From NCBI GenBank assembly GCA_965215885.1, contig CBDCEW010000105.1, positions 160,001 to 224,000 on the forward strand: 64,000 nucleotides of DNA, in the 5' to 3' direction. The stretch is from Candidatus Moanibacter sp. (lineage in GTDB: Bacteria; Verrucomicrobiota; Verrucomicrobiia; Opitutales; UBA2987). The position numbers were made by a program, and so were the translations under genes. The notes below the pieces were generated by a model. That model was not told the origin of the DNA, did no database searches, and was given only the letters and a program-made list of their open reading frames with translations. Shown piece by piece: positions 1-64,000 of the stretch (position 1 is the first letter of the stretch; the number at the start of each line of letters is the position of its first letter).

Positions 1-43
1 TATCCAAATGGCTGATCTCGATGTGAATTGAACCGTTGTTCAT
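1..43 (-). CDS. 5' fragment of a gene, probably the MlaF-type ABC ATP-binding subunit (runs off window)
   Basis: ATG at 43 reads MNNGSIHIEISHLD, 4 nt after the mlaE stop; identity from synteny only. Confidence 0.5.
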   Translation of the reverse strand, partial: MNNGSIHIEISHLD

Positions 44-47
44 GACC

Positions 48-1187
48 TCAAACCCCATAAATGGCTGCAATCCAATCAATGAGCGCATTGAAAAATATAA
101 TCAAGGTAATCCCTGTCACCACTGCCGAAGTCGTAGCCAGACCCACGGCATCGGCGCTATTCCCCGATTGCATTCCCCGCAGGCAACCCGACACTGCTAC
201 GAGGACCCCAAACACGACGCCCTTGATGATCCCCAGATATATATCGGGTAGTGCAACCGCAACTTTCATTCCGTTGAGAAAGATGGGAAACGGGATATCC
301 AGCAAGGAATTAGAAATGAGCATACCGCTGAATATCCCAATGACATCGGCATAGATAACCAGCAGCGGCATCATGAATAAGAGCGCCATCATACGCGGCA
401 AGACAATAAAATCGATGGGAGATATACCCAGGGTCTTCAAGGCATCGATCTCCTCAGAGACCTTCATGCTCCCGATCTCGGCGGCAAATGCCGCACCCGT
501 CCGTCCCGCAATGATGATTCCAGTCATAAGTGGGCCCAACTCTCTCAATACTCCGTAAGCGACGAGATACGAGACGTAGAGGTCCGCCCCAAATCGACTC
601 AAAACAACTGCTCCCAGGAAAGCGACGATCAACCCGATCAAAAAACTGATCAAGGTTACAATAGGGAGCGCATTCGCTCCAACTTCCTGGAGGAGTAGGA
701 AAAAGTCTCTCCAACGGAACGAAACCCGTCGGCTCAACAGCTTGAGCACGCTGATTGAGCATTCCCCTGAAAAGGTCACGATCCCTGAGCCCTCCTCGTA
801 GAAGCGAATGCCCCAATCTCCCGCTCGCTGTAAAATGCTCCGTGACTGTTCTTCACGGCGAGCTTCCTCCTTCTCGGGAACTGCCTGAGAGAGAGCGAGT
901 AAGTTCTGGATGTCGTCAGGTAAACTGCCCTTTACAAATTCAATCTTATGGATACGGCAGTAGTTGAATACCCGCACCAGGAATGTCATCAACAATGAAT
1001 CCCATTGTCCCAGCGATTCTGTATTAAAGGATAATCGTTTTATCTCCTCTTCGCTATCCTTCGGATTCGGCAACACGAGCAGATCGGGCACGCCGCATCC
1101 AATCTTCCAGGGCCCGGATAACACGAGTTTCAAGACCCCTTCTGCAAATTCCAATTCGATATGGGCTTCTTGCGCCTCAGACTCCAT
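48..1187 (-). CDS. mlaE: MlaE-family ABC permease with N-terminal STAS-like domain
   Basis: RELGPLMTGIIIAGRTGAAFAAEIGSMKVSEEIDAL and VGLATTSAVV motifs; ATG 1187 preferred over TTG 1217. Confidence 0.9.
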   Translation of the reverse strand: MESEAQEAHIELEFAEGVLKLVLSGPWKIGCGVPDLLVLPNPKDSEEEIKRLSFNTESLGQWDSLLMTFLVRVFNYCRIHKIEFVKGSLPDDIQNLLALSQAVPEKEEARREEQSRSILQRAGDWGIRFYEEGSGIVTFSGECSISVLKLLSRRVSFRWRDFFLLLQEVGANALPIVTLISFLIGLIVAFLGAVVLSRFGADLYVSYLVAYGVLRELGPLMTGIIIAGRTGAAFAAEIGSMKVSEEIDALKTLGISPIDFIVLPRMMALLFMMPLLVIYADVIGIFSGMLISNSLLDIPFPIFLNGMKVAVALPDIYLGIIKGVVFGVLVAVSGCLRGMQSGNSADAVGLATTSAVVTGITLIIFFNALIDWIAAIYGV

Positions 1188-1473
1188 AGGACCTGTCCGT
1201 TGTTTCAGTTTCGCCAATTCGAAAGGTCATTCGAGTGAGAAGAGATTGTCAAAATGATTTGAGACAAACAAGTAGTTCGTACCCCTTTCGCCCTTTTCGC
1301 GTCTTTCGTGGGCAATCCTGCATTTTGTCCTCAATCCCTTTGACTCACCCTTCTCATGTCTTTGAAATTTGCGCAATCCATCGTGAAGAATCCGCCCAAG
1401 GTGTTCATCTCAACAGACTCCATTCAACCCAATACATAAAACCGAAATCCATTCTCAATCCTTCACTCGCCAG

Positions 1474-3687
1474 ATGTCACTTCTCAAGAAATCGCAAATC
1501 GCTGATGCGAAACTGAGCGGCGTATTGGAGCGAATCATCTTTTTGAATGAAGAGAATCAATACTGCGTCGGAGAATTTCGTGAAAGCGGCGAGCGCGATT
1601 CGATCGTAATAAGCGGCGTTCTACCCGGCGTTCAGTGTGGCGAGACCCTCGAATTGGAGGGAGATTGGGTCATCCATCCACGCCACGGAGATCAATTCAA
1701 GATTCGCGCCTATACTTCAAAACTCCCCTCTTCCGTCTATGGGATTCGGAAGTATCTGGGTAGCGGTCTCGTCCCGGGTATAGGCAAAGTCTTCGCCAAC
1801 AAGATCGTCGATCATTTCGGCACGGAAACATTGAGGGTCATATCAGAGGAATCGGTCCGTCTACGCGATGTTCCCGGCATAGGCGCGCATCGCGCCAAAG
1901 CCATAAAAGAGGCCTGGGAATCGCAACAGTCGGTCCGCGACGTCATGATGTTTCTCCAGACCTACGGAGTCTCCGTGGCGCAGTGCCTGCGCCTCGTCAA
2001 GAAGTACGGAAGCGCCGCTAAACTGATTATCCAACGCCAACCCTACACTATCGCGAGGGAGATCGACGGCATCGGCTTTAAGACCGCCGATCGGATAGCG
2101 ATAAATATCGGTTTCGCCAACGACAGCCCACAGCGTATTGAAGCAGGAATACTCTACGCTCTGCAGACCCTCGAGGATAACGGTCACACGGGATATCCTC
2201 TCCCTGAATTTCAAAGCTTTGCCTCCGAGTTGCTGGAAGCAGATTCGAACCTGATCGCAAAGCACCTCGATATTCTTATCAATGCCGGTTCCATTCGAAT
2301 TCCCTCGGGAGGAGATATTCTTCAACTACCCGCTACGGAAGAAGCGGAACGGAAAGTCGCCCACAGTGTATCGCAGATCCTCAGTCACGCTTCCAGACAG
2401 CCGCCCATTAAGATTGAAGCCGCTATCGAGTGGGCTCAGAAGAGGGCCGGCTTCGGATTCGGGCCCGACCAGGTAAACGCGATTCGGTCCGCCCTCACCG
2501 AGAAGATCTCCATTATTACGGGAGGGCCCGGAACGGGCAAGACGACTATTCTTCGCGCCGTTCTCGATATTCTGCGTGCCAAAAGAGTTAGGGTCCTGAT
2601 GGCTTCGCCCACCGGTCGCGCCGCTCAGCGCATGGCCGAGGCAACCGGGGGTTTCGCCCAGACGATTCATCGTCTCCTCAAGTACGATCCTTTTCAGGGG
2701 CAATTTACCGTCAATGAGGATTCCCCTCTCAAAGTCGATACACTAATCGTCGATGAAGCCAGCATGCTGGACAACCGTCTTGCTTCAGTCCTCCTTCGGG
2801 CCATCCCGGCGGCGGCCCATCTCATTCTCGTGGGTGATGTCGACCAGCTTCCCTCCGTAGGAGCTGGGAATGTCCTGCGGGATCTGATTTCCAGTGCGCG
2901 CGTCAAAGTCACACGTCTCGAGAAGATATTCAGGCAGGAAGAACAGAGTTCCATCGTTCGGGTGGCACACGAAATACTCCACGGAAATCCATCGCCTCCA
3001 TATCCGAAAAATTCCCTCAACGGAGAGGACGCGAAATACGACTTCCAATTTCTGAAGACCACCTCACCCGAGCAGTGTCTCGATTTGATCAAGAGCATCT
3101 GCCGGGATTTCATACCCGCATACACGGATTTTAATCCCGTCAGGGATGTTGAAATCCTCGCCCCTATTCACAAGGGAATCGCCGGCATCACCAACCTGAA
3201 TCGGGAACTTCAGGCCACTCTGAATACCAGCAAAAGGGGCTTATCGGTTGGTTCGTCGAGCTACCGGGTGGGGGATAAGATTATTCAAACGCGCAACAAT
3301 TACGAGAAGAATATCTTTAACGGCGACCTTGGAATCGTTTCCACCATCAATCCCGAATCCTCTTCACTCGCCGCTGAGTTCGATGGCGAGATTATCGAAT
3401 TTGACCGCCTCGATATCGCGGATCTGAAACTCGCCTACGCCATAAGCGTCCACAAATCCCAAGGGAGTGAATTCCCCGTCGTTGTTCTGCCCTTGCTCAA
3501 ACAGCACTATATGATGCTTCAACGCAATTTGCTCTACACAGCGATCTCCCGAGGAAAGAAAAAGGTCTTCATCGTAGGAGATCCCACTGCCTACGCCATG
3601 GCCGTAAGAAACAAGAAATCGGTCGCCCGCCACACCGATCTCAAACGCAAAATCCAGGCCCTCCTCCCGCCGGGCCGGACCGCCTAG
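1474..3687 (+). CDS. recD2: ATP-dependent RecD2 helicase
   Basis: N-terminal OB/HhH region, Walker A GGPGTGKT, VDEASM, GDVDQLPSVG, SVHKSQGSE. Confidence 0.93.
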   Translation: MSLLKKSQIADAKLSGVLERIIFLNEENQYCVGEFRESGERDSIVISGVLPGVQCGETLELEGDWVIHPRHGDQFKIRAYTSKLPSSVYGIRKYLGSGLVPGIGKVFANKIVDHFGTETLRVISEESVRLRDVPGIGAHRAKAIKEAWESQQSVRDVMMFLQTYGVSVAQCLRLVKKYGSAAKLIIQRQPYTIAREIDGIGFKTADRIAINIGFANDSPQRIEAGILYALQTLEDNGHTGYPLPEFQSFASELLEADSNLIAKHLDILINAGSIRIPSGGDILQLPATEEAERKVAHSVSQILSHASRQPPIKIEAAIEWAQKRAGFGFGPDQVNAIRSALTEKISIITGGPGTGKTTILRAVLDILRAKRVRVLMASPTGRAAQRMAEATGGFAQTIHRLLKYDPFQGQFTVNEDSPLKVDTLIVDEASMLDNRLASVLLRAIPAAAHLILVGDVDQLPSVGAGNVLRDLISSARVKVTRLEKIFRQEEQSSIVRVAHEILHGNPSPPYPKNSLNGEDAKYDFQFLKTTSPEQCLDLIKSICRDFIPAYTDFNPVRDVEILAPIHKGIAGITNLNRELQATLNTSKRGLSVGSSSYRVGDKIIQTRNNYEKNIFNGDLGIVSTINPESSSLAAEFDGEIIEFDRLDIADLKLAYAISVHKSQGSEFPVVVLPLLKQHYMMLQRNLLYTAISRGKKKVFIVGDPTAYAMAVRNKKSVARHTDLKRKIQALLPPGRTA

Positions 3688-3865
3688 CCCGGACATTTCA
3701 CACACTTCGTAGTGAGACTGCGTAGTTTGCTGCGTATCAGTGCCTTTCCGCAGCACGGCGGGCGACAGCGTGTTGGAACCCTCTGAGGTCGCCGGACAAG
3801 GGAAGGCTTTGAGACGCAGTGACATCCGCGGTCGTAGCAGAAGATTTGTGAAATTTTCGGGCTAG
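3684..3865. repeat. MITE-like repeat family A, copy 1
   Basis: Imperfect terminal IR CTAGCCCGGACATTTCAC...GTGAAATTTTCGGGCTAG; similar copies at 23127 and 24544. Confidence 0.9.
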
Positions 3866-3944
3866 CCGTGAAAGTAACCTGTCTCGGCGCATACCCACTC
3901 TACCGAACATTCCGAATTATAAGAAAGTCGTGTCCGATAGATTC

Positions 3945-5246
3945 CTAACCCAAAATGGCACCTGCCACACTTGCGTTGATGAGGGTGGCAATGGTTCCTC
4001 CGGCAAGGGCGCGCAGGACGAGGCCGGCGAAATTATGGCGTTGGCCGGGCGCGAGGGTGGAGAGGCCGCCTATCACGATACCGCAGGAGGTGAAATGGGC
4101 GAAGCCACAAAGGGCAAAGGTTGATATAACAATCGCTTTCGGGTCGGTCAGGACACCCGTCTCGATCATGTCTCCGAGAGAGAGGTAGGCGATAAATTCA
4201 GTGATGATGATTCTCTCGCCGAGAAGACGCCCCACCAGCAGGACACTCTCACTGTCGACCCCTATCACCCATGCCACCGGGGCAAAGATCGCTCCCGCCA
4301 TAAACTGCAAGGTCAAGCCGTCAAAATTTCCGCTCGTGGCAGACACGAACATCTCATTGACGTGCAAAAATTCTCCGATCCACTCCCTGGTGATGTAATT
4401 GCAGAGATGGATCAGAGAGATAAATACAATGAGCAAGGCGATAACTGTAACAGCCAGTTTCAGTCCCTGGTAGGTACCTGCGGCAATAGCGTCGAATATA
4501 TTGATGCCGATCGATTCTTTGGACACTTCCAGATTCTGATTCACTTCTTCGGTCTCAGGGTAGAGGAGTTTCGACACCACGAGGGCGATGGGCACCGCCA
4601 TAATGGATGCCGTTATGAGGTGCGTTCCCGCCGCCACTGTCTTTACCGGATCCCCTCCCCCAACTACGCTCATATAAAGTCCGAGGATGGTGCCCGACAT
4701 GGTCGCCATACCGACTGTCATCAGGCACATAATTTCCGACCGGGTCATGCGCTCAATGTAGGGACGCACGACCAGCGGCGCCTCCGTGTACCCGATGAAG
4801 ACATTGGCGGCCGCGGACAACGTTTCCGCGCCGGATAACTTCATCGTCCTCTGCATCAGCCAGGCGAAGGCGTAGACGATCTTCTGCAGGATTCCGAGAT
4901 AGTAGAGGACGGAAGTGAGCACCGCGAAAAACATAATCGAGGGTAAAATCTTGAACCCAAGCTGTGCTTCGTGGATGGGGTCGGTGGCCAGTTTTCCGAA
5001 GAGAAAATTCGTACCCACCGTGGCGAATCCGATAATTTCTCCAAAAAACTCCGCCACCGCCTCCACTACCTTGTTCACAAAGCGCACTTTGAGCATCAAG
5101 AAGGCCAGGATCAGTTGGAGACCAAGTCCCGATCTGACCAGGCGCCAGTTCACCGATTTGCGGTCTGCGCTGAAATACCAGCAAACCGATAAAAGCGCGC
5201 AGACCCCAAAAATCCCGCGGGCAATCGTTATTGCTTTTTCCGGCAC
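3945..5246 (-). CDS. NupC/CNT-family nucleoside transporter, divergent paralogue
   Basis: CNT architecture; AANVFIGYTEAP and FALCGFAHFTS variants of conserved motifs. Confidence 0.88.
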   Translation of the reverse strand: MPEKAITIARGIFGVCALLSVCWYFSADRKSVNWRLVRSGLGLQLILAFLMLKVRFVNKVVEAVAEFFGEIIGFATVGTNFLFGKLATDPIHEAQLGFKILPSIMFFAVLTSVLYYLGILQKIVYAFAWLMQRTMKLSGAETLSAAANVFIGYTEAPLVVRPYIERMTRSEIMCLMTVGMATMSGTILGLYMSVVGGGDPVKTVAAGTHLITASIMAVPIALVVSKLLYPETEEVNQNLEVSKESIGINIFDAIAAGTYQGLKLAVTVIALLIVFISLIHLCNYITREWIGEFLHVNEMFVSATSGNFDGLTLQFMAGAIFAPVAWVIGVDSESVLLVGRLLGERIIITEFIAYLSLGDMIETGVLTDPKAIVISTFALCGFAHFTSCGIVIGGLSTLAPGQRHNFAGLVLRALAGGTIATLINASVAGAILG

Positions 5247-5265
5247 GATCTAACCCGCTGTTCCA

Positions 5266-6567
5266 TTAGAACGAAATGAAGATCCCGGCAATGGTACCGA
5301 TCATAAGGCTGGCGCAGGTCCCGCCAATCATGGCGCGAAAGGCCAGCGCGGCGAGGTTCCCTCTCTGTCCCGGCGCCAAAACCGAAATCCCTGCAATCTG
5401 AATCCCCATGCTGCTGAAATTGGCGAAGCCGCAAAGGGCGAAGGTCGTGATGACAAACGATTTTTCGTTTACCAGATGGCCGGCATCAATGAGAGTCCTC
5501 ATTTCCTGAAAAGCGACGAACTCATTCAAGACCATCTTCTGCCCCAGCAACTGCCCAACCACGAGCAGGTTTTCCATGTCGATCCCGATGAGGAATGCGA
5601 TTGGGGCAAAGAAAACGCCGAAAATAAACTGAAGCGTCAGCCCATCGTAGACTCCACCGGTCATGGCCTCTATTCCGGCGTTTATATTCGTCCAGGACCC
5701 GATCCAATTCACCGTCACATGATTAATCAGGGCCATGAGGGCGAGAAACACCATTACAATAGCGCCAACATTCACGGCCAGGCGCACTCCCTGGGTGGTA
5801 CCGCTAGCGACCGCATCGAAAACATTGACCCCGATCGACTCCCTGGCAACTTTCAGGTCCGGATCGGTTTCCTCTCTCTCGGGAAAGAGCATCTTGGCGC
5901 AGATAATCGCGCCGGGCGCCGCCATAATGGAGGCGGAAATAAGGTGGGTTCCGATTGCAATCTGCTTCTCCACATCCTCCCCACCCAGAATATCCATGTA
6001 GGCAACGAGAACAGCGCCCGCAATCGTCGCCATACCGCCGGTCATCAGGCAGACGATTTCGGATTTCGTCATGCGTTCGAGATAGGGGCGAATGACGAGG
6101 GGCGCTTCCGTCTGCCCGATAAAGACGTTAGCCGCGGCCGCCAGACTCTCCGCTCCGGAGAGGCGCATCGTTTTGTGCATGACCCACGCAAATCCGAACA
6201 CCACCTTCTGTAGGATCCCCAGGTAATACAACAGCGAGCTGAGAGCGGAGAAAAATACGATGGAGGGGAGCACTCTGAAGGCAAACGTCGCACCGTAAGA
6301 CCTGTCCGTTGGCAGCTTGCCGAAGATAAAGGTTGAACCCTCTACGGAAAATTCGATCAGCCTTCGGAAAAACGTCGAAACCGCCCCGATAAGATCGTTG
6401 AATAAGGGCACCTTCATCACCAGAATGGCAATGAATACCTGTAGTGCGAACCCCGCTCCGACCAATCGCCAGTTGATGTGCTTTCTATCGACGCTGAACA
6501 AATACAGAAAAGCGTAAATCGCGGCCAAACCCAATACTCCGCGTATCAAATTCGTCAATACGTCCAT
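5266..6567 (-). CDS. NupC/CNT-family nucleoside transporter, canonical
   Basis: AANVFIGQTEAP, NEFVAF and FALCGFANFSS motifs. Confidence 0.92.
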   Translation of the reverse strand: MDVLTNLIRGVLGLAAIYAFLYLFSVDRKHINWRLVGAGFALQVFIAILVMKVPLFNDLIGAVSTFFRRLIEFSVEGSTFIFGKLPTDRSYGATFAFRVLPSIVFFSALSSLLYYLGILQKVVFGFAWVMHKTMRLSGAESLAAAANVFIGQTEAPLVIRPYLERMTKSEIVCLMTGGMATIAGAVLVAYMDILGGEDVEKQIAIGTHLISASIMAAPGAIICAKMLFPEREETDPDLKVARESIGVNVFDAVASGTTQGVRLAVNVGAIVMVFLALMALINHVTVNWIGSWTNINAGIEAMTGGVYDGLTLQFIFGVFFAPIAFLIGIDMENLLVVGQLLGQKMVLNEFVAFQEMRTLIDAGHLVNEKSFVITTFALCGFANFSSMGIQIAGISVLAPGQRGNLAALAFRAMIGGTCASLMIGTIAGIFISF

Positions 6568-6651
6568 CCTGGCGCAGAGACTGGAGGACTTTCAGAGGCT
6601 GCACAACCCATACTTTTAGCCTGGAAATTTCAAATGTTTTCCAGGCTAGAG

Positions 6652-7353
6652 TCACTCTCTAAATCTGCGCCAATAGATCTCGTCAAAGATTCTCCGCAAA
6701 GTAACCGGATCGTATTTCGCTTGTGTATAATGGCAAGGTAAGATGCCACCGGGATTTAACGCCATAACTTTGCGAAAGCTCTCAGGAATCAAGTGGGGCA
6801 CGCTGTTAAGGACGGGCGGCGGCGGAAAATCGCCATAAAACATGCTCGCAAAAAGGTCACCCGCGAACAGCAGGTCATGTTTTGCGCTGTAATATCCACA
6901 ATGCCCTTTTGTGTGCCCCGGAAGGTGTACGACTCGCAAACCGCCCCAGAGGGGAAGACTCTGTTCTTCTTCAATATAGATATCGATATCGGCTCTTTTG
7001 TATCGAATGAGAAACCGCCCGACCGATTCGAGCCATCCGCACACCCGATTGACCCCCTCATAGGGATAAGCCCCGTCCAAATGTGCCTGCTCGTCTATGT
7101 GCCCGTAGACGGTTGCACTTGTCAGCTCTTTGAAACGGTGTAGATTTCCCGCGTGATCGAGATGTCCGTGCGTGAGCAGGATAGCTTCCACCGAGTCCCT
7201 TGACAGGCCGAGCTTTTTCAGCTGACGGAAGACCAATCTCACTTCACCCAGCATTCCGGTATCGATCAATACGCAACTGTCGCCATCGACTAAAAGGTGC
7301 ACGTGGCCCAGAAATCCCGCTATGGAATAGAGACCTGGAGGATGTCGGCTCAT
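6652..7353 (-). CDS. Metallo-beta-lactamase fold hydrolase
   Basis: LIDTG, THGHLDHAG, PGHT, AGD and PCH motifs; start uncertain (ORF track gives 7446). Confidence 0.85.
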   Translation of the reverse strand: MSRHPPGLYSIAGFLGHVHLLVDGDSCVLIDTGMLGEVRLVFRQLKKLGLSRDSVEAILLTHGHLDHAGNLHRFKELTSATVYGHIDEQAHLDGAYPYEGVNRVCGWLESVGRFLIRYKRADIDIYIEEEQSLPLWGGLRVVHLPGHTKGHCGYYSAKHDLLFAGDLFASMFYGDFPPPPVLNSVPHLIPESFRKVMALNPGGILPCHYTQAKYDPVTLRRIFDEIYWRRFRE

Positions 7354-7453
7354 GAGTGGCTGCTGATTCCCTTCTTCAATCTCGATTCGCTCGAAATCCT
7401 TCAAAGGAATCTTTATCCTTGAACGAAGGAAGAGGATTTCCGACAAATTCTCT

Positions 7454-7942
7454 TTGCCTGAAACTACTATACCTCAAACAGTAATACATCTGAAACAGCG
7501 ATTCAATACTCTCTTCTCTACTATTCTGATTCTCGCTTCTTTCTTGTTGAGCGCCTGCGAAACAACAAATCCGAAATCCGGCAGAGTGAGGGTTCCCATC
7601 GCTTCACCCGAATGGGAGATCGAGGAGGATATGCTCTCACACACCCCTTTGGGTTCGAATCCCGATTTTGTCCTCGAGTTTGTCAATAACCAGCTCGTTC
7701 ATTCTGAAGAGACTGATTCCGAATACGACGACATCTATGTTTATGTCGACGATGCCGACGGCGACCCCTACCCCGCTGAAATGAAATACAAGATTATCCA
7801 GGTGCACATGGGCCTGCACGGCTCCGCTCAGCAAAACTTCCTTCTCAAAAGCAACTGGGTCTATATTTCCTGGCTCTTTGAAAACGACTCTCTCGTTGAG
7901 ATTATCGTTACCAAGGTGATTCCCGATTCCCAGGAGGTCTGA
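7454..7942 (+). CDS. Hypothetical lipoprotein
   Basis: Hydrophobic stretch ending in lipobox LSAC; start codon uncertain. Confidence 0.6.
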   Translation: MPETTIPQTVIHLKQRFNTLFSTILILASFLLSACETTNPKSGRVRVPIASPEWEIEEDMLSHTPLGSNPDFVLEFVNNQLVHSEETDSEYDDIYVYVDDADGDPYPAEMKYKIIQVHMGLHGSAQQNFLLKSNWVYISWLFENDSLVEIIVTKVIPDSQEV

Positions 7943-7991
7943 CCATCGACTACGATTGCAACTACGCGCTACGAACTGGCATCCATCACAA

Positions 7992-9185
7992 TTAACCCAT
8001 CGTTGCTGCACTGAATTCGGCCTCGTTCTCCAGCCCGGATATCTCGTGAATCTTCGGAGACAGGGGATAACGATATATTTTGCCTTCGTAGTTGCGCATA
8101 ACGATCTCTTCGTCGTTGATCTCTTCTACATACTCAGGGTTCACCGGAATCTTTCCTCCACCACCCGGCGCATCGATTACGTATTGTGGTATGGCAAATC
8201 CGCTGGTGTGTCCCCGCAAACCTTGAATGATTTCAATCCCGGTGCGCACATCGGTTCGAAAGTGGGCGCTTCCTGTTATGAGATCGCACTGATACAGATA
8301 ATAGGGCCGCACTCTCATCATCAGTAGTCTATGCACGAGCGATTTCATTATCTCCACATCATCGTTGACACCTTTCAGGAGCACCGACTGATTGCCCAAA
8401 GGAACCCCAGCAAAAGAGAGTCTTTCGCACGCCTCTTTCAATTCATGGGTGCACTCCTTAGGATGGTTTACATGTATACTCATCCATACGGGACCATGTC
8501 TTCGTAATATCTCGCACAAATCCCCTGTGATTCGCTGTGGCAGAAAGATGGGAACTCGCGTGCCAATCCGTATAAACTCGACATGGTCGATCTCGCGCAG
8601 GCGGCTGAGCAGGTAGTCGATCTTGTTGTCGGAGAATATGAGAGGGTCTCCCCCACTTAAAAGCACATCGCGCACCTCCTCGTGCTCCTCGATATATTTC
8701 AGCCCCGCTTCAAAATTCGGATGAAAATTATAGTCCTGCGCATTCGACACCAGCCGGCTCCTGGTACAGTAGCGACAATATGCCGCGCAACGATCGGTCA
8801 CTAGAAAAAGCACTCGATCCGGATATCGATGTACCAGGCCCTCAACCGGCATCGTCTTTTCCTCTCCTACCGGATCGAGCAATTCCTCCGGCGCGATCTG
8901 CATTTCCTCTCCCCGCGGCACCACCTGACGACGCATCGCACATTCCGGATTTTCGGGATCGATTAGATTAAGGAAATACGGAGTTATCGAGAGAACCAGC
9001 TTCTTGTTCGCAAACAGGCAACCCGCCTTTTCTTCAGGAGTGAGCGTCAGATATTCCTCCAACTCTTCCAGCCTCGTTATCCTGTTCTGCAACTGCCACC
9101 GCCAATTATTCCAATTTTCCTCAGGTATGTCGGACCAGTGGCCCCGCCCTCTATACCAATTCTCTATCGCGTCCCTCTTATACAT
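7992..9185 (-). CDS. kamA: Lysine 2,3-aminomutase (KamA-family radical SAM)
   Basis: HRYPDR, CAAYCRYC, LSGGDPL, RPYYLYQCD and PGGGGKIP (PLP lysine). Confidence 0.9.
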   Translation of the reverse strand: MYKRDAIENWYRGRGHWSDIPEENWNNWRWQLQNRITRLEELEEYLTLTPEEKAGCLFANKKLVLSITPYFLNLIDPENPECAMRRQVVPRGEEMQIAPEELLDPVGEEKTMPVEGLVHRYPDRVLFLVTDRCAAYCRYCTRSRLVSNAQDYNFHPNFEAGLKYIEEHEEVRDVLLSGGDPLIFSDNKIDYLLSRLREIDHVEFIRIGTRVPIFLPQRITGDLCEILRRHGPVWMSIHVNHPKECTHELKEACERLSFAGVPLGNQSVLLKGVNDDVEIMKSLVHRLLMMRVRPYYLYQCDLITGSAHFRTDVRTGIEIIQGLRGHTSGFAIPQYVIDAPGGGGKIPVNPEYVEEINDEEIVMRNYEGKIYRYPLSPKIHEISGLENEAEFSAATMG

Positions 9186-9211
9186 CCTTTGAAAACTTTT
9201 CCTTAATTTGC

Positions 9212-9235
9212 ATTGACGTATTTAAATTTGTCAAT
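9212..9235. promoter_or_regulatory. Inverted repeat / back-to-back -35 boxes between kamA and the ArsR regulator
   Basis: ATTGAC-N12-GTCAAT in a 73-bp AT-rich divergent spacer. Confidence 0.5.
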
Positions 9236-9258
9236 ACATTTTAAAGGAGTTCCCAGCA

Positions 9259-9609
9259 ATGAGTCACACGGACGAAGATTTAGCGAAGCAACTTTGGGCT
9301 ATAGGAGACATTGCCCGGCTAAAGATCCTACGAGTGCTGCCTCATTCACCGAACTGCGAACACGGCAACAACGTATCGCAACTCGCGGAAATGCTTGGGA
9401 TGCCGCAGCCGACCATATCGCATCATTTAAAGGTACTCCGACAGGCCGGTATGGTGACTAACAAGAAGATGTGTCGGGATGTATTCTACTGGATTGATCG
9501 CAATAGCGCGGGCCAGGTCTACGATCAACTGCAGGAGATTCTGAAGATACCGGCGCAGGATTTTCGCACCCACAAGATTCTAACGAATCCCGAAGAGAGC
9601 GGCACTTGA
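9259..9609 (+). CDS. ArsR/SmtB-family transcriptional regulator
   Basis: RLKIL...VSQLAEMLGMPQPTISHHLKVLRQAGMV winged HTH. Confidence 0.9.
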   Translation: MSHTDEDLAKQLWAIGDIARLKILRVLPHSPNCEHGNNVSQLAEMLGMPQPTISHHLKVLRQAGMVTNKKMCRDVFYWIDRNSAGQVYDQLQEILKIPAQDFRTHKILTNPEESGT

Positions 9610-9916
9610 TTGAATCCGTAGAACATGCTCGCTGAAAAGGGAATTCGTATCTACATCCCCCACGCTCTTGACTCGCCATAGCCCACCGGGCGACGGCGGT
9701 TGTGGTGGGGTCAGTTGAGGAATCGAGCTACACGAACCGGCTCGAAACCGCAACAAATCCCCCAGGCTTGTCCTGGGGATCGTTAGGTTTCTTTGGGAGG
9801 ATACCCAGATCTGCAATCGCAATCGCCTTTGTTCGTATTTCGCCGAATAACGAACATAGAGTCAGTAACGTATCTGGATGTTGCGGAATTGGCAGCCTCA
9901 AACTGAGCCGGATGTT

Positions 9917-10663
9917 CTAAGCTTCAAGAAACCGCTCAAATTGAGCCGCATCTTCAAGGGAATCGATTCCGATCGTCCGCTCTGCGGTGATGCCGACAAC
10001 GATAGTAATTCCATTTTCGAGAGCGCGCAACTGTTCCAGCATTTCAATCTGCTCAAGACGCCCCCGAGGCATATTCTTGAACTGTTTCAAGAAGGAAGCC
10101 GAGTAGGCGTAGATGCCGAGATGCCAGTAGCAATGGTTCTCTTTCAGCCAATTCGCATCGACATAGCCCCGGTGCTCCCGGGCAAACGGAATCGGAGAAC
10201 GCGAAAAGTAGAGGGCATGATTGCTGCTATCCACAACGACTTTTACTTTGTCGGGATCCCGAAAATCCTCTTCCTTGCGAAAGGGCGAGGCGAGAGTCGC
10301 CATGTCGGCGGAATCCCGGATTAGTTCTTGTAGTGTCAGGATTTGTCGAGCACTGATCATAGGCTCATCTCCCTGCACATTAATGACATAGTCGGCGCCG
10401 ATCTCTTCATTCGCTTCCGCAATCCGGTCGGTTCCACTGGGATGGTCAGATGCCGTCGAGATCACCCGATACCCGTTCGTTTCAAGCAGCTTGGACACCT
10501 CATCATCTTCCACGGCGAAGAACAAGGGCAGTTCAGGCGCTTCATCTGCGATGCGTTGTGCCGTCCAAAGTATGAGAGGTCTTCCCTTAATCTCAAAGAG
10601 AGGTTTGCCGGGGAATCGCGATGAAGCCAACCGCACCGGCACCACAATCGCTATTTCTTGCAT
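9917..10663 (-). CDS. kdsB: 3-deoxy-manno-octulosonate cytidylyltransferase
   Basis: RLASSRFPGKPL, SGTDR, NVQGDEP, HLGIY and LEQLRALE motifs. Confidence 0.93.
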   Translation of the reverse strand: MQEIAIVVPVRLASSRFPGKPLFEIKGRPLILWTAQRIADEAPELPLFFAVEDDEVSKLLETNGYRVISTASDHPSGTDRIAEANEEIGADYVINVQGDEPMISARQILTLQELIRDSADMATLASPFRKEEDFRDPDKVKVVVDSSNHALYFSRSPIPFAREHRGYVDANWLKENHCYWHLGIYAYSASFLKQFKNMPRGRLEQIEMLEQLRALENGITIVVGITAERTIGIDSLEDAAQFERFLEA

Positions 10664-10711
10664 ATTCCGAAGGGTTGTCGCATTTAAAGGGATGATCAAG
10701 GCGTATTGTAA

Positions 10712-11458
10712 ATGCTGCTGACCTGGATTATCATATTCAGCCTGGCCGGAACGCTTGGGACGGCAATCGCGGCGTCGCTTTTTCTTTTTTCTTCACAAAG
10801 GTTAAAAAAAGTTGTTCTGCCCGGTCTTTTAAGCTTCGCGGTTGGCGCACTTCTCTCCGTCGCATTTCTCAGGCTCCTGCCACTTGCCGTGAAGAATGCG
10901 GAGGTCGAATTGATAATGGGAACCGTCCTGGGCGGAATCATCCTATTCTTTATCCTCGAGAAAACGCTGATATGGCGTCACTGTCATGAACACGAGTGCG
11001 AAGTGCACACGGCAGGGGGCCCACTTATACTGATAGGAGATGCCTTTCACAACTTCGTCGACGGCGTCATTATTGCGGCGGCCTTTTTAGCCTCAATTCC
11101 GCTTGGGGTGGCCACCGCACTCGCCATTGTCATTCACGAAGTGCCCCAGGAAGTGGGAGACTTCTCCATTTTACTCGAACAGGGATACCCGGTGAGACGG
11201 GCGTTTATTTTGAATAGCATCTCAAGTCTGACGACTTGCCTGGGAGCCCTGGTCGGGTACTTCATCCTCGATCTTGTCGAGCCAGCGATACCCTTTATGT
11301 TGGCGATTTCCGCATCCAGCTTTATTTACATCGCCACCGTCGACCTTATCGCCGACATGCATCGCCGCCCCGAGCCGCAATCAGCAGTTTCGCAGACTCT
11401 CCTCATATTCGCCGGAATCGCTTCAGTGGCTTTATTTGGTATCGGGCACAGCCACTGA
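10712..11458 (+). CDS. ZIP-family metal transporter
   Basis: HNFVDG and HEVPQEVGDF motifs; His-rich loop WRHCHEH. Confidence 0.9.
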   Translation: MLLTWIIIFSLAGTLGTAIAASLFLFSSQRLKKVVLPGLLSFAVGALLSVAFLRLLPLAVKNAEVELIMGTVLGGIILFFILEKTLIWRHCHEHECEVHTAGGPLILIGDAFHNFVDGVIIAAAFLASIPLGVATALAIVIHEVPQEVGDFSILLEQGYPVRRAFILNSISSLTTCLGALVGYFILDLVEPAIPFMLAISASSFIYIATVDLIADMHRRPEPQSAVSQTLLIFAGIASVALFGIGHSH

Positions 11459-11460
11459 TC

Positions 11461-11580
11461 AGGAATCTGTCAGACTTGCTTTCGGAATTCGCGGGGATAT
11501 TACGCTGTCTGGGCGCGATCGTGCATTGTGGGGGAGTCGACCACTGACACATTCCTAAGCGCTCTGCCGAGCGGCAGAGC
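11461..11580. repeat. MITE-like repeat family B plus GCTCTGCC/GGCAGAGC hairpin, copy 1
   Basis: AGGAATCTGTCAG...CTGACACATTCCTA termini; aligns by eye with reverse complement of 59754-59876. Confidence 0.8.
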
Positions 11581-11708
11581 GGGGACTCAATCGAATCGGG
11601 CGAAAGCTCTCCTCAACTCACCTTTATGGCATTTTCGCAGCTCAGTTTACTCCCAAGTCGTGAAAGAGGCGTTTTGGGCTATAGCTGAGGCATATTAGCC
11701 AGCAAATT

Positions 11709-12593
11709 TCATATCCCCAGCACGCGCGCCATGTTACCTCCCAGGACGCACTCCAATTGCGCATCATCAAGCCCGGAAGATCTCGTCTCTGCAACAAAGC
11801 GCCCCAAACCCGGTTCTCGCACCTCCCGTGGATAGAGCATGAGTGGATAATCCGATCCGAAAATGACCTTTTCCGCACCTATGATATCGACGACGCTGCG
11901 AAAAATGCGCCCATCGTAGATCAGCGGACTCGCCGCTGTGTCGTAGAATACGTGCTTCAACGTTTTTCGGCACTCGGGATTAAGCTCGTAAAACGGCAGG
12001 CCGCCTCCCCAATGCGCCAGGATAATAGTCAATTCCGGAAACCTCCTCGCCACCCACAGGAAGTCCTCTAACGGCGTGGAAACTTTACCCGCGTATCCAT
12101 GGCCGGCAGGTTCAGTCGCATGTATTGTAACGGGAATGTTAGACTCCTGCGCCCAGTCCAGAATCTTTATCCAGGTCGGATGATCCATCGCAAACCCCTG
12201 CGCTGCCGGATGGATCTCCCCTATCCCGAGCAATCCACTGTCTATGGCACGACGCAGTTCATCAAATGCTCTCACACCCGCCAGCGGCTGCACTGCCGCG
12301 AACCCGATAAAGCGGTCGCCGTCTTCCCTGAGCCAATCCAGGTGCCACGCATTCTGAAGTTCGCAAGTCTGCTGATTCTCCCAATACCAGCCAAGCATGA
12401 CCGCTTTGTTGACACCGGCAGCATCCATGTCGCCTAAAAGCTTCTCCCGATCCGCCCAAGCTTGAATAGAATTCCCCCCTTCTTCTCCGGTTACCAGTTT
12501 CAGCCAGTGGTGCTCTTTCACCTGCCTTCCCCACCCTTTCGGATATGCTATGACTTCGGGCGGATAGCGGTGAATATGACTGTCGATGACCAT
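11709..12593 (-). CDS. Amidohydrolase_2 family protein
   Basis: IDSHIH, IGEIH, ILAHWGG and FGSDYP motifs. Confidence 0.88.
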   Translation of the reverse strand: MVIDSHIHRYPPEVIAYPKGWGRQVKEHHWLKLVTGEEGGNSIQAWADREKLLGDMDAAGVNKAVMLGWYWENQQTCELQNAWHLDWLREDGDRFIGFAAVQPLAGVRAFDELRRAIDSGLLGIGEIHPAAQGFAMDHPTWIKILDWAQESNIPVTIHATEPAGHGYAGKVSTPLEDFLWVARRFPELTIILAHWGGGLPFYELNPECRKTLKHVFYDTAASPLIYDGRIFRSVVDIIGAEKVIFGSDYPLMLYPREVREPGLGRFVAETRSSGLDDAQLECVLGGNMARVLGI

Positions 12594-12633
12594 ACCGCAT
12601 AAAGCCGAGAGGAGGTCGAGGTACCGGGGGGCT

Positions 12634-13227
12634 TTATTCCCCCAATTGATACCGAGTAAACCGCCGCACGACTAAATTCTCTCCCAACTTTGAGATATGC
12701 TCCAAAAGCAGCTCTTTTACACTTTGATCGGCGTTCTTCACGAACGGCTGCTCCAATAGACAAATGGACTGGTAGATCTTCTCCAGCTTTCCCTCTACTA
12801 CTTTCTGCACGACATGGGGCGGCTTACCTTCTACTTGAGAAGCCGCAATCTCTCGCTCTTTATTCGCAACGTCCTCAGGCACTTCATCGCGGGAAACGTA
12901 TTGTGGATTCGCCGCCGCGATATGAAGGCAAATATCTCTTGCCAGCCTCTTAAATTCTTCTGTTTTCGCCACGAAATCGGTCTCGCATTTCACTTCAACA
13001 AGCACGCCCACCTTACCGCCAAGGTGAATATACTGGTCGATCAAACCCTCACTGGTAGTTCGCCCTGCTTTCCTTGCCGCCGAGGCCATACCTTTCTTGC
13101 GCAGTATCGTAATAGCCTCATCCATATCACCTCCGGCTTCGGTCAACGCCGTCTTGCAATTCAGAAGTCCAGCACCCGTCTTCCCACGCAATTCACCGAC
13201 CATCTTAGCTGTAATCTCGCCACTCAT
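12634..13227 (-). CDS. tsf: Elongation factor Ts (short type)
   Basis: ELRGKTGAG and CETDFVA motifs; downstream of rpsB. Confidence 0.96.
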   Translation of the reverse strand: MSGEITAKMVGELRGKTGAGLLNCKTALTEAGGDMDEAITILRKKGMASAARKAGRTTSEGLIDQYIHLGGKVGVLVEVKCETDFVAKTEEFKRLARDICLHIAAANPQYVSRDEVPEDVANKEREIAASQVEGKPPHVVQKVVEGKLEKIYQSICLLEQPFVKNADQSVKELLLEHISKLGENLVVRRFTRYQLGE

Positions 13228-13290
13228 ATCTTAAAACAGCCCTCCGAATTAAGTCTAAATCCTCCCGATTTGTTCTCTACCGAACACCTC

Positions 13291-14139
13291 TCAAGAAGCA
13301 CCCTGGTCATCATCGGTCGAGTAGGAATCTGGGATCTCTTTGACAAAACTCTCGGCCCCGGTCGCAAAGATGGGAGCCACCGGAGTGACGGGAAGTTGCT
13401 CCTCTTTTGCCTCCTCGCGAAGAAAAGGTGTCAACCCTTTGCTTGCCTTATGGGCTTCGCGATGTGCCAAACCGTTTTGGATCGCCTCCATCACGGTCTC
13501 CAACACGATCCGAATCGATTTATTCGAATCGTCGTTTCCAGGAATTGGATAATCGATAAGCGAAGGGTCCGAATTTGTGTCGACCAGGGCCACCAACTTA
13601 ATCCCGAGCCGGACAGTCTCCGCTACCGCAATCTGCTCGTGGTTTGTGTCGATAATGAATACGGCCTCCGGCAACTCCGGCATTTCCAGCAATCCCTCGA
13701 AATTTCGATTCATCCGGCTCATTTCGCGGCGGATTGCGGCCGCCTCCTTCTTCGGCACCTTGTCCAATCTCCCATCCGCCTCCATAGACAGGTATTCCTT
13801 ATACTTCATGACACTATTTCTGATAGTGGTGAAATTCGTCAATGTGCCACCCATCCAACGATTCGCGCAGAAGGGCATTTGGCACTGTATCGCTGCTTCC
13901 CTTGTAATCTCTTGAGCCTGACGCTTCGTTCCGACAAGCAGGATGTATTTTCCCGAGGCAACCAGTTCCTCAATAAACCGGGTCGCCCGCTCCATAAGGG
14001 CATAAGTCTTCTCAAGATCAATTATCGAAATACCATGACGGTTATCGAAAACAAACTCCTTCGATTTTGGATTATAGCGCCTGAGTTGGTGCCCGAAGTG
14101 AACTCCCGCATCCAGCAGGTCTTTGATCGTAATGTTCAT
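13291..14139 (-). CDS. rpsB: 30S ribosomal protein S2
   Basis: AGVHFGH, VGTKRQA, RWMGGTLTN, DTNSDP and PGNDD motifs. Confidence 0.97.
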   Translation of the reverse strand: MNITIKDLLDAGVHFGHQLRRYNPKSKEFVFDNRHGISIIDLEKTYALMERATRFIEELVASGKYILLVGTKRQAQEITREAAIQCQMPFCANRWMGGTLTNFTTIRNSVMKYKEYLSMEADGRLDKVPKKEAAAIRREMSRMNRNFEGLLEMPELPEAVFIIDTNHEQIAVAETVRLGIKLVALVDTNSDPSLIDYPIPGNDDSNKSIRIVLETVMEAIQNGLAHREAHKASKGLTPFLREEAKEEQLPVTPVAPIFATGAESFVKEIPDSYSTDDDQGAS

Positions 14140-14311
14140 TATAGACTGCTCGGCCCCTCAGTAATGAGGAAGCAGCGCCCCATGATCGGGCGCTTTGGCC
14201 TGATTTATTCTAGAAGTTAATGTGTGTTAGATTGTTATAAGTGAACAAACGTCCCCGATTCAGAGAAAGCTGCCAGAAATACCCGACCTAATAGGGAAAG
14301 CAAGCAGAAAC

Positions 14312-14365
14312 TGGGTGAAACGGCGATTTGAACCCGCGATCCCGCTCAGCGGGATTATGAGCCCA
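14312..14365 (-). pseudogene. Degenerate 3' half of tRNA-Met with inserted hairpin
   Basis: GGCTCATAA-TCCCGCTGAGCGGGA-TCGCGGGTTCAAATC...CACCCA mirrors the 3' half of the tRNA at 14707. Confidence 0.7.
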
Positions 14366-14367
14366 GC

Positions 14368-14632
14368 TTATCTCCTCTCCAGACCTGTAATAGAATAGAA
14401 CTGATTTCCGCCCTTTGCCCGCTTCAGTCTGTTCTCGAGTTTCCGAGCTTCGGAGAGACTCATCCTTTTGCTCTCCCATCCCAAGGACCAAGGTTCTCGG
14501 TGGCGAGTCCATTGGCTGACGCCCGTATTATGATCTCTTAGTCGTTCTCCTATATCGTCACTTAGAACCAATGTAAAAACGACCGGTAACGTTCCGAAGG
14601 ACGTATACTTGGTAGAGTTTGCCTTGAGACAC
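14368..14632 (-). pseudogene. Small GIY-YIG nuclease with a one-base frameshift
   Basis: YQVYVLRNVTGRFYIG in one frame continues as LSDDIGERLRDHN...ARKLENRLK in another; one extra T after ATT GGT. Confidence 0.8.
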
Positions 14633-14706
14633 TGGTAGACTGCGGGTTTGGTTACTAACCTTAGAAATGGCGATGGCCCGCGATTTTGAAATTCGCGGGC
14701 CATCAT

Positions 14707-14783
<77 letters not shown>

Positions 14784-14867
14784 ACAAAGAAGCCAGAAGA
14801 ATGAAAGGCGCGTTTTTCAAGTAAAGAATAAAGTGAAAAAAAAGAAAAATCGCTTGAGACGGGCCCA

Positions 14868-16019
14868 TCAAACATTCTCAAGCGCCTGTTTGAGATCCTC
14901 GATCAAATCGTTGGCATCTTCTCCGCCCACGGACAGTCGGACGAGTCCATCCGTTATTCCCACCCGTTCGCGTTCGGCCGGTTCCACGGCCGCGTGTGTC
15001 ATGGTAACCGGATGTGTAACCAAGGATTCAAGCGACCCCAGGTTCTCGGCCAGAGTCCAGAGTCTTAGGGAATCCATAAGTCTCTTCCCAGCTTCAACAC
15101 CACCCTTCACCTCAAACCAGAGCATCGCTCCAAATCCCGTCGCCTGGCGCTTCGCCAACTCGCGCTGCGGAAACGACTCCAATCCCGGGTAGCGCACGCG
15201 TTCCACCTTAGGATGTGACTCGAGGAATCTCGAAATCGCCATTGCACTCTCCGACTGCCGCACCATGCGCAGCGACAGCGTCTTGCAACCTTGGAGGGTG
15301 AGCCAGGCAACTTGAGGCGAAAGAATGGTTCCGGAAGTATTCTGCACGTAGCGCAGCTTCTCATCCAACTCCTCGTTTTGACTGATCACGGCGCCGCCTA
15401 AGGTCGCGTTGTGACCATCGAGGTACTTGGTTGTGCTCTGGATGGAGAGATCGGCCCCCAATTCGATAGGACGCTGATAATAAGGCGAAAGGAATGTATT
15501 GTCTACGGCGTGGACAATTTCTCTACTCTTTGCGATCTCGGAGACTGCGGCGATATCCGTCAGCTTCAGGGTCGGGTTGGCCGGGGTCTCCGTTAAGATC
15601 AGCCGAGTGTTCTCACGAACGGCACGCCTCACCTCTTCCACATTAGACATATCGGCAAAGGTGAATTCGACCCCGAACCGCGCGAATATAAACTTGCAGA
15701 GGCGATAAGTCCCGCCATAGGCCACGTCCGGCACAATGGCATGGTCGCCGGCGTTCAGGAAACTCTGAAATACCGCCTGGATCGCCGCCATTCCTGTGGT
15801 GACACAGATACAACCCAACCCCCCTTCCAGGCGAGCCAGCTTTCTCTCCAACGCCTTCACGGTCGGATTTGCTGTTCGCGAGTATGAATACCCTTTGGCG
15901 AGATACTCGTCGACCGACGGCTGGACAAAGGTGGTGCTCTGATAGATCGGAGTCAGGATAGCTCCCGTCACCGGATCCGGTTCCACGCCCGCGTGGATCT
16001 GCTCTGTAGAAAACTCCAT
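14868..16019 (-). CDS. PLP-dependent trans-sulfuration enzyme (cystathionine gamma-synthase/lyase family)
   Basis: YSRTANPT, ETPANP, VDNTF, STTKYLDGH and LRLSVG-like motifs. Confidence 0.9.
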   Translation of the reverse strand: MEFSTEQIHAGVEPDPVTGAILTPIYQSTTFVQPSVDEYLAKGYSYSRTANPTVKALERKLARLEGGLGCICVTTGMAAIQAVFQSFLNAGDHAIVPDVAYGGTYRLCKFIFARFGVEFTFADMSNVEEVRRAVRENTRLILTETPANPTLKLTDIAAVSEIAKSREIVHAVDNTFLSPYYQRPIELGADLSIQSTTKYLDGHNATLGGAVISQNEELDEKLRYVQNTSGTILSPQVAWLTLQGCKTLSLRMVRQSESAMAISRFLESHPKVERVRYPGLESFPQRELAKRQATGFGAMLWFEVKGGVEAGKRLMDSLRLWTLAENLGSLESLVTHPVTMTHAAVEPAERERVGITDGLVRLSVGGEDANDLIEDLKQALENV

Positions 16020-16228
16020 ACTGCTTCCAATTCCCCCGCCAATTCGCACCCGCTGTCAAGGATTTTGAGCAAGTAGCGGAATTGAGGCCCATGGCTCCTA
16101 AGAAGCAGCCATTTGTAAAGGGATGCGCGAAGAATAAAGGCTACTGGATGTCCACTGATTTCAACGAGCCCCTTGAGGACCTCAGAGTATATGCGAGCAA
16201 TTGGAGATCGTGACCGGCGACGAGGTGT

Positions 16229-16900
16229 TCAGACAGTATCCTGTAGATATCGTGTGGTAATCTCCCTCGCTTCACGAGCATTATTCGTGATGCTCGTCCA
16301 ATCCTGCGCATTGATGAGATCTCTGGAAGCGATCCAGGATCCACCAATTGCGGCGATCAGCGGACTCCCAAGATACTCTGAGAGATTCGACGGGTTTATC
16401 CCACCAAGCGGAATAAATTGGACTCCCAAGTGCGCATAGGGTGCGGCCATGCTTTTTAAATAGTCCAACCCCCCCGAAGGTTCAGCGGGGAAAAACTTCA
16501 GCAATCTGCATCCAAATTCTAAGGCTCCCTCAACGTCAGATGGTGTCGCTACACCCGGTGCGAAAGAGAATTCCAACTTCGCAGCTTCACGAATAATGCG
16601 GGGATTCATTCCCGGCGCTACGCCGAAATCAGCGCCCGCTCTCGAAACTTCGTAAAGCTGTTCAACACTCAGGATCGTCCCGATTCCCACGTTCAATTCA
16701 GGGAAACTGGCGATGATCGTCTCCATGGCGGAAACTGCCACGGGAGTCCGCAGGGTCAATTCCAAGGCATCGACACCACCTTCCAGGAGCGCCTCAGCGA
16801 GGGGCACAGCGTCCTCGTCGCGGTCAATCGCGAGTACCGCAATTATTCGGCTCTCTCGAAGCCGATCGGCAAGCGCAGGGTCGAAAGGGAGATTATTCAT
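16229..16900 (-). CDS. eda: KDPG/KHG aldolase
   Basis: ELTLRT, GIGTI, PGVATPSD, KFFPAE and GGSW motifs. Confidence 0.92.
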   Translation of the reverse strand: MNNLPFDPALADRLRESRIIAVLAIDRDEDAVPLAEALLEGGVDALELTLRTPVAVSAMETIIASFPELNVGIGTILSVEQLYEVSRAGADFGVAPGMNPRIIREAAKLEFSFAPGVATPSDVEGALEFGCRLLKFFPAEPSGGLDYLKSMAAPYAHLGVQFIPLGGINPSNLSEYLGSPLIAAIGGSWIASRDLINAQDWTSITNNAREAREITTRYLQDTV

Positions 16901-17066
16901 ATTATCTGAATCTACAACATTGCCCTAAACGTCCTCTCATACTCCGGGAAATAGGAACTGATCAACGATGAATTGTCGATTTTTCTGACTGAAATTTCCG
17001 CCATTCCTTGTTTATAATGAAGAAACGATCACCTCCGCTATTGAATAAGAAAGCTCATACCACACC

Positions 17067-18260
17067 TTGAAAAAGGAAAAGAAATTCGCTGTCGCGGATC
17101 GCCTCACGGGTGCATTTGACGAATTGGCCCTGGAAAAGTGGGCCAACGCACTGTATGACCGCCTCCACAACGACGTCACGTTCGGAATTGTCTTCATGGG
17201 GCCCGACTTTTTTGAGCATTCCGAGGAAGTCCTCGAGATTATTCGAATAAACGCGCGCATCCCGATCCTTGCGGGTTGTTCCAGTCACGGCCTTATCTCT
17301 AATGGGATCGAGTTCGAACAAGGAGGTGGAATTACCCTCATCCTATTTCATCTGCCCGATGCCGAAATAACGGCCTACCACTTCGCGGCGAACGAAATTG
17401 AGCGCGCCAACGGACCTGAATTCTGGCCTCGAATAACCGGGATCAACTCCCTGGAAACCAATGGCTGGCTCCTCCTGGTGGATCCCTTTCATCTGCACTC
17501 CGATCAATGGCTGGAGAGTTGGAACCTTGCCTACGCCCCTTTGCCCATGCTGGGAGGATTGGCGGCCGGTGCCATCGGTGAACATCAATCTTACCTCTTC
17601 CTCAATGGTGAAACATATTCGGATGGTCTTATCGCGGTATCGGTAGGCGGTGCGGTTGCCATTGGATGCAGGATTTCTCAGGGATGCACGCCGATAGGCG
17701 ATACCTGGACAATAACCAAGGCGGAGAAAAACCTCATTCTGGAGATTGCAAATCAATCGGCGTTTGAAGTGCTTTCACAAACTTTTTCAAACCTGCCTGA
17801 AGTAGTAAGAGAGAGGTCGAAGGGAAATCTCTTCCTCGGTCTGGTCTACGACGAATATAAGGAGGAGTTTCGGAGAGGCGACTTTCTGATTCGCAATCTC
17901 GTCGGCGCCGATCCCAAAAGTGGAGCCATTGCAGCCGCTGCCTTCCCCCGCGCCGGGCAAACCGTCCAGTTTCAACTGCGCGACGCACATGCCGCCGATG
18001 AAGATCTGATCGTCAGTCTGGAACACGCAAAATCTGATCTGGCGGGCAATAAGATTTATGGCGGCTGTCTCTTTTCCTGCCGCGGCAGAGGGCAAGGCCT
18101 CTTCGGAGTTCCCAATCACGACGCCACTCTCATTCAAGAAAAGCTAGGTCCCTTTCCTTTAGCCGGCTTTTTCTGTAACGGTGAAATTGGACCCATCGGT
18201 GCGAGAAGCTATCTACACGGCTATACCGCCTCTCTCGCTCTCTTTGTCGAAAAGAAATGA
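17067..18260 (+). CDS. FIST domain protein
   Basis: SQGCTPIG, FSCRGRG and GFFCNGEIGP motifs. Confidence 0.9.
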   Translation: MKKEKKFAVADRLTGAFDELALEKWANALYDRLHNDVTFGIVFMGPDFFEHSEEVLEIIRINARIPILAGCSSHGLISNGIEFEQGGGITLILFHLPDAEITAYHFAANEIERANGPEFWPRITGINSLETNGWLLLVDPFHLHSDQWLESWNLAYAPLPMLGGLAAGAIGEHQSYLFLNGETYSDGLIAVSVGGAVAIGCRISQGCTPIGDTWTITKAEKNLILEIANQSAFEVLSQTFSNLPEVVRERSKGNLFLGLVYDEYKEEFRRGDFLIRNLVGADPKSGAIAAAAFPRAGQTVQFQLRDAHAADEDLIVSLEHAKSDLAGNKIYGGCLFSCRGRGQGLFGVPNHDATLIQEKLGPFPLAGFFCNGEIGPIGARSYLHGYTASLALFVEKK

Positions 18261-19504
18261 TGGAACTCTTTAACATTCTCGCCGTGCTACTGACCCTTAC
18301 GGCCCTCTTCAGCTACTTGAATCTGAGGTGTATTGGTCTTCCCACAACGATAGGGGTCATGTTCATCGCTCTGGTGGTATCCCTCATTCTCGTCCTGGCT
18401 GGAGTTATCGAACCGAGTATAAGGATATACGCTCAGGCTCTCGTCGACGCCGCCCATTTCGATAAAACGCTCCTTCACGGCATGTTGAGCTACTTACTTT
18501 TTGCCGGAGCCCTCCACGTTAATCTCAACGATCTCTATGCCAATCGACGCATAATCGGCTTTCTCGCTATCTTCGGCACACTCATCTCAGTCGGTATTTT
18601 GGGACTGCTTACCTGGGGGCTCTTGCGCCTTCTCGAAATCGATATCCCATTCATATTCTGTCTCCTCTTCGGCGCTCTAATTTCCCCAACTGACCCAATC
18701 GCGGTTCTCGGGATTCTAAAGACTGCCGGCGCACCCAAGAGTCTGGAGACGAAAATAACAGGAGAATCACTCTTTAATGACGGAGTCGGCCTCGTGCTCT
18801 TTCTGCTCATCCTTAATCTGGCAACGGGCAGGGCAGATGGAGAGAGTCTCAGCCTCGGTCCCATCGCTCTGTTTTTCGTCCAGGAAGCATTGGGGGGAAT
18901 CGTCTTCGGATTGTTGATTGGATATATCGCTTACAAGATGCTCCAATCAATCGACAATTACTCAGTGGAGATTATTATAACGTTGGCTCTTGTCTCGGGC
19001 GGTTATGCCCTCGCTTCCGCACTCCATCTATCCGGCCCCCTCGCAATCGTCGTGGCAGGCCTTTTCATCGGAAACCAGGGTCGCCTCTTTGCCATGTCCG
19101 GAGAGACGACGCAGCACCTTGATCTCTTCTGGGAGTTGGTCGACGATATTCTGAATGCCGTATTGTTTGTCCTGATCGGACTGGAGGCCCTCACCCTCAC
19201 ATTCAGGCAGGAATATCTCCTGGCCGGAACTCTCGCTATACCCATGGTTCTATTTGCCCGATTCATTGCAGTGGGCATACCAGTAACCCTCTTGAGAAAA
19301 ATCCGCTCTTTCAGCCCCGGAGTGATACGGATCTTAACTTGGGGAGGCTTACGCGGCGGAATATCGGTGGCGCTGGCCCTTTCTCTCCCTGTCGGCCCGG
19401 CAAGGGAGATCATTCTCACAATGACCTACTGCGTCGTCATCTTTTCCATCCTGGTTCAGGGCCTCACCATCGGATCGCTCATCAAGAAACTCAGTGTGGA
19501 GTAG
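18257..19504 (+). CDS. CPA1 Na+/H+ antiporter (NhaP/NhaG-like)
   Basis: SPTDPIAV, GESLFNDG and WGGLRGGISVAL motifs; ATGA overlap with the FIST gene. Confidence 0.92.
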   Translation: MMELFNILAVLLTLTALFSYLNLRCIGLPTTIGVMFIALVVSLILVLAGVIEPSIRIYAQALVDAAHFDKTLLHGMLSYLLFAGALHVNLNDLYANRRIIGFLAIFGTLISVGILGLLTWGLLRLLEIDIPFIFCLLFGALISPTDPIAVLGILKTAGAPKSLETKITGESLFNDGVGLVLFLLILNLATGRADGESLSLGPIALFFVQEALGGIVFGLLIGYIAYKMLQSIDNYSVEIIITLALVSGGYALASALHLSGPLAIVVAGLFIGNQGRLFAMSGETTQHLDLFWELVDDILNAVLFVLIGLEALTLTFRQEYLLAGTLAIPMVLFARFIAVGIPVTLLRKIRSFSPGVIRILTWGGLRGGISVALALSLPVGPAREIILTMTYCVVIFSILVQGLTIGSLIKKLSVE

Positions 19505-19567
19505 TTCGATCGCTGCCTTGGTTCAAATAGAGGTGAATCTCCGGCAAAGGAGTCAGCTCCTAATTCT

Positions 19568-19709
19568 GATTCCGCTGATAAATCCCCCACATTCTTGTCC
19601 CTCTCGGCGGGACGGCTACTGTGCTCCGTAAGTCGTTGATATGAGTAGCCACCCTGCCCTACGGCAGGGTGGTCGCGGATACCGAAAGGACCACTTTTTC
19701 AGCAGAATC
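19568..19709. repeat. MITE-like repeat family C, copy 1
   Basis: GATTCCGCTGA...TCAGCAGAATC termini with internal CCCTGCC/GGCAGGG hairpin; similar to 30763-30892. Confidence 0.8.
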
Positions 19710-19851
19710 TATTTTTTCATTCCAGTGAAATATGCGGGCTAATCGGCAACGAAAGAGGCAGCAAAACCTTTCCTCACAAAAAAGATTGAGCCAGGACACT
19801 ATTTATACCACCATCTGAAAGCTGATATTAACCACGAACGGTAAATGAGTC

Positions 19852-20556
19852 ATGCCGGAATTTGAAGAAATAGACATTCGCTCCCTATCCGCATCCGCGA
19901 AGAGCGACTCGACCGAAAGCAAACCATCAAAACCGTCTGAAAGATCCTCAACTTTGACACCGGTCCCTATGGCGCCACACCGGGGTCAGGCGATCGAGTA
20001 TTCACCTCGCCGCTCGCGTTCCAGTAAGCCGGCCAGGGATTCGACAGGAGGTTCCAGTGCACGATCCGGCCGAGGGCAACGAACTTCCCGGTCCACCGGT
20101 CGAAGAGGCATAAATAGTGCCTATACGAAACGTTCCCTCCCGGCCAGTGTCGCAAACTTACCCAAACATTCACGGGGATTGAGCCTATTCGGCAGGATAA
20201 AGGAATTCTTCTCTGCCTTGTTTGAACCTGAGGTAGAAGACAAACCGCCAGATCGGTCCAGGTACGGGTCCAAGAGGCACAGGCGACCTCGCAACAGCAG
20301 AAAACGCCAACCCTGGAAATCCGCTAAAGGCGGCGAAGCGCAGCCACGCAAAAGGCAATCCGGAGGGCAGAGAAGAAACACACCCCAAAAGCGGAAGCGA
20401 GCTCGCAAACATCAGAATTACAAGGAGGGACAATCACCTGGTCCACGAAAAGGATCGGGATCGACAAGGAGTAGCGAGGGGCAATCGTCCCGCGATAAAC
20501 GCCCCAATCGAAGAAGGCGCTATAGGAAGAGTCGGACGGATAATTCGCCGAAATAG
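19852..20556 (+). CDS. Hypothetical Arg/Ser/Gly/Lys-rich, probably disordered protein
   Basis: 234-aa ORF ending 8 nt before murA; one amphipathic segment LFGRIKEFFSALF. Confidence 0.65.
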   Translation: MPEFEEIDIRSLSASAKSDSTESKPSKPSERSSTLTPVPMAPHRGQAIEYSPRRSRSSKPARDSTGGSSARSGRGQRTSRSTGRRGINSAYTKRSLPASVANLPKHSRGLSLFGRIKEFFSALFEPEVEDKPPDRSRYGSKRHRRPRNSRKRQPWKSAKGGEAQPRKRQSGGQRRNTPQKRKRARKHQNYKEGQSPGPRKGSGSTRSSEGQSSRDKRPNRRRRYRKSRTDNSPK

Positions 20557-20564
20557 TTTTCCAT

Positions 20565-21863
20565 ATGGATGTCGTTCGGATCAGGGGTGGCATCCCTCTA
20601 AAGGGGGAAATTCAGGTGAGCGGTGCAAAGAACGCCGCTCTTCCTATCTTTGCCGCAAGTCTACTCACTGACGAGTGCTGCGTGATCGAAAACGTGCCTA
20701 ACCTAAGCGACGTTCGCTTCATGGCGGACATTTTAAGATACCTCGGAGCAGAGGTCGATCAAGTCGAGCATGGCACCTGGCGAATCACAGCGCAATCCGT
20801 AAGACACCGTGCCCCTTATGACCTTGTCCGTAAGATGCGAGCTTCGGTCTGTCTCCTCGGTCCGTTGGTTGCACGCCTTAAGAGGGCGGAGGTTTCTCTT
20901 CCCGGTGGCTGCGTGATCGGCCCAAGGCCGATCGACATCCACTTAAAGGGTTTCGCTAAGCTCGGCTGTGAAGTCACGATCGATCAGGGGTACGTAAAGC
21001 TCGACGGAAAAGGATCGAATGGAAGTGACGTCTTTCTCGGCGGCCGCTTCGGTAGCACCGCTTTGGGAACGGCCAATATTCTCATGGCATCCACTTTGAC
21101 GCCGGGAACTACAACCATTGAAAGTGCGGCATGCGAACCGGAGGTAGTCGATCTGTGCGCTATGCTCAAGAAAATGGGCGCCCGGATCGAAGGAATCGGC
21201 AGCCACCACTTAAGTATCGAGGGTGTTGATAAGTTGCAAGGGTGCACACATCGTATCATTTCCGATCGCATTGAAGCCGGCACTCTTATCGTTGCAGGAG
21301 CGATTACGGGGGGAGATCTGCGTATCAGGGGAGTTTACCCCGAACACCTCTCCGCCCTCTTCGACAAACTGGAGGAAGCGGATGTGGGAATATCAATGGA
21401 ATCTGCTGACTGCGTGAGAACCTACAAAAAGGGTGGAAGGTGTGCCGTTGACGTCGTGACCCTGCCACACCCGGGGTTCCCTACTGACTTGCAAGCGCAA
21501 ATGTGCGCCCTCATGAGCGTCACACCCGGTCTAAGCATCATCACAGAGCGTATCTATCCCAATCGATTTATGCACGTCTCCGAACTACAACGTATGGGCG
21601 CCGACATATCCATTGAGGGTCCAAGCGCAATCGTAAACGGAAGAAGTGGAATATCAGGTGCCCCAGTCATGGCTTCGGATTTAAGGGCGAGCGCTGCGTT
21701 GATCCTGGCGGGGCTTGCCGCTGAAGGCGAAACCTGGGTGCAGAGAGTATACCATCTCGATCGCGGCTACGATAACATCGATGCCAAGCTTCGTGCGGTC
21801 GGCGCCGAAATTGATCGCATGTCAGACGACAAGATGCCAAAGGATCTACAGAGCGCATTCTGA
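20565..21863 (+). CDS. murA: UDP-N-acetylglucosamine 1-carboxyvinyltransferase
   Basis: SGAKNAALP, LPGGCVIGPRP, PGFPTDLQ and HLDRGY motifs. Confidence 0.96.
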   Translation: MDVVRIRGGIPLKGEIQVSGAKNAALPIFAASLLTDECCVIENVPNLSDVRFMADILRYLGAEVDQVEHGTWRITAQSVRHRAPYDLVRKMRASVCLLGPLVARLKRAEVSLPGGCVIGPRPIDIHLKGFAKLGCEVTIDQGYVKLDGKGSNGSDVFLGGRFGSTALGTANILMASTLTPGTTTIESAACEPEVVDLCAMLKKMGARIEGIGSHHLSIEGVDKLQGCTHRIISDRIEAGTLIVAGAITGGDLRIRGVYPEHLSALFDKLEEADVGISMESADCVRTYKKGGRCAVDVVTLPHPGFPTDLQAQMCALMSVTPGLSIITERIYPNRFMHVSELQRMGADISIEGPSAIVNGRSGISGAPVMASDLRASAALILAGLAAEGETWVQRVYHLDRGYDNIDAKLRAVGAEIDRMSDDKMPKDLQSAF

Positions 21864-22897
21864 TGGACCCTCCCGCGAAAGGAACCGACTACCTCACTAC
21901 TGCACTTCGTCGCGACGAGCAACAGGAGGCCGCACTACGTCCTCTCTCCTTTCTCGAATTCACCGGTCAGGCAAAGACCATCGAAAAGCTCAAAATAATT
22001 GTGGGCGCGGCTCGAGCTCGCGGTGACGCCCTTAATCATATACTCCTGAGTGGTCCTCCCGGACTGGGGAAAACCACCCTCGCTTATATTTTGGGAAGCG
22101 AGATGGAAACCGAAGTAAGGCCTACCTCCGGTCCGATTATCGAAAAACCAGGAGATCTCGCCGGAATGCTCACGAACCTGGAGGAAGGCGGTATTCTCTT
22201 CATTGATGAAATCCACCGAATTCCCAAGACAGTAGAGGAGTATCTCTATTCCGCTATGGAAGACTATCGTATCGACATAATGCTCGATCAGGGACCCAAC
22301 GCTCGTAGCGTGAGATTGAACATACCACGCTTCACCCTCATAGGGGCGACCACCAGGATGGGATTATTAACCGCCCCGCTGCGAAGCCGATTTGTTCTCC
22401 AGACTCGCCTGGATTATTACCACCGTGAAGAGCTCCTCTCAATCGTCCATAGGAGCTGTCGCTTGCTTGAAGTACCTATCGACGAGGCGGGCGCAGCCGA
22501 AATAGCAGGGCGCTCACGGGGCACTCCGAGGATTGCTAATAACCTGATCTATTTTGTTCGCGATTTCGCTCAACAACGGGCGGACGGCAAAATTACCAGA
22601 CCAGTAGCCGAAAATGGCCTTGAACTTCTCGAGATTGATAGGCGCGGCCTGGATGAAATGGACAAGCGCATCCTTCGTGTGATGGCGCGGAACTACGACG
22701 GCGGTCCAGTCGGCCTCGGTACTATCGCCGTTGCGGTGGGTGAAGAAGAACACACTCTTGAGGAAGTTCACGAACCCTACCTGATTCAGGAAGGCTTTCT
22801 GAAAAGAACCCCTCAGGGCCGTGTTTTGACACCAAAGGGATTTCAAGCAGTGGGCCTGAAGAGTAAACAGGAAGACGGACAGCTGGGACTATTTTAG
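21863..22897 (+). CDS. ruvB: Holliday junction DNA helicase RuvB
   Basis: GPPGLGKTT, FIDEIHR, GATTR, RGTPRIAN and EPYL motifs. Confidence 0.96.
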   Translation: MDPPAKGTDYLTTALRRDEQQEAALRPLSFLEFTGQAKTIEKLKIIVGAARARGDALNHILLSGPPGLGKTTLAYILGSEMETEVRPTSGPIIEKPGDLAGMLTNLEEGGILFIDEIHRIPKTVEEYLYSAMEDYRIDIMLDQGPNARSVRLNIPRFTLIGATTRMGLLTAPLRSRFVLQTRLDYYHREELLSIVHRSCRLLEVPIDEAGAAEIAGRSRGTPRIANNLIYFVRDFAQQRADGKITRPVAENGLELLEIDRRGLDEMDKRILRVMARNYDGGPVGLGTIAVAVGEEEHTLEEVHEPYLIQEGFLKRTPQGRVLTPKGFQAVGLKSKQEDGQLGLF

Positions 22898-22948
22898 TCC
22901 GGAGCGCAGATTGAACCCTATTAGCCGATCCGGCTTTCCCTCTTCCAT

Positions 22949-23046
22949 TGTCATTGCGAGGTCTGCCGTCTGGCAGACCGAGGCAATCCAGCGCCCCCGA
23001 CACATCGGATTCCTGGATTGCTTCGTCATTCTTTCTCGCAATGACA
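22949..23046. repeat. Multi-stem palindromic element
   Basis: TGTCATTGCGAG...CTCGCAATGACA outer IR, GCAATCCAG/CTGGATTGC inner IR, GGTCTGCC/GGCAGACC hairpin. Confidence 0.8.
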
Positions 23047-23126
23047 CGGGGTGTGCGCTTAGCGGGAGGGAGATTCCAGGTCCGTTAAACCGCTCTAAGG
23101 GCCCGACGGACTTCACCGCCAGGCTC

Positions 23127-23317
23127 CTAGCCCGGACATTTCACACACATCGTAGCGAGAATGCGTAGCTTGCTGCGAATCAAGGCCTTTTCGCAGTCCG
23201 GCGGGTGATCCCGGCCTGCCGGGATTGAAACCCTCTGAGGTCGCCGGGCAAAGGAAGGCTTTGAGGCGCAGTGAGATCCGCAGTCGCAGCAGATGGTTTG
23301 TGAAATATTCGGGCTAG
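23127..23317. repeat. MITE-like repeat family A, copy 2
   Basis: Same termini as 3684-3865; the right CTAG contains the folE2 stop codon. Confidence 0.9.
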
Positions 23318-24294
23318 CAGACAAGACTGCCGAAATCCTCAACGCTCCCTGTAAAGCCTCCGGCCACTCCCTTGCAGACCACCGCAACTGTGTCATGGGA
23401 GTGAAGGGATTCCAGGTGCGCGCAAGCAATTTGAAAGTCAACCAGACGATTTTCCGAATTCAACTTTTCGTAGAGAAGGCGGGCGGCGTCCTCAACAAAT
23501 TTCACGTTGGCTGCGTTGAGTTCGGCAAAGGCCTGTTCGTCCTCACGTTTAACCATCACCTGTGTTTCGGTTCTAAGCGCCTCCACACAAATACCATGCA
23601 AATCTTCGATGGAAAAGAAGGCGCCCGCCCTCACTTCCACGCTAATGCGCGCTTTGCTTCGTTGTGAATGTGGAATAGCGTAAGTGTCGCGCCTCTCCCT
23701 TGCATGTTCAGACAATTCAGAGGAATTCGGACAAACCGAAGAATAGACGAAATCGAAATGAAGCCTTTTGCGGAATCTATCCAAATCGTCGATGATTCCC
23801 TCATAGGAAACATCGTAAAACTGATAGCCCTCTAAATCACTACGCAAACTTTTCTGCAAAAGTGGGCAGGAGAATCGGAGGATCAAATGCGCTCGGCTAC
23901 TTCCCAGGTCCTTTTTCATCCGCAGGAGAATTTCTTCGAGCAGTTCGAGAGTGAAGATGCGCTCTTTGAACTCGTAAAACGTCCGTAATATGCGCGACAT
24001 GTTCACACCCTTCCGATCCGCCCCAAGCGATACTGTGCCCGTAACGGCAATCTCCATTTCTCTCGGCTCATTCGTCGCCATAAGCACTTTGACGGGGAGT
24101 CGAAAATTCGATGCCCCGACCTGCAATATCGGTACATTTGCTCCCTGAATATGGGCGCCTGTTCTGTTCTGCAGATCCGGCAACGAATCGCGATAGGCCG
24201 GAGTGGCCACGAAATCTTCGTCGTAACGGCGATGCAGAATCTGGCCACCCTCTTCCTCCCGGGCGGATAGACTGGGTTCCTTTTCCGTGTTCAT
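23314..24294 (-). CDS. folE2: GTP cyclohydrolase FolE2 (type IB)
   Basis: [33 protein letters not shown] and ESLHSH motifs. Confidence 0.9.
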
Positions 24295-24455
24295 CTCAAA
24301 GACAAAATCGCTCAAGTCAGGCTAATACCCACTTCCAGTAAAGGATCCATTCTGAATCGACTGCAAGCACGGAAATTCACTCAAACTGTCTGCCGGCGGG
24401 AACGTATTATCCCGATGTCCATCCGCTGGCTGCACAAAAGGTGAATTCTCGTCTA

Positions 24456-24505
24456 GCTACTGCAAATCTTTATGATCCGATCGGATCATAAAGATTTGCA
24501 GTAGC
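24456..24505. repeat. Perfect 50-bp palindrome without spacer
   Basis: GCTACTGCAAATCTTTATGATCCGA|TCGGATCATAAAGATTTGCAGTAGC. Confidence 0.95.
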
Positions 24506-24629
24506 ATAGATTGTCTATGGAAGGCATGCCAATTCATTTCGGTCTAGCCCGGACATTTCACACACTTCGTAGCGAGACGGCGTAGATCGCTGCGTGTCAA
24601 TGCCTTTCCGAAGCACGGCGGGCGACAGT

Positions 24630-26523
24630 CAGGGTAAAAGGATTCCAGGAAGCAACTAGCTGATAAGCAAGAAGATAAAAAAAGAGCTAAACAAACCCGA
24701 GGGAATCAGTCATGTTAAGATGGGATGAAAGACAAAAAATCTTACCAACTGAATCCTTCGATAGATCGTTTAACTCTGCGTCTGGTCCTGCCCGAAGAGC
24801 AGGAGCGATTCAATGATCTATTGAAACAACATCATTATTTACACAGTGCGGGCAGCGCAGGAGAGACCCTGCGCTATGTGGCGCAGATCGACGGGCAATG
24901 GATGGGCCTGCTCTTGTGGGGGGCCGCATCCTACCGGCTGAAGGATCGAGACGAATGGATCGGGTGGGACGGGGCGCAACGGCATGCACGATTGAAACTG
25001 GTAGTACAGAACCGGCGTTTTCTGATTTTGCCCGGGGTGGATCTTGCAAATTTGGCCTCCAAGACGTTGGGTATGTGCCTGAGAGTCTTAGCCGATCACT
25101 GGCAGGAGGCTTTTGGCTATCGTCCCTTAGTAGCGGAAACGTTCGTGGACCCACAGATTCACCGGGGCACTTGCTACGAAGCGAGCGGGTGGACGCCCTT
25201 GGGCTTGAGCGCGGGATATGGCCGCCAACGCGAAGATTTCTATCAACGCCATGAGCGTCCCAAGCAGATCTGGGTCAAACCCCTCAAGGCTAATGCCCTT
25301 GAGCTTTTGCGCGCTTCAGGGCCATTGCCCGCGGCACAGAGCCAGGCGCTCAATGAAACCGATAACTCCCATGCGGTCTGCCTCAAAGTGGAACAGATGA
25401 GCAGCCTGTGGGAACGCTTCAATCAGATAGAAGACTTCCGTCGTAAAGCGGGCCTTAGATATCGGCTCGCCACGGTCCTGAGCATGATTGTGCTCGGCAC
25501 GATGTGCGGCAAACAGACCCTCAAGGGCATCGTGCGCCTGGCCCATCATCTCAATCAAGCCCAATTGCGCGCCTTACGCTCCTGGAAAAACCCCAAAACA
25601 GGCCGCTATAAGGCCCCTTGCTATGATGTCTTCTATCGGGTCTTGCAAAACGTAAAGGCCGAGCTCTTCGATAAAACCCTCACCGAATTCATCTGCTTAC
25701 AAGACGGCTGTTTGCCCCGCGATATTGCCGTCGACGGCAAGACCCTCAAAGGCACAAACACCGAAGAATCAAAGGCTCTGCACCTGGTGGCCGCAGTCGA
25801 TCACCAAAGCGCTCAAACCTTAGCCCAAGTCGCTACCGCCGATAAATCCAACGAGATCACCGCCGCCCAGACTCTCTTGCGAAAGATGCCCATTTTGGAC
25901 GGCTCCACCTTCACCTTCGACGCCATGCATAATCAAAAAGAAACTGCCCACATCGTCGTCGAAGAACTCAGTGCTGACTATGTTATTCAAATTAAAGACA
26001 ATCAGCCCAACATGCATCAATACGCTCAGAATCTCTTCAGCTCCACCCCCTTTTTCTCCACCAAACCGTGGACAATGACCATGGGCGACTCGAAATACGT
26101 CAAATAGCAACCCATTCTCTAAGCGCTCCCTCTGCCGGCCTGCCCCATGCCCGCCAGTTCGCCTGTGTGCAACGCACCTTCCATTATCCAAACAAAGCTG
26201 AACCTTCCTCTGAACGCTCTTACTACGTAAGCAGTCTCGATCCCGCCGATTTGAGCCCTCAACAGTTCCTCTCGAAAATTCGCAACCATTGGTCGATCGA
26301 AAATAAAAATCATTACCCCAGGGATCGCTTCTTCGATGAAGATCGATGTATGATCCGTAATCATAACGCAGCCAGAATTCTTGCTGCATGCAGGCAACTG
26401 GTTCTCAGCCTCAAGTCTTCCATGGGCGCTGAATCCACTCCCGCACTCTGTGATGATTTCGTCTTTAACTTACATAAGGCCATCAATATCATCACCTAAT
26501 GCTCCGAGAATCAAAATACCGTG
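24630..26523 (+). mobile_element. ISAs1-family insertion sequence
   Basis: Starts CAGGG; imperfect IR (CAGGGTAAAAGGATTC vs CACGGTATTTTGATTC); target duplication GGGCGACAGT/GTGCGACAGT (9 of 10 match). Confidence 0.88.
24725..26499 (+). CDS. ISAs1 transposase with N-terminal DUF4338-like domain, in two frames (24725-26107 and 26068-26499)
   Basis: AVDGKTL, KSNEI, DAMH and IKDNQP in ORF1; HGRLEIR, RNHWSIEN and FDED in ORF2 (-1 frame). Confidence 0.85.
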
Positions 26524-26815
26524 GTGCGACAGTGTGTTAAGACCTTCTGAGGTCGCCGGGCAAGGGAAGGCATTGACACGGTGTGAGATCCGTCGTCGTA
26601 GCAGAAGATTTGTGAAATTTTCGGGCTAGCGGAGGTGGTGAGACTCCCGGCGGCAAGAATCTGAAAAAAACAGGAGAATTACTTTGCTGAAGAGAAGGAA
26701 TTGTAATCCTGTAACCCAGAATCGTTCTCATGTTATCCTTGATGTTCTCTGTAGACCGCGTTCCCTCGGAGGGATTTGCAGACTAGGAGCTTGTCAGACT
26801 TTGCCGAACCCCCCG

Positions 26816-27619
26816 ATGGGAATGCAGTTTAGAATCCTGGGCAGCAGCAGTTCCGGAAACAGTGGTCTCCTCGTAACGGAAAACTGTAGGATTCTTATCG
26901 ACGCTGGGTTTTCCTCCCGTCGCATCGCCGCCCTACTCGAGGAGTGTGGAGAAAAGCTGGAAAACATCGACGCTGTTTTTCTCACCCATGAGCACAATGA
27001 CCACTCCGCCGGTCTCACGGGGATTTCGCGTTTGCCAAACATTGAGACCTTCGCGAACTATTCAACAGCCCAGGCCGTCCAAAGTAGCTTAAAGAGACGA
27101 GCCAATTGGCAGATTTTCGAAACCGGACAAACCTTCAATTTTCGCGACCTTGAGATCACATCCTTTTCCATACCCCACGACGCATACGATCCGGTAGGAT
27201 TCGTTTTCAGTCAGGGTGGAGGCGATCTCTTCAACCCCCGGCGCTCCATCGCGTGGTGTATCGACCTCGGCCATATCCCTCGCCTCGTGCGCGAACGAGC
27301 CAGGAGAGCGGATCTGCTGGTCCTCGAGGCCAACTATGAGACGAGGCTACTCGATGAAGATCCACGCCGGCCCTGGTCCGTGAAACAACGTATCAAAAGT
27401 CGGCACGGTCACCTCTCCAACGAAACCGTTAGAGACTTCATCTACGGTGAAGAAAGGCCGAACTGGAAGAAGGTGTATCTCGCGCATCTGAGCCGGGATT
27501 GCAACGACATCTCAATCCTCGCGGATATGTTCTGCGGAAAAGAGAATTCCGACGAGAGAGGATATGCCGTCAGCATCGTGGATCCCAATTCGGGCGCTTC
27601 CCCACCCTATAACCTTTAG
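26816..27619 (+). CDS. MBL-fold hydrolase, YycJ/WalJ-like
   Basis: LGSSSSGN, THEHNDH, PHDA, LEANY, GHLSN and AHLS motifs. Confidence 0.88.
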   Translation: MGMQFRILGSSSSGNSGLLVTENCRILIDAGFSSRRIAALLEECGEKLENIDAVFLTHEHNDHSAGLTGISRLPNIETFANYSTAQAVQSSLKRRANWQIFETGQTFNFRDLEITSFSIPHDAYDPVGFVFSQGGGDLFNPRRSIAWCIDLGHIPRLVRERARRADLLVLEANYETRLLDEDPRRPWSVKQRIKSRHGHLSNETVRDFIYGEERPNWKKVYLAHLSRDCNDISILADMFCGKENSDERGYAVSIVDPNSGASPPYNL

Positions 27620-27628
27620 AAATCTGTC

Positions 27629-28276
27629 TCACTCTGAAGCTGCAATTTCTTTGCCTATATATGCCTCAGCTCGTGTCCAACTGGCGAGATTATCCACGTC
27701 CTCCAGCGACTCGAGGATTTGGACAGTCAAGCCGGCCTCTTTGATTCTCTCCAGGGTAACTCGGAACGCCCCATCCGTGCTCCAGGGAATATCCTCAAAT
27801 AGGCAAGGGTGCATGGTCTGCATTCCAAGCAGGTAGTATCCTCCGTCTGTGGCTGGCCCAATGACCGCGTCACTCGTGCGCATCGCCACAGAGGCTTTCC
27901 CGACCACACTACATGTCACATAGGGGCAATCACCTCCGAGCAGTATTACGGTCTCGGCACTTCGCTCAAAGGAGGAGCGGACAGCCTCCTCCATTCGAGC
28001 ACCGAGATCTCCTTCCCTCTGCGGGAAGAACTGGTGGTCTTCACCCAGCCAGGAACACATAAGATCCAAGGCATCCGAAGGTGCGTAATGGACTTCATAA
28101 GGATAGTGAGGAGCGAGTTGATCGAAGAGATACTCCGCCATTTTCTGATAGGCGATAAGGGCCCGAACCTCCCCGATTTCTTCGGCCAGGCGGGTTTTTA
28201 CACTCCCCACAATGGGCGCTTTAAGTATAAAAAGAAGCGTTGGATTCAGCGCCATTCTAATGTTCCACAATTCCAA
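27629..28276 (-). CDS. DUF2064/TIGR04282-type glycosyltransferase-like protein
   Basis: VKTRL, GDLGARM, GGDCP, GPATDGGYYLLG, WST and DVD motifs. Confidence 0.85.
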   Translation of the reverse strand: MELWNIRMALNPTLLFILKAPIVGSVKTRLAEEIGEVRALIAYQKMAEYLFDQLAPHYPYEVHYAPSDALDLMCSWLGEDHQFFPQREGDLGARMEEAVRSSFERSAETVILLGGDCPYVTCSVVGKASVAMRTSDAVIGPATDGGYYLLGMQTMHPCLFEDIPWSTDGAFRVTLERIKEAGLTVQILESLEDVDNLASWTRAEAYIGKEIAASE

Positions 28277-28298
28277 TAAGAGACAGCGGATCGAGACT

Positions 28299-29462
28299 CT
28301 AATTCACTTTCAAAAGCGCGCCTTTCAAATACTCACTCTCAGGAAGGTTCAGCAGAACGGGGTGATCCGCGGGCTGGCCCATTCGTCTTAAGAGCGTAAC
28401 CTCGACATTCGCATCGGCGGCTGCCTCATTGAGCATTCCCATAAAGACCGGCCGGGTAACATGCCTCGAGCATGAGTATGTCGCCAGTATCCCTCCCTTC
28501 GTCAGCATAGCCATGGCTCTAAGATTCAGTTCCTTGTAACCACGCAAAGCGCCCCTAACGGACGACCGGTTCCTGGCGAATGAGGGGGGATCAAGAACGA
28601 TAAGATCAAACGTCAAGCCACGGTTGGAGGTGAAGAAGTCAAACAGATTTTCGCTCCGAAAGACAATCTCCAATCCGTTCTTCTCGGCGTTCTGTCCTGC
28701 CACTGTTATGGCGCTTTCCGAAATATCGATGCCGACTGTCGAGGCCGCCCCGGCAGCTGCACAATGAAGAGCAAACGCTCCCTGGTTACAGAACCCATCG
28801 AGCACCCGACGACCCTTCGCGAAAGACGCCACGCTCAGATGCTGCCTGCGCTGATCCATATAGAAACCCGTCTTATTCCCCTTCTCGAGATCGAGAAAGT
28901 ATTCCATCCCTTCGATCTTAAACCAACGGGGCTGAAATGAATTGGAGCTTAGAGTGCGAACTTCCCGTTCTAGACCTTCATACTTGCGCGCGGGAGCATC
29001 GTTTCGAAAAATAACCTCCTCGGGAGCAAGTTGCTCCTCCAGCACCTCGGCAATTTCCGATTGGCGCATGTCAACCGCCTTTGTCAGGAACTGAACCACT
29101 AAATTACGATCGTACTGATCGATGACCAGGCCCGGAAGGTGATCGGCTTCCGACCAAACAATCCTCCGGAAGGGTTCCTCTTTCCGTTTGCCAATGGCCT
29201 GTTCAATCGCGTCCTTCAAGAAGCTCTTATCAAAGGGCTTATCGGGCGTTTTGCTGAATCGCCGCCAGACAATCTGCGAGGTGCGGTTATAGATTCCCGA
29301 TCCCAAGGCCCGACCGCGAAAATCCTTCAGCGTCACGCCGAGACCGTCAAATTCCGAAGGGAACAGCTCACACACTTCGTTGGCAAAGACCCAGGGATGT
29401 CCTTGCAGCACCCGCGGTCTAGAGCCGGGTTTAAGCCGCAGATATGCGGATTTCGAGGCCAT
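28299..29462 (-). CDS. RlmI-like SAM-dependent rRNA methyltransferase
   Basis: GHPWVF, SEADHLPG, KTGFYMDQR, VLDPPSF and TYSCS motifs. Confidence 0.9.
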   Translation of the reverse strand: MASKSAYLRLKPGSRPRVLQGHPWVFANEVCELFPSEFDGLGVTLKDFRGRALGSGIYNRTSQIVWRRFSKTPDKPFDKSFLKDAIEQAIGKRKEEPFRRIVWSEADHLPGLVIDQYDRNLVVQFLTKAVDMRQSEIAEVLEEQLAPEEVIFRNDAPARKYEGLEREVRTLSSNSFQPRWFKIEGMEYFLDLEKGNKTGFYMDQRRQHLSVASFAKGRRVLDGFCNQGAFALHCAAAGAASTVGIDISESAITVAGQNAEKNGLEIVFRSENLFDFFTSNRGLTFDLIVLDPPSFARNRSSVRGALRGYKELNLRAMAMLTKGGILATYSCSRHVTRPVFMGMLNEAAADANVEVTLLRRMGQPADHPVLLNLPESEYLKGALLKVN

Positions 29463-29512
29463 GATTCTCTGGAATCCTGCAATTTTGGAATGTTGGGAAA
29501 GCAAAAATCACA

Positions 29513-30625
29513 TCACAACGCGCGGCGATGGAGCCATAGCGAAACGATCAACATGATGACGTTGGGAGCCCACGCCGCCACAGACGGCACAATCAGGCCA
29601 CGTTCTCCGAGCAATGTAGCGAGATTGTCCACCAGATAATAAGCAAAGAACAAACCGATCGATTTAGACACTCCGACCATAGGATTTACACGTACTCCAG
29701 CAACCGCAAACGGGACTGCTAACCCTACTACGATTAATGCACTAACGGGATTGGCGAGAATGCGATTGTAGCGAACCTCATATCCCGGAATGCGGGGATC
29801 TCCACCCCCGGATAACTTCTCGAGGATGCGGGTCAATTCATTCAGAGACAGATCTTTCGGACGCTTTTCCAGGGATTTCATTAGAGAAGGATCCTCCTTA
29901 AACTGGGACAAGACCATTTCGTCATACGGCAGAGAACGGATCGGTTCATTTGTCTCTACATCGAAGGTAATCTCGCGGCCATGGAGAAAGACCCAATTCT
30001 GATCGAGATCATCATAATACCCTTCGTTGGCCACAAATCGATTCGTCTCATGATTCCCGGCGTCCATCAGCGACACCGTTATACCGTAACCGCGGTAGGT
30101 GTACTCACTGAATCGGTTCATAAACCATAGTCGCCTCTCCTTGTGGTTGAAGAACGTAAGAGTAAAGATCAGTCCTACATCTTTGGACGAACTTTCGGAC
30201 AATTCGTGGGAGTATCTGAACTCTTCAGAGATCCTCCGTGCCTGTTCCACCGACCATGGCACCAAATGGGCGTTAAGGTAAAACAGCCCCACAGCAGTAA
30301 AGAGTCCCGCAAGCCATAAGGTACGGGAAATTCGCAAAAGGCTCAAACCACTGGCATGCATTGCCATTATCTCGTTGTTCCGATGCAAGGTTCCCAGACT
30401 AAAGAGAATCGATATCATAAGAGACAGGGGAAGTACCGTGGGTAGAAAGCTAGGTATGAGCACCCCATAATACTTCACTAAGTCTTTCAACCCGGCACCA
30501 TATCCAAGATGATCCCCCAAATCGTCATTCATGTCCTCCAATAGGAGCAGGGCCAAAGTCACACCCAAAGCGAGAGAAAAAACCTTCAGCCACTCCATGA
30601 AAATATGGCGGTCGATCGTGCTCAT
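29513..30625 (-). CDS. LptF/LptG-family permease
   Basis: IDRHIF start, LHRNNEIMAMHASGLS, and AAWAPN C-terminus. Confidence 0.88.
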   Translation of the reverse strand: MSTIDRHIFMEWLKVFSLALGVTLALLLLEDMNDDLGDHLGYGAGLKDLVKYYGVLIPSFLPTVLPLSLMISILFSLGTLHRNNEIMAMHASGLSLLRISRTLWLAGLFTAVGLFYLNAHLVPWSVEQARRISEEFRYSHELSESSSKDVGLIFTLTFFNHKERRLWFMNRFSEYTYRGYGITVSLMDAGNHETNRFVANEGYYDDLDQNWVFLHGREITFDVETNEPIRSLPYDEMVLSQFKEDPSLMKSLEKRPKDLSLNELTRILEKLSGGGDPRIPGYEVRYNRILANPVSALIVVGLAVPFAVAGVRVNPMVGVSKSIGLFFAYYLVDNLATLLGERGLIVPSVAAWAPNVIMLIVSLWLHRRAL

Positions 30626-30762
30626 TGAACAGGAAATCCCACAAGATTTCCGGTTCAACAGCAATACCGCAACTGAATAGTTTGCTAGTTTACCATTTAT
30701 GAAAATGAGACCTCAAATTCTGGACCCTCCTCTGGCAGACTTTAGGGTCGTACGCGTTTACT

Positions 30763-30892
30763 GATTCTGCTGAAAACCCCGCGTTCTTGCGAAAGCGGCT
30801 ACGGAGCTTCGTAAGTCGATGATATATGTAGCCGCCCTGCCGTACGGCAGGGAGGTCACAGATGCCGAAACGAAAACTTTTTCAGCGGAATC
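30763..30892. repeat. MITE-like repeat family C, copy 2
   Basis: GATTCTGCTGAAAA...TTTTCAGCGGAATC termini; its right end is the IS4 target site. Confidence 0.8.
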
Positions 30893-30896
30893 TTTA

Positions 30897-32215
30897 CACT
30901 ACTGTCCGGTTGTTTTTCTAGGAACGCAGGTTAATCGATTGATAACCAACATTTTACATATGATTTCTGCTGTTTTCGACTTGAAATTGCAAAAAGCCTT
31001 GTGGACTCTCAAAAATTTCGAGGGTCCAAATCATGTATACAGGTCGATTCGTTTTTTCTCAAATCATAGATTATCTTCCGCGCCATCAGTTCCATCGTTG
31101 CGTCCAACGCTACGGAGGCGACTACAAAGTTCAAAAGTTCAGTTGCTTCGAACAATTTCTCTGCATGGGTTTTGCCGAGTTGACCTACCGGGAGAGTCTG
31201 CGCGACATCGAAACCTGCCTGCGGGCAGTACAACCAAAACTATACCACGCAGGGATTCGAAGCGGAGTATCCAAAAGCACGCTCGCCGATGCCAACGAGA
31301 AACGAGACTGGCGCAGCTACGCCGACTTTGCACAGGTCCTCATCGCAATGGCTCGTCCTTTGTATTCAAACGAGGATCTGGGCATCGACCTGGACAATAC
31401 GCTCTACGCTCTGGACTCCACCACGATCGATCTATGTCTATCACTCTTCCCGTGGGCACGTTTCCGCAAGCACAAGGGGGCGGTGAAGGTCCATACGCTT
31501 CTCGATCTCAGAGGCTCTATCCCTTATTTTATCGAGATTACCGATGGAAAAGTTCACGACGTAAACATTCTGGATCTCATCATCCCCGAGGCCGGTGCTT
31601 ACTATGTAATGGACCGAGCCTATCTGCATTACGAGCGCCTCTATCGGATCGCACAATGCGGTTCTTTCTTCGTCACACGCGCCCGCCGCGGCTTTCAGTT
31701 TCGCCGCCTCTACTCTCAAAAGGTCGACAAATCAACCGGTCTGCGTTCGGACCAGACCGTTGCCCTGGTCAGCTTCTATCCTGCCAAGGCCTACCCCGAA
31801 AGACTCCGGCGTATCACTTACCTCGACCCCGACAGTTCCGAGCGCTTCGTGTTTCTCACCAACCAGTTTGCCCTCCCAGCCATAATCATCACCCAGATTT
31901 ACCGTTTACGCTGGCAGATCGAATTGTTCTTCAAATGGATCAAACAGCACTTGCGCATCAAGAGCTTTTTCGGCACCTCCGAGAATGCTGTGAAGACTCA
32001 AATCTGGATTGCCGTCAGCGTCTATGTGCTCATCGCCATCATCCGCAAACGCCTTCGCCTGGAGATCAGTTTGCACAAAATCCTACAGATTCTCAGCTTC
32101 ACCCTATTTGAGAAAACTCCTATGACTGAACTACTTACAGAAACCGATTACACTTTCAATGAACACCGCATTCCTAAACAGTTGGAGTTGTTTGACTTAT
32201 AACCGGACAGTACTG
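30897..32215 (+). mobile_element. IS4-family insertion sequence, apparently intact
   Basis: IR CACTACTGTCCGGTT/AACCGGACAGTACTG (14 of 15 match); perfect 9-bp target duplication GAATCTTTA (30888-30896, 32216-32224). Confidence 0.93.
31033..32202 (+). CDS. IS4-family DDE transposase (DUF4372-type N-terminus)
   Basis: LDSTTI, MDRAY and YRLRWQIELFFKWIKQ (YREK) motifs. Confidence 0.93.
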   Translation: MYTGRFVFSQIIDYLPRHQFHRCVQRYGGDYKVQKFSCFEQFLCMGFAELTYRESLRDIETCLRAVQPKLYHAGIRSGVSKSTLADANEKRDWRSYADFAQVLIAMARPLYSNEDLGIDLDNTLYALDSTTIDLCLSLFPWARFRKHKGAVKVHTLLDLRGSIPYFIEITDGKVHDVNILDLIIPEAGAYYVMDRAYLHYERLYRIAQCGSFFVTRARRGFQFRRLYSQKVDKSTGLRSDQTVALVSFYPAKAYPERLRRITYLDPDSSERFVFLTNQFALPAIIITQIYRLRWQIELFFKWIKQHLRIKSFFGTSENAVKTQIWIAVSVYVLIAIIRKRLRLEISLHKILQILSFTLFEKTPMTELLTETDYTFNEHRIPKQLELFDL

Positions 32216-32328
32216 GAATCTTTACTGTTTTAAGGCTCCCCCGGCCTCGCGCTGGGTGGCACCTGATTTTCCATGCTCACATTTTTTTCTCGCTTTGTAA
32301 CACCACTGAGATTCAATTGCCTCTTAGA

Positions 32329-34044
32329 ATGGCACCTAACAAGGAGACCTGGAATTCGCGCCTCGGAGTCATTCTGGCGGTATCGGGCAGCGCGGTAGGT
32401 CTGGGAAACTTTCTACGCTTTCCCGGCCAGGCTGCTCAATATGGTGGCGGCGCCTTTATGCTCGTCTACTTTTTTGCCCTCCTCCTCATCGGTCTACCGA
32501 TCTGCTGGGCCGAATGGGTCATGGGCCGCCAAGCCGGCCAACACGGTTACAATTCATGTCCCGGCATCCTAAACTTCCTCACCCGCTCTCCTCTTTTCAA
32601 ATATCTCGGCGTAATCGGCGTTGTTATCCCTGTCGTCATTTACATGTATTACGTTTATATCGAAGCCTGGTGTCTCGGATACGCCGTCAATTTCCTCGCC
32701 GGAGAAATGAGATTTGAGTCCGCCAATGATGCCGGCGAATTTTGGGAGACTTTCATCGGCATCACCCAGGACGGAGAAGCCATCGGATTCGGCTACAAGC
32801 AGGTCGGGATCTACCTCTTGCTTGTTTTCCTCCTGAATTTCTTCCTCATTTATCGCGGGCTGGCACGCGGCATCGAGCTATTCTGCAAATACGCCATGCC
32901 CACTCTCGTCCTGCTCGCGGTTATCGTTCTCGTTCGCGTCTTGACCTTGGGAGCCCCTCAAGAGGATAAGCCCGAAAACAACGTAACAAACGGCCTCGGT
33001 TTCATGTGGAATCCGAATAAGATCATCCTTCAAGAGAGGATCGTCGACGAATCCGGCACGGAGAAATGGATCGATGTGAGTGAGCTCCTTGGAGAGAATT
33101 CGATCGCCGCCGCGGAGTCCGATGTCTCCGCAGATCCAAATCGCCGCCTCGAACCTAAAACAGTATTGCAGCAACTTAGAAATCCGGAACTCTGGTTGGC
33201 CGCTGTCGGTCAGATATTCTTTTCCCTATCGGTCGGCTTCGGGATTATCCTCACATACTCGAGTTACCTTTCTGGAAAGGATGACGTCGTCTTAAGCGGC
33301 CTGACTGCTACGAGCACAAACGAGTTTTGTGAAGTGGCCCTTGGAGGCCTCATAACAATACCGGCCGGCTTTGCCTTCCTCGGGGTCGCCGGAGTGGCCG
33401 GAATGGGTACATTCGAGCTCGGCTTCAACGTCCTGCCAATGGTGTTTTCAGAGATGCCGGTTGGGCGGTTTTTTGGATTCCTTTTCTTTTTTCTTCTTTT
33501 CCTGGCGGCTGTTACCAGTTCCCTCTCCATGCTCCAACCAGGCATCGCATTTATCGAAGAATCTCTGGGTATCAACCGTCGACAATCGGTCGCGATTCTC
33601 GGAATTATCACCGCGTTTGGTTGCTGGTTCGTCGTCTATTTCAGTAAAGACGCCAAGGCGCTGGACACCCTGGATTTCTGGGTCGGCACTTTTCTCATCT
33701 TTGTTCTTGCCACAGTTCAAATCATAATCTTCGGCTGGATTGTAGGGATCGATCGTGGCTTTGAGGAGGCCCACAAAGGCGCCGCCATACGCATCCCGGC
33801 CTTTTACGGAATAGTCATGAAGTACGTCTGCCCGATTTTTCTGCTTACCATTTTTGTTCTCTGGATCCTCGTAAACGTTTTCGGATACAGCTTCGAAACC
33901 GGCTCCGCGCAAGTGAGCGGATACGTGAAAGACCTATACGGCAAGGATTCTAACCTCGTAGCTCAAATGAGCGTGGCCCTTATCTTGCTCGTCGGTGTTT
34001 TTTCCGCATTTATCGTATCGAAATACAAAGAGTTAGAAGACTAG
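32329..34044 (+). CDS. NSS/SNF-family sodium-dependent transporter
   Basis: [29 protein letters not shown] and AAVTSSLSM motifs. Confidence 0.92.
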
Positions 34045-34121
34045 ATGCACCAATTCTTAAATACGATGAAGAATGACGATGCGATATTAAGAATCGCAGA
34101 AATGAGAGTGAGCATGGCACT

Positions 34122-34298
34122 ATGACTTCAGGCGGCTGGGCAATCATGCTGGTTTCAGTAGGCGCCGTTACCATACTGTTTTCATGGTGCCTCTTTAAAG
34201 TTCTTCGCACTCCCGGCGAGTCTGAGCACATCCATGGATTTGAGTTCGAAACGCCTGACGAAAAAGCCGAAAGTGAATCCACCGACGTAGAACCCTGA
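34122..34298 (+). CDS. Small single-pass membrane protein, putative NSS accessory subunit (58 aa, absent from ORF track)
   Basis: MTSGGWAIMLVSVGAVTILFSWCLFKVLRTPGE...; directly downstream of the NSS gene. Confidence 0.7.
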   Translation: MTSGGWAIMLVSVGAVTILFSWCLFKVLRTPGESEHIHGFEFETPDEKAESESTDVEP

Positions 34299-34525
34299 AA
34301 CAGCCGTTGACCACCCTTCGACTTCGCAAAGTCCTGATCCGACCCACAGGCATCTCGACAACGCTTACGACAAGGTAGTTCTCGTAGCCGCGTCGGCAAC
34401 GACGCGGTCTTTCACTCTGCCACTCTGCAAATTTCACTTACCGCATCTCACTGGTTACCGGCCATCCTGATCAGTCAGAGCTGGAGTTTGCTGTCCATCC
34501 GCTCTCTTCACCGAAAGCGGCGCAG

Positions 34526-35008
34526 CTACGCAGGCACTATCTTTGCACAGGCGCCCCGATAATGGACCCGGACTACCTCGTCGTCAGGGTCGTCACGAGA
34601 GCTGCCTACGAGCGCCGTCACTTCGCCGTAGCCATCATCCTGACTTTCGTCACTCCAAGAATACGATGTATTTCCGTCAGCAAAATTACCATGGCGAGAC
34701 AGTTCATTGGCTGATTCTCCAAAGGAGAACGAGGTCCTCGTGCCCGCCCGCGCCGCATACTCCCACTGCGCCTCCGTCGGCAGACTGTAGACATACCCCT
34801 CCGGCAGCCGCCCCGCCACTCGCTCCTGCTCTGTCAGTTTCTCTGCAAAGTCCATACCATCCTCCCAAGATATATTCTCTACAGGCGCCAGCACCACCAA
34901 AATCACGATAGATCCCGCGGCCCATTCCGCCATAATCGAAAGTCTCGTTTTCTCGGAAATGAACACTCCCCGTAGCAAGCTACGGAGAATTACCAAGTTA
35001 AAGGACAT
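34526..35008 (-). pseudogene. Fragment of a formylglycine-generating enzyme (SUMF1/FGE) domain gene
   Basis: PVENISWED and SLPTEAQWEYAARAG present; NxxGLYDMxGNVxEW C-terminal half missing. Confidence 0.7.
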
Positions 35009-35166
35009 GAATAGGAAGTGAAAGTGAGGGTGAGCCGTCTTCGCGACGGCGGGCCAAGAAGTCGAAGTGGATCACCCGCCAAGGTTCTGCTCGGCGGGTG
35101 GACGGCGAATCTCCCAGCATTCCAGATAAGCAGTCAACAAATTGTTCAGTTCGCAGCCGCCAAGGC

Positions 35167-36549
35167 CTAGTCGATTAAGGTCACGATTCGGCCTTCCACG
35201 AAATCAGCTGAGATTCGTTCCAGCCTCACTTTCGCCCGCCGATTCGTAAGATCCTTCTCTGAACCGCAGACAACGCGAATGTAGTTGCCCGTATATCCGG
35301 GCCAGGATCCCTCACGCCGATCCTCAAAGAGTACTTCCAGATCGCGACCAAGAAATCTCTCGTTGTACTCGTAGCGACGCCCGGCGCTAAGTTTTCGCAG
35401 ATAGGCGCTGCGGCGGTTTCGTTCGGGCACCGGGACTTGATCCGTGCTTCTCGACGCAGGAGTACCTTCTCGCTCCGAATAGGGAAAGACATGACAGTAG
35501 GCGAACGGATTTTTCAGGAACATCCGGCAGGTTTCTTCAAAGTCCGCTTCGCTCTCCCCGGGAAACCCGACGAGAATATCCGTGCCGATGCATAGATCCG
35601 AAACACGCCTGCTCGCATCGTTGATGAATTCTGTGTATTCCTCCACACCATAACGGCGGCGCATTCGCTTCAGGGTTGCGTCCGAACCGCTCTGCAAGGG
35701 TATATGGAGATAGGGCAACAAGGCGTGTTCGGAGTCCCCCATGCGTGCGATCAGTTCCATGGGAACCGTTGTAGGCTCGATACTGCTCAGCCGTATTCGG
35801 TCGATCCCCAAAGTGGCATTGAGGGCGTCTACCACTGACACAATATCCCGATTCCCGTCTTGATAGGTGCCGATATTCACTCCTGTGAGTACGATTTCCC
35901 GGACTTCTCGGGCAGCCAGATTCTCCGCCTCCTCAATGGTATTATGAAATTCTCTGCTTCGGGCGCGGCCTCGGGCAAACGGAATTATGCAAAATGAGCA
36001 CATGAAGTCGCACCCGTCCTGAATCTTCAGGTTTGCACGTTTTGGATATGGTAGCTCTCCCGCGATCTGAATGGTAAAGTTCTCTCGGTCGATCCGATCC
36101 CGCAAGATTACCGGCCGCGCACTCTTGCCTTGCTCAACGTAATCGAGAACGCTGAGTTTCTCGGCATTGCCTACGATCAGATCTACTCCCGGAATCTCCG
36201 AAATCGACTTCGTCCCCATCTGCGAGTAACACCCGATGACAGCTGTATAGGCCTCAGGATTCTTCCGAATGAATCGCCTTATCACTTGTCGGCATTTTGC
36301 GTCCGCCTCCCGCGTTACCGTGCACGTGTTAATGATGCCCAGATCCGCCTTTTCCCCAAAGGGAACAATCGAGTACCCGGATTGACACAGCCTCTCACTG
36401 ATAGTCTGAGTCTCTGACTGGTTCAATCGGCACCCGACGGTGTAAAGAGACGCCCTCTTCTGAACTGAGAATTTCACAATAACTCCTCTGCCGTTTACAC
36501 TTGGATCGAGTTCAGGTTTAGTATTGCACCCGCTATTCAAGTGAAACAA
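35167..36549 (-). CDS. mtaB: tRNA t6A37 methylthiotransferase MtaB
   Basis: GCRLNQSE, INTCTVT, KIQDGCDFMCSFC, HVFPYSER and C-terminal GYTGNY; true start probably slightly downstream. Confidence 0.9.
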   Translation of the reverse strand: MFHLNSGCNTKPELDPSVNGRGVIVKFSVQKRASLYTVGCRLNQSETQTISERLCQSGYSIVPFGEKADLGIINTCTVTREADAKCRQVIRRFIRKNPEAYTAVIGCYSQMGTKSISEIPGVDLIVGNAEKLSVLDYVEQGKSARPVILRDRIDRENFTIQIAGELPYPKRANLKIQDGCDFMCSFCIIPFARGRARSREFHNTIEEAENLAAREVREIVLTGVNIGTYQDGNRDIVSVVDALNATLGIDRIRLSSIEPTTVPMELIARMGDSEHALLPYLHIPLQSGSDATLKRMRRRYGVEEYTEFINDASRRVSDLCIGTDILVGFPGESEADFEETCRMFLKNPFAYCHVFPYSEREGTPASRSTDQVPVPERNRRSAYLRKLSAGRRYEYNERFLGRDLEVLFEDRREGSWPGYTGNYIRVVCGSEKDLTNRRAKVRLERISADFVEGRIVTLID

Positions 36550-36599
36550 GATAAATGCATCTTACCTCATTTCACAGGAGTGACGATAGCAACGTAGAC

Positions 36600-37238
36600 A
36601 TGGCAATCATTGCATACCTCTTAATGGCAATTGGCGTGCTTCTTTCCGTCGTTTACGGGATAATTCTGCTTATTAAAGCGTTTCAAGCCTCAGCTATGTG
36701 GGGCTTAGCATATATATTCATTCCATTTGCTGCGTTAGTCTTTATTGTGACTCACTGGGATGAAGCGGGGAAACCTTTCCTGATGTCGTTGCTCAGTATT
36801 CCATTCTTAATTGCCGGTGCCCTTCTGCTGCCGGGCCTGCCATCAGACGCCGCACCGTCTCCTCCTGCCATGGCTCAACCAGCTTCACAAGAGGTGGCGA
36901 AACCGACAATCCAGGAAACCGATCAGCCACCTCCCGAACCTGTCGCGACGGCGGTAGAAACATTCGCAGAAAGTGAGGCAACGGCCGTAACCCCCTCTGT
37001 CCAATTCAGTCAGGGTGGGGATTCTGATCTCAACGCTGCCATAGCAGCCTACCTCGACTCGCTCTACGTCGGGGCCGTCAAAAGCGCAGGTAGAAACAGC
37101 AAGGTCGTCCTCAACAATAAAGTATATCGCCCGAATTCCATGGTAAGCAGCGAATTCAATCTGAGAGTCTTGGAGATCCATCCCCAAGAGATCATATTTA
37201 TCGACGACGCCGGTACCCAATATATCAAATACTTTTAA
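36600..37238 (+). CDS. Membrane protein with Pro-rich linker and GspB-like C-terminal beta domain
   Basis: Three N-terminal hydrophobic helices; VVLNNKVYRP...LRVLEIHPQEIIF. Confidence 0.55.
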   Translation: MAIIAYLLMAIGVLLSVVYGIILLIKAFQASAMWGLAYIFIPFAALVFIVTHWDEAGKPFLMSLLSIPFLIAGALLLPGLPSDAAPSPPAMAQPASQEVAKPTIQETDQPPPEPVATAVETFAESEATAVTPSVQFSQGGDSDLNAAIAAYLDSLYVGAVKSAGRNSKVVLNNKVYRPNSMVSSEFNLRVLEIHPQEIIFIDDAGTQYIKYF

Positions 37239-37273
37239 CCCGGAAATTTCACGAACGTGAAATTTCCGGGTTA
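37236..37273. repeat. Perfect 18-bp inverted repeat resembling family A termini; probable bidirectional terminator
   Basis: TAACCCGGAAATTTCACG-AA-CGTGAAATTTCCGGGTTA; contains the stop codons of both convergent genes. Confidence 0.85.
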
Positions 37274-38527
37274 GGATTTTTGAAAGATGACGACGCGGTT
37301 TGTGTTGGTTCCCTTGCTGCGATTGTCGACGCCCCAGCAATGAGCGGTTTTGGTGAAGTCCTGATCGTTTATGAGGACACACACCGGATCCAAACCCACC
37401 TTCAGTCCTACTTTCCGGACCACTTCGTCGAGCTTGATAGTACCCTTGCGTATCTCGCCGACTTCAATGGCCAGGTAACCCTGTGGGATAAGTAGACGCT
37501 TTATTTCGACGAATGTGTCCTCTATAAATTCCACCCACCGCTCCAATTTGCGAGAAATCGTGAGATTGAGGGATTTTGTCTCTATACTGCAAAACCAACC
37601 GCGAAGCCAGTTATCTCCAGCATAATCAACCGTATCCAGAAAGGGCGGCGAAGTTACGACCAGTTGGAATGCCCCATCCTTCCACCGTCCCGGAATGTCG
37701 GCTCTTCCGACTACCAACTTCGACCGTCTCCCGCCTTCCCGGAGGCAAACAGCAGATTCAGGGTCGTTCCTGAAACCCCGAAAGAGAGACCGGCTTTTTC
37801 TCAGTATCAGCTCCGCAACCTCGCGACGAGGCGGCTTCTGTTTGCGTCTCAAATTGATACGCATCTGTGCCTTAATCGAAGTGGCCTGGTTTGGGGGCAG
37901 AGTATACACGGAAAAGAAACCCGGAGAATGTCCGGTCAATCGATTAATCGCCACCAGGCGAATAAAATCGTCCACTTCATCAAGACTTCCCTCAGATTCA
38001 CGCTGCAGAAGATATTCCCTCAATGCACAAATCTCTTGAAGTGTCTCTGGGTGATAAAACACAAGCAAGTACTCCGGAAGCAGCGCGAAACGCTCAAAAT
38101 CGATTTCGCGCAGCCTCGCCTCGATCGCCTCCAGGGTGGGAGGGAAAAATCGCGGCCGAGTGAGCATCACACTCAGCGGATTCAAATCGCAACCGTACGG
38201 AATTCGTCCCATCAGGGCAGCCTCAAGGAGAGCCGTTCCACGGCCCATAAACGGATCGTAGACGGCATCACCGGGCCGTGTCATCCGTTCGATAAAGAAA
38301 CGCGGAACTTGCGGTTTGAAACAGGCCCGAAAGGAGATTTCGTGAATACTATGGGCCGCCCGCTGCCGTGAGGTCCAGAATTCATTGACGTAGCATGGAA
38401 CGGAACGGCAATCGCTATCTCCCTCTGAAAGGGCAATGGGATAAACTTCGGTTTTACGCCCGAATTCAGAGAAGATCTCGAAATCCCTGAATAGATCTAT
38501 AGCGTGAAAAGCCCTTGCCGTAACCAT
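37271..38527 (-). CDS. Orphan amino-(N4/N6) DNA methyltransferase
   Basis: Motif I YDPFMGRGT precedes motif IV VTSPPF; no adjacent endonuclease gene. Confidence 0.82.
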   Translation of the reverse strand: MVTARAFHAIDLFRDFEIFSEFGRKTEVYPIALSEGDSDCRSVPCYVNEFWTSRQRAAHSIHEISFRACFKPQVPRFFIERMTRPGDAVYDPFMGRGTALLEAALMGRIPYGCDLNPLSVMLTRPRFFPPTLEAIEARLREIDFERFALLPEYLLVFYHPETLQEICALREYLLQRESEGSLDEVDDFIRLVAINRLTGHSPGFFSVYTLPPNQATSIKAQMRINLRRKQKPPRREVAELILRKSRSLFRGFRNDPESAVCLREGGRRSKLVVGRADIPGRWKDGAFQLVVTSPPFLDTVDYAGDNWLRGWFCSIETKSLNLTISRKLERWVEFIEDTFVEIKRLLIPQGYLAIEVGEIRKGTIKLDEVVRKVGLKVGLDPVCVLINDQDFTKTAHCWGVDNRSKGTNTNRVVIFQKS

Positions 38528-38583
38528 TCAACAGCACCATGGCGGCGGCTTTCGAAGAATGCAACATCGAGAAGTGTCTTTCT

Positions 38584-39000
38584 TTAGCTCCCTGGTTTTT
38601 TCGCGATTACTTCCCGATAAGCATCGAGCGTGGACTGATAAGCGTCTTCAATCCGGCTGATTAATTCCGCCATTTCAGGCTGCATGCCCTCCTGCGCGAG
38701 GGACTCCAACCGGGAACAAGCTTTGGACAGTCTTTTCCCGCCCAGATTAGCGCTGCTTCCCGAAATGCAATGAGCGCTCCTGTGAATCTCCCTCGCATCT
38801 CCCCTCTCGTAGGCTTCCTTTATCAGCTCTATTCTCGGCCCATTCTCTGAAATGAAAAGACCAAGCAATTCCTGAAGCAACGAATCAGGAGAGTCCTCCG
38901 CCACCGTCGCCAGCAATTTTATTTGCTCGGCGTCCAGAATGGGCTCTTCCTCTGAAGTTGCCAAGCTGACAGTCGTATCCGTTATCACGCTATTCATCAT
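38584..39000 (-). CDS. Stand-alone Hpt phosphotransfer protein
   Basis: AHCISGSSANLG in a helical bundle pattern. Confidence 0.85.
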   Translation of the reverse strand: MMNSVITDTTVSLATSEEEPILDAEQIKLLATVAEDSPDSLLQELLGLFISENGPRIELIKEAYERGDAREIHRSAHCISGSSANLGGKRLSKACSRLESLAQEGMQPEMAELISRIEDAYQSTLDAYREVIAKKPGS

Positions 39001-39053
39001 TTATATAATACGAACGAAAGTGCGCAATATTTAGTTAAATTCCCGACAGATTC

Positions 39054-39422
39054 CTAGCTTTCGTCCAGGAGTTCATTCACACGAGCCATCAGCGCCGTGG
39101 GACTGAACGGCTTCGTAAAGACACTGACTGCGCCTGCTGCAAGCAATTCATCCTTTGTGCTCCCCTTACCCTGGCCGGTTACTACGATTAGTGGCACTCG
39201 CGCCAATTCGGAATCTGCCTTGAACTCCCTGATGAGCTCCTGACCCGACTTTCCCGGCAGCATAAGATCAATAATTCCTAGGTCAGGTTTACGAGCGCTG
39301 ATTCGACTAAACACGGAAGAACCATCGCGGCAGATGATCGTGTTGAATCCACTCTTCTTTAGCGTATACTCGAGAAGCCTTACCATCACCGCGTCGTCCT
39401 CCGCAATCAGGACATTCTTCAT
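39054..39422 (-). CDS. Single-domain response regulator
   Basis: AEDD, IDLMLP, VTG and TKPF motifs; ATGA overlap with the upstream gene. Confidence 0.92.
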   Translation of the reverse strand: MKNVLIAEDDAVMVRLLEYTLKKSGFNTIICRDGSSVFSRISARKPDLGIIDLMLPGKSGQELIREFKADSELARVPLIVVTGQGKGSTKDELLAAGAVSVFTKPFSPTALMARVNELLDES

Positions 39423-41116
39423 AATTTGGCCTCCCAATATAACATTGTCTGGTCATCTCCGGTGTCTTCACTCCCGATCGCTTCACGTATCTTGAGCTGC
39501 AGCGATTCCCAAAATCGCTCCGGATTGAGCGGAAGCTGACTTTCTACAAATTCCATGAAACTCCCCCATCCCCAAATCTGGCCCGAACGCTCCCATTCGT
39601 AGAGGCCGTCCGTCACCATAAGAAGACCGACTCTTTCTTTCAGAGGAAAGCGCTCAACCGTGTATTCGGTATTTTTGAAGAGACCGAGCGGAGGTCCCGA
39701 GGGATCGATCCGGTCGAGCAATTCTGATTTGTTAAGAATGAGCACAGGGCAATGCCCTGCGTTTACCACTTCTATGGTGCGAAAAGGGGGAGGTATTCGC
39801 GCTATCCCACAGGTTGCAAAAAGTGTCAGATCGCCCACTTCGTAACACAGTATGCGATTCAGAAAGTGAATTAAGTGCTTGAGGCTCAACCCGTTATTCA
39901 GGTTGATGTGCAACGCCGTTCGGAACATAGCTGCCAGCAAAGCCGCAGAAACCCCTTTACCCATGACATCGACCGTGACCAGAAAAAGACTTCCATCCTT
40001 CGCCAGACAGGCCTCCATATAGTCTCCCGCTACTTCCCTCGCGCTTTTTCGCTGCATCCAAATGCGATAGTGTTCTGTCTCGGGAATGCCAGCCGCGGGC
40101 AAGAGATTCTGCTGAATTTCGGACGCGATCTCCAGCTCACGCTGGACGCGCTCCTCACGCGTGTGAATTATCTCGTGGTTCGCATTGACCACAGCGATCC
40201 CGAACAGATCGGTAAAGGTGCGCACTGTATTGAGATCACCTGCTCTAAAATAGGAATCACTATTGAATCGGCCAATCGTGATGTAGCCAAATGTCTCGCC
40301 ACCCGCTTTAATCGGACAGCAGAAACCCGAGCTGCAGTGGCACAATCGGCTGTCCTCCGCAACCTCCTGCGCACTCTCCCAAATGAATTCTTCGCCCTTT
40401 GCGTACACTCTCTCCTCAACCTGAGAACCATCCTTGTGAGCCTGAAATATGTTGAGCTTCTTGAGTTCTCCGAGCAAGGAATCCTGCAGCGATCCGCTGA
40501 AGTGAAGCTTCACATATTCCGCCTTCACAACAGGCATCAAGTCGGAGACCGCCTGAGCAATAAAATGCGATACACTGTCCGACTGAATCAGAGTATCCCC
40601 CAATCGATAAAACGCGGCAAGACTCTCGTAACAGAGAGAGATCTCTTCCAATGCCTGTTCCAGTTCATTCAGTCTTCCAGGATGAAACCCAATCTCAGGA
40701 TGCCTCTTCGTGATATCCAATCGATATCCATCCGGTCCTCGCCACTGTTTCCAATCGTCACAGAAGTTATGGATTAGATACAGGCCGCGCCCTCCCGTTT
40801 CTAACGGATTTTCAGGTAGCTCGGGATGACCCAGGTTCTTCGGACCGGGCCCTTCTCCATCGTCGCAAATCGAAAGGGTTAGAGTATTCTCGCTCAAATT
40901 CCATTCGACTTTTATGCGCTTATCGGGATCACTGCCACTGCCGTGCACGATTGCGTTGGTTACCGCTTCAGTCAAAACCAATTGCCAGTGGGCTACATCT
41001 TCCGAAGACAGCCCTAAACCGTCGAGAAACTCGAAAGAATCATCTCGTACGCCCTCAAGAAGCCCCAGATCTGAAGCAAACTGATAGTTTCTTCCCGTTG
41101 TCGTGCTCTTCTGCAT
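39419..41116 (-). CDS. RsbW-type kinase / GAF / SpoIIE (PP2C) phosphatase fusion
   Basis: EAVTNAIVHG, DDGEG, GGRGLYLI; then VAGDY, DVMGKG, NAGH, TDGL and DDQT. Confidence 0.88.
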   Translation of the reverse strand: MQKSTTTGRNYQFASDLGLLEGVRDDSFEFLDGLGLSSEDVAHWQLVLTEAVTNAIVHGSGSDPDKRIKVEWNLSENTLTLSICDDGEGPGPKNLGHPELPENPLETGGRGLYLIHNFCDDWKQWRGPDGYRLDITKRHPEIGFHPGRLNELEQALEEISLCYESLAAFYRLGDTLIQSDSVSHFIAQAVSDLMPVVKAEYVKLHFSGSLQDSLLGELKKLNIFQAHKDGSQVEERVYAKGEEFIWESAQEVAEDSRLCHCSSGFCCPIKAGGETFGYITIGRFNSDSYFRAGDLNTVRTFTDLFGIAVVNANHEIIHTREERVQRELEIASEIQQNLLPAAGIPETEHYRIWMQRKSAREVAGDYMEACLAKDGSLFLVTVDVMGKGVSAALLAAMFRTALHINLNNGLSLKHLIHFLNRILCYEVGDLTLFATCGIARIPPPFRTIEVVNAGHCPVLILNKSELLDRIDPSGPPLGLFKNTEYTVERFPLKERVGLLMVTDGLYEWERSGQIWGWGSFMEFVESQLPLNPERFWESLQLKIREAIGSEDTGDDQTMLYWEAKL

Positions 41117-41270
41117 CTTAGGAACGAACCGAATTATAGATTCGCGTACCAATAATCCGATGTCATAATTCGAGACTTCCGGAACATCAGAGAAAATTCC
41201 GAAAGTGGGTTAATATCATGTTGAGAAATCCGAAATTGAATTCTAGGCTACAGTTTTTTCAGAATTCATC

Positions 41271-41591
41271 ATGCAATATCACCAATTCCATCTAAAGAAA
41301 AGTAAACGGGAATTAATAATTACGATTAACGAATCAAAATTCGACGCTTCCGCGGTAGGCGAGTTTAGGAACCGTCTGTCCGAGGCTTGGGAGGAGGTGA
41401 TATCGGGGGTGACAATCGATTTTTCCAAGGTCGATTTTATCGACTCCTCAGGGATCGGAGCGCTCTTGAGCGTTCAGAAGCGGCTCAAGCAGAGAGACGA
41501 ACCCGTTACCATATTGAACGCCAAGCCACCCGTCATTAGCGTAATAGAACTGCTCCGCCTGCATCGAGTATTTACTCTGCGTTCTCAATAA
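41271..41591 (+). CDS. STAS anti-sigma factor antagonist
   Basis: IDFSKVDFIDSSGIGALL with the phospho-acceptor Ser. Confidence 0.9.
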   Translation: MQYHQFHLKKSKRELIITINESKFDASAVGEFRNRLSEAWEEVISGVTIDFSKVDFIDSSGIGALLSVQKRLKQRDEPVTILNAKPPVISVIELLRLHRVFTLRSQ

Positions 41592-42735
41592 CCGTTATTC
41601 CGGGGGGCAAATCGTATTTCCACTCCTGAAGGGAGAAAGCCCACCGTTCCCTGATCGCTTCGATCTGCGGCTTTCCAATCGTGTAGACATTCTTTCTATA
41701 CGCGCGTTCCGATTCCACGTAAGCGCTGATCTGAGAGAGCCCACCCATCTTCTTCTCCAGGCGGAAGTGGTCATAGATTTCTTCGACCGCATCCATCGGA
41801 TTTCTTTCTAACGACTCGTATTTCAATTCGAAAAAACAATCCGTCGACAGTGAATTGCGATCTCTCAGAAACCTCCGCATGATTAATTCGTAATTCTCAA
41901 GCGTGATTTCTTCAAAATCCAAGTCCTTCCAGTTCTGCCACGCAAAGGCCGGCATTGTCCTTCCAAAGTGTCTAACCGTCGAACAAAATACCTCGAAAGG
42001 GTTGCGAACAATGTGGATGAATTTCGCTTTAGGGAATACTGATCTCAACCAGGGAATGCGCGCTGTCGCGGCGGGATTCTTCAAGAGCAGGCGCTTTCCC
42101 CTGTTTTCTTCACTGTAGGCCAGCTTCTTCAGAAGGTAGTTGTAGGTGTAGGCGAATTCTTCCAATTCCTCCTTTCCAACCCCTTCCAACAATATCGATC
42201 GCCTGTATATCTCCCGAAAGTGGCGAGGGAAGTAATAACAGTAGTAATAGCACAGCAGACCCATATTCCCGAGGGCCATTTCTTCTTCTTGTGGAGAATC
42301 GAGTGAGAGCCGCACATTGTCCATTCCTCGAGTTTCAGGCAGAATTTTCTCGATTATTGGCGGAGCGATTTTGAGCTTTCCGAGAAAATCCCAGGGCATA
42401 GCTGTCTGCAGAAACGAAATCCAGGCGAACTGTGGATCCTGGCTGAGGAGATTATGTAGATAAGTCGTGCCGCTTCGCCAATGTCCAACGATAAAAATCG
42501 GATCCTTCTCAATCTCGGTCTCCTCGATGCCACGATCGTGCATGAGCCGTTCCCACCGATAGAAGGGAAAACGCAGAATCACGGCCATTACCGCCGCCAG
42601 TCGGACCCAACGCGACTCTCCTTGAAAGGGACCATACCGGCGCTTCGTTTGAAGCAACGTGAGCAGATTGCTCCCCCCTAACGGGTGCAGTAGCGGTCTC
42701 TTAAATTCCTCTGGAGTAGATCGCGAGGACCTCAC
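41572..42735 (-). CDS. PAPS-dependent sulfotransferase (Sulfotransfer_3 / Stf3-like)
   Basis: FIVGHWRSGTTYLH (5'-PSB loop), PQEEE, LLKNP and HIVRNP; GTG start overlaps the PKS TAG by 1 nt. Confidence 0.9.
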   Translation of the reverse strand: MRSSRSTPEEFKRPLLHPLGGSNLLTLLQTKRRYGPFQGESRWVRLAAVMAVILRFPFYRWERLMHDRGIEETEIEKDPIFIVGHWRSGTTYLHNLLSQDPQFAWISFLQTAMPWDFLGKLKIAPPIIEKILPETRGMDNVRLSLDSPQEEEMALGNMGLLCYYYCYYFPRHFREIYRRSILLEGVGKEELEEFAYTYNYLLKKLAYSEENRGKRLLLKNPAATARIPWLRSVFPKAKFIHIVRNPFEVFCSTVRHFGRTMPAFAWQNWKDLDFEEITLENYELIMRRFLRDRNSLSTDCFFELKYESLERNPMDAVEEIYDHFRLEKKMGGLSQISAYVESERAYRKNVYTIGKPQIEAIRERWAFSLQEWKYDLPPGITVIENAE

Positions 42736-45700
42736 TACACAGTACTCGCATGTGCAGCATCGGAAGACTCGGCTTCTTTGAATCGAGCGACCGTCTCAGG
42801 CGAAATAAAATAGTTTTCACACTGGGGTCTCGCCGCCTCGAATTCGAGCGATTGTAACAATCGGTAATGAGCTAATGAATCTCTTACCTTGACAGGTCCC
42901 AAGGTGGGCCTGATACCGGAACTCTTACCGGTTAACAAACTGGAGAGTATGCATCCGGTAATCTCTCTCGAGTCTCGCCCTGCCAGCGTCAGAAGATGAT
43001 CGCCTCCCAATTCCTCTAAAAGGCTGGCAGTACCATTGGGTAGAAAGATCGTCTCGCTGATCTCTTCGTTTAACCGCAACAAACCTCCCGTCGTGAATAA
43101 TATATCATGTTGCGTTTCAAGGCGCTTAATGGCGTCGAAAACCCGAAAACAGGGCGGAAAGGAATCATCCACGATGAGAGAACCGGGTTGCAGTCGGTTC
43201 ACATCCAGTATTCCCGGTACATTCGTAGCGCCGAGAATGAAAGTAGCTTCATAAACCGCGTCCGGGAGCTTCCCTCGGCTCGTCTCGAGGCGCACGTCGC
43301 CCCGGAAATTCACTTCCTCAGCTAGCTTTCGGCGAATCTCATCTAGTGCCTCAGCCTTTTGATATAGATCACACAGTATCAACTCACGCGGATGCGGCAA
43401 AACCTCCAACATCAACCGAAGGGACGCATAACCAATCGATCCCAAGCCTACGATCGCGACACTTTCCTTCGAGAAATCCCGTTCCGTCTGGCTCAATAGT
43501 CCCTCTATCGACTTTATTATCGTGGCCGTTGTAGTGGCATGGCCTGTCGTGATCTCCGGCATATCGTCACGCTTGTCGATCCACTCAACTATCTTCCTGC
43601 CGTAATCCGTGGCAGATGGAATCAGGCCCGTCAGTGAGACTTGTGCGGCGCCCATCTTTGCCGCCACTTCCATCGCTCCTACAACATGCTCAACCAGGGC
43701 ATCCTGATCTTTGTAGAGTTCCGCCCCCAGCCGCGGCAGCATTATCAAGCCTATGCGTCCGAACGAAGTCTCGTAGAGATTTGACAAAAACGGCTGACCG
43801 CGGAGCCAATTGTGAACGATATCCTCCTTAGACAGGCCGGTCAGCGCTAAAAAGGCATCCGGAATATAGGCCAGTGCAACCGCATCCGCTCGGGGCAGAT
43901 CTTCCTGGTTGCCACTAACATTATCGATTATCTCCACCGTGAGGTAACTCGAGTCGAGCTCCTCATTCACAAAACCGTTGGCAGCTTGTCCGCTTTCCAA
44001 CATCCCATCCGCCTGGCTTTCCTGCAGGCACGGTACCGTATCCAGATAGCGTGCCAGGTTCTCTACCGTGGGATTCTGTAGAAAGACGTCCACCGGTAAC
44101 CGCCGGTTAAACGCCTGGGAAACTTCCGTGAGTATCTGCACGGCAAGCAATGAGTCTCCTCCGAGGTCAAAAAAGTTATCACGAATACCAATTCTATCGC
44201 TCTTAAAAACGATGTTTAGTATATCGACCAGGATCTTCTCGCTGGGAGTTCTCGGCGAAAGATATTCTGCTTGAATGTCGCTTCGCTGCAATGTCGGAGC
44301 CGGCAACTTGAGCCGATCGACTTTTCTGTTCGGGGTCATCGGGTATTCGTCCAACAGCACGTAGGTGCCTGGTCGCATGTACTCTGGCATCCGCTCCATC
44401 ATATAAGAGCGCAAGACGCCGACAATCCCATCATACTCATCTTCCGGTATGATATAAGCTGCCAATCCTTCACTCGGCAGGTCGCTCCGTTTGATTACGA
44501 TTGCCTGCTTCACGTAAGGATGACTCTTCAGGTGCTCCTCGATATCCTCCAATTCGATCCGATATCCGCGAAGTTTAATCTGGGAATCGTTGCGACCCAG
44601 AAAGTCAATCTTTCCATCGGGTCTGAAACGGGCCATATCGCCCGTTTCGTAGAGGCGCTCGCTCCTGCCGTTGGGAAGCGTGATCTGCAGGAACTTCTCC
44701 GCTGTCATTTCAGGTTGGTTATGGTAGCCACGCGCCAAACCGTCACCGCCGATGTAAAAATTACCCACAAAACCTGGCGGCAAGGCTTTGTGATTATCGT
44801 CCAGAATATAAACCGTCGTGTTGGCAATGGGCCGCCCAATGGACACAGTTCCCCCGCCCGTGGTTACCCTGTCAACAGTCGACCAGATGGTTGTCTCGGT
44901 AGGCCCGTAGAGGTTCCAGACCGCACGAGTAGAGGGTAAAAGCGCTTCCGCCAACTCCCGAGAAAGAGTCTCACCTCCGCAAAAGACGCGCAGGTCGTGT
45001 TTACCCTCCCATCCGGAATCCAGTAACATCTGCCAGGTTGCGGGAGTCGCCTGCATTGTAGTTACCGCATATTCATCCAGAAGAACGGATAGCCTTCGGC
45101 CATCGGAGGCTTCTTGCCTCGTAGCGATGACAACGCGCGCCTCAGATATAAGGGGAAGGAGTAACTCCAGTATCGAAATATCAAAGGAGAGAGTCGTCAC
45201 CGCCAGAAGTGTGTCGTCTGCGCTTAACCCCGGTAATTCTCTCATCGAGGTGAGAAAATTAACCACTGCCCGGTGGGGAATCTCGACACCCTTGGGCCTT
45301 CCCGTAGAGCCGGATGTATAGATTATGTAAGCGAGCGACTCTGAGGTCTGTCCACTAACGACCGGCGCTACCGCCGATTCGCCGCAACTCTCTATCAGCA
45401 CGGTTGTCCAATTGCCTTTGGGAAGATTCCTCAACAACTGATTCTGCGTAAGGACGACGCCGGGCTTGGCGTCATCCAGCATCTGCTCGAGCCGAAAGCT
45501 GGGAAAGGCGGGATCCAGAGGCACAAAACATCCACCCGATTTCAATATACCGAGAATACCGATCAGCATATCGAGCGATCGGTCCACCAGAATACCGACC
45601 GGCATATCCAACCCGATTCCGGCAGTCCGAAGTTTTTCCGCCACGGCGTTGGCACGCCTGTTCAATTCCAAATAGGTTAATGATTTGCCCGCACAGGTAA

Positions 45701-48700
45701 CCGCAACGGCTTCAGGCGTACGGGCGGCATGTTCGCTCACCAACTGATGCACGCAGGTTTCCTCCGGGCAATCGGAAGCGGTCGCATTCCACTCCTCGAG
45801 AATCTTCCTTTCCTCCTCCTGGGAGAGAAACGAAATCTCCGATATCCGCTTTCCGGGATGGACTACGAGATCCTCAAGCACCTGCTCGTAGAGCATATTG
45901 AGGCGGCCGATTGTTTCCGGTTCAAAAAGGTCGCGATTGTATTGCCAACAACCGTAAATGTTTCCATCCGCTTCTTCGACGACCAGCGAAATCTCGAATT
46001 GCGCCTGGCGCAAATTCAGGTCGATCGACTCAACGGAGATATCCCTGACCTTGAAATTGTGGCCACCTTGTCCAATAAGAAACACCGCGATACCCTGGTC
46101 GTCCACACCTGGAATTCGCTCCATCGAAAACGTTACCTGGAAAATCGGAGAACGGCTCGAATCGCGACGCACCTGCAAATGGTCGACCAACATGGATAGG
46201 GGATATTCCTGATTCTCAAATGCTCCGATTCGGGTATCGCTGACGCGGTCGAGGTAATCTGTAAAGACGGGGTCATCGTCGACCTTACTTCGCAGGGCGA
46301 CAGGATTGATGAAGTAGCCTACCAGATCATGAAATTCCTTGCGACGTCGGCCGTAGAAAGGACTACCGATGAGGAGATCATCCTGATTGCAGTAGCGATG
46401 CAAGAGGACCTGAAAAGCGGATAGCAACAGGGTGTAAAGCGTCACATTGCGCTCCGAGGCGAGCCCTTCTACCCTTTCGGTCAGATTCTCGTTCAGCTTG
46501 AAACCATGGGTCGCTCCGTTGAAACTCTGTATGGGCGGTCTAGGATGATCGGTCGGCAGATCGAGCACAAATTGCGCATCACTCATCTGATTCACCCAGT
46601 ATTTGAGCATACCCTCGCTCTCCGGCCCATCCAACAAATCCTGTTGCCACTTTACATAGTCGGCGTAGCGACATTTAAGTGGCGCAAAATCCGGTTCGAA
46701 TCCCGCCTTAATCGAGAAATAACTCTCGATTAAGTCATTCATGATCAGAACGATCGACCAGGCATCGGAAACGATATGATGCATGCAAAGCAAGGCCACG
46801 TGGGCGTTGTCTGCGGTGCGGAATAATTCGAGCCGAACTACCGGACCGCGCTCAAGATCAAAAGGTCGGTTGGTGTGCTCGATCAGCAACTCCTTGATCT
46901 CATCCCTGCTCAATTCAGTGGCATCATGTTCCCGAAAATCAATACTCCGCCCATCGTGAGTCACTTGTATCAGCTGTCCGTTTTCAGCCTTTATGGTGAC
47001 ATCGAGCATCGGATGCCGGCGGAAGAGCGCCGCGAAGGCCTTTTTCATCACCGGTATGTCGACATAGGGCGAGATGCTGGAACTGAAGACCAGATTATAG
47101 GCCGAACTCTCAGGAGCCAAACGGTTAAGAAACCAGAGCGCCCGCTGCCCGCGCGAAAGTGGAAATTCCTTTATCGCCGGATCCGATATCATGAGTGCAC
47201 TGCCCACAGCCCCATCCTCAGCGATCTCCCCAAGATCTCCTTCCCCGGACTGCAGCAACATTTCGAGCACCGATACCGCCAGTTGGGATATGTTCGGGCC
47301 CTGCAAAAACTGGCCCATTTGCAGATTAATGCCCAGGCTCGACTCCAGCCGATTCATCAATTCGATAGCCATCAGGGAATCGAGACCGATCTGAGTAAGA
47401 GGCGTCTCCCGCTCGACTTTGGTAGAACTCGTCCCAAACACCTGCGCAACCTCTTCACATATAAAATCCTCCAGAAGCTTTAGACGCTCTTCCGGTGGAG
47501 CGCCAATTATCATCGGCCGAATCGAACCGGCTTTGGCACTCGCCGAATCAGCGGCTTCCTTCTGAGCAACCAGTGAAAAAGTGGGAGATTTCGCCGTCGT
47601 CGGGTTAATTTTGAAGAGCAAATTCCAGTCAATCCTGGCAGCGCCAAGTTGAACCGGATCTCTCCCCAGGATCTCGGCAAAGATCTCCAGTGCTTCCTCC
47701 ACCTGGAAGGTCTTCATTCCCACTTTATCGAGGTATTGTGCCGTCATCTCATCACGCTCCACGAAACCCGCCCCCAAGATAGCGCCCCAGTTCAAGGTAA
47801 GCGCGGGAAGCCCCAGCGAGCGCCGGTAGTGAGCGAGCGCGTCGAGAAATAGATTGCCCGCGCAGTAGTTACTCTGGCGAGTCGCGCCGATCATCGACGA
47901 TATCGATGAGAGACAGACAAAGTGATCCAGGGGCATATCTTTTGTCTCAAGATGCAAGTTCCATGCCCCCAGCATTTTCGGCCTGAGCACCCTGTTAAAA
48001 CGCTCCCTGTCAAGGTCCTTAATGAAATCGTCATCGAGAACCATGGCACCGTGTATAACACCCTTTAAGGGAGGTAAACTGGACTTAATCTTCTCGACTA
48101 TCCGTGATACGTCCTCTTCCTTCGTAAAATCCCCTCTGGCATCGATAACAGCGACGCCTCCCGCGATCATCTCTTCGATGTCTCGCTTTTCTCCTTCCGT
48201 CTTTGCTCCACTGCGACTTCCAAGGACCAACGTTCCCGCTCCCATTCGAGCCATCCACTTTGCCACTTCCAGGCCAAACCCACTCGCCCCTCCCGTAATC
48301 AGATAGGAAGCATCCTTCTTAAATAGTCTCTTCGAGTCTGAAGGAGGACCGACCGGAATCGTGTCCAGTTGAAAAGAGAGGACGTTCTTTCCGATGTGCT
48401 TCGCCTGCGCCATGTAGCGAAACGCTTTCCCTGCCTCCGTAACTGGGAAAGATTTGAGGGGTAAGGGAGGCAACCTGTTTTCCGCAAACTCTGCCGAAAG
48501 CTCCATCAGGAGGGAGGCGATGTAGTGCGGCCTTTCCTCAACGTGTTGAGCCAGATCGATCGCAAAGTAGGAAATGTTGTTCTTGAAAGGTTCCAACCCG
48601 ATCATTGTGTTCTGGTAAATGTCTACTTTCCCTATTTCCAGAAAGCGGCCGTAGGGAGCCAGCACGGAGATACTCTTTCGTATCCAATCGCCTGCCAGCG

Positions 48701-51700
48701 AGTTGAGCACCACATCAACTCCGCCACCTTCAGTGATTTTCATGACCTCATCCGCAAAATCGAGGCTACGGGAATCCATCACATGGGAGACGCCCATATC
48801 CCGGAGGAACTCTCGCTTTTCCGGAGTGCCGGCGGTGGTAAATATCTCCGCTCCGATTCCCTTTGCGATGCGTATCGCCGCCTGTCCGACGCCCCCGGAC
48901 CCTGCGTGAATGAGGATTGTCTCCCCTTTCTGCAGATGTCCAAGATGGTTCAAAGCGTAATAGGCGGTAAGGTATACGGTAGGCAGCGTGGCCGCTTCCT
49001 CGAAACTCATGTGGCCCGGTTTACGAAAGATCATATTTCGATCAATCGTCACATGGGTCCTGAAACAGTAGGGGGCCATACCTGCCACTTCGTCACCTAC
49101 CTTCAGGTCCTCTACACCCTTACCTAATCTTAATATCGTGCCGGAAAAGTCATCTCCCAACCATCTCAGGTCTTTGCTGTTGCCCGGGTAGATTCCAAGA
49201 GCCTTCATCACATCGCGGAAATTAATCCCGCCCGCCGCAACTCTGATCTCCACTTCCCCTTCCTCCGGCGAACGCCTTGTCGTCTCGTTGAGTGACAGAT
49301 TGTCAAGTATTCCAGGCGTTGGTATCTCGAGACGGTAAGGAGTCACAGTATCTCCATTCACCGCGTTGTGCAGGCGAAGGGGGAGATCCTCATGGGGAAC
49401 ACTCAAGACCCGATGCACAAAACGCTTCCCCGACCGCAAAGCCAATTCAAATTCCTCATCATTGAGGATAATCTCCTCGAACAAGCCCCCTACCTCCTCG
49501 ACTTCCACCTCCGGATCCAAATCGATAACCGTCCAGCAGAATTCCTTATACTCATTGTTAGCCACCCGCAGGAATCCGGATAGTGGTGTGGATGCGATCG
49601 ATTGTAAGGTCTCATCTCCATTCAGGTATTGCGCACCCCGAGTAACCATCCATACCCTCGGTGCGGGATCGAGTGCGGCGCTTCCCAATGCCTTGGCCAG
49701 CAATAGGGTATTCAATACTCCCGTTTTTTGCGCCTCATCCAGGGAGACAGGATCCGTATCCGCTGAATTGCAGTGGTCGACACTCAAGCAATGGATGATA
49801 CCTCGAAACGTGAGGGACAGTTCTCCCACCGCCTCGATCAGCTTTGCAATGTCCTCGTGGCTTCCCGGCTGAAATTCAAAGTTCCATTCGTCCAATTGGG
49901 CAAATTCATCGCCCACCTCAGCAACCAGGCAAGATCGCTTCTCTTCGCGCAATCGTTCCGCCACCGCCCTTCCCGTGCCCTTATGGTCGGCGATTACCAG
50001 ATAGAGCTCGTTAATCTCTCCTTCTTTCTTCGGTTCCACCGCCTTCCTATCCAACTCCGGACCCTTAGCCAGAAAGACTGTTTGAGAGGTCTCTTCCTCT
50101 CTGGGGCCATCGACAAAGGATGCGACGTTTTCAAATCCGCTCTCATTGAGCAGCTTCTCCCACTTCTCACGTGGAAGTAATGCCGAATGTGGCCGCAAGT
50201 CGGTATCGCTGTACTGCCACCAACCCTTGAGTTGTCCAAAGACCATATCCAGGCCCAGCCGCGGCGACGTGACCTCCAGGAATATCAGCAAGCCGTTTGA
50301 TGCCAACAGATCTTGCACCACGCCGAGCGTTTTCCTCAGTTCCGAAGTTGCGTGTAGAACGTCCGTTGCCAGAATGAGATCAAATGAATGCAGTTTAATC
50401 CCCTGCTCGACGGGGTCCTTCTCAACATCGAGAAGGCGGTATTCTACAAAATCGTACTCGCTGAACTCCTTTCTTGCATCATTCAAAAACAGCGGTCCAA
50501 TGTCCGTGAAACTATATTCACTACGATCTTTCGGCAGTATCGGGAGCACGCTCCTCGTCAATGAACCGGTTCCCGCTCCTACTTCTAGAACGCGTAAGGT
50601 ACGTCGCTGCGGCAGGTCTTCAATAGCCCGCAAGACCGCCATCTGGATCAGTTCATTGTAAGCAAGAAAATCGGCGCCCTCTTTGTAAAAATCTGAGAAT
50701 CGCTCTACAGAGCCTCCCGGGAATATCACTTCCATTGGATCAACCTTCCCCGAGAGAATCTCTCCCAATCTCGCACCGCACACCCTCTCCAGATGTAGAT
50801 CAGAGGCAAAATTCGGATACTTCTCCTCCAATTCATCGATCAGCGGCAGGGCTTCCGCGGGCTTCGGCGCCTTTAACACTTCCCATTCTTCATCGGCCAC
50901 CGTCTTGAGAACGTCCTCTTTATCCAAAGCGACCAGGAACGAACGCGTCAACCGCTCATGCTGATCAACGATTCCCAGTTCCCCAACAAAATCACTGAAC
51001 CGAAATCTCTCTCCCGGAGTCGGGCGCCAACCCAGTTCGCAAAACGCATTTATGATAAATAGGACACAAATGTCTTCCACGGAGGGCATAAACTCGTTAA
51101 AGTAGCGCTCCAGATCATACCGTTTGTAAACTTCTCCTACACTCGGACTCAGCCCTCTCAATATCTCTTCAGTTCCCGCGAATTTCGCGGAGCCCGAAGC
51201 CCCACTCCCTCGCAAATGTCTCTCCTTCCACTCTAACTGGTAAAAGCAGCGAAATATGTCACTTTCGGACTTGGTGTCACTTTGTTCCACGCGTTCCACG
51301 CGGAATCCGAGAATGTCTGCCACACGCTCACCCCGATCATTGAATACCTCCACATTCGCTTCCATCACCTCACCATCATCGAGGTAGAGATCGGCGTGGC
51401 CCCAGAGCCGCGGCTCGATGGGTCCATACATGCGAACACGCTTTATCGTGGCGGGCAGGTAGAAGTTATCCTTCGCCAAACGCCCCTCCGGCGCTACCTG
51501 AGCGCCTTTCACGCATTGAAAACAGGCATCGAGCACAGCGGGGTGAAAAAGGTACTCTTCGAGACCCTCGAGAACTTCCTCCGACGCCACAATTTCCCCA
51601 ATTGTCTCACCCGGCTTAACCCAGATATTCTGCAAGAGCTGGAAATTGGGACCAAACTGGTATCCCGCATCTTTGTAATCGGAATAGTATTGATCGTGAT

Positions 51701-54700
51701 CGAGCTTCTCCTCCAAGTTATCCCGAATCGCGGCCAGGTCGACCGAATCGCGTTCTTGCGGAGTAAGTATCTGGAGCCGGCCATGCGCGTTTAAATCCCA
51801 ATCTGTCCTCGATAGCGTCGAACTGTAAATCCTGAATGAACCGTCCGCTTCATCAAAGAGAACTCGCAGCGTCGGCACGTTTCGATCCGAATAAAAGAGC
51901 GCCTTTGTTGTCTTAATATCCTCGACGACATAGTGCTCATCGGGAAAGAGTTCCCTCGCCACCGCAAATCCGATCTCGGCGAATCCGGAGGCCGGAAAAA
52001 TCATCGAGTCCCAGAATCGGTGATCGTCGAGATAGCTGAAAGCCCTCGGGTCCAATTCAAATTCCCAGGAAGGGCTCGGTGAACTCACTCTCACTCCGAG
52101 AAGCGGATGAACAATTGGCGAGAGTCGCTGGGCCTTCGATTCTTCCGATTCGAGCCAGAAACCCTCATGTTTCCACGGATAGGAAGGAAGACGAACGAAT
52201 CGACTGTCAGCGTCCTGCAGGGCTTCCCATTTAATCGGATAACCCATCGCATAGAGCCGACCGAGAGTCTCCAGCATATAGGATTGTTCCGGTTGTCTTC
52301 TTCTCAAGGACCCCAGGGTCGTGCCGGTCTTGCCGGCCTGCGTCAGGCACTCGTTAATCGATGCGGAATGGATGGGACTTGGCCCCAATTCGAGAAAGAG
52401 CTCATCTCCCCCTTCGATAATATTGTATACCGCATCGCTGAATCTGACGGGCTCCCGGACATTCTTCCACCAATACGAGGCGTCCAGTTTCTCGCCTCCC
52501 AACTTATCACCGGCGACGGTCGATATGAAAGGTACGTCTCCTGGTTTTGGCTCAATGTCCGCAAGCGATTCCAGAAGTTCATCCTTAATCGGATTCATCT
52601 GGTGGGTATGAAAAGCATAGTCAATCTGTAGCCAGCGAACGAAAACCTTCTGTTCCTCAAGAGGCTCGATGACCGTTTCAATAACTTCGGTGTCACCTGC
52701 CAAAGTAACCATGGCCGGTCCATTGATAGCAGCAATCGCGACCTGGTTCTCAAATCCCCGTATCGCTTCCTTCGCTTTTTCCTGCGTCAATCCCACCGCC
52801 GCCATCCGACCCGCTCCGCCCGTCTTTTCCTGCAAACGGCTGCGGTGGAAAATCACTTTCACAGCATCCTCTAGACTGTAAATACCAGCCCAATAGGCTG
52901 CCGCCACTTCACCCACACTGTGTCCCACCACTCTGACGGGTTCGACGCCGCGTGAACGCCACAATTCGGCCAGTCCCACCTGCACGGCAAATATGGCCGG
53001 TTGCGCAACATAAGTGCGATTTATGTTTGAATCGACCTTTCCTCGGGACATCTCCTCAAGCAGTGACCAACCGCCCAAAGCGTAGATCAGCTTATCGATC
53101 TGTTTGATGGCCTTGCGAAATACCGGTTCCGTTCTCAGGAGTTCCTGTCCCATTCCCCACCATTGGGGTCCCTGTCCGCTGAATACAAAAACAGATTTTG
53201 GTTCCTTGGCAGCGGCGCGATCGGACACCAAACCCGGCACCCGATTCTCTTCTCTTTCCCAGGCTTGCAGTTTGTCGGCCAGTTCCTTGGAAGTGACCCC
53301 AACGACTGCCAGCCGATGCTCATGGTGACTCTTACGCAGGGCCGCCGTGGAAGCTAAGTCGGGAAGGGAAACCCTACCATTCTGGGAGCCATTCTCGAGC
53401 ATATCGCGGAAGGCACCGACATAAACTTTCAGCGATTCCTCGGTATTGGCGGAGACCGGTAGCAGCACTGGCCCCTCCCATGAGCGTTTTTTTCGCTTGG
53501 GCTCAATCTTCTTCTTCTGCGGAGGCGCTTCTTCCAATACAATATGGGCATTTGTTCCACCGAAACCGAAGGAATTTACCGCCACCACAGCGGATTCTCC
53601 ATCGCACGGCAACGGCTCCGCCTCAGTGGGAACCCTTAATCGAAGCTCATCGAATTGTATGTTTGGGTTCGGTGTCTCGAAGTTCAGATTCGGTGGAATT
53701 GTCCGGTGCTTCAGGACAAGCGCCGCTTTTATCAAACCCGCCACCCCCGATCCGGATTCAAGATGGCCGATATTCGTCTTGACGGAACCGATGACACACT
53801 CCTCTCCCTTCCCTCGACCCCTGCAGAGGATGTTTCCGAGAGCCTGCAATTCGATCGGATCGCCTACCGGAGTGCCCGTTCCATGAGCTTCCATATAGCT
53901 TACCCTTTTCGGTGTTATGCCCGCCTGTCGGTATGCTTCTTCCAACATATCCGATTGCGATTTCACTCCCGGAACGGTCATTGCGTTCGTGCGGCCATCC
54001 TGGTTTACCACAGCTGCCCGAATAAGCGCATAGATGGGTAACCCTTCCTCCTGCGCCTTCCTAAGCGGCCTGATAACTAAAATCCCAGCGCCTTCTCCAC
54101 GTACGTAGCCATTGGCGCGAGCGTCGAAGGCATAACATTGCCCGTCCGGCGATAGCATGGAGGCCTTGCTGAACCCGATCGATGAATCTGGCGTCAAGAG
54201 GGCGTTGACTCCTCCCGCCAGCGCTGACTCACATTGACCATCCCATATGCTTTGACACGCCAGATTTATCGCTACCAAAGCCGATGAACAAGCCGTGTCG
54301 ACCGATAAGCTCGGGCCCTTAAAATTGTAGAGATAGGAGATTCGGTTGGAGGCGATGCTCAGTGTGCTCCCGCTATTCGTGTGCACATCCACTTCGGCAG
54401 GCCCCTTCATCTGAATATTGGCGTAGTCGTTACTGGCTATTCCAACGAATACACCTGTATTCGTCCCTGACATCCGATCCGGTGCCAGCCCACCATCTTC
54501 CAACGCCTCCCAAGTCACCTCCAGCAACCATCGCTGCTGGGGATCCATGCGCAGTGCTTCCCTCGGGGAAATCCCGAAAAATCGGGCATCAAATTTATCG
54601 ATTTCGTCGACAAATCCGCCCCAGCGCGTTATCATCTTGCCCGGTATCTGGGGATTCGGGTCGTAGTATCGATCGACATTCCAGCGGCCCTCCGGAACTT

Positions 54701-54821
54701 CCGTTATGCCACTTCTACCCTCAATCAGTAATTTCCAGAATGACTCCGGATCATATACTCCTCCCGGAAACCGACAGCCTATTCCAACTATTGCGAGAGT
54801 TTCCCTCCTCTTTCCACTCAT
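42735..54821 (-). CDS. Hybrid PKS-NRPS: KS-AT-DH-cMT-ER-KR-ACP-C-A-PCP plus terminal Rossmann (acyl-ACP reductase-like) domain
   Basis: DTACSS/HGTGT/NIGHLE, GHSVG+YAFH, HPAVLD, LEVGAGTG, IHAGSGGVG, ITGGASGFG+LDD+YCAGN, GLDSL, HHIVSD, YTSGSTGRPKG, GGDSL, VGLGSIG. Confidence 0.93.
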   Translation of the reverse strand: MSGKRRETLAIVGIGCRFPGGVYDPESFWKLLIEGRSGITEVPEGRWNVDRYYDPNPQIPGKMITRWGGFVDEIDKFDARFFGISPREALRMDPQQRWLLEVTWEALEDGGLAPDRMSGTNTGVFVGIASNDYANIQMKGPAEVDVHTNSGSTLSIASNRISYLYNFKGPSLSVDTACSSALVAINLACQSIWDGQCESALAGGVNALLTPDSSIGFSKASMLSPDGQCYAFDARANGYVRGEGAGILVIRPLRKAQEEGLPIYALIRAAVVNQDGRTNAMTVPGVKSQSDMLEEAYRQAGITPKRVSYMEAHGTGTPVGDPIELQALGNILCRGRGKGEECVIGSVKTNIGHLESGSGVAGLIKAALVLKHRTIPPNLNFETPNPNIQFDELRLRVPTEAEPLPCDGESAVVAVNSFGFGGTNAHIVLEEAPPQKKKIEPKRKKRSWEGPVLLPVSANTEESLKVYVGAFRDMLENGSQNGRVSLPDLASTAALRKSHHEHRLAVVGVTSKELADKLQAWEREENRVPGLVSDRAAAKEPKSVFVFSGQGPQWWGMGQELLRTEPVFRKAIKQIDKLIYALGGWSLLEEMSRGKVDSNINRTYVAQPAIFAVQVGLAELWRSRGVEPVRVVGHSVGEVAAAYWAGIYSLEDAVKVIFHRSRLQEKTGGAGRMAAVGLTQEKAKEAIRGFENQVAIAAINGPAMVTLAGDTEVIETVIEPLEEQKVFVRWLQIDYAFHTHQMNPIKDELLESLADIEPKPGDVPFISTVAGDKLGGEKLDASYWWKNVREPVRFSDAVYNIIEGGDELFLELGPSPIHSASINECLTQAGKTGTTLGSLRRRQPEQSYMLETLGRLYAMGYPIKWEALQDADSRFVRLPSYPWKHEGFWLESEESKAQRLSPIVHPLLGVRVSSPSPSWEFELDPRAFSYLDDHRFWDSMIFPASGFAEIGFAVARELFPDEHYVVEDIKTTKALFYSDRNVPTLRVLFDEADGSFRIYSSTLSRTDWDLNAHGRLQILTPQERDSVDLAAIRDNLEEKLDHDQYYSDYKDAGYQFGPNFQLLQNIWVKPGETIGEIVASEEVLEGLEEYLFHPAVLDACFQCVKGAQVAPEGRLAKDNFYLPATIKRVRMYGPIEPRLWGHADLYLDDGEVMEANVEVFNDRGERVADILGFRVERVEQSDTKSESDIFRCFYQLEWKERHLRGSGASGSAKFAGTEEILRGLSPSVGEVYKRYDLERYFNEFMPSVEDICVLFIINAFCELGWRPTPGERFRFSDFVGELGIVDQHERLTRSFLVALDKEDVLKTVADEEWEVLKAPKPAEALPLIDELEEKYPNFASDLHLERVCGARLGEILSGKVDPMEVIFPGGSVERFSDFYKEGADFLAYNELIQMAVLRAIEDLPQRRTLRVLEVGAGTGSLTRSVLPILPKDRSEYSFTDIGPLFLNDARKEFSEYDFVEYRLLDVEKDPVEQGIKLHSFDLILATDVLHATSELRKTLGVVQDLLASNGLLIFLEVTSPRLGLDMVFGQLKGWWQYSDTDLRPHSALLPREKWEKLLNESGFENVASFVDGPREEETSQTVFLAKGPELDRKAVEPKKEGEINELYLVIADHKGTGRAVAERLREEKRSCLVAEVGDEFAQLDEWNFEFQPGSHEDIAKLIEAVGELSLTFRGIIHCLSVDHCNSADTDPVSLDEAQKTGVLNTLLLAKALGSAALDPAPRVWMVTRGAQYLNGDETLQSIASTPLSGFLRVANNEYKEFCWTVIDLDPEVEVEEVGGLFEEIILNDEEFELALRSGKRFVHRVLSVPHEDLPLRLHNAVNGDTVTPYRLEIPTPGILDNLSLNETTRRSPEEGEVEIRVAAGGINFRDVMKALGIYPGNSKDLRWLGDDFSGTILRLGKGVEDLKVGDEVAGMAPYCFRTHVTIDRNMIFRKPGHMSFEEAATLPTVYLTAYYALNHLGHLQKGETILIHAGSGGVGQAAIRIAKGIGAEIFTTAGTPEKREFLRDMGVSHVMDSRSLDFADEVMKITEGGGVDVVLNSLAGDWIRKSISVLAPYGRFLEIGKVDIYQNTMIGLEPFKNNISYFAIDLAQHVEERPHYIASLLMELSAEFAENRLPPLPLKSFPVTEAGKAFRYMAQAKHIGKNVLSFQLDTIPVGPPSDSKRLFKKDASYLITGGASGFGLEVAKWMARMGAGTLVLGSRSGAKTEGEKRDIEEMIAGGVAVIDARGDFTKEEDVSRIVEKIKSSLPPLKGVIHGAMVLDDDFIKDLDRERFNRVLRPKMLGAWNLHLETKDMPLDHFVCLSSISSMIGATRQSNYCAGNLFLDALAHYRRSLGLPALTLNWGAILGAGFVERDEMTAQYLDKVGMKTFQVEEALEIFAEILGRDPVQLGAARIDWNLLFKINPTTAKSPTFSLVAQKEAADSASAKAGSIRPMIIGAPPEERLKLLEDFICEEVAQVFGTSSTKVERETPLTQIGLDSLMAIELMNRLESSLGINLQMGQFLQGPNISQLAVSVLEMLLQSGEGDLGEIAEDGAVGSALMISDPAIKEFPLSRGQRALWFLNRLAPESSAYNLVFSSSISPYVDIPVMKKAFAALFRRHPMLDVTIKAENGQLIQVTHDGRSIDFREHDATELSRDEIKELLIEHTNRPFDLERGPVVRLELFRTADNAHVALLCMHHIVSDAWSIVLIMNDLIESYFSIKAGFEPDFAPLKCRYADYVKWQQDLLDGPESEGMLKYWVNQMSDAQFVLDLPTDHPRPPIQSFNGATHGFKLNENLTERVEGLASERNVTLYTLLLSAFQVLLHRYCNQDDLLIGSPFYGRRRKEFHDLVGYFINPVALRSKVDDDPVFTDYLDRVSDTRIGAFENQEYPLSMLVDHLQVRRDSSRSPIFQVTFSMERIPGVDDQGIAVFLIGQGGHNFKVRDISVESIDLNLRQAQFEISLVVEEADGNIYGCWQYNRDLFEPETIGRLNMLYEQVLEDLVVHPGKRISEISFLSQEEERKILEEWNATASDCPEETCVHQLVSEHAARTPEAVAVTCAGKSLTYLELNRRANAVAEKLRTAGIGLDMPVGILVDRSLDMLIGILGILKSGGCFVPLDPAFPSFRLEQMLDDAKPGVVLTQNQLLRNLPKGNWTTVLIESCGESAVAPVVSGQTSESLAYIIYTSGSTGRPKGVEIPHRAVVNFLTSMRELPGLSADDTLLAVTTLSFDISILELLLPLISEARVVIATRQEASDGRRLSVLLDEYAVTTMQATPATWQMLLDSGWEGKHDLRVFCGGETLSRELAEALLPSTRAVWNLYGPTETTIWSTVDRVTTGGGTVSIGRPIANTTVYILDDNHKALPPGFVGNFYIGGDGLARGYHNQPEMTAEKFLQITLPNGRSERLYETGDMARFRPDGKIDFLGRNDSQIKLRGYRIELEDIEEHLKSHPYVKQAIVIKRSDLPSEGLAAYIIPEDEYDGIVGVLRSYMMERMPEYMRPGTYVLLDEYPMTPNRKVDRLKLPAPTLQRSDIQAEYLSPRTPSEKILVDILNIVFKSDRIGIRDNFFDLGGDSLLAVQILTEVSQAFNRRLPVDVFLQNPTVENLARYLDTVPCLQESQADGMLESGQAANGFVNEELDSSYLTVEIIDNVSGNQEDLPRADAVALAYIPDAFLALTGLSKEDIVHNWLRGQPFLSNLYETSFGRIGLIMLPRLGAELYKDQDALVEHVVGAMEVAAKMGAAQVSLTGLIPSATDYGRKIVEWIDKRDDMPEITTGHATTTATIIKSIEGLLSQTERDFSKESVAIVGLGSIGYASLRLMLEVLPHPRELILCDLYQKAEALDEIRRKLAEEVNFRGDVRLETSRGKLPDAVYEATFILGATNVPGILDVNRLQPGSLIVDDSFPPCFRVFDAIKRLETQHDILFTTGGLLRLNEEISETIFLPNGTASLLEELGGDHLLTLAGRDSREITGCILSSLLTGKSSGIRPTLGPVKVRDSLAHYRLLQSLEFEAARPQCENYFISPETVARFKEAESSDAAHASTV

Positions 54822-54994
54822 CGGACACTCCTCCCGTTAAACTGGGCACTGGCCTCACTCGTTCGAAAAGCGCAAAGAGAAGATCTTTTCATTCTCAAAC
54901 TTACCAGTTCTCCCACTAAAGAATTCACTTAATGGATAAGGTAGCCTTCATTGTCTAGACAAAAGATGGCGATGGAAAACAGGCTTAAAGAAGA

Positions 54995-55023
54995 ATTATA
55001 GGTTTTCTCAAGTCCTTCTCCAA
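54995..55023 (-). promoter_or_regulatory. Candidate sigma70 promoter for the PKS-NRPS operon
   Basis: TTGGAG-17-TATAAT on the minus strand; GGAGGAG RBS before the ATG at 54821. Confidence 0.4.
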
Positions 55024-55436
55024 TGGGTAGTAATCGGTCAGCACGCAAGGGTACCAAAAAGGAACCTCCCGGAGGGTGACAGCCAAAATTATCTTCCAAA
55101 AGCTTTGAGAATTTCTTCGAGGGAATCTCACATCGCACTCCCGGCTTCGCCCACCGACAACATCCCGGGCATGCCCCTCGTCTATTCAATATTAAGCCGA
55201 AGAATAAATTTGCTAACCCCTTTGTCAATCAATTCATTCCGGTCTCTCACGAACGCCGCGGAAGTACCACGAGACCCACTCTGTCGCCGATCTTTAGTAC
55301 TCGAATTCGCAATTGACCGCCCGCCAATAATGCCAATACGAAGTAAATCACGTAATTCCGCTTCTAGTCTTCCAACCGGTCCTTTGCCCTACTGCCTGCC
55401 AATGGGAGACTGCCGTCAGCAAGGTCATTTGCTAAT

Positions 55437-58400
55437 ATGAAATTAACAGAAATCGCCATCAAGGAAAACAGGCTTACTTACGCTCTGATTCTGTTTGTCG
55501 TAATCGGCGGCCTTATCGCATTCTTCAACCTTCCCCGTTTCGAAGATCCAAAGATTCCCTTTCGCTACGCCTTCATTACTACACTGTATCCGGGTGCTTC
55601 GGTGGAAAGGATGGAGACCCTCGTCACGGAGAGAATCGAAGAGATCCTGAGCGAAATCCCCGAGATCGAATTCATAAACGGCGAATCACGAAAAAACGCT
55701 TCCGGTATTGTCGTGAAGATTCAGGACCGTTACACGCAAGTAAAACCTGTCTGGGATCGCATTCGCCGAAAACTCGATCGTCTCAAGAACACGCTGCCCG
55801 AAGGAGTGCAGGGCCCATTCTTCAATGATGAATATGGAGAGGTATTCGGCACGATGATTGCCGTCACCGGAAAAGATCTGACCTTCCCTGAGATCAGGCG
55901 AGTTACCCTGGCGCTTCGTAAGAAGCTTCTTCGGCTTGAGGAAGTCTCCAAAGTCATCACCCTGGGAGATCAAGAAGAGCAAATCGTCGTCCAGTACGAC
56001 GATGCCGAGATGGCCGAAATCGGCCTCTCTCCTCTCCACCTCAAATCGTTTCTCGAGGCACAAAACGTTATTGCTCCGGGCGGAAGCATCCGACAGGGAG
56101 ACACGCGCGTCGCCGTGGAATCTCGAAACGACCTGAATTCGGTCGAGGCCGTTGAGGATCTCCAGGTTTCCCTTCCCGAAGAAGAGGATATCTTCGCTCT
56201 CGGGGAGCTGCTGGATATTAGTCGCGAGATACGCCACCCCCCACTGAGTATTCTGAGATCATCCGGGGAGCGCGGTATCGGACTCGCCGTTTCTTTGCGC
56301 CAGGGCGGAAATATCGAGAAACTGGGTCGCGACGTCCGCAGGGTTGTTGACCACTACATGGCTGAAGTGTCCAGCGACGTTGAGTTTCAATTTGTCGCCT
56401 TTGAACCGGAGCGTGTCACCTACCGAGTCAACCAGTTTTTTATAGATCTCCTGCAGAGCCTCGTCATTGTAATGGTTATATTGATGTTGGCGCTCGGCCT
56501 GAGAACCGGGTCAATCGTTGCCAGCATGATGCCACTCGTCATCCTCGCCACTCTCGCTGTCATGCTTGGCCTCAAACTCAATATCAATCTCGTCGCTCTG
56601 GCTGCTTTCATCGTTGTTCTCGGTATCATGGTCGACAACCATATTGTGATATCTGAACGCATTCTGACCTTGCGTGAGAAAGGTGAATCTTCCCACCGTG
56701 CCGCCATCGCGGCAACAAGCCAGCTCTACGCACCTCTCCTCACCGCCACCGCCACTACGATTTCGGGGTTCTTGCCAATTTACCTCGCCCAGTCTTCCAG
56801 CGGTGAATACGTCACTCCACTTTTCGAGGTAGTCACTATCGCCCTTATCTGCTCCACCTTCTTCGCTTTCACGGTTACTCCTCTTCTCTCCCTCCGCCTC
56901 TTCAAGATCGCTCCCCAGTCCGCAGCTTCAACCTTCTGGAAGCTGCTCTATCGTTTCTATCGCAATATTCTCCTCGCCCTCATGCCGCGGCCGCTCCTCG
57001 CGCTCTCCGTTCTCTTTCTCCTGTTCCTGCTTTCCCTCTATACCTTCCGTTTTGTCCCCACCATCTTCTTCCCTCCCTCGGACCGGCCTGTTTTTACACT
57101 CGAACTGGAATTTCCCTCCGGCACTGTCATCGAGAAAACGGAAGAAGCTGCCTCCAAGATCGAATCCTATGTCATGGAGAACCTCGTTTCGGATTCTCCA
57201 TCAGAGTCCCGTATTCTAAACTGGGTCGCATTTGTTGGACGAAACGCGCCTCGCTTTGTCCTGAACCACCGCACCCGCGAATACAGTCCGGAGTATACCT
57301 ATTTTCTCTTTAATATCACCTCCCCAAAATTGATTCCCTTCTTCCGCGGGAAGCTGGAAGAATTCTGCCACGCCACTTTCCCTCAGGCAACGGTTCGTAT
57401 CCAACCCATCGAAGCCGGTCCAGCCGTTGGTTTTCCCATTATAGTCCATGCCGCCGGCGATGATATCGATGGGATTTTTCGAATAGCCGATGAAGTTGCC
57501 AACTACATGAGCGGGATTCCCGGACTCTACAACATCAGCAACAATTGGGGACGGTCCGTTAAAAAGCTTCACGTCGTAATCGATGAAGATAAAGCCGCCC
57601 TCGCCGCGGTTACTCGTGGCGAAATCGCTCTAACTCTCCAGACTTTCCTTACCGGTATCCCTGCAACCGATTTACGAATCGGAAGTAACGTAATTCCCGT
57701 CTTCGTAAAAAGCACCGTCAATGGGATGAATGATGTAGAAGAGATTAAATCGCTTCACGTCTTCTCGCGCCTCAAGGAGACGACTGTTCCCCTCGGTGAG
57801 ATCGCTGAAGTTGTGAAAGTCTTCGAGTCGGCCAACATTATTAGGAGGGACTTTCAGCGTACTGTCACGGTAGGGGCCGATGTCAGGGAAGGAACTAACT
57901 ATAAAAAGGTCGACGACCAGATCGAAGCCTTCCTCTCCCGCAATCGTTCCCGCTGGGGAAACGATTACCACGTGCGATTAGGGGGACAGGGATCGGAATC
58001 CGCCAAAGCCAATAAATCGATCCTTGTTAACCTCCCTTGGGCAATTTTCATCATATTGCTCCTCCTTATCAGGCAGACACGCTCCATTCGTAGAACCTTC
58101 ATTATCATGTGCGCCGTACCCATGGGCGTCATCGGGGTGGTTTTTGGCCTCCTCGCCACCAGGCAACCATTTGGATTTACCACCCTCATCGGTATAGTAT
58201 CGCTCACCGGTATTGTCGTTAACAACGCCATCATCCTCATTGATCGCATTCGCCTCAATGAAAATGCCGCCCAGTTTACTCGTCAGGAATGCATAATCGA
58301 AGCGGCTCTCAATCGCCTTCGTCCCATCCTTCTTACCACCCTTACCACTGTTGGAGGAGTTTTTCCCCTCTACCTGAGAGCGAATCCAACCTGGCAGGGC

Positions 58401-58454
58401 ATGGCCGTGGCCATTATTTTCGGTCTCTCTTTCGCCACTCTTCTCGTCCTCTGA
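55437..58454 (+). CDS. AcrB/AcrD/AcrF-family RND efflux permease, last TM helix interrupted
   Basis: LPRFEDP, YPGAS, GIMVDN, GIVVNNAIILID and RLRPILLT; in-frame continuation FMVPLLYALLF to 58547 after the TGA. Confidence 0.88.
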   Translation: MKLTEIAIKENRLTYALILFVVIGGLIAFFNLPRFEDPKIPFRYAFITTLYPGASVERMETLVTERIEEILSEIPEIEFINGESRKNASGIVVKIQDRYTQVKPVWDRIRRKLDRLKNTLPEGVQGPFFNDEYGEVFGTMIAVTGKDLTFPEIRRVTLALRKKLLRLEEVSKVITLGDQEEQIVVQYDDAEMAEIGLSPLHLKSFLEAQNVIAPGGSIRQGDTRVAVESRNDLNSVEAVEDLQVSLPEEEDIFALGELLDISREIRHPPLSILRSSGERGIGLAVSLRQGGNIEKLGRDVRRVVDHYMAEVSSDVEFQFVAFEPERVTYRVNQFFIDLLQSLVIVMVILMLALGLRTGSIVASMMPLVILATLAVMLGLKLNINLVALAAFIVVLGIMVDNHIVISERILTLREKGESSHRAAIAATSQLYAPLLTATATTISGFLPIYLAQSSSGEYVTPLFEVVTIALICSTFFAFTVTPLLSLRLFKIAPQSAASTFWKLLYRFYRNILLALMPRPLLALSVLFLLFLLSLYTFRFVPTIFFPPSDRPVFTLELEFPSGTVIEKTEEAASKIESYVMENLVSDSPSESRILNWVAFVGRNAPRFVLNHRTREYSPEYTYFLFNITSPKLIPFFRGKLEEFCHATFPQATVRIQPIEAGPAVGFPIIVHAAGDDIDGIFRIADEVANYMSGIPGLYNISNNWGRSVKKLHVVIDEDKAALAAVTRGEIALTLQTFLTGIPATDLRIGSNVIPVFVKSTVNGMNDVEEIKSLHVFSRLKETTVPLGEIAEVVKVFESANIIRRDFQRTVTVGADVREGTNYKKVDDQIEAFLSRNRSRWGNDYHVRLGGQGSESAKANKSILVNLPWAIFIILLLLIRQTRSIRRTFIIMCAVPMGVIGVVFGLLATRQPFGFTTLIGIVSLTGIVVNNAIILIDRIRLNENAAQFTRQECIIEAALNRLRPILLTTLTTVGGVFPLYLRANPTWQGMAVAIIFGLSFATLLVL

Positions 58455-58582
58455 ATCCCGCTCCTCCACAGCCGGAGGGGCTGGTTTATGGTGCCCCTCT
58501 TATACGCCCTCCTCTTTCGCGTGCCCTTCAAGGCTTACAAGCCATAACCGTCTGCTCTCCAGCGCAGCGGCACTCACTTCGC

Positions 58583-58774
58583 CGAGTCAATCAAAAGCAT
58601 TGGGTATGATAATCGATTAATCCGATCGCACCCCCGCTCTTCGCAGAAGAGCCTGAGGAATCTGTCGCGCAAAAAAACCTACCGCATCTCTTACGCGATA
58701 ACCTCTCTACAGAACATTCCGAAACATCAGAAATGTAAATTCGGTGTAGCCGCGGCCGCCAAGGACGCGGTGGA
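58583..58774. repeat. Degenerate direct repeat, copy 1
   Basis: CGAGTCAATCAAAAGCA...ATCAGAAATGTAAATTCGGTGTAGCCGCGGCCGCCAAGGACGCGGTGGA recurs at 59345-59487. Confidence 0.85.
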
Positions 58775-58877
58775 CCGGGCCGTTCCGAGGATGAAAGTAG
58801 TACCGAAAATACATCCTGAACACGGAGGACCCAGTGCTCGGTCAAAACGCTACTGAATCGGTGCTATTAGCTCAAGA

Positions 58878-59330
58878 GCTTTGTTTACGCAAAGGCGAGT
58901 ATGGAAATGGTGAAATCGGTGGAGGCGATTGTGGTGCAGATTGAGCCGCGCAAGAATAGTCGGGTGGGCTGTTCGGGGTGTGGCCGGACGGCCAGCGGCT
59001 ACGACCGCTGAGCGAGGCGAGGCATTTTGATTTGTGCCCTTGTGGGGGATGAAGGTGTATTTTCGTTACCGCATGCGGCGGGTCAATTGCCGGCGGTGCG
59101 GGGTGAAGGTCGAAGAGGTGCCCTGGGCCGCAAGAGTCATCTGAGTTGGCCAATCAATGGTTTCTTGGGCGAGGCGCTTGCCCAAGGGTTTTTCGCACGA
59201 ACTGGCGCAACGTCTTCGAGTCGGTCGAGGCGATGGTGCGTTGGGGGCTCAACGGCGCGATATGAGCGGGATTGAGGCGATCGGAGTCGATGAGGTGCAG
59301 TATCATCGAGGCCATCACTATCTCACCTCT
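58878..59330 (+). pseudogene. Heavily frameshifted ISL3-family transposase remnant
   Basis: Fragments across frames: FVY, IEPRKNSR, FVPLWG, RRVNCRRCGVKVEEVPWA and SGIEAIGVDEVQYHRGHHYLT. Confidence 0.78.
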
Positions 59331-59344
59331 ACCAGCTTGACGAT

Positions 59345-59487
59345 CGAGTCAATCAAAAGCAGACCCCCGCTCTTCGCGCCTGAGGAACTGTCGCGCAAAA
59401 AAATCGCATCTCGCGATAACCTCTCTTACAGAACATTCATCAGAAATGTAAATTCGGTGTAGCCGCGGCCGCCAAGGACGCGGTGGA
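59345..59487. repeat. Degenerate direct repeat, copy 2
   Basis: Matches 58583-58774 with several short deletions. Confidence 0.85.
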
Positions 59488-59753
59488 TTGGAACAGTGTT
59501 GCGGGCCCCTCGGTCCGCGTCCTTAGCGGCCGCGGCTCTGGCTCTCCTTGGGGCATCTCAGCGGGATCGCGTCTTGCCCCAGCAAATTGATCTCTATCCA
59601 GACGACATCGCGCTCATATTGGTTTTCGTGTCAACTTATGCAAGGACGACACAGTCCGACAGATCCGTAGCCCGCTTTTCTCGCGCGTTCAGGATAAGCG
59701 TATAAGGCTATGGCAAGCCGTTTTGTAAACGTCGACCGACTCGTCGTCGCTGC

Positions 59754-59876
59754 GCTCTGCCGCTCGGCAGAGCGATTAGGAATATGTCGGTGGTCAATTC
59801 ACTCGCATTGCACCATCGCACCGAGATAGTGGATTATTTCCGCGAATACCAAAAGCTGTGTCCGACAGATTCCTAG
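59754..59876. repeat. MITE-like repeat family B, copy 2 (inverted)
   Basis: TAGGAATATGTCGG...CCGACAGATTCCTAG; terminal CTAG contains the kinase stop codon. Confidence 0.8.
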
Positions 59877-62355
59877 CTGCTCTGCAGGAGCGCATGCCGC
59901 AACTGCTCCGGATTTACCGGTTTCGATAGGAAGTCGTCCATTCCCGCTTCGAAGCATTCCTTTCGATTTTCCAGATCCGCCACTCCGGTCATCGCTATTA
60001 TGCGCGGCTGGACTTCGTCCGGCATATCCTTTCGTATCTCACGAGTTGCCTGTATCCCGCTAAATCCAGGCAACTGCACATCCATCAGTATGATGTCGTA
60101 GGTTTTATCTCCTACTGCCCGCATGATCTCTTTCCCGCCCGCCACGATGTCCACCTCGTAACCAAATCGCTTCAACATTTCCCGCGTCACTTCCTGATTC
60201 TCAATATTATCCTCCGCCAGGAGGATGTGGAAGGGATGTTCATTAGCCAGATTCCCAAATACCGACTCCTCCCCTCCCTCTGCAATTCCGCTTCCCGTCG
60301 AAGTCTTTGTTCGAATCATTAAGTGAAACGTCGAACCGTTATCTTCCTCGCTCTGGGCCCACATGCTCCCGCCCATCGCCTCGGCCGTGCGTTTACTAAT
60401 TGCCAACCCTAAACCGCTCCCGCGGCGCCTCTCTTCAGCGGACATCGATACTTGCGAAAACGGCTCAAAATTTTCCCATAACTGATTCTGGGGGATACCA
60501 CTTCCCGTATCCTTCAAACTGAATAGAATGAGGATACTGACATTATCCTCTGAGCTACTCCCTAACGCCTCCTCCATGGGACGATGCTCTAGCGGTATCT
60601 TGGAGAGATCCGGTCGATTCACTTCCAGAAGAATCTCCCCCTCCTCCGTGAACTTGATAGCGTTGTCGATCAGATTCACCAGTATCTGCTTGAGCCGATT
60701 GCGATCTCCCATTACGTAGCGGCTCACTCGATGGCCGATTTTGTATCTCAACCCAATGCCGTTAGCCTTCGCGCGCGCACGCTCCAGCTCGAAAATCTCA
60801 TCCACACATTTCTTCAGATCAAATTCCACCATCTCTAACTGGAGTTTCCCCGCTTCAACTTTCGAAAAATCGAGGATGTCATTTACGATCGACAGGAGCA
60901 ACTCGTTATTGCGCCGAATTGTAGTAAGGAATTCTCTCTGTTCGCCCTCCAGAGCCGTGTCCTGGAGTATCCTCGTCATCCCCACGATCGCATTCATCGG
61001 CGTGCGAATCTCATGGCTCATATTTGCAAGGAATCGGCTCTTTTCGACGTTTGCCTTCTCCGCCACTTCCTTCGCTTCCTTCAATGCTATTTCATCCCGC
61101 TTCCGATCCGATACATCCTGAATCGTGCCCATAAATCGCAATGGACTTCCGGAGGCACTCCGCTCCGTTACACGACCTCGTGCGCCTACCCAAATAAAAG
61201 ATCCATCCTCTCTCATGGCACGAAACTCCGCTTCAAAGTCACTCATTTCCTGCTTGACGTGCTTCTCCAACAACCTCCGCACCTTTTCCCGATCGTCGGG
61301 ATGAATCAGGTTCTCCCAAAAGTCGTAGTTCTCTTCTGTTCTCCCTGTCTGCGCGCCCATTATCTTTCCCCAATTGCGGTCGAGAAAGATCTCCCCCTTA
61401 GTCATGTTCCAATCCCAGAGACCGAGGCGCGCCCCATCGAGGGAGGAACGCAGGCGTGCCTGTGCCCGCTCCCGTTCCGCATTTGCCGCCCCCAGAATCA
61501 GCGCCGTTATCGAAACGATTCCCATGAAGGACCAGAGCAAGACAAGCTGCTGATGCAGACTTCCCATCACAAAAGGTCCCACTTCATAGATGGTCCCGAC
61601 TGCTGCGATGCCCGCAACCGTCAGATTAGCCAGGGCCGCGCCCGCCGGACCGAATCGGAACGCCGCCCAGACAATAAAGGGAAACGGTATATAGGCCAGG
61701 GGATAACTGTATATTCCGGAAGCCGCCACATTGATAAAAACAACCATTACGCTTACCACCAGGGTAAGGAAGAGGCAGATCCATTCGATAAACCGCGCTG
61801 TGCTCCAACCGGCGAAATAGCCTCTTCGAAGCGAAAGGAAAATGGCAGAAAAATGAGAATTCCCATGGCATTGCCCAGCCACCATACCCAGAAGGCGTTC
61901 AGGAACAAACTCCAGGAAGGACGCAGGTGCGAAATCACTCCCACCGCGCCGCCCAATGCGCTGATCAATGAAGCGGTCATTGTCGCCAGTACCACCAGTG
62001 CAATTACATCCCGGATTCGTTCAAGACGGGTATCAAATCCCGCTTTTTTCAGCAGCCAGTATCCCGCCAGCGCCTGTAATATGTTGCAGATCGTTATCGT
62101 AAGGGAATAGACAAAATTGTTCGCCACGAGCAGAGTCGTTACAAAGGCGCCCAATCCCACAAACGGCCACAGCGAAGGTCCATATATCAGGAGCGCCGCC
62201 AGCGATAAGTCCGTCGGAGGCCATAACAAGCTCACTATCCCCTCGATGGAAGCGAGTTTGAGACCGACATGGCCAAGAAACACATAGAGTCCAAAGAAGA
62301 CACTTCCCGTCAGAAAATATCGACCCGTCAGATACTTCGCGACTCTCACTCTCAT
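59873..62355 (-). CDS. Hybrid histidine kinase MASE1-PAS-HisKA-HATPase-REC, split by a frameshift near 61840
   Basis: LWPPT and WWLGNAMG (MASE1), IHPDD (PAS), MSHEIRTPM, NAIKFT, GSGLGL, AEDN and MDVQLP. Confidence 0.85.
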
Positions 62356-62410
62356 ATTTCTTCCGAAACCTGCTCGGCGGGAGCAGGAGGACTCTCACTC
62401 CTGATTGCGC

Positions 62411-64000
62411 CTATCCCAGCTTCAATCCATACTGCCGGCGCCCATATCCGTAGGTCACCGCTCTAACCTTCTTCAGGTGCTTTCGCCAGTTTCCAGCAGC
62501 GTACTTTCGTTCGAAATCGTCAATGTTCTGATGGTACCGCTTCAGCAATTCCGATTTTACGGGAGACTGTGCGAAACTGAATTTCAGGCTGTTTCGACCG
62601 AGTCCGACAAGCTCTTCCCAGCAGAGGTTGAAATTGGTCACTGCCGAATAGTACTCGTCTGTCATGTTGGAGTCCCACATCCCCCGATCATCTGTCGATA
62701 GAGCACAGGGGATTCCCTGCCGCATGTAGATGGGAAAGGGATGATCCTTCGGGTCGTCAACATACTCCAGCAGATGATTGCTCACGAGATTGATCTCAAC
62801 CATAAACTTCCCCATCCGCATGAGCTGCATCGTCTCGGCATCATCGATCAGATTCACGCCATGACCGATTCGAGTCGCCCCAAGCCGCAGTGTGTCGAAG
62901 ATATGGGTAGAGGGCTCATCCTGCTCACCTGCATGGATCGCGATGCCCACCCCTGGATATTTCCGTAGCGCATTGTCGTAAGCCTCCGTGAATCTTGCCG
63001 GATATCCCTTCTGATTGTCCTCCCGGCCCGCCATGTTTAGTCCCCTCCACAGATCCCGGTGGTTGTAGATGAAATCGAACTTAGGTAGCACCTCGCTCGG
63101 CGCATCTGGTTTAAATCGCAGAATTGTCAAAAGGCAACGCACCGTCACTCCCGTTGCCAATGCATCGGACTGATTGAGGCGATTTTTGTATATCCCATAG
63201 GCATCATCCTCTGAGAGTTTGTTGCCGCGAGCGTCTTCGAAACCTCCTACACCGACTTGAGGCTCCATGTAGATAACCCCTTCCCTCCCCATCAGTTTCA
63301 TGTTCTCCACCAGCAGTTCCGACATGACATGCGGATTTTTGAACAGGTGGTTGATTCGTGACCAGGTTTTCTCGAAAAACTCTTCTCTCCCTTCCCCCGG
63401 TCGGTCCAGAACGATTGAGGACATCCAACTCTTCCGCTCCTCCTCATTGAGTTCCTCAACCGGTTTGAATTCCTTGCGGTTACATTCGGGTAGGCTCTTC
63501 CAGGCGCGCTCGTGAATATTAATCCAATAGAGCATGCTATTGCTGCCGCTCCTCCTCTGAGGAATCTTAAATTCCCGGCAATTCTCAATCTGATGGCGAG
63601 TGTAGTAGCGTTGCCCTCCATTCAGACTGGGATCGATCGCCACCTGATACCAGTTCTCCTGCAACGTCGCACCTCCATGATGATGATGAAGGTCACCCCC
63701 CTTAGGTACCGCGTACAAAAACCTGAAAAGTTCCTCAGCAGTCGCATCTCTCTTTATCTCTTCGAATACCTCTGCAAAGTCGCCAAGTTCACCGGTCACG
63801 GGGCCGCCAACCCCTAATCCGGTTAAAGCCGCCTTTCCCCCTGCCATTGCCGATAATTCTCCATTCGCTTTACCCTGCAGTTGGCTGATTCCCCCAACCG
63901 CGAGCGCAGAGAGCATCCCTTTCTTAAAGAACTCGCGACGGGAATTCTCCTTTTCTCCTCCATTAGAAGAATGCGACTCTTCTGCTTCCCGTGAGCCCGC
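62411..64000 (-). CDS. Adenosine deaminase family protein (ADA2/ADGF-like) with Tat motif; 5' end beyond window
   Basis: PKGGDLHHH, HAGE, RIGHG and STDD motifs; frame open from 64000 with SRREFFK upstream of the track's Met at 63916. Confidence 0.82.
   Translation of the reverse strand, partial: AGSREAEESHSSNGGEKENSRREFFKKGMLSALAVGGISQLQGKANGELSAMAGGKAALTGLGVGGPVTGELGDFAEVFEEIKRDATAEELFRFLYAVPKGGDLHHHHGGATLQENWYQVAIDPSLNGGQRYYTRHQIENCREFKIPQRRSGSNSMLYWINIHERAWKSLPECNRKEFKPVEELNEEERKSWMSSIVLDRPGEGREEFFEKTWSRINHLFKNPHVMSELLVENMKLMGREGVIYMEPQVGVGGFEDARGNKLSEDDAYGIYKNRLNQSDALATGVTVRCLLTILRFKPDAPSEVLPKFDFIYNHRDLWRGLNMAGREDNQKGYPARFTEAYDNALRKYPGVGIAIHAGEQDEPSTHIFDTLRLGATRIGHGVNLIDDAETMQLMRMGKFMVEINLVSNHLLEYVDDPKDHPFPIYMRQGIPCALSTDDRGMWDSNMTDEYYSAVTNFNLCWEELVGLGRNSLKFSFAQSPVKSELLKRYHQNIDDFERKYAAGNWRKHLKKVRAVTYGYGRRQYGLKLG

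Follow-up and report, generated by a model that had tools for sequence, protein, structure and literature searches.

The locus described here raises two questions: what is made by a one-protein PKS-NRPS hybrid and the sulfotransferase gene that overlaps it, and how is the chain released? It lies in the window, the 64,000-nucleotide stretch of a Candidatus Moanibacter contig that was analysed. ORF calls confirm three genes at the locus as real: a sulfotransferase, a megasynthase and a divergent RND pump. A literature search turned up no published product, in agreement with the sequence-only reading, which had not recognised the cluster as a characterised one. The locus is an uncharacterised variant of a known gene-cluster type. 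Its features are as follows.

41572..42735, minus strand: PAPS-type sulfotransferase (Sulfotransfer_3), 387 aa, GTG start; GHWRSGTT at residue 84 and RNPFEVFCS at residue 244 (ORF, Pfam, motifs)
42735..54821, minus strand: megasynthase, 4028 aa, KS-AT-DH-cMT-ER-KR-ACP-C-A-T-TAD (ORF, Pfam, phmmer)
53310..54800, minus strand: ketosynthase (KS) with C-terminal extension, residues 8-504; DTACSS, EAHGTGT, NIGHLE (Pfam, motifs)
52263..53192, minus strand: acyltransferase (AT), residues 544-853; GHSVGE, YAFH (Pfam, motifs)
51282..52109, minus strand: dehydratase (DH), residues 905-1180; HPLLG/LDDHRF/LDACFQ (Pfam, motifs)
50121..51140, minus strand: C-methyltransferase (cMT) region, residues 1228-1567; LEVGAGTG (Pfam, motif)
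48378..49262, minus strand: enoylreductase (ER), residues 1854-2148; HAGSGGVG (Pfam, motif)
47778..48311, minus strand: ketoreductase (KR), residues 2171-2348; GGASGFG (Pfam, motif)
47256..47474, minus strand: acyl carrier protein (ACP), residues 2450-2522; GLDSLM (Pfam, motif)
45798..47171, minus strand: condensation domain (C), residues 2551-3008; HHIVSD (Pfam 332 bits, motif)
44322..45734, minus strand: adenylation domain (A), residues 3030-3500; code DILQFGLIWK (AMP-binding 266 bits, code)
44043..44234, minus strand: peptidyl carrier domain (T), residues 3530-3593; GGDSLL (Pfam PP-binding, motif)
42759..43898, minus strand: release domain of the putative terminal amidation domain (TAD) family, residues 3642-4021; GLGSIG at 3792, LCD at 3816, VDDSFPP at 3884, Cys3957 (phmmer, fold, alignment)
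54928..54969, no strand assigned: ~40 bases of the divergent intergenic region with 76-79% similarity to three Opitutales relatives, at 107-148 nt before the megasynthase ATG; possibly a leader or regulatory element
55437..58547, plus strand: RND (AcrB-family) permease, a 1005-aa open frame at 55437..58454 with a conserved C-terminus on to 58547 (ORF, Pfam, orthologues)

The domain order KS-AT-DH-cMT-ER-KR-ACP-C-A-T had been predicted from the sequence alone, and Pfam bears it out, together with the predicted lack of a loading module and a thioesterase. All seven PKS domains score above their Pfam cut-offs, giving a fully reducing, C-methylating type I module. The PKS motifs have established functional meanings, and the active-site motifs appear intact in every domain of the megasynthase. 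The ER motif IHAGSGGVG, on which the earlier reading laid weight, is present at residue 1972. The DH motif reads HxxxDxxxxP rather than HxxxGxxxxP, and the AT motifs GHSVGE and YAFH presumably indicate a malonyl substrate. About 70 proteins share the length and domain set of the megasynthase; the family is large and widespread in Verrucomicrobiota.

The layout had been called fungal, and as to order it is: fungal highly reducing PKS-NRPS hybrids (PsoA; LovB-type PKS) have KS-AT-DH-cMT-ER-KR-ACP-C-A-T in one protein with no loading module. The bacterial iterative PKS-NRPS enzymes of polycyclic tetramate macrolactams have the same order. Kinship is another matter, as the KS-AT region is nearer to bacterial modular PKSs, namely CurL (5e-226), mycocerosic acid synthase and DEBS, against 1e-147 for fungal LovB and 1e-140 for PsoA, and the nearest solved chain to the ketosynthase is CurL. 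The present protein also differs from the fungal hybrids in ending in a TAD, not in an R/Dieckmann cyclase or TE domain.

One relative, of 4772 aa, has an AMP-ligase, a CMAS-type methyltransferase and a carrier region N-terminal to the KS (a FAAL-type loading region), pointing to a fatty-acyl starter for this variant. A search of the present genome for an in-trans FAAL loader gave only an ACP/AMP-ligase/acyltransferase fusion, located beside a PPTase on another contig with nothing linking it to the cluster. The genome has two PPTase genes and an APS kinase, so carrier activation and PAPS are available. RNA-library contigs (four runs from two studies) cover the megasynthase and extend to the 54928..54969 element, while the RND gene and the left flank are nearly bare; these contigs indicate presence only, not strand or level, and do not prove the flanks silent. 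Rfam gave no family match on 54600-55600.

The A domain had been predicted to activate glycine, and comparison of codes agrees with this. Its ten-residue code, DILQFGLIWK, is glycine-like and differs at two of ten positions from DILQLGMIWK, which is given as a glycine code in the part of the source available (PMC12283262). Code positions were set by motif anchoring with GrsA numbering. The pattern DILQ[FL]G[LM][IV]WK is kept in 71 of the 72 proteins of 3900-4110 aa, the present megasynthase included.

The release domain is where the sequence-only reading needs most revision. It had predicted a terminal R domain and reductive release. Pfam finds no family in the last 431 residues at E<=10; there is no NAD_binding_4 match, and the fold is that of TAD and AAR, not SDR. 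A canonical NRPS/PKS thioester reductase (R/TD, SDR) was rejected on these grounds, so reductive release is not a given. By sequence and by modelled structure, the last ~390 residues of the megasynthase belong instead to the putative TAD family of CarI, which was described only recently. The domain directly follows the T domain and matches PDB 9e4s by phmmer at E 1.1e-89 over 380 residues; with a 391-aa domain query, residues 5-384 match 9e4s and 9e4x at E ~1e-89. The AlphaFold model (pLDDT 88.7) superposes on 9e4s_A with TM 0.92 and rmsd 1.9 in Foldseek, and AAR (6jzu) comes second with TM 0.64. As in the CarI TAD and AAR, the fold has two subdomains, a macrodomain-like N-part and a dinucleotide-binding C-part. 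NCBIfam matches are to the PigE N-region (1.2e-14) and AcACP_reductase (3.5e-4).

Cys3957, in the sequence ITGC, aligns with IMGC of 9e4s (CarI Cys2238) and does not vary across the 11 rows of alignment A1, where GLGSIG, LCD and VDDS are also invariant or kept. The corresponding motif [ILMV]T[GSA]C is found in 79 of 80 related loci. The loop VDDSFPP retains the Asp and has Phe in place of Gly of the Asp-Asp-Ser-Gly-cisPro loop; most Verrucomicrobiales members have DYS in this loop. In the available text of the preprint on the family, the Asp is near nicotinamide N1 and is associated with binding of NAD(H) rather than NADP(H) (10.1101/2024.10.28.620694).

CarI, VatR and HcaD are TAD-ending NRPS modules of marine cyanobacteria, from the pathways for carmabin, vatiamide E-F and hectoramide B (PDB 9e4s, 9e4u, 9e4x, 9e50, 9e56), and in the same text the TAD-ending pathways with characterised products give C-terminal primary amides, the sole product correlation (10.1101/2024.10.28.620694). 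The present protein resembles them in its C-A-T module ending in a ~400-aa TAD with an invariant Cys, a Rossmann motif and an Asp-Asp-Ser loop, and in the position of this module after a reducing PKS module of cyanobacterial type that includes a cMT. It differs in being a single protein with one PKS and one NRPS module that uses glycine, in its loop (DDSFP against DDSGP) and in being accompanied by a sulfotransferase and, in relatives, a GT21 gene. The preprint, as far as its available text goes, reports that no activity was reconstituted for the CarI-type TAD and that ammonia gave no reaction; it already notes a TAD cluster composed mainly of Verrucomicrobiota, and no gene co-occurring consistently with TAD within ten genes (10.1101/2024.10.28.620694). 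By analogy with carmabin, vatiamide and hectoramide, amide release by the TAD is a credible though tentative assignment, and a reduction like that of acyl-ACP reductases is a possible but doubtful one.

Against an amide, it should be noted that AAR and the PigE N-domain, the closest relatives of the TAD fold for which an activity is shown or supported, are thioester reductases. Going by sequence and model, they appear to share with the TAD the two-subdomain fold, a cysteine beside the nicotinamide and a carrier-bound thioester substrate. They differ from it in being free-standing or transaminase-fused reductases, whereas the TAD ends a megasynthase and its chemistry is putative; Foldseek identity is just 16-18%.

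The sulfotransferase scores 115 bits with Sulfotransfer_3 (cut-off 27) and 36 bits with Sulfotransfer_1. Its presumed 5'-phosphosulfate and 3'-phosphate binding motifs, GHWRSGTT and RNPxxVxxS, are kept in 15 of 15 aligned homologues. As the sequence-only reading noted, there is an overlap of 1 nt, in which the megasynthase TAG and the sulfotransferase GTG share base 42735. The early GTG start is likely, as homologues agree with the N-terminal sequence from about residue 13 onwards, and the sequence itself indicates translational coupling of the two genes. The best solved matches are 2zq5 and 2z6v (E ~1e-7), labelled 'putative uncharacterized protein', which we take to be mycobacterial Stf enzymes.

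Association of the two genes was surveyed in 201 Verrucomicrobiales genomes, with a threshold of E<=1e-60 for sulfotransferase orthologues. TAD is found in 42 genomes and the orthologue in 40. All 40 orthologue-bearing genomes are TAD-positive with ~4000-aa frames, and none of the other 161 has the orthologue. Among the 40, it lies downstream of the megasynthase in three, divergently upstream in two and elsewhere in the rest; downstream placement is seen in genomes G526, G455 and G467 and divergent placement in G506 and G522. It is directly downstream in 7/7 Opitutales loci and in loci L012 and L052. The sequence-only reading had named homologues that usually lack the sulfotransferase as evidence against itself. 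At the level of the locus this is apparently what is found (absent in 60 of 69 loci with enough downstream flank); at genome level it is not, because the orthologue sits elsewhere in the genome. The functional tie between the two genes is thus supported both by adjacency in several arrangements and by genome-wide co-occurrence.

These counts overstate independence, as the positives are largely one clade. A neighbouring DUF2314 gene, used as a control, occurs in 31 of the 40 positives and in 21 of the 161 remaining genomes, which points to a single clade for most positives; it is not a clean unrelated control, since several genomes have it only a few genes away from the megasynthase. A sample of 400 genomes from the phylum around the present genome contained no TAD (0/400) and only seven weaker sulfotransferase-like matches (34-39% identity); the sulfotransferase orthologue is thus absent from that sample as well. 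Three Opitutales genomes without TAD have a sulfotransferase of 35-38% identity beside phospholipid or SDR genes.

A third gene, GT21, belongs to the same set in relatives. GT21 is the Pfam ceramide-glucosyltransferase family; homologues occur in 38 of the 40 positive Verrucomicrobiales genomes and in 5/5 Opitutales relatives, and sulfotransferase orthologues adjoin GT21 in six genomes and lpxB in two. As its end product the family therefore probably makes a (glyco)lipid for the membrane or cell surface, not an antibiotic that diffuses away. Three GT21 queries found nothing in the present genome (assembly 90.3% complete), and there is no remnant in the window. A GDSL-like gene of 736 aa, which follows the megasynthase in 35 of 80 loci, was likewise not found in the present genome.

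The RND pump is divergent, as the sequence-only reading noted, and ACR_tran matches it with 445 bits over profile positions 3-1010 of 1021; its NCBIfam scores are far under the subfamily cut-offs. The end at 58547 given for it does not stand, because an in-frame TGA at 58452-58454 has to be read through to get there. This TGA lies inside an insertion of ~10 codons relative to four Opitutales orthologues, and the frame ends ~20 residues before the point where the conserved C-terminus of the orthologues aligns; that C-terminus (VPLLYALLFRV...) follows in the same frame after the TGA. The TGA may be a real stop or an assembly error. An orthologue is divergent upstream in all four assessable Opitutales genomes and is not conserved in Verrucomicrobiales (5/201 genomes, best 33% identity); no membrane-fusion or outer-membrane partner genes were found among its neighbours. 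The earlier prediction of RND export is weakened, since the pump is conserved only in the Opitutales clade and has a premature stop in the present genome. With GT21 not found and the RND gene truncated, the pathway may be incomplete here. Small ORFs at 55105-55440, 58289-58609 and 59157-59462 were rejected as genes, as they are not conserved in relatives; that at 58289-58609 is the RND C-terminal region read out of frame.

The mycobacterial sulfolipid-1 system (Pks2, Stf0, MmpL8) uses a reducing PKS, a sulfotransferase and an RND-superfamily transporter for one envelope lipid. The present locus has the same three components. It differs in its glycine module and TAD, in the lack of trehalose or acyltransferase functions, and in its pump, which is AcrB-like and not MmpL.

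The reading we prefer, held at slightly under even confidence, is a single-protein acyl-glycine line with likely amide release by the TAD and sulfation at the product or intermediate stage; the resulting lipid would be anionic. The PKS-NRPS would build a reduced, methyl-branched fatty acyl chain, either by iterative use of its single module or by extending a fatty acyl starter once, in the manner of the 4772-aa relative. The C-A-T module would join this chain to glycine, the TAD-family domain would, by analogy, likely free the acyl-glycine as a primary amide, and the co-inherited PAPS-type sulfotransferase would act on that product or on an intermediate. Presence of the sulfotransferase in every related megasynthase genome searched makes a sulfated fatty-acyl-glycine lipid the likely product of the pair. 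A fully reduced acyl-glycinamide offers the sulfotransferase and GT21 no hydroxyl, so that amide release has to assume something further, either that the PKS leaves a hydroxyl on the chain or that N-sulfonation takes place.

Reductive release, which we consider somewhat unlikely, would take the N-acyl-glycyl thioester to N-acyl-aminoacetaldehyde and then to N-acyl-ethanolamine, with the hydroxyl sulfated and, in relatives, glycosylated by GT21. The co-inherited sulfotransferase and GT21 both require a hydroxyl acceptor, and the fold and catalytic cysteine are in common with AAR, in keeping with the NCBIfam matches to the PigE N-region and AcACP_reductase. In the available parts of the sources, a case is made for the PigE N-domain as a thioester reductase (PMC8341465), an alkyl sulfate is proposed as the product of SwfB, a thioester reductase-sulfotransferase fusion (PMC3908369), and an aldehyde route is listed among possible TAD mechanisms (10.1101/2024.10.28.620694). 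However, the CarI TAD is far closer (E 1e-89) than PigE (8e-7) or AAR (fold level only), and no second reductase is conserved beside the genes. To our knowledge, AAR-type enzymes carry out two-electron reduction only. The product correlation of TAD-ending pathways also favours amides, and the clade retains the Asp tied to NAD+ binding in the preprint's available text (10.1101/2024.10.28.620694).

The swf cluster of sponge symbionts is described as SwfA (KS-AT-DH-ER-KR-ACP), SwfB (thioester reductase plus sulfotransferase) and SwfC (radical SAM). It is similar to the present locus in combining a mono-modular reducing PKS, a thioester-processing domain and a sulfotransferase, and a sulfated lipid is proposed for it; by the description available, it lacks an NRPS module, cMT and TAD, and its conventional R is fused to the sulfotransferase (PMC3908369). 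Reductive release is close to the earlier proposal and to the R-plus-sulfotransferase logic put forward for SwfB. Membership of the swf type was rejected for the present locus: its sulfotransferase is free-standing without R, and its PKS carries cMT, C, A, T and TAD.

It is improbable that the sulfotransferase acts outside the pathway, on an envelope molecule of lipid A or glycolipid type, and tracks the megasynthase only because both mark shared clades. In favour of this, the pair is unlinked in most Verrucomicrobiales, orthologues adjoin lpxB or GT21, the DUF2314 control has strong clade structure, and the 35-38% identical genes lack TAD and lie beside phospholipid or SDR genes. Against this, the pair is adjacent in three arrangements across two orders, and 40/40 with 0/161 is tighter than the control. 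A leaving-group role of sulfation in the style of CurM and olefin synthase, in which sulfate on a hydroxyl of the carrier-bound chain would drive elimination or rearrangement to a sulfate-free product, is very improbable: the KS-AT is closest to that of the curacin PKS CurL and a precedent is described (PMC3908369, in the part available), but the CurM sulfotransferase is among the weak PDB matches only at a non-significant E of 0.19, the present sulfotransferase is a separate protein whose gene is often unlinked, a thioesterase that could couple decarboxylation is lacking, and the intact DH and ER motifs lead us to expect no beta-hydroxyl.

What the locus adds to the TAD family, under the preferred acyl-glycine reading, is a tractable case. 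In the available text of the preprint the family has a solved structure, no demonstrated reaction and no partner gene (10.1101/2024.10.28.620694). Here, across a large natural family, a fixed, simple substrate (acyl-glycine) meets both a TAD and tailoring enzymes with a defined acceptor requirement, so that TAD chemistry is directly testable with two or three genes. A bolder and unlikely possibility is that the verrucomicrobial TAD is a reductive off-loader, and that the set of megasynthase, sulfotransferase, GT21 and an RND or MacB/LolA-type exporter makes a sulfated, mostly glycosylated N-acyl-ethanolamine, a 'mini-ceramide'. If true, such molecules would be a bacterial counterpart of sulfatide and would form a new envelope-lipid class, present in about one fifth of Verrucomicrobiales species and in the Opitutales clade, and the TAD family would gain its first demonstrated chemistry. 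If the link to the sulfotransferase is merely phylogenetic, an ordinary orphan PKS-NRPS remains. Some 20% of the Verrucomicrobiales species sampled carry the system, as does one Opitutales clade; it is present in metatranscriptome assemblies, and envelope-lipid genes surround it. It may thus encode a sulfated lipid of the membrane or surface that has so far gone unrecognised, in a phylum that is known to degrade sulfated polymers.

The cluster comprises three genes in the window:

41572..42735, minus strand: sulfotransferase ORF of 387 aa (Pfam Sulfotransfer_3, 115 bits against a cut-off of 27)
42735..54821, minus strand: megasynthase ORF of 4028 aa (Pfam domain series)
55437..58454, plus strand: RND permease ORF of 1005 aa (Pfam AcrB family, 445 bits)

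Pfam orders the megasynthase as ketosynthase (KS), acyltransferase (AT), dehydratase, methyltransferase region (cMT), enoylreductase, ketoreductase, ACP, condensation, adenylation and second carrier (T) domains; there is no loading module. The enoylreductase motif described in the sequence-only reading is present, and active-site motifs, whose roles are textbook knowledge, are found in every domain. One base is common to the megasynthase stop codon and the sulfotransferase GTG. This GTG is likely to be the sulfotransferase start, because any later start loses the N-terminal region, which is conserved from about residue 13 in an alignment of 15 homologues; a public gene call (P0124) starts later and gives 338 aa. 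An APS kinase and two PPTase genes were also found in this genome.

The megasynthase had been thought to end in a canonical reductase (R) domain. This assignment is not borne out: over its last ~430 residues Pfam gives no match, even with E as high as 10. Matches to NCBIfam are all sub-threshold (PigE N-region, 1.2e-14; cyanobacterial acyl-ACP reductase, 3.5e-4). A search of solved structures gave 9e4s and 9e4x as matches to the domain (E about 1e-89); the PDB title of these entries is 'TAD from Carmabin Biosynthetic Pathway', TAD being a putative terminal amidation domain. A model built from an 11-sequence alignment (pLDDT 88.7) superposes on both at TM 0.92; the runner-up, at TM 0.64, is an acyl-ACP reductase. 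The invariant TAD cysteine is Cys3957, and the TAD loop reads VDDSFPP, so the loop Asp is retained. Sequence, fold and cysteine all place the end domain in the TAD family. The study of the CarI-type TAD (10.1101/2024.10.28.620694) reports NAD(H) bound beside the invariant cysteine, treats the activity and the nitrogen source as not established, and describes one TAD similarity cluster as 'mostly comprised of Verrucomicrobiota', with the loop Asp changed to Tyr. TAD-like domains are also found in non-terminal positions. In the NRPSs P0066, P0081, P0090, P0095, P0096 and P0100 the domain is followed by ~445 residues with NAD_binding_4-type reductase families, and in the proteins P0113, P0114 and P0121 by ~300 residues with a thioesterase; such positions fit poorly with a simple role in release.

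A protein search with the terminal domain returned 197 proteins. About 70 of the 120 matches listed are ~4000 aa long with the same Pfam set, and the named ones among these belong to Verrucomicrobiales/Verrucomicrobiota; the domain also closes plain PKSs and NRPSs of cyanobacteria, Myxococcota and others. A scan of one genome per species gave 434 relatives, from which 80 loci were kept. Seven are from Opitutales MAGs and are the nearest relatives (57-73% identity, VDDSFP loop); 68 are of Verrucomicrobiales type (VDYSFP loop), and five are NRPS contexts in other phyla (VDDSGP loop). This genome thus most probably belongs to Opitutales. The domain order does match that of fungal PKS-NRPS hybrids, as had been proposed, but the KS-AT region is nearest to bacterial modular PKSs (CurL, 5e-226; mycocerosic acid synthase; DEBS), with fungal LovB and PsoA more distant; the fungal-looking layout is therefore convergence, or an analogy at most. 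A TAD profile matches 42 of 201 Verrucomicrobiales genomes, a sample drawn by the tool around one carrier and not selected on the feature. A sample of 400 genomes from the phylum of this genome gave no TAD match; the TAD carrier clade seems to be under-represented in it.

Judged by the locus, the sulfotransferase does not look like part of the system; judged by the genome, it does. It is present in the downstream flank at nine of the 80 loci, namely all seven from Opitutales plus L012 and L052; 60 flanks lack it and 11 are too short to judge. Full-length orthologues (41-45% identical) are encoded elsewhere in all five Verrucomicrobiales genomes tested. The sequence-only reading held that homologues usually lacking the sulfotransferase would count against the pairing; they do usually lack it at the locus (60 of the 69 with enough flank), but not in the genome. 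In the 201-genome sample, the sulfotransferase (E<=1e-60) matches 40 genomes, which are exactly the TAD-positive ones with ~4000-aa frames, related genomes being counted as if independent. The two genomes with a TAD and no sulfotransferase have weaker TAD matches, in ~4760-aa frames, and none of the 159 TAD-negative Verrucomicrobiales genomes has a sulfotransferase match at this threshold. The neighbour gene DUF2314 served as a control: of the 40 positives 31 carry it, and of the 161 other genomes 21 do. Most positives thus form a single clade, and the co-occurrence traces back to few evolutionary events. This control is imperfect because DUF2314 lies near the megasynthase in several genomes. 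Among the 40, the sulfotransferase comes directly after the megasynthase in G526, G455 and G467; in G506 and G522 it is upstream and divergent, and in the remainder it is elsewhere. The 400-genome sample around this genome has sulfotransferase-like matches in only seven, at 34-39% identity. The case for a functional tie between megasynthase and sulfotransferase rests jointly on a co-occurrence tighter than the control, on the presence of the pair in two orders, and on its three adjacent arrangements.

Related sulfotransferases also occur in Opitutales genomes that lack a TAD. At locus L091 (genome G066, 3771-9531), a 37% identical sulfotransferase stands in a gene string with a CDP-alcohol phosphatidyltransferase, CdsA, a PlsC-type acyltransferase, a hydrolase-methyltransferase fusion and a dual-specificity phosphatase; this may be a different sulfated-lipid pathway. 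At L090 (G033) and L092 (G001), a 35-38% identical sulfotransferase is divergent from an extended SDR (Epimerase / NAD_binding_4), a pair which recalls the SwfB reductase and sulfotransferase.

The RND gene had been extended to 58547, which is reached solely by reading through an in-frame TGA at 58452-58454. Orthologues have ...LVL-(G/F)(I/A)-VP(L/A)LYA..., and the window has ...LVL-stop-IPLLHSRRGWFM-VPLLYA... in the same frame. Within 58452-58547, the TGA lies in an insertion of ~10 codons near the 3' end, and the conserved C-terminal helix continues in frame; the TGA could really truncate the protein, be a site of read-through or come from an error in assembly. An RND orthologue (51-61% identical) is divergently upstream of the megasynthase in all four Opitutales genomes with sufficient contig; genes downstream of the sulfotransferase vary among these genomes. 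The best RND match in the 201 Verrucomicrobiales genomes is 33% identical, and five genomes pass E 1e-150.

Other features of the window lie beyond the sulfotransferase. A partner-switching-type regulatory set (38584-41591) separates it from radical-SAM and SNF genes, and consists of a STAS protein (plus strand), a SpoIIE phosphatase fused to a HATPase_c_2 kinase-like domain, a response regulator and an Hpt protein. At L002, the nearest relative, nothing intervenes between the sulfotransferase and the radical-SAM and SNF genes that follow it, and the set looks like a lineage-specific insertion. A 460-aa ORF (24725-26107) has a DruA-like region (Druantia protein DruA, E 1e-25) and DDE_Tnp_1 transposase domains. 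A 160-aa ORF (34526-35008) gives only a partial match to FGE-sulfatase (formylglycine-generating enzyme), and is possibly a gene fragment.

Two studies supplied four runs labelled metatranscriptomic, whose contigs cover nearly every megasynthase bin between 42.4 and 55.1 kb; these runs leave 40.5-41.1 kb, and almost the whole of 55.1-59.5 kb, without cover. Cover within 41572-46500 is by selection, because the runs were picked with that stretch, and the contigs carry neither strand nor level. They hint that the megasynthase is transcribed in nature.

The ten code positions of the adenylation domain were placed by core-motif anchoring, for which we take the GrsA numbering to apply. The code is DILQFGLIWK, and DILQ[FL]G[LM][IV]WK is found in 71 of 72 proteins of 3900-4110 aa, the megasynthase included; the single exception is a Myxococcota protein. 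The proposed glycine specificity is supported by the resemblance of this code to DILQLGMIWK, given as a glycine code in PMC12283262.

Lipid-type genes accompany the family. A 736-aa GDSL-like gene follows the megasynthase at 35 of the 80 loci (Verrucomicrobiales). Where the sulfotransferase is unlinked, it overlaps or directly follows a gene of the lipid glycosyltransferase family GT21 in six genomes, and precedes lpxB in two. Of the 40 positive genomes, 38 encode a GT21 homologue, against two weak matches in the 161 others; all five Opitutales relatives have one too, in one case right beside the RND gene. In one locus type, the megasynthase has GT21, a MacB/FtsX-type ABC exporter and a LolA-like gene as neighbours. 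Three queries found no GT21 in this genome (6.36 Mb, 105 contigs, assembly 90.3% complete), and the window has no remnant of it. A separate lipid-related system is found at locus L099 (G000 contig C44, 5375-10787), where a 964-aa fusion of carrier domain, AMP-ligase and PlsC-type acyltransferase adjoins an Sfp-type PPTase and an SDR. Its AMP-ligase is 38% identical to the FAAL-type loading region of protein P0099, and its PPTase could also serve the megasynthase.

The single reducing, C-methylating PKS module would pass an acyl chain to the condensation domain, which would join it to glycine on the T domain; the TAD cysteine would be positioned to accept the thioester. In one relative, of 4772 aa, the KS is preceded by an AMP-ligase, a CMAS-type methyltransferase and a carrier, and the in-line cMT is missing; this points to a fatty-acyl starter that is extended once in that variant. 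For the megasynthase, iterative use of the PKS and single extension of a fatty-acyl starter are equally possible. Homology favours release as an amide, the outcome seen in cyanobacteria, and this is our tentative proposal, at somewhat under an even chance. Reductive release by the TAD is less likely, at somewhat under one chance in three, and other outcomes take the remainder. Reductive release would agree with the relatives of the TAD fold that have shown or supported activity, which are reductases (AAR and, according to PMC8341465, the PigE N-domain), and an aldehyde route is among the mechanisms named in 10.1101/2024.10.28.620694 itself. Furthermore, the co-inherited sulfotransferase and GT21 need a hydroxyl, which an acyl-glycinamide lacks.

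As described in PMC3908369, the swf cluster likewise combines a mono-modular PKS, thioester processing and a sulfotransferase; it differs in having no NRPS and a fused R-ST protein, and the present cluster is not of the swf type. The view that this is not a characterised cluster stands, in that a literature search, with subscription journals mostly outside its reach, yielded no paper naming the product or the enzyme-sulfotransferase pairing. We regard the cluster as a hybrid assembly line that ends in a TAD and is accompanied by a dedicated sulfotransferase and by accessory genes of lipid type. The accessory neighbours point to an envelope (glyco)lipid and not to a classical secondary metabolite.

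Follow-up and report, generated by a model that had tools for sequence, protein, structure and literature searches.

A putative terminal amidation domain ends a highly reducing PKS-NRPS paired with a sulfotransferase in Opitutales

How a hybrid assembly line lets go of its finished chain when neither a thioesterase nor a classical reductase domain follows its last carrier is the question raised by one gene of Candidatus Moanibacter sp. (contig CBDCEW010000105.1). The gene lies on the minus strand of the window, meaning the whole 64,000-nucleotide stretch that was analysed, and encodes a hybrid highly reducing PKS-NRPS of 4028 aa (42735..54821). Its order, KS-AT-DH-cMT-ER-KR-ACP-C-A-PCP-TAD, was read from the open reading frame and Pfam matches, and the catalytic motifs are present. 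The PKS module (aa 8-2522, 47256..54800, minus strand, as for all its domains) carries DTACSS, GHSVG/YAFH, the DH His/Asp pair, ExGxGxG, ER GGVG, KR LDD/Tyr and GLDSL, and Pfam finds no loading module in this part of the protein. The NRPS module C-A-PCP (aa 2551-3593, 44043..47171), likewise assigned by Pfam and motifs, has the A-domain code DILQFGLIWK, predicted to be of the glycine type, and a sole PCP (aa 3530-3593) with GGDSL at aa 3554-58 (44148-44162).

A preliminary description had proposed that neither a thioesterase nor an SDR-type R domain follows this PCP, and that off-loading instead falls to a non-canonical module resembling acyl-ACP reductase (AAR). The first part is borne out for the R domain, as TGxTGxxG, YxxxK and PF07993 were not found after the PCP by motif scan and Pfam. 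It holds for the thioesterase as well: one GxSxG string, GKSSG at aa 3965, is present and is judged a chance occurrence, but the last 398 aa gave no Pfam match to a thioesterase (PF00975), to NAD_binding_4 or to any other family. The domain is real and about 390 aa long (aa ~3638-4028, 42738..43910), beginning a few residues beyond the 43900 first given, and it runs to the very end of the protein. All the motifs listed for it lie where they had been placed, namely AAKMGAAQVSLTGLIPS at aa 3720-36, ITTGHATT at aa 3757-64, VAIVGLGSIG at aa 3788-97, IVDDSFP at aa 3883-89 and ITGCILSSL at aa 3954-62.

An alignment-based AF2 model of this domain reached pLDDT 94.9 (the single-sequence AlphaFold model, at 44.9, was unusable). 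The top match in both sequence and structure is the terminal amidation domain (TAD) of CarI, with E 1e-89 and 40% identity (PDB 9E4S), Foldseek TM 0.91, and VIA Z 51.7 at rmsd 2.0 over 386 of 391 residues. AAR follows at 18% identity, with Foldseek E 1e-16 and TM 0.62, and VIA Z 27.8 at rmsd 3.6 over 314 residues; the next fold in VIA reaches only Z 13.1. The best structural matches are thus TAD, AAR and other NAD-dependent dehydrogenases, the first of them being neither an SDR R domain nor an amino-acid dehydrogenase. The AAR-like two-lobed fold is thereby confirmed at the level of the model, and the domain is a member of the putative TAD family, to which it is much closer than to AAR. It is therefore not the new kind of release module that had been supposed, and since both the family and its likeness to AAR are already published, neither is a discovery.

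Several other assignments were rejected. A thioesterase of the alpha/beta-hydrolase type is excluded by the Pfam result and by the superposition on TAD, and true AAR membership by a score of 20.3 bits against a TIGR04058 cut-off of 449.7. A PigE/TamH-type reductase-transaminase would carry a fused class III aminotransferase, which is lacking here, and the 53.9 bits scored against 850 come from the reductase part only. TabE, considered as a possible relative, is an unrelated ALDH-type protein.

In the TAD preprint (bioRxiv 10.1101/2024.10.28.620694), the family is defined by ~400-aa domains of CarI (carmabin), VatR (vatiamide E/F) and HcaD (hectoramide B), with structures 9E4S, 9E4U, 9E4X, 9E50 and 9E56, that dimerise through the N-terminal lobe. 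CarI Cys2238 is placed there at AAR Cys294, beside the nicotinamide, and the pantetheine of the CarI PCP reaches it; Asp2102 makes the site prefer NAD(H) to NADP(H) or CoA, and NADH is bound more tightly than NAD+ (3.5 vs 11.6 uM). No release by a TAD was obtained in vitro, which the authors attribute to inadequate substrates or a missing component. A search of the open-access literature found no later paper on the mechanism.

All the signature residues named in that preprint align with the present domain, with one exception. Thr-Thr-Gly-His (aa 3758-3761, 43539..43550) corresponds to CarI TTG 2042-2044 plus His, and the GxGxxG dinucleotide P-loop GLGSIG (aa 3792-3797, 43431..43448) to CarI 2076-2081. 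Asp3818 (43368..43370) corresponds to Asp2102, which blocks the 2'-phosphate in CarI, so that at the sequence level an NADP(H)-type adenosine pocket is unlikely and NAD(H) is the predicted cofactor. In the DDSFP loop (aa 3885-3889, 43155..43169), Asp3886 is the counterpart of the nicotinamide Asp2170 and the Pro is kept, whereas Phe3888 replaces Gly2172 of the CarI loop Asp-Asp-Ser-Gly-Pro and falls instead at Tyr247 of AAR. Cys3957 (42951..42953), the predicted acyl-relay nucleophile, aligns with CarI Cys2238 and, through CarI, corresponds to AAR Cys294, in agreement with the catalytic position proposed for the Cys in ITGCIL. The position after the last PCP is also common to CarI, VatR and HcaD; the hosts differ, theirs being cyanobacterial multi-module peptide lines and this one a one-module highly reducing PKS joined to a glycine NRPS module.

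The domain is conserved: of 1.84 billion searched, 923 representatives match at E<=0.001, and 479 of these at E<=1e-30. In 375 homologous domains the catalytic Cys is present in 373 (the other two lie outside the alignment coverage), the counterpart of Asp2102 in 373 and GxGxxG in 362. The combination TTGH plus DDS occurs in 272, and a Tyr-type clade with TTGD/DYS accounts for 93, the acid residue having moved rather than vanished. A midpoint-rooted FastTree phylogeny with SH support, built on 158 of the 371 domains after subsampling by motif class, places our domain as sister to the Tyr clade (SH 99) and apart from the branch of the CarI-like P0207. That sister clade is TAD cluster 3, mostly Verrucomicrobiota with Tyr at Asp2170, and it has in common with the present protein a ~4000-aa architecture, a glycine-type code and Phe before Pro; Asp3886 is kept here (TTGH, DDSF), in contrast to the Asp/Tyr pair of cluster 3 (TTGD, DYSF), which sets the domain outside that cluster. 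The position of Gly2172 and Phe3888 is variable across the family, and an aromatic residue at AAR Tyr247 is found in 103 of 104 hosts with an ER domain and in 2 of 114 others, counts that come almost entirely from one clade and do not amount to a statistical test. The branch that holds the domain is associated with highly reducing PKSs and retains an aromatic residue at this position. In a phylum-wide sample, 300 other genomes held no full-length homologue and one weak 78-aa match (G155, E 9.8e-6).

It is the gene context, not the domain family, that is distinctive. A PAPS-dependent sulfotransferase of 387 aa (PF13469; 41572..42735, minus strand) begins with a GTG that overlaps the megasynthase stop codon, and it adjoins and follows the megasynthase gene in all 12 carrier genomes, which are of the Asp type (8/8 relatives in the same family). 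Of 41 genomes, its close orthologues, at least 50% identical, are found in all 12 that carry the domain and in no other, whereas Tyr-type loci have an adjacent sulfotransferase in 4 of 31 cases and no adjacent homologue in 27. No NCBIfam model fits this protein, Atlas names are generic, and its PDB matches are distant (2zq5 and 2z6v, then 4gox and the CurM ST 4gbm); it may resemble mycobacterial Stf3. Divergent from the megasynthase lies an AcrB-family RND transporter by Pfam, a candidate exporter (55437..58454, plus strand), which precedes the megasynthase gene in 7/7 loci checked and has the same place in 6/6 relatives fetched. This three-gene locus is kept in every sampled member of one Opitutales family, and no report of a Verrucomicrobiota PKS-NRPS-sulfotransferase locus or of a matching sulfolipid was found in the open-access literature. 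Identities of TAD and sulfotransferase correlate (rho 0.77, n=17), a value confounded by kinship and possible duplicates that carries no weight. RNA contigs were uninformative: several bins across the RND and PP2C genes are without cover, and none of the pieces listed spans the megasynthase/sulfotransferase junction by 31 letters.

The favoured reading, given an even chance, is that an N-acyl-glycine chain passes from the PCP to Cys3957 of the domain as a thioester and leaves with a C-terminal amide, as an N-acyl-glycinamide. The closest match is CarI, which like VatR and HcaD has an amide as its product. The His/Asp pair in TTGH/DDS is of the TAD type, while proven reductases have TTGN/DGG (AAR, Asn/Gly) or TSGN/DVA (PigE entry 4ppm, Asn/Val). 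The domain follows the only PCP, and the conserved locus holds no gene for a TE, an R domain, an aldehyde reductase or a transaminase. The single PKS module would make or extend a reduced, methyl-branched acyl chain, which C-A-PCP would join to glycine. The pantetheine arm might then enter the NAD tunnel and hand the acyl-glycyl group to Cys3957, in a ping-pong manner as in AAR and as crosslinking suggests for CarI, with Phe3888 lining a long-chain pocket during the transfer. NAD(H) would rebind, and the thioester would be resolved with a nitrogen donor; the coupled sulfotransferase may sulfate the lipid and the RND protein export it.

Several points weigh against amide release. The carmabin, vatiamide and hectoramide pathways are 85-95% identical and are thus nearly one data point, and the present domain is on another branch. 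No nitrogen-donor gene is found in the conserved locus, and the chain of a fully reducing PKS, once it ends in an amide, offers the sulfotransferase no obvious hydroxyl to act on. Neither ammonia nor any of the 20 amino acids brought about release by a TAD in vitro. Moreover, homologues with an intact TE (P0279, P0297) or SDR-R (P0078, P0101, P0118, P0329) after the domain, 6 of the 375, mean that a TAD need not be the only release domain of its line.

Reduction, taken as the default chemistry in the preliminary description, becomes a rival instead because TAD pathways yield amides and no TAD has been active in vitro; the sulfotransferase partner, which requires an acceptor, keeps it live, if doubtful. 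Here NADH would reduce the Cys3957 thioester to an N-acyl-aminoacetaldehyde. A further reduction, carried out by this domain itself or by a housekeeping dehydrogenase, would give an N-acyl-ethanolamine, whose sulfate ester would be a sulfolipid. The biochemically characterised members of the fold found in this analysis are thioester reductases, namely AAR, PigE and the NADH-specific TamH, and the tighter hold of the CarI TAD on NADH points the same way. AAR (TIGR04058; PDB 6JZQ, 6JZU, 6JZY and 6JZZ; PMC7089970) has the fold, the Cys, TTG and the aromatic residue in common with our domain, and its Tyr247 lines the acyl tunnel (Y247F is ~50% active, Y247A does not bind; PMC7089970). It differs in being a stand-alone, NADPH-using enzyme with ADO as its partner; PF11266 (ADO) was not found in this genome (assembly 90.3% complete). 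PigE and TamH are also AAR-fold Cys-relay reductases (PMC8341465, PMC9594044; PigE model E 1e-14), and TamH requires a carrier-bound substrate (PMC9594044); theirs work in trans as fusions with a PLP transaminase, whereas this domain is fused in cis to the PCP.

Reductive release is also favoured by the domain lying directly after a PKS ACP in the Tyr-type sister clade, and by the swf clusters of sponge symbionts (SwfA PKS plus SwfB R-ST; PMC3908369), where a one-module reducing PKS and a non-TE terminal domain are paired with a sulfotransferase and primary sulfates are proposed. The analogy is one of logic only: swf lacks both an NRPS module and an MT domain, carries R and ST together on a protein apart from the PKS, and includes a radical SAM enzyme. 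Against reduction, the nearest relatives with a known pathway make amides, and His3761 and Asp3886 are not of the reductase type. AAR-fold reductases end at the aldehyde, and the locus holds no second reductase. Most Tyr-type loci lack an adjacent sulfotransferase homologue, and the correlation of Phe/Tyr with ER indicates a long acyl substrate rather than redox chemistry. The broader proposal is rather unlikely, that this branch consists of lipid-dedicated NADH-dependent thioester reductases, an AAR-fold release on PKS-NRPSs that, with the sulfotransferase and RND exporter, would yield an undescribed sulfated, methyl-branched N-acyl-ethanolamine family-wide in these Opitutales. If true, the NADH-reductase reading would suggest that cyanobacterial TAD amidation passes through an aldehyde. 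With the complete line on a single polypeptide and a simple predicted substrate, N-acyl-Gly-S-PCP, the locus is well suited to testing TAD chemistry, and a decision between amide, aldehyde or alcohol, and acid would also name the product of the three-gene locus.

An improbable alternative is redox-silent release, in which the Cys relay would serve a hydrolase or acyltransferase and give the acid N-acyl-glycine, or transfer the chain to an acceptor that is an alcohol or an amine, for instance a lipid head group, before sulfation. The acyl-enzyme of AAR forms spontaneously (PMC7089970), a hydroxylated acceptor would provide a sulfation site, and neither this analysis nor the TAD preprint identified a nitrogen source. 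The near-invariant NAD-binding residues would be unneeded for plain hydrolysis, and the locus has no conserved gene that would supply an acceptor. Least probable is a role for the domain as an oxidoreductase in on-line tailoring or as an accessory one, with release in trans, which the second release domain kept in the TAD-TE and TAD-SDR-R fusions and the inactivity of the CarI and VatR TADs in vitro would suit, but which is opposed by the locus having no TE or R gene, by the access of the CarI PCP pantetheine to the Cys, and by more than 100 residues following the domain in only 7 of 375 homologues and none here.

The open reading frame at positions 42735-54821 (-) of the window encodes a 4028-residue megasynthase in which Pfam recognizes KS, AT, DH, methyltransferase, ER, KR, ACP, C, A, and PCP domains, with the PKS and NRPS catalytic motifs present. 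The domain under study forms the 3' end of this reading frame. The A-domain code is DILQFGLIWK (DILQLGLIWK in the closest homolog, P0003), one residue off what is presumably the glycine code. The enzyme would make a reduced methyl-branched acyl chain and join it to glycine, and the acyl-glycyl chain would then move to Cys3957 before release. In the last 398 residues no Pfam family was found, TE included, and one GKSSG string is a chance match to GxSxG. A motif check likewise found no SDR motifs after the PCP. These results agree with the preliminary description, whose C-terminal motifs were all recovered in the reported order.

That description had proposed an AAR-like domain, recruited for NRPS off-loading, with its catalytic Cys in ITGCIL. 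The AAR-like fold is borne out, but terminal amidation domains (TADs) are far nearer. A phmmer search of the PDB matched 9e4s and 9e4x across the entire domain (E 1e-89), followed by the PigE entry 4ppm (E 8e-7), and NCBIfam matches were PigE (E 1e-14) and AAR TIGR04058 (E 3e-4; 20 bits vs. 450). An AlphaFold model built from 75 sequences (pLDDT 94.9) matched "TAD from Carmabin Biosynthetic Pathway" (E 3e-50, TM 0.91, 40% identity) and AAR (E 1e-16, TM 0.62, 18% identity). A wide structural search gave Z 51.7 for the TAD (rmsd 2.0, 386 residues) and 27.8 for AAR (rmsd 3.6, 314 residues), with the next match at 13.1.

This adds a new member to an already published family. The available part of a preprint (10.1101/2024.10.28.620694) describes 757 TAD homologs that bind NAD(H), share an invariant Cys2238 that is the counterpart of AAR Cys294 and is reached by the PCP arm, and belong to pathways whose products end in amides, with no release seen in vitro. 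The resemblance to AAR was reported in 2024, as was the Cys. Its residue numbers fit the 9e4s chain with one offset, by which the key CarI residues align with T3758-G3760, G3792-G3797, D3818, D3886, and C3957. The Cys singled out earlier is C3957, the equivalent of Cys2238. It is kept in 373 of 375 distinct homologous domains, window included (the other two do not cover the position), as is the NAD-selecting Asp (also 373 of 375). A literature search confined to listings found no published account of a PKS-NRPS-TAD-sulfotransferase-RND locus, which figures or supplements of the preprint may show. The domain is real and its family known, its chemistry is unproven, and the locus makes a useful test system.

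TAD family membership and the His/Asp pair make amide release an even bet, against which stand the lack of in vitro proof, of a known nitrogen source, and of a clear sulfation site. A more doubtful prospect is release by NADH-dependent reduction, yielding an N-acyl-ethanolamine for subsequent sulfation. The available portions of the relevant papers offer precedents in the thioester reductase PigE (PMC8341465) and NADH-specific TamH (PMC9594044) and an analogy with the swf cluster (PMC3908369), to which AAR and the coupled sulfotransferase can be added. However, a second reduction step would be needed, and the nearest relatives yield amides (see also the accessible part of PMC10949194). Proven reductases also carry Asn after TTG/TSG and a nicotinamide loop without an acid, whereas the window protein has His and Asp, as does CarI. 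Hydrolysis or transacylation is improbable beside amide release or reduction, and a non-release role, for which TAD-TE and TAD-R fusions speak, is slightly more so.

The architecture and glycine-type code are common to most of the best ~4000-aa homologs, which split into an Asp type (TTGH...DDSF, including the window protein) and a Tyr type (TTGD...DYSF) that fits Verrucomicrobiota cluster 3 in the available preprint text (10.1101/2024.10.28.620694). In a midpoint-rooted FastTree phylogeny of 158 of 371 domains, these are sister groups (SH 99) and join DDSY-type domains (SH 98), which in full-length members lie directly behind a PKS ACP; the whole group stands apart from peptide-line TADs such as CarI-like P0207. 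At window positions 43539-43550 and 43155-43169, the two types differ by a coupled His/Asp to Asp/Tyr exchange in otherwise matching megasynthases. The Tyr type also has Thr to Arg three residues on, and the acid residue appears to cross the active site. Its acid is moved to the first position, not lost (93 of 375 homologous domains). This single evolutionary event gives a hint that TADs may need a carboxylate that AAR does without.

Phe3888 aligns with AAR Tyr247, which lines the acyl tunnel; Y247F has about half activity and Y247A lacks substrate binding, according to the accessible part of PMC7089970. Among 218 homologs of at least 1000 aa with Pfam domain lists, an aromatic occupies this position in 103 of the 104 that contain an ER vs. 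2 of the 114 that do not, which suggests a long-chain pocket; since the pairing falls almost within a single clade, it is a hint and not a statistical test.

Other TAD architectures are varied. An SDR-type R domain follows the TAD in P0078, P0101, P0118, and P0329, a TE follows it in P0279 and P0297 and precedes it in P0144, and a methyltransferase follows it in P0117; such fusions throw doubt on a pure release role. P0303 (KS-AT-ACP-class III aminotransferase-TAD) and P0312 (adenylation-ACP-KS-AT-ACP-aminotransferase-luciferase-like monooxygenase-TAD) possibly carry a nitrogen-handling domain in cis. The Myxococcota protein P0284 (locus L004) combines a reducing PKS, a weak C domain, an A domain that contains a nitroreductase-type oxidase, a PCP, and a TAD, a layout that suggests an azole adjoining the terminus. 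Eight DDSY-type proteins of ~2500 aa without an NRPS module (KS-AT-DH-ER-KR-ACP-TAD; P0102, P0107, P0109, P0110, P0113, P0115, P0122, P0267) would yield primary fatty amides or fatty aldehydes and offer the simplest test of TAD chemistry.

A PF13469 sulfotransferase gene starts within the megasynthase stop codon. Among 41 genomes (the window's own and 40 relatives), the domain occurs in 12, namely its own, 8/8 relatives of the family, and 3/32 others of the order, and in the same 12 a sulfotransferase of at least 51% identity lies directly downstream. The closest titled loci, L002 and L003, are from Opitutales MAGs that may duplicate genomes in the set and are therefore not counted separately. 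Elsewhere among the 41, two genomes have 35%-38% homologs and three have weak matches. That adjoining homologs occur in only 4 of 31 Tyr-type metagenome loci tells against a strict link, as does L004, which has none within 10 kb downstream, though in one Verrucomicrobiales MAG the two genes are both present at widely separated locus tags. No full-length homolog turned up among 300 other genomes sampled evenly from the phylum, so the system is lineage-restricted.

Two sulfotransferase matches (G303:C29:110224-111330 and G333:C1:144754-145887) contain one stop codon each, probably at one end of the match. Homologs of 35% identity lie in lipid-modifying contexts: a PKS cluster on a Gloeothece plasmid, where the gene follows one for an NAD(P)-dependent oxidoreductase (L060:2362-16131), and Azospirillum and Palleronia phytoene desaturase/glycosyltransferase/acyltransferase clusters (L061:2952-9080, L062:3001-9071). 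Among loci L019-L047, many of the Tyr-type ones that lack the sulfotransferase have, downstream of the TAD, a conserved ~737-aa gene (19 loci) and, on the opposite strand, one of ~239 aa (14 loci).

In the window, a divergent RND gene lies upstream of the megasynthase, as it does in 6/6 relatives fetched (of 11 carriers). In these flanks no TE, R, transaminase, aldehyde reductase, or amidotransferase is recognizably conserved. An APS kinase gene and two of the PPTase family are present in the window's genome (90.3% complete), in which ADO was not found. Two sigma-70-like sites lie upstream of the megasynthase at 54995-55228 (-) (shuffles, 0.5 +/- 0.9). Just downstream, 38584-41591 holds Hpt, response regulator, anti-sigma kinase-GAF-SpoIIE phosphatase, and STAS anti-anti-sigma genes, the last two of which also follow the locus in relative G306. 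A MASE1-PAS hybrid histidine kinase and an adenosine-deaminase-family protein are encoded at 59873-63916 (-); G302 and G304 have counterparts of the latter close to the RND gene.

Contigs from four metatranscriptome runs (two studies) include pieces along the whole megasynthase, TAD included. This fits expression but is not proof, because these are contigs, the runs were chosen with this stretch, and DNA is possibly present. Behind the RND gene (58485-58774), contigs from runs X1 and X2 have 38 other letters in place of 288 bases, which probably reflects strain variation or a repeat from another site.
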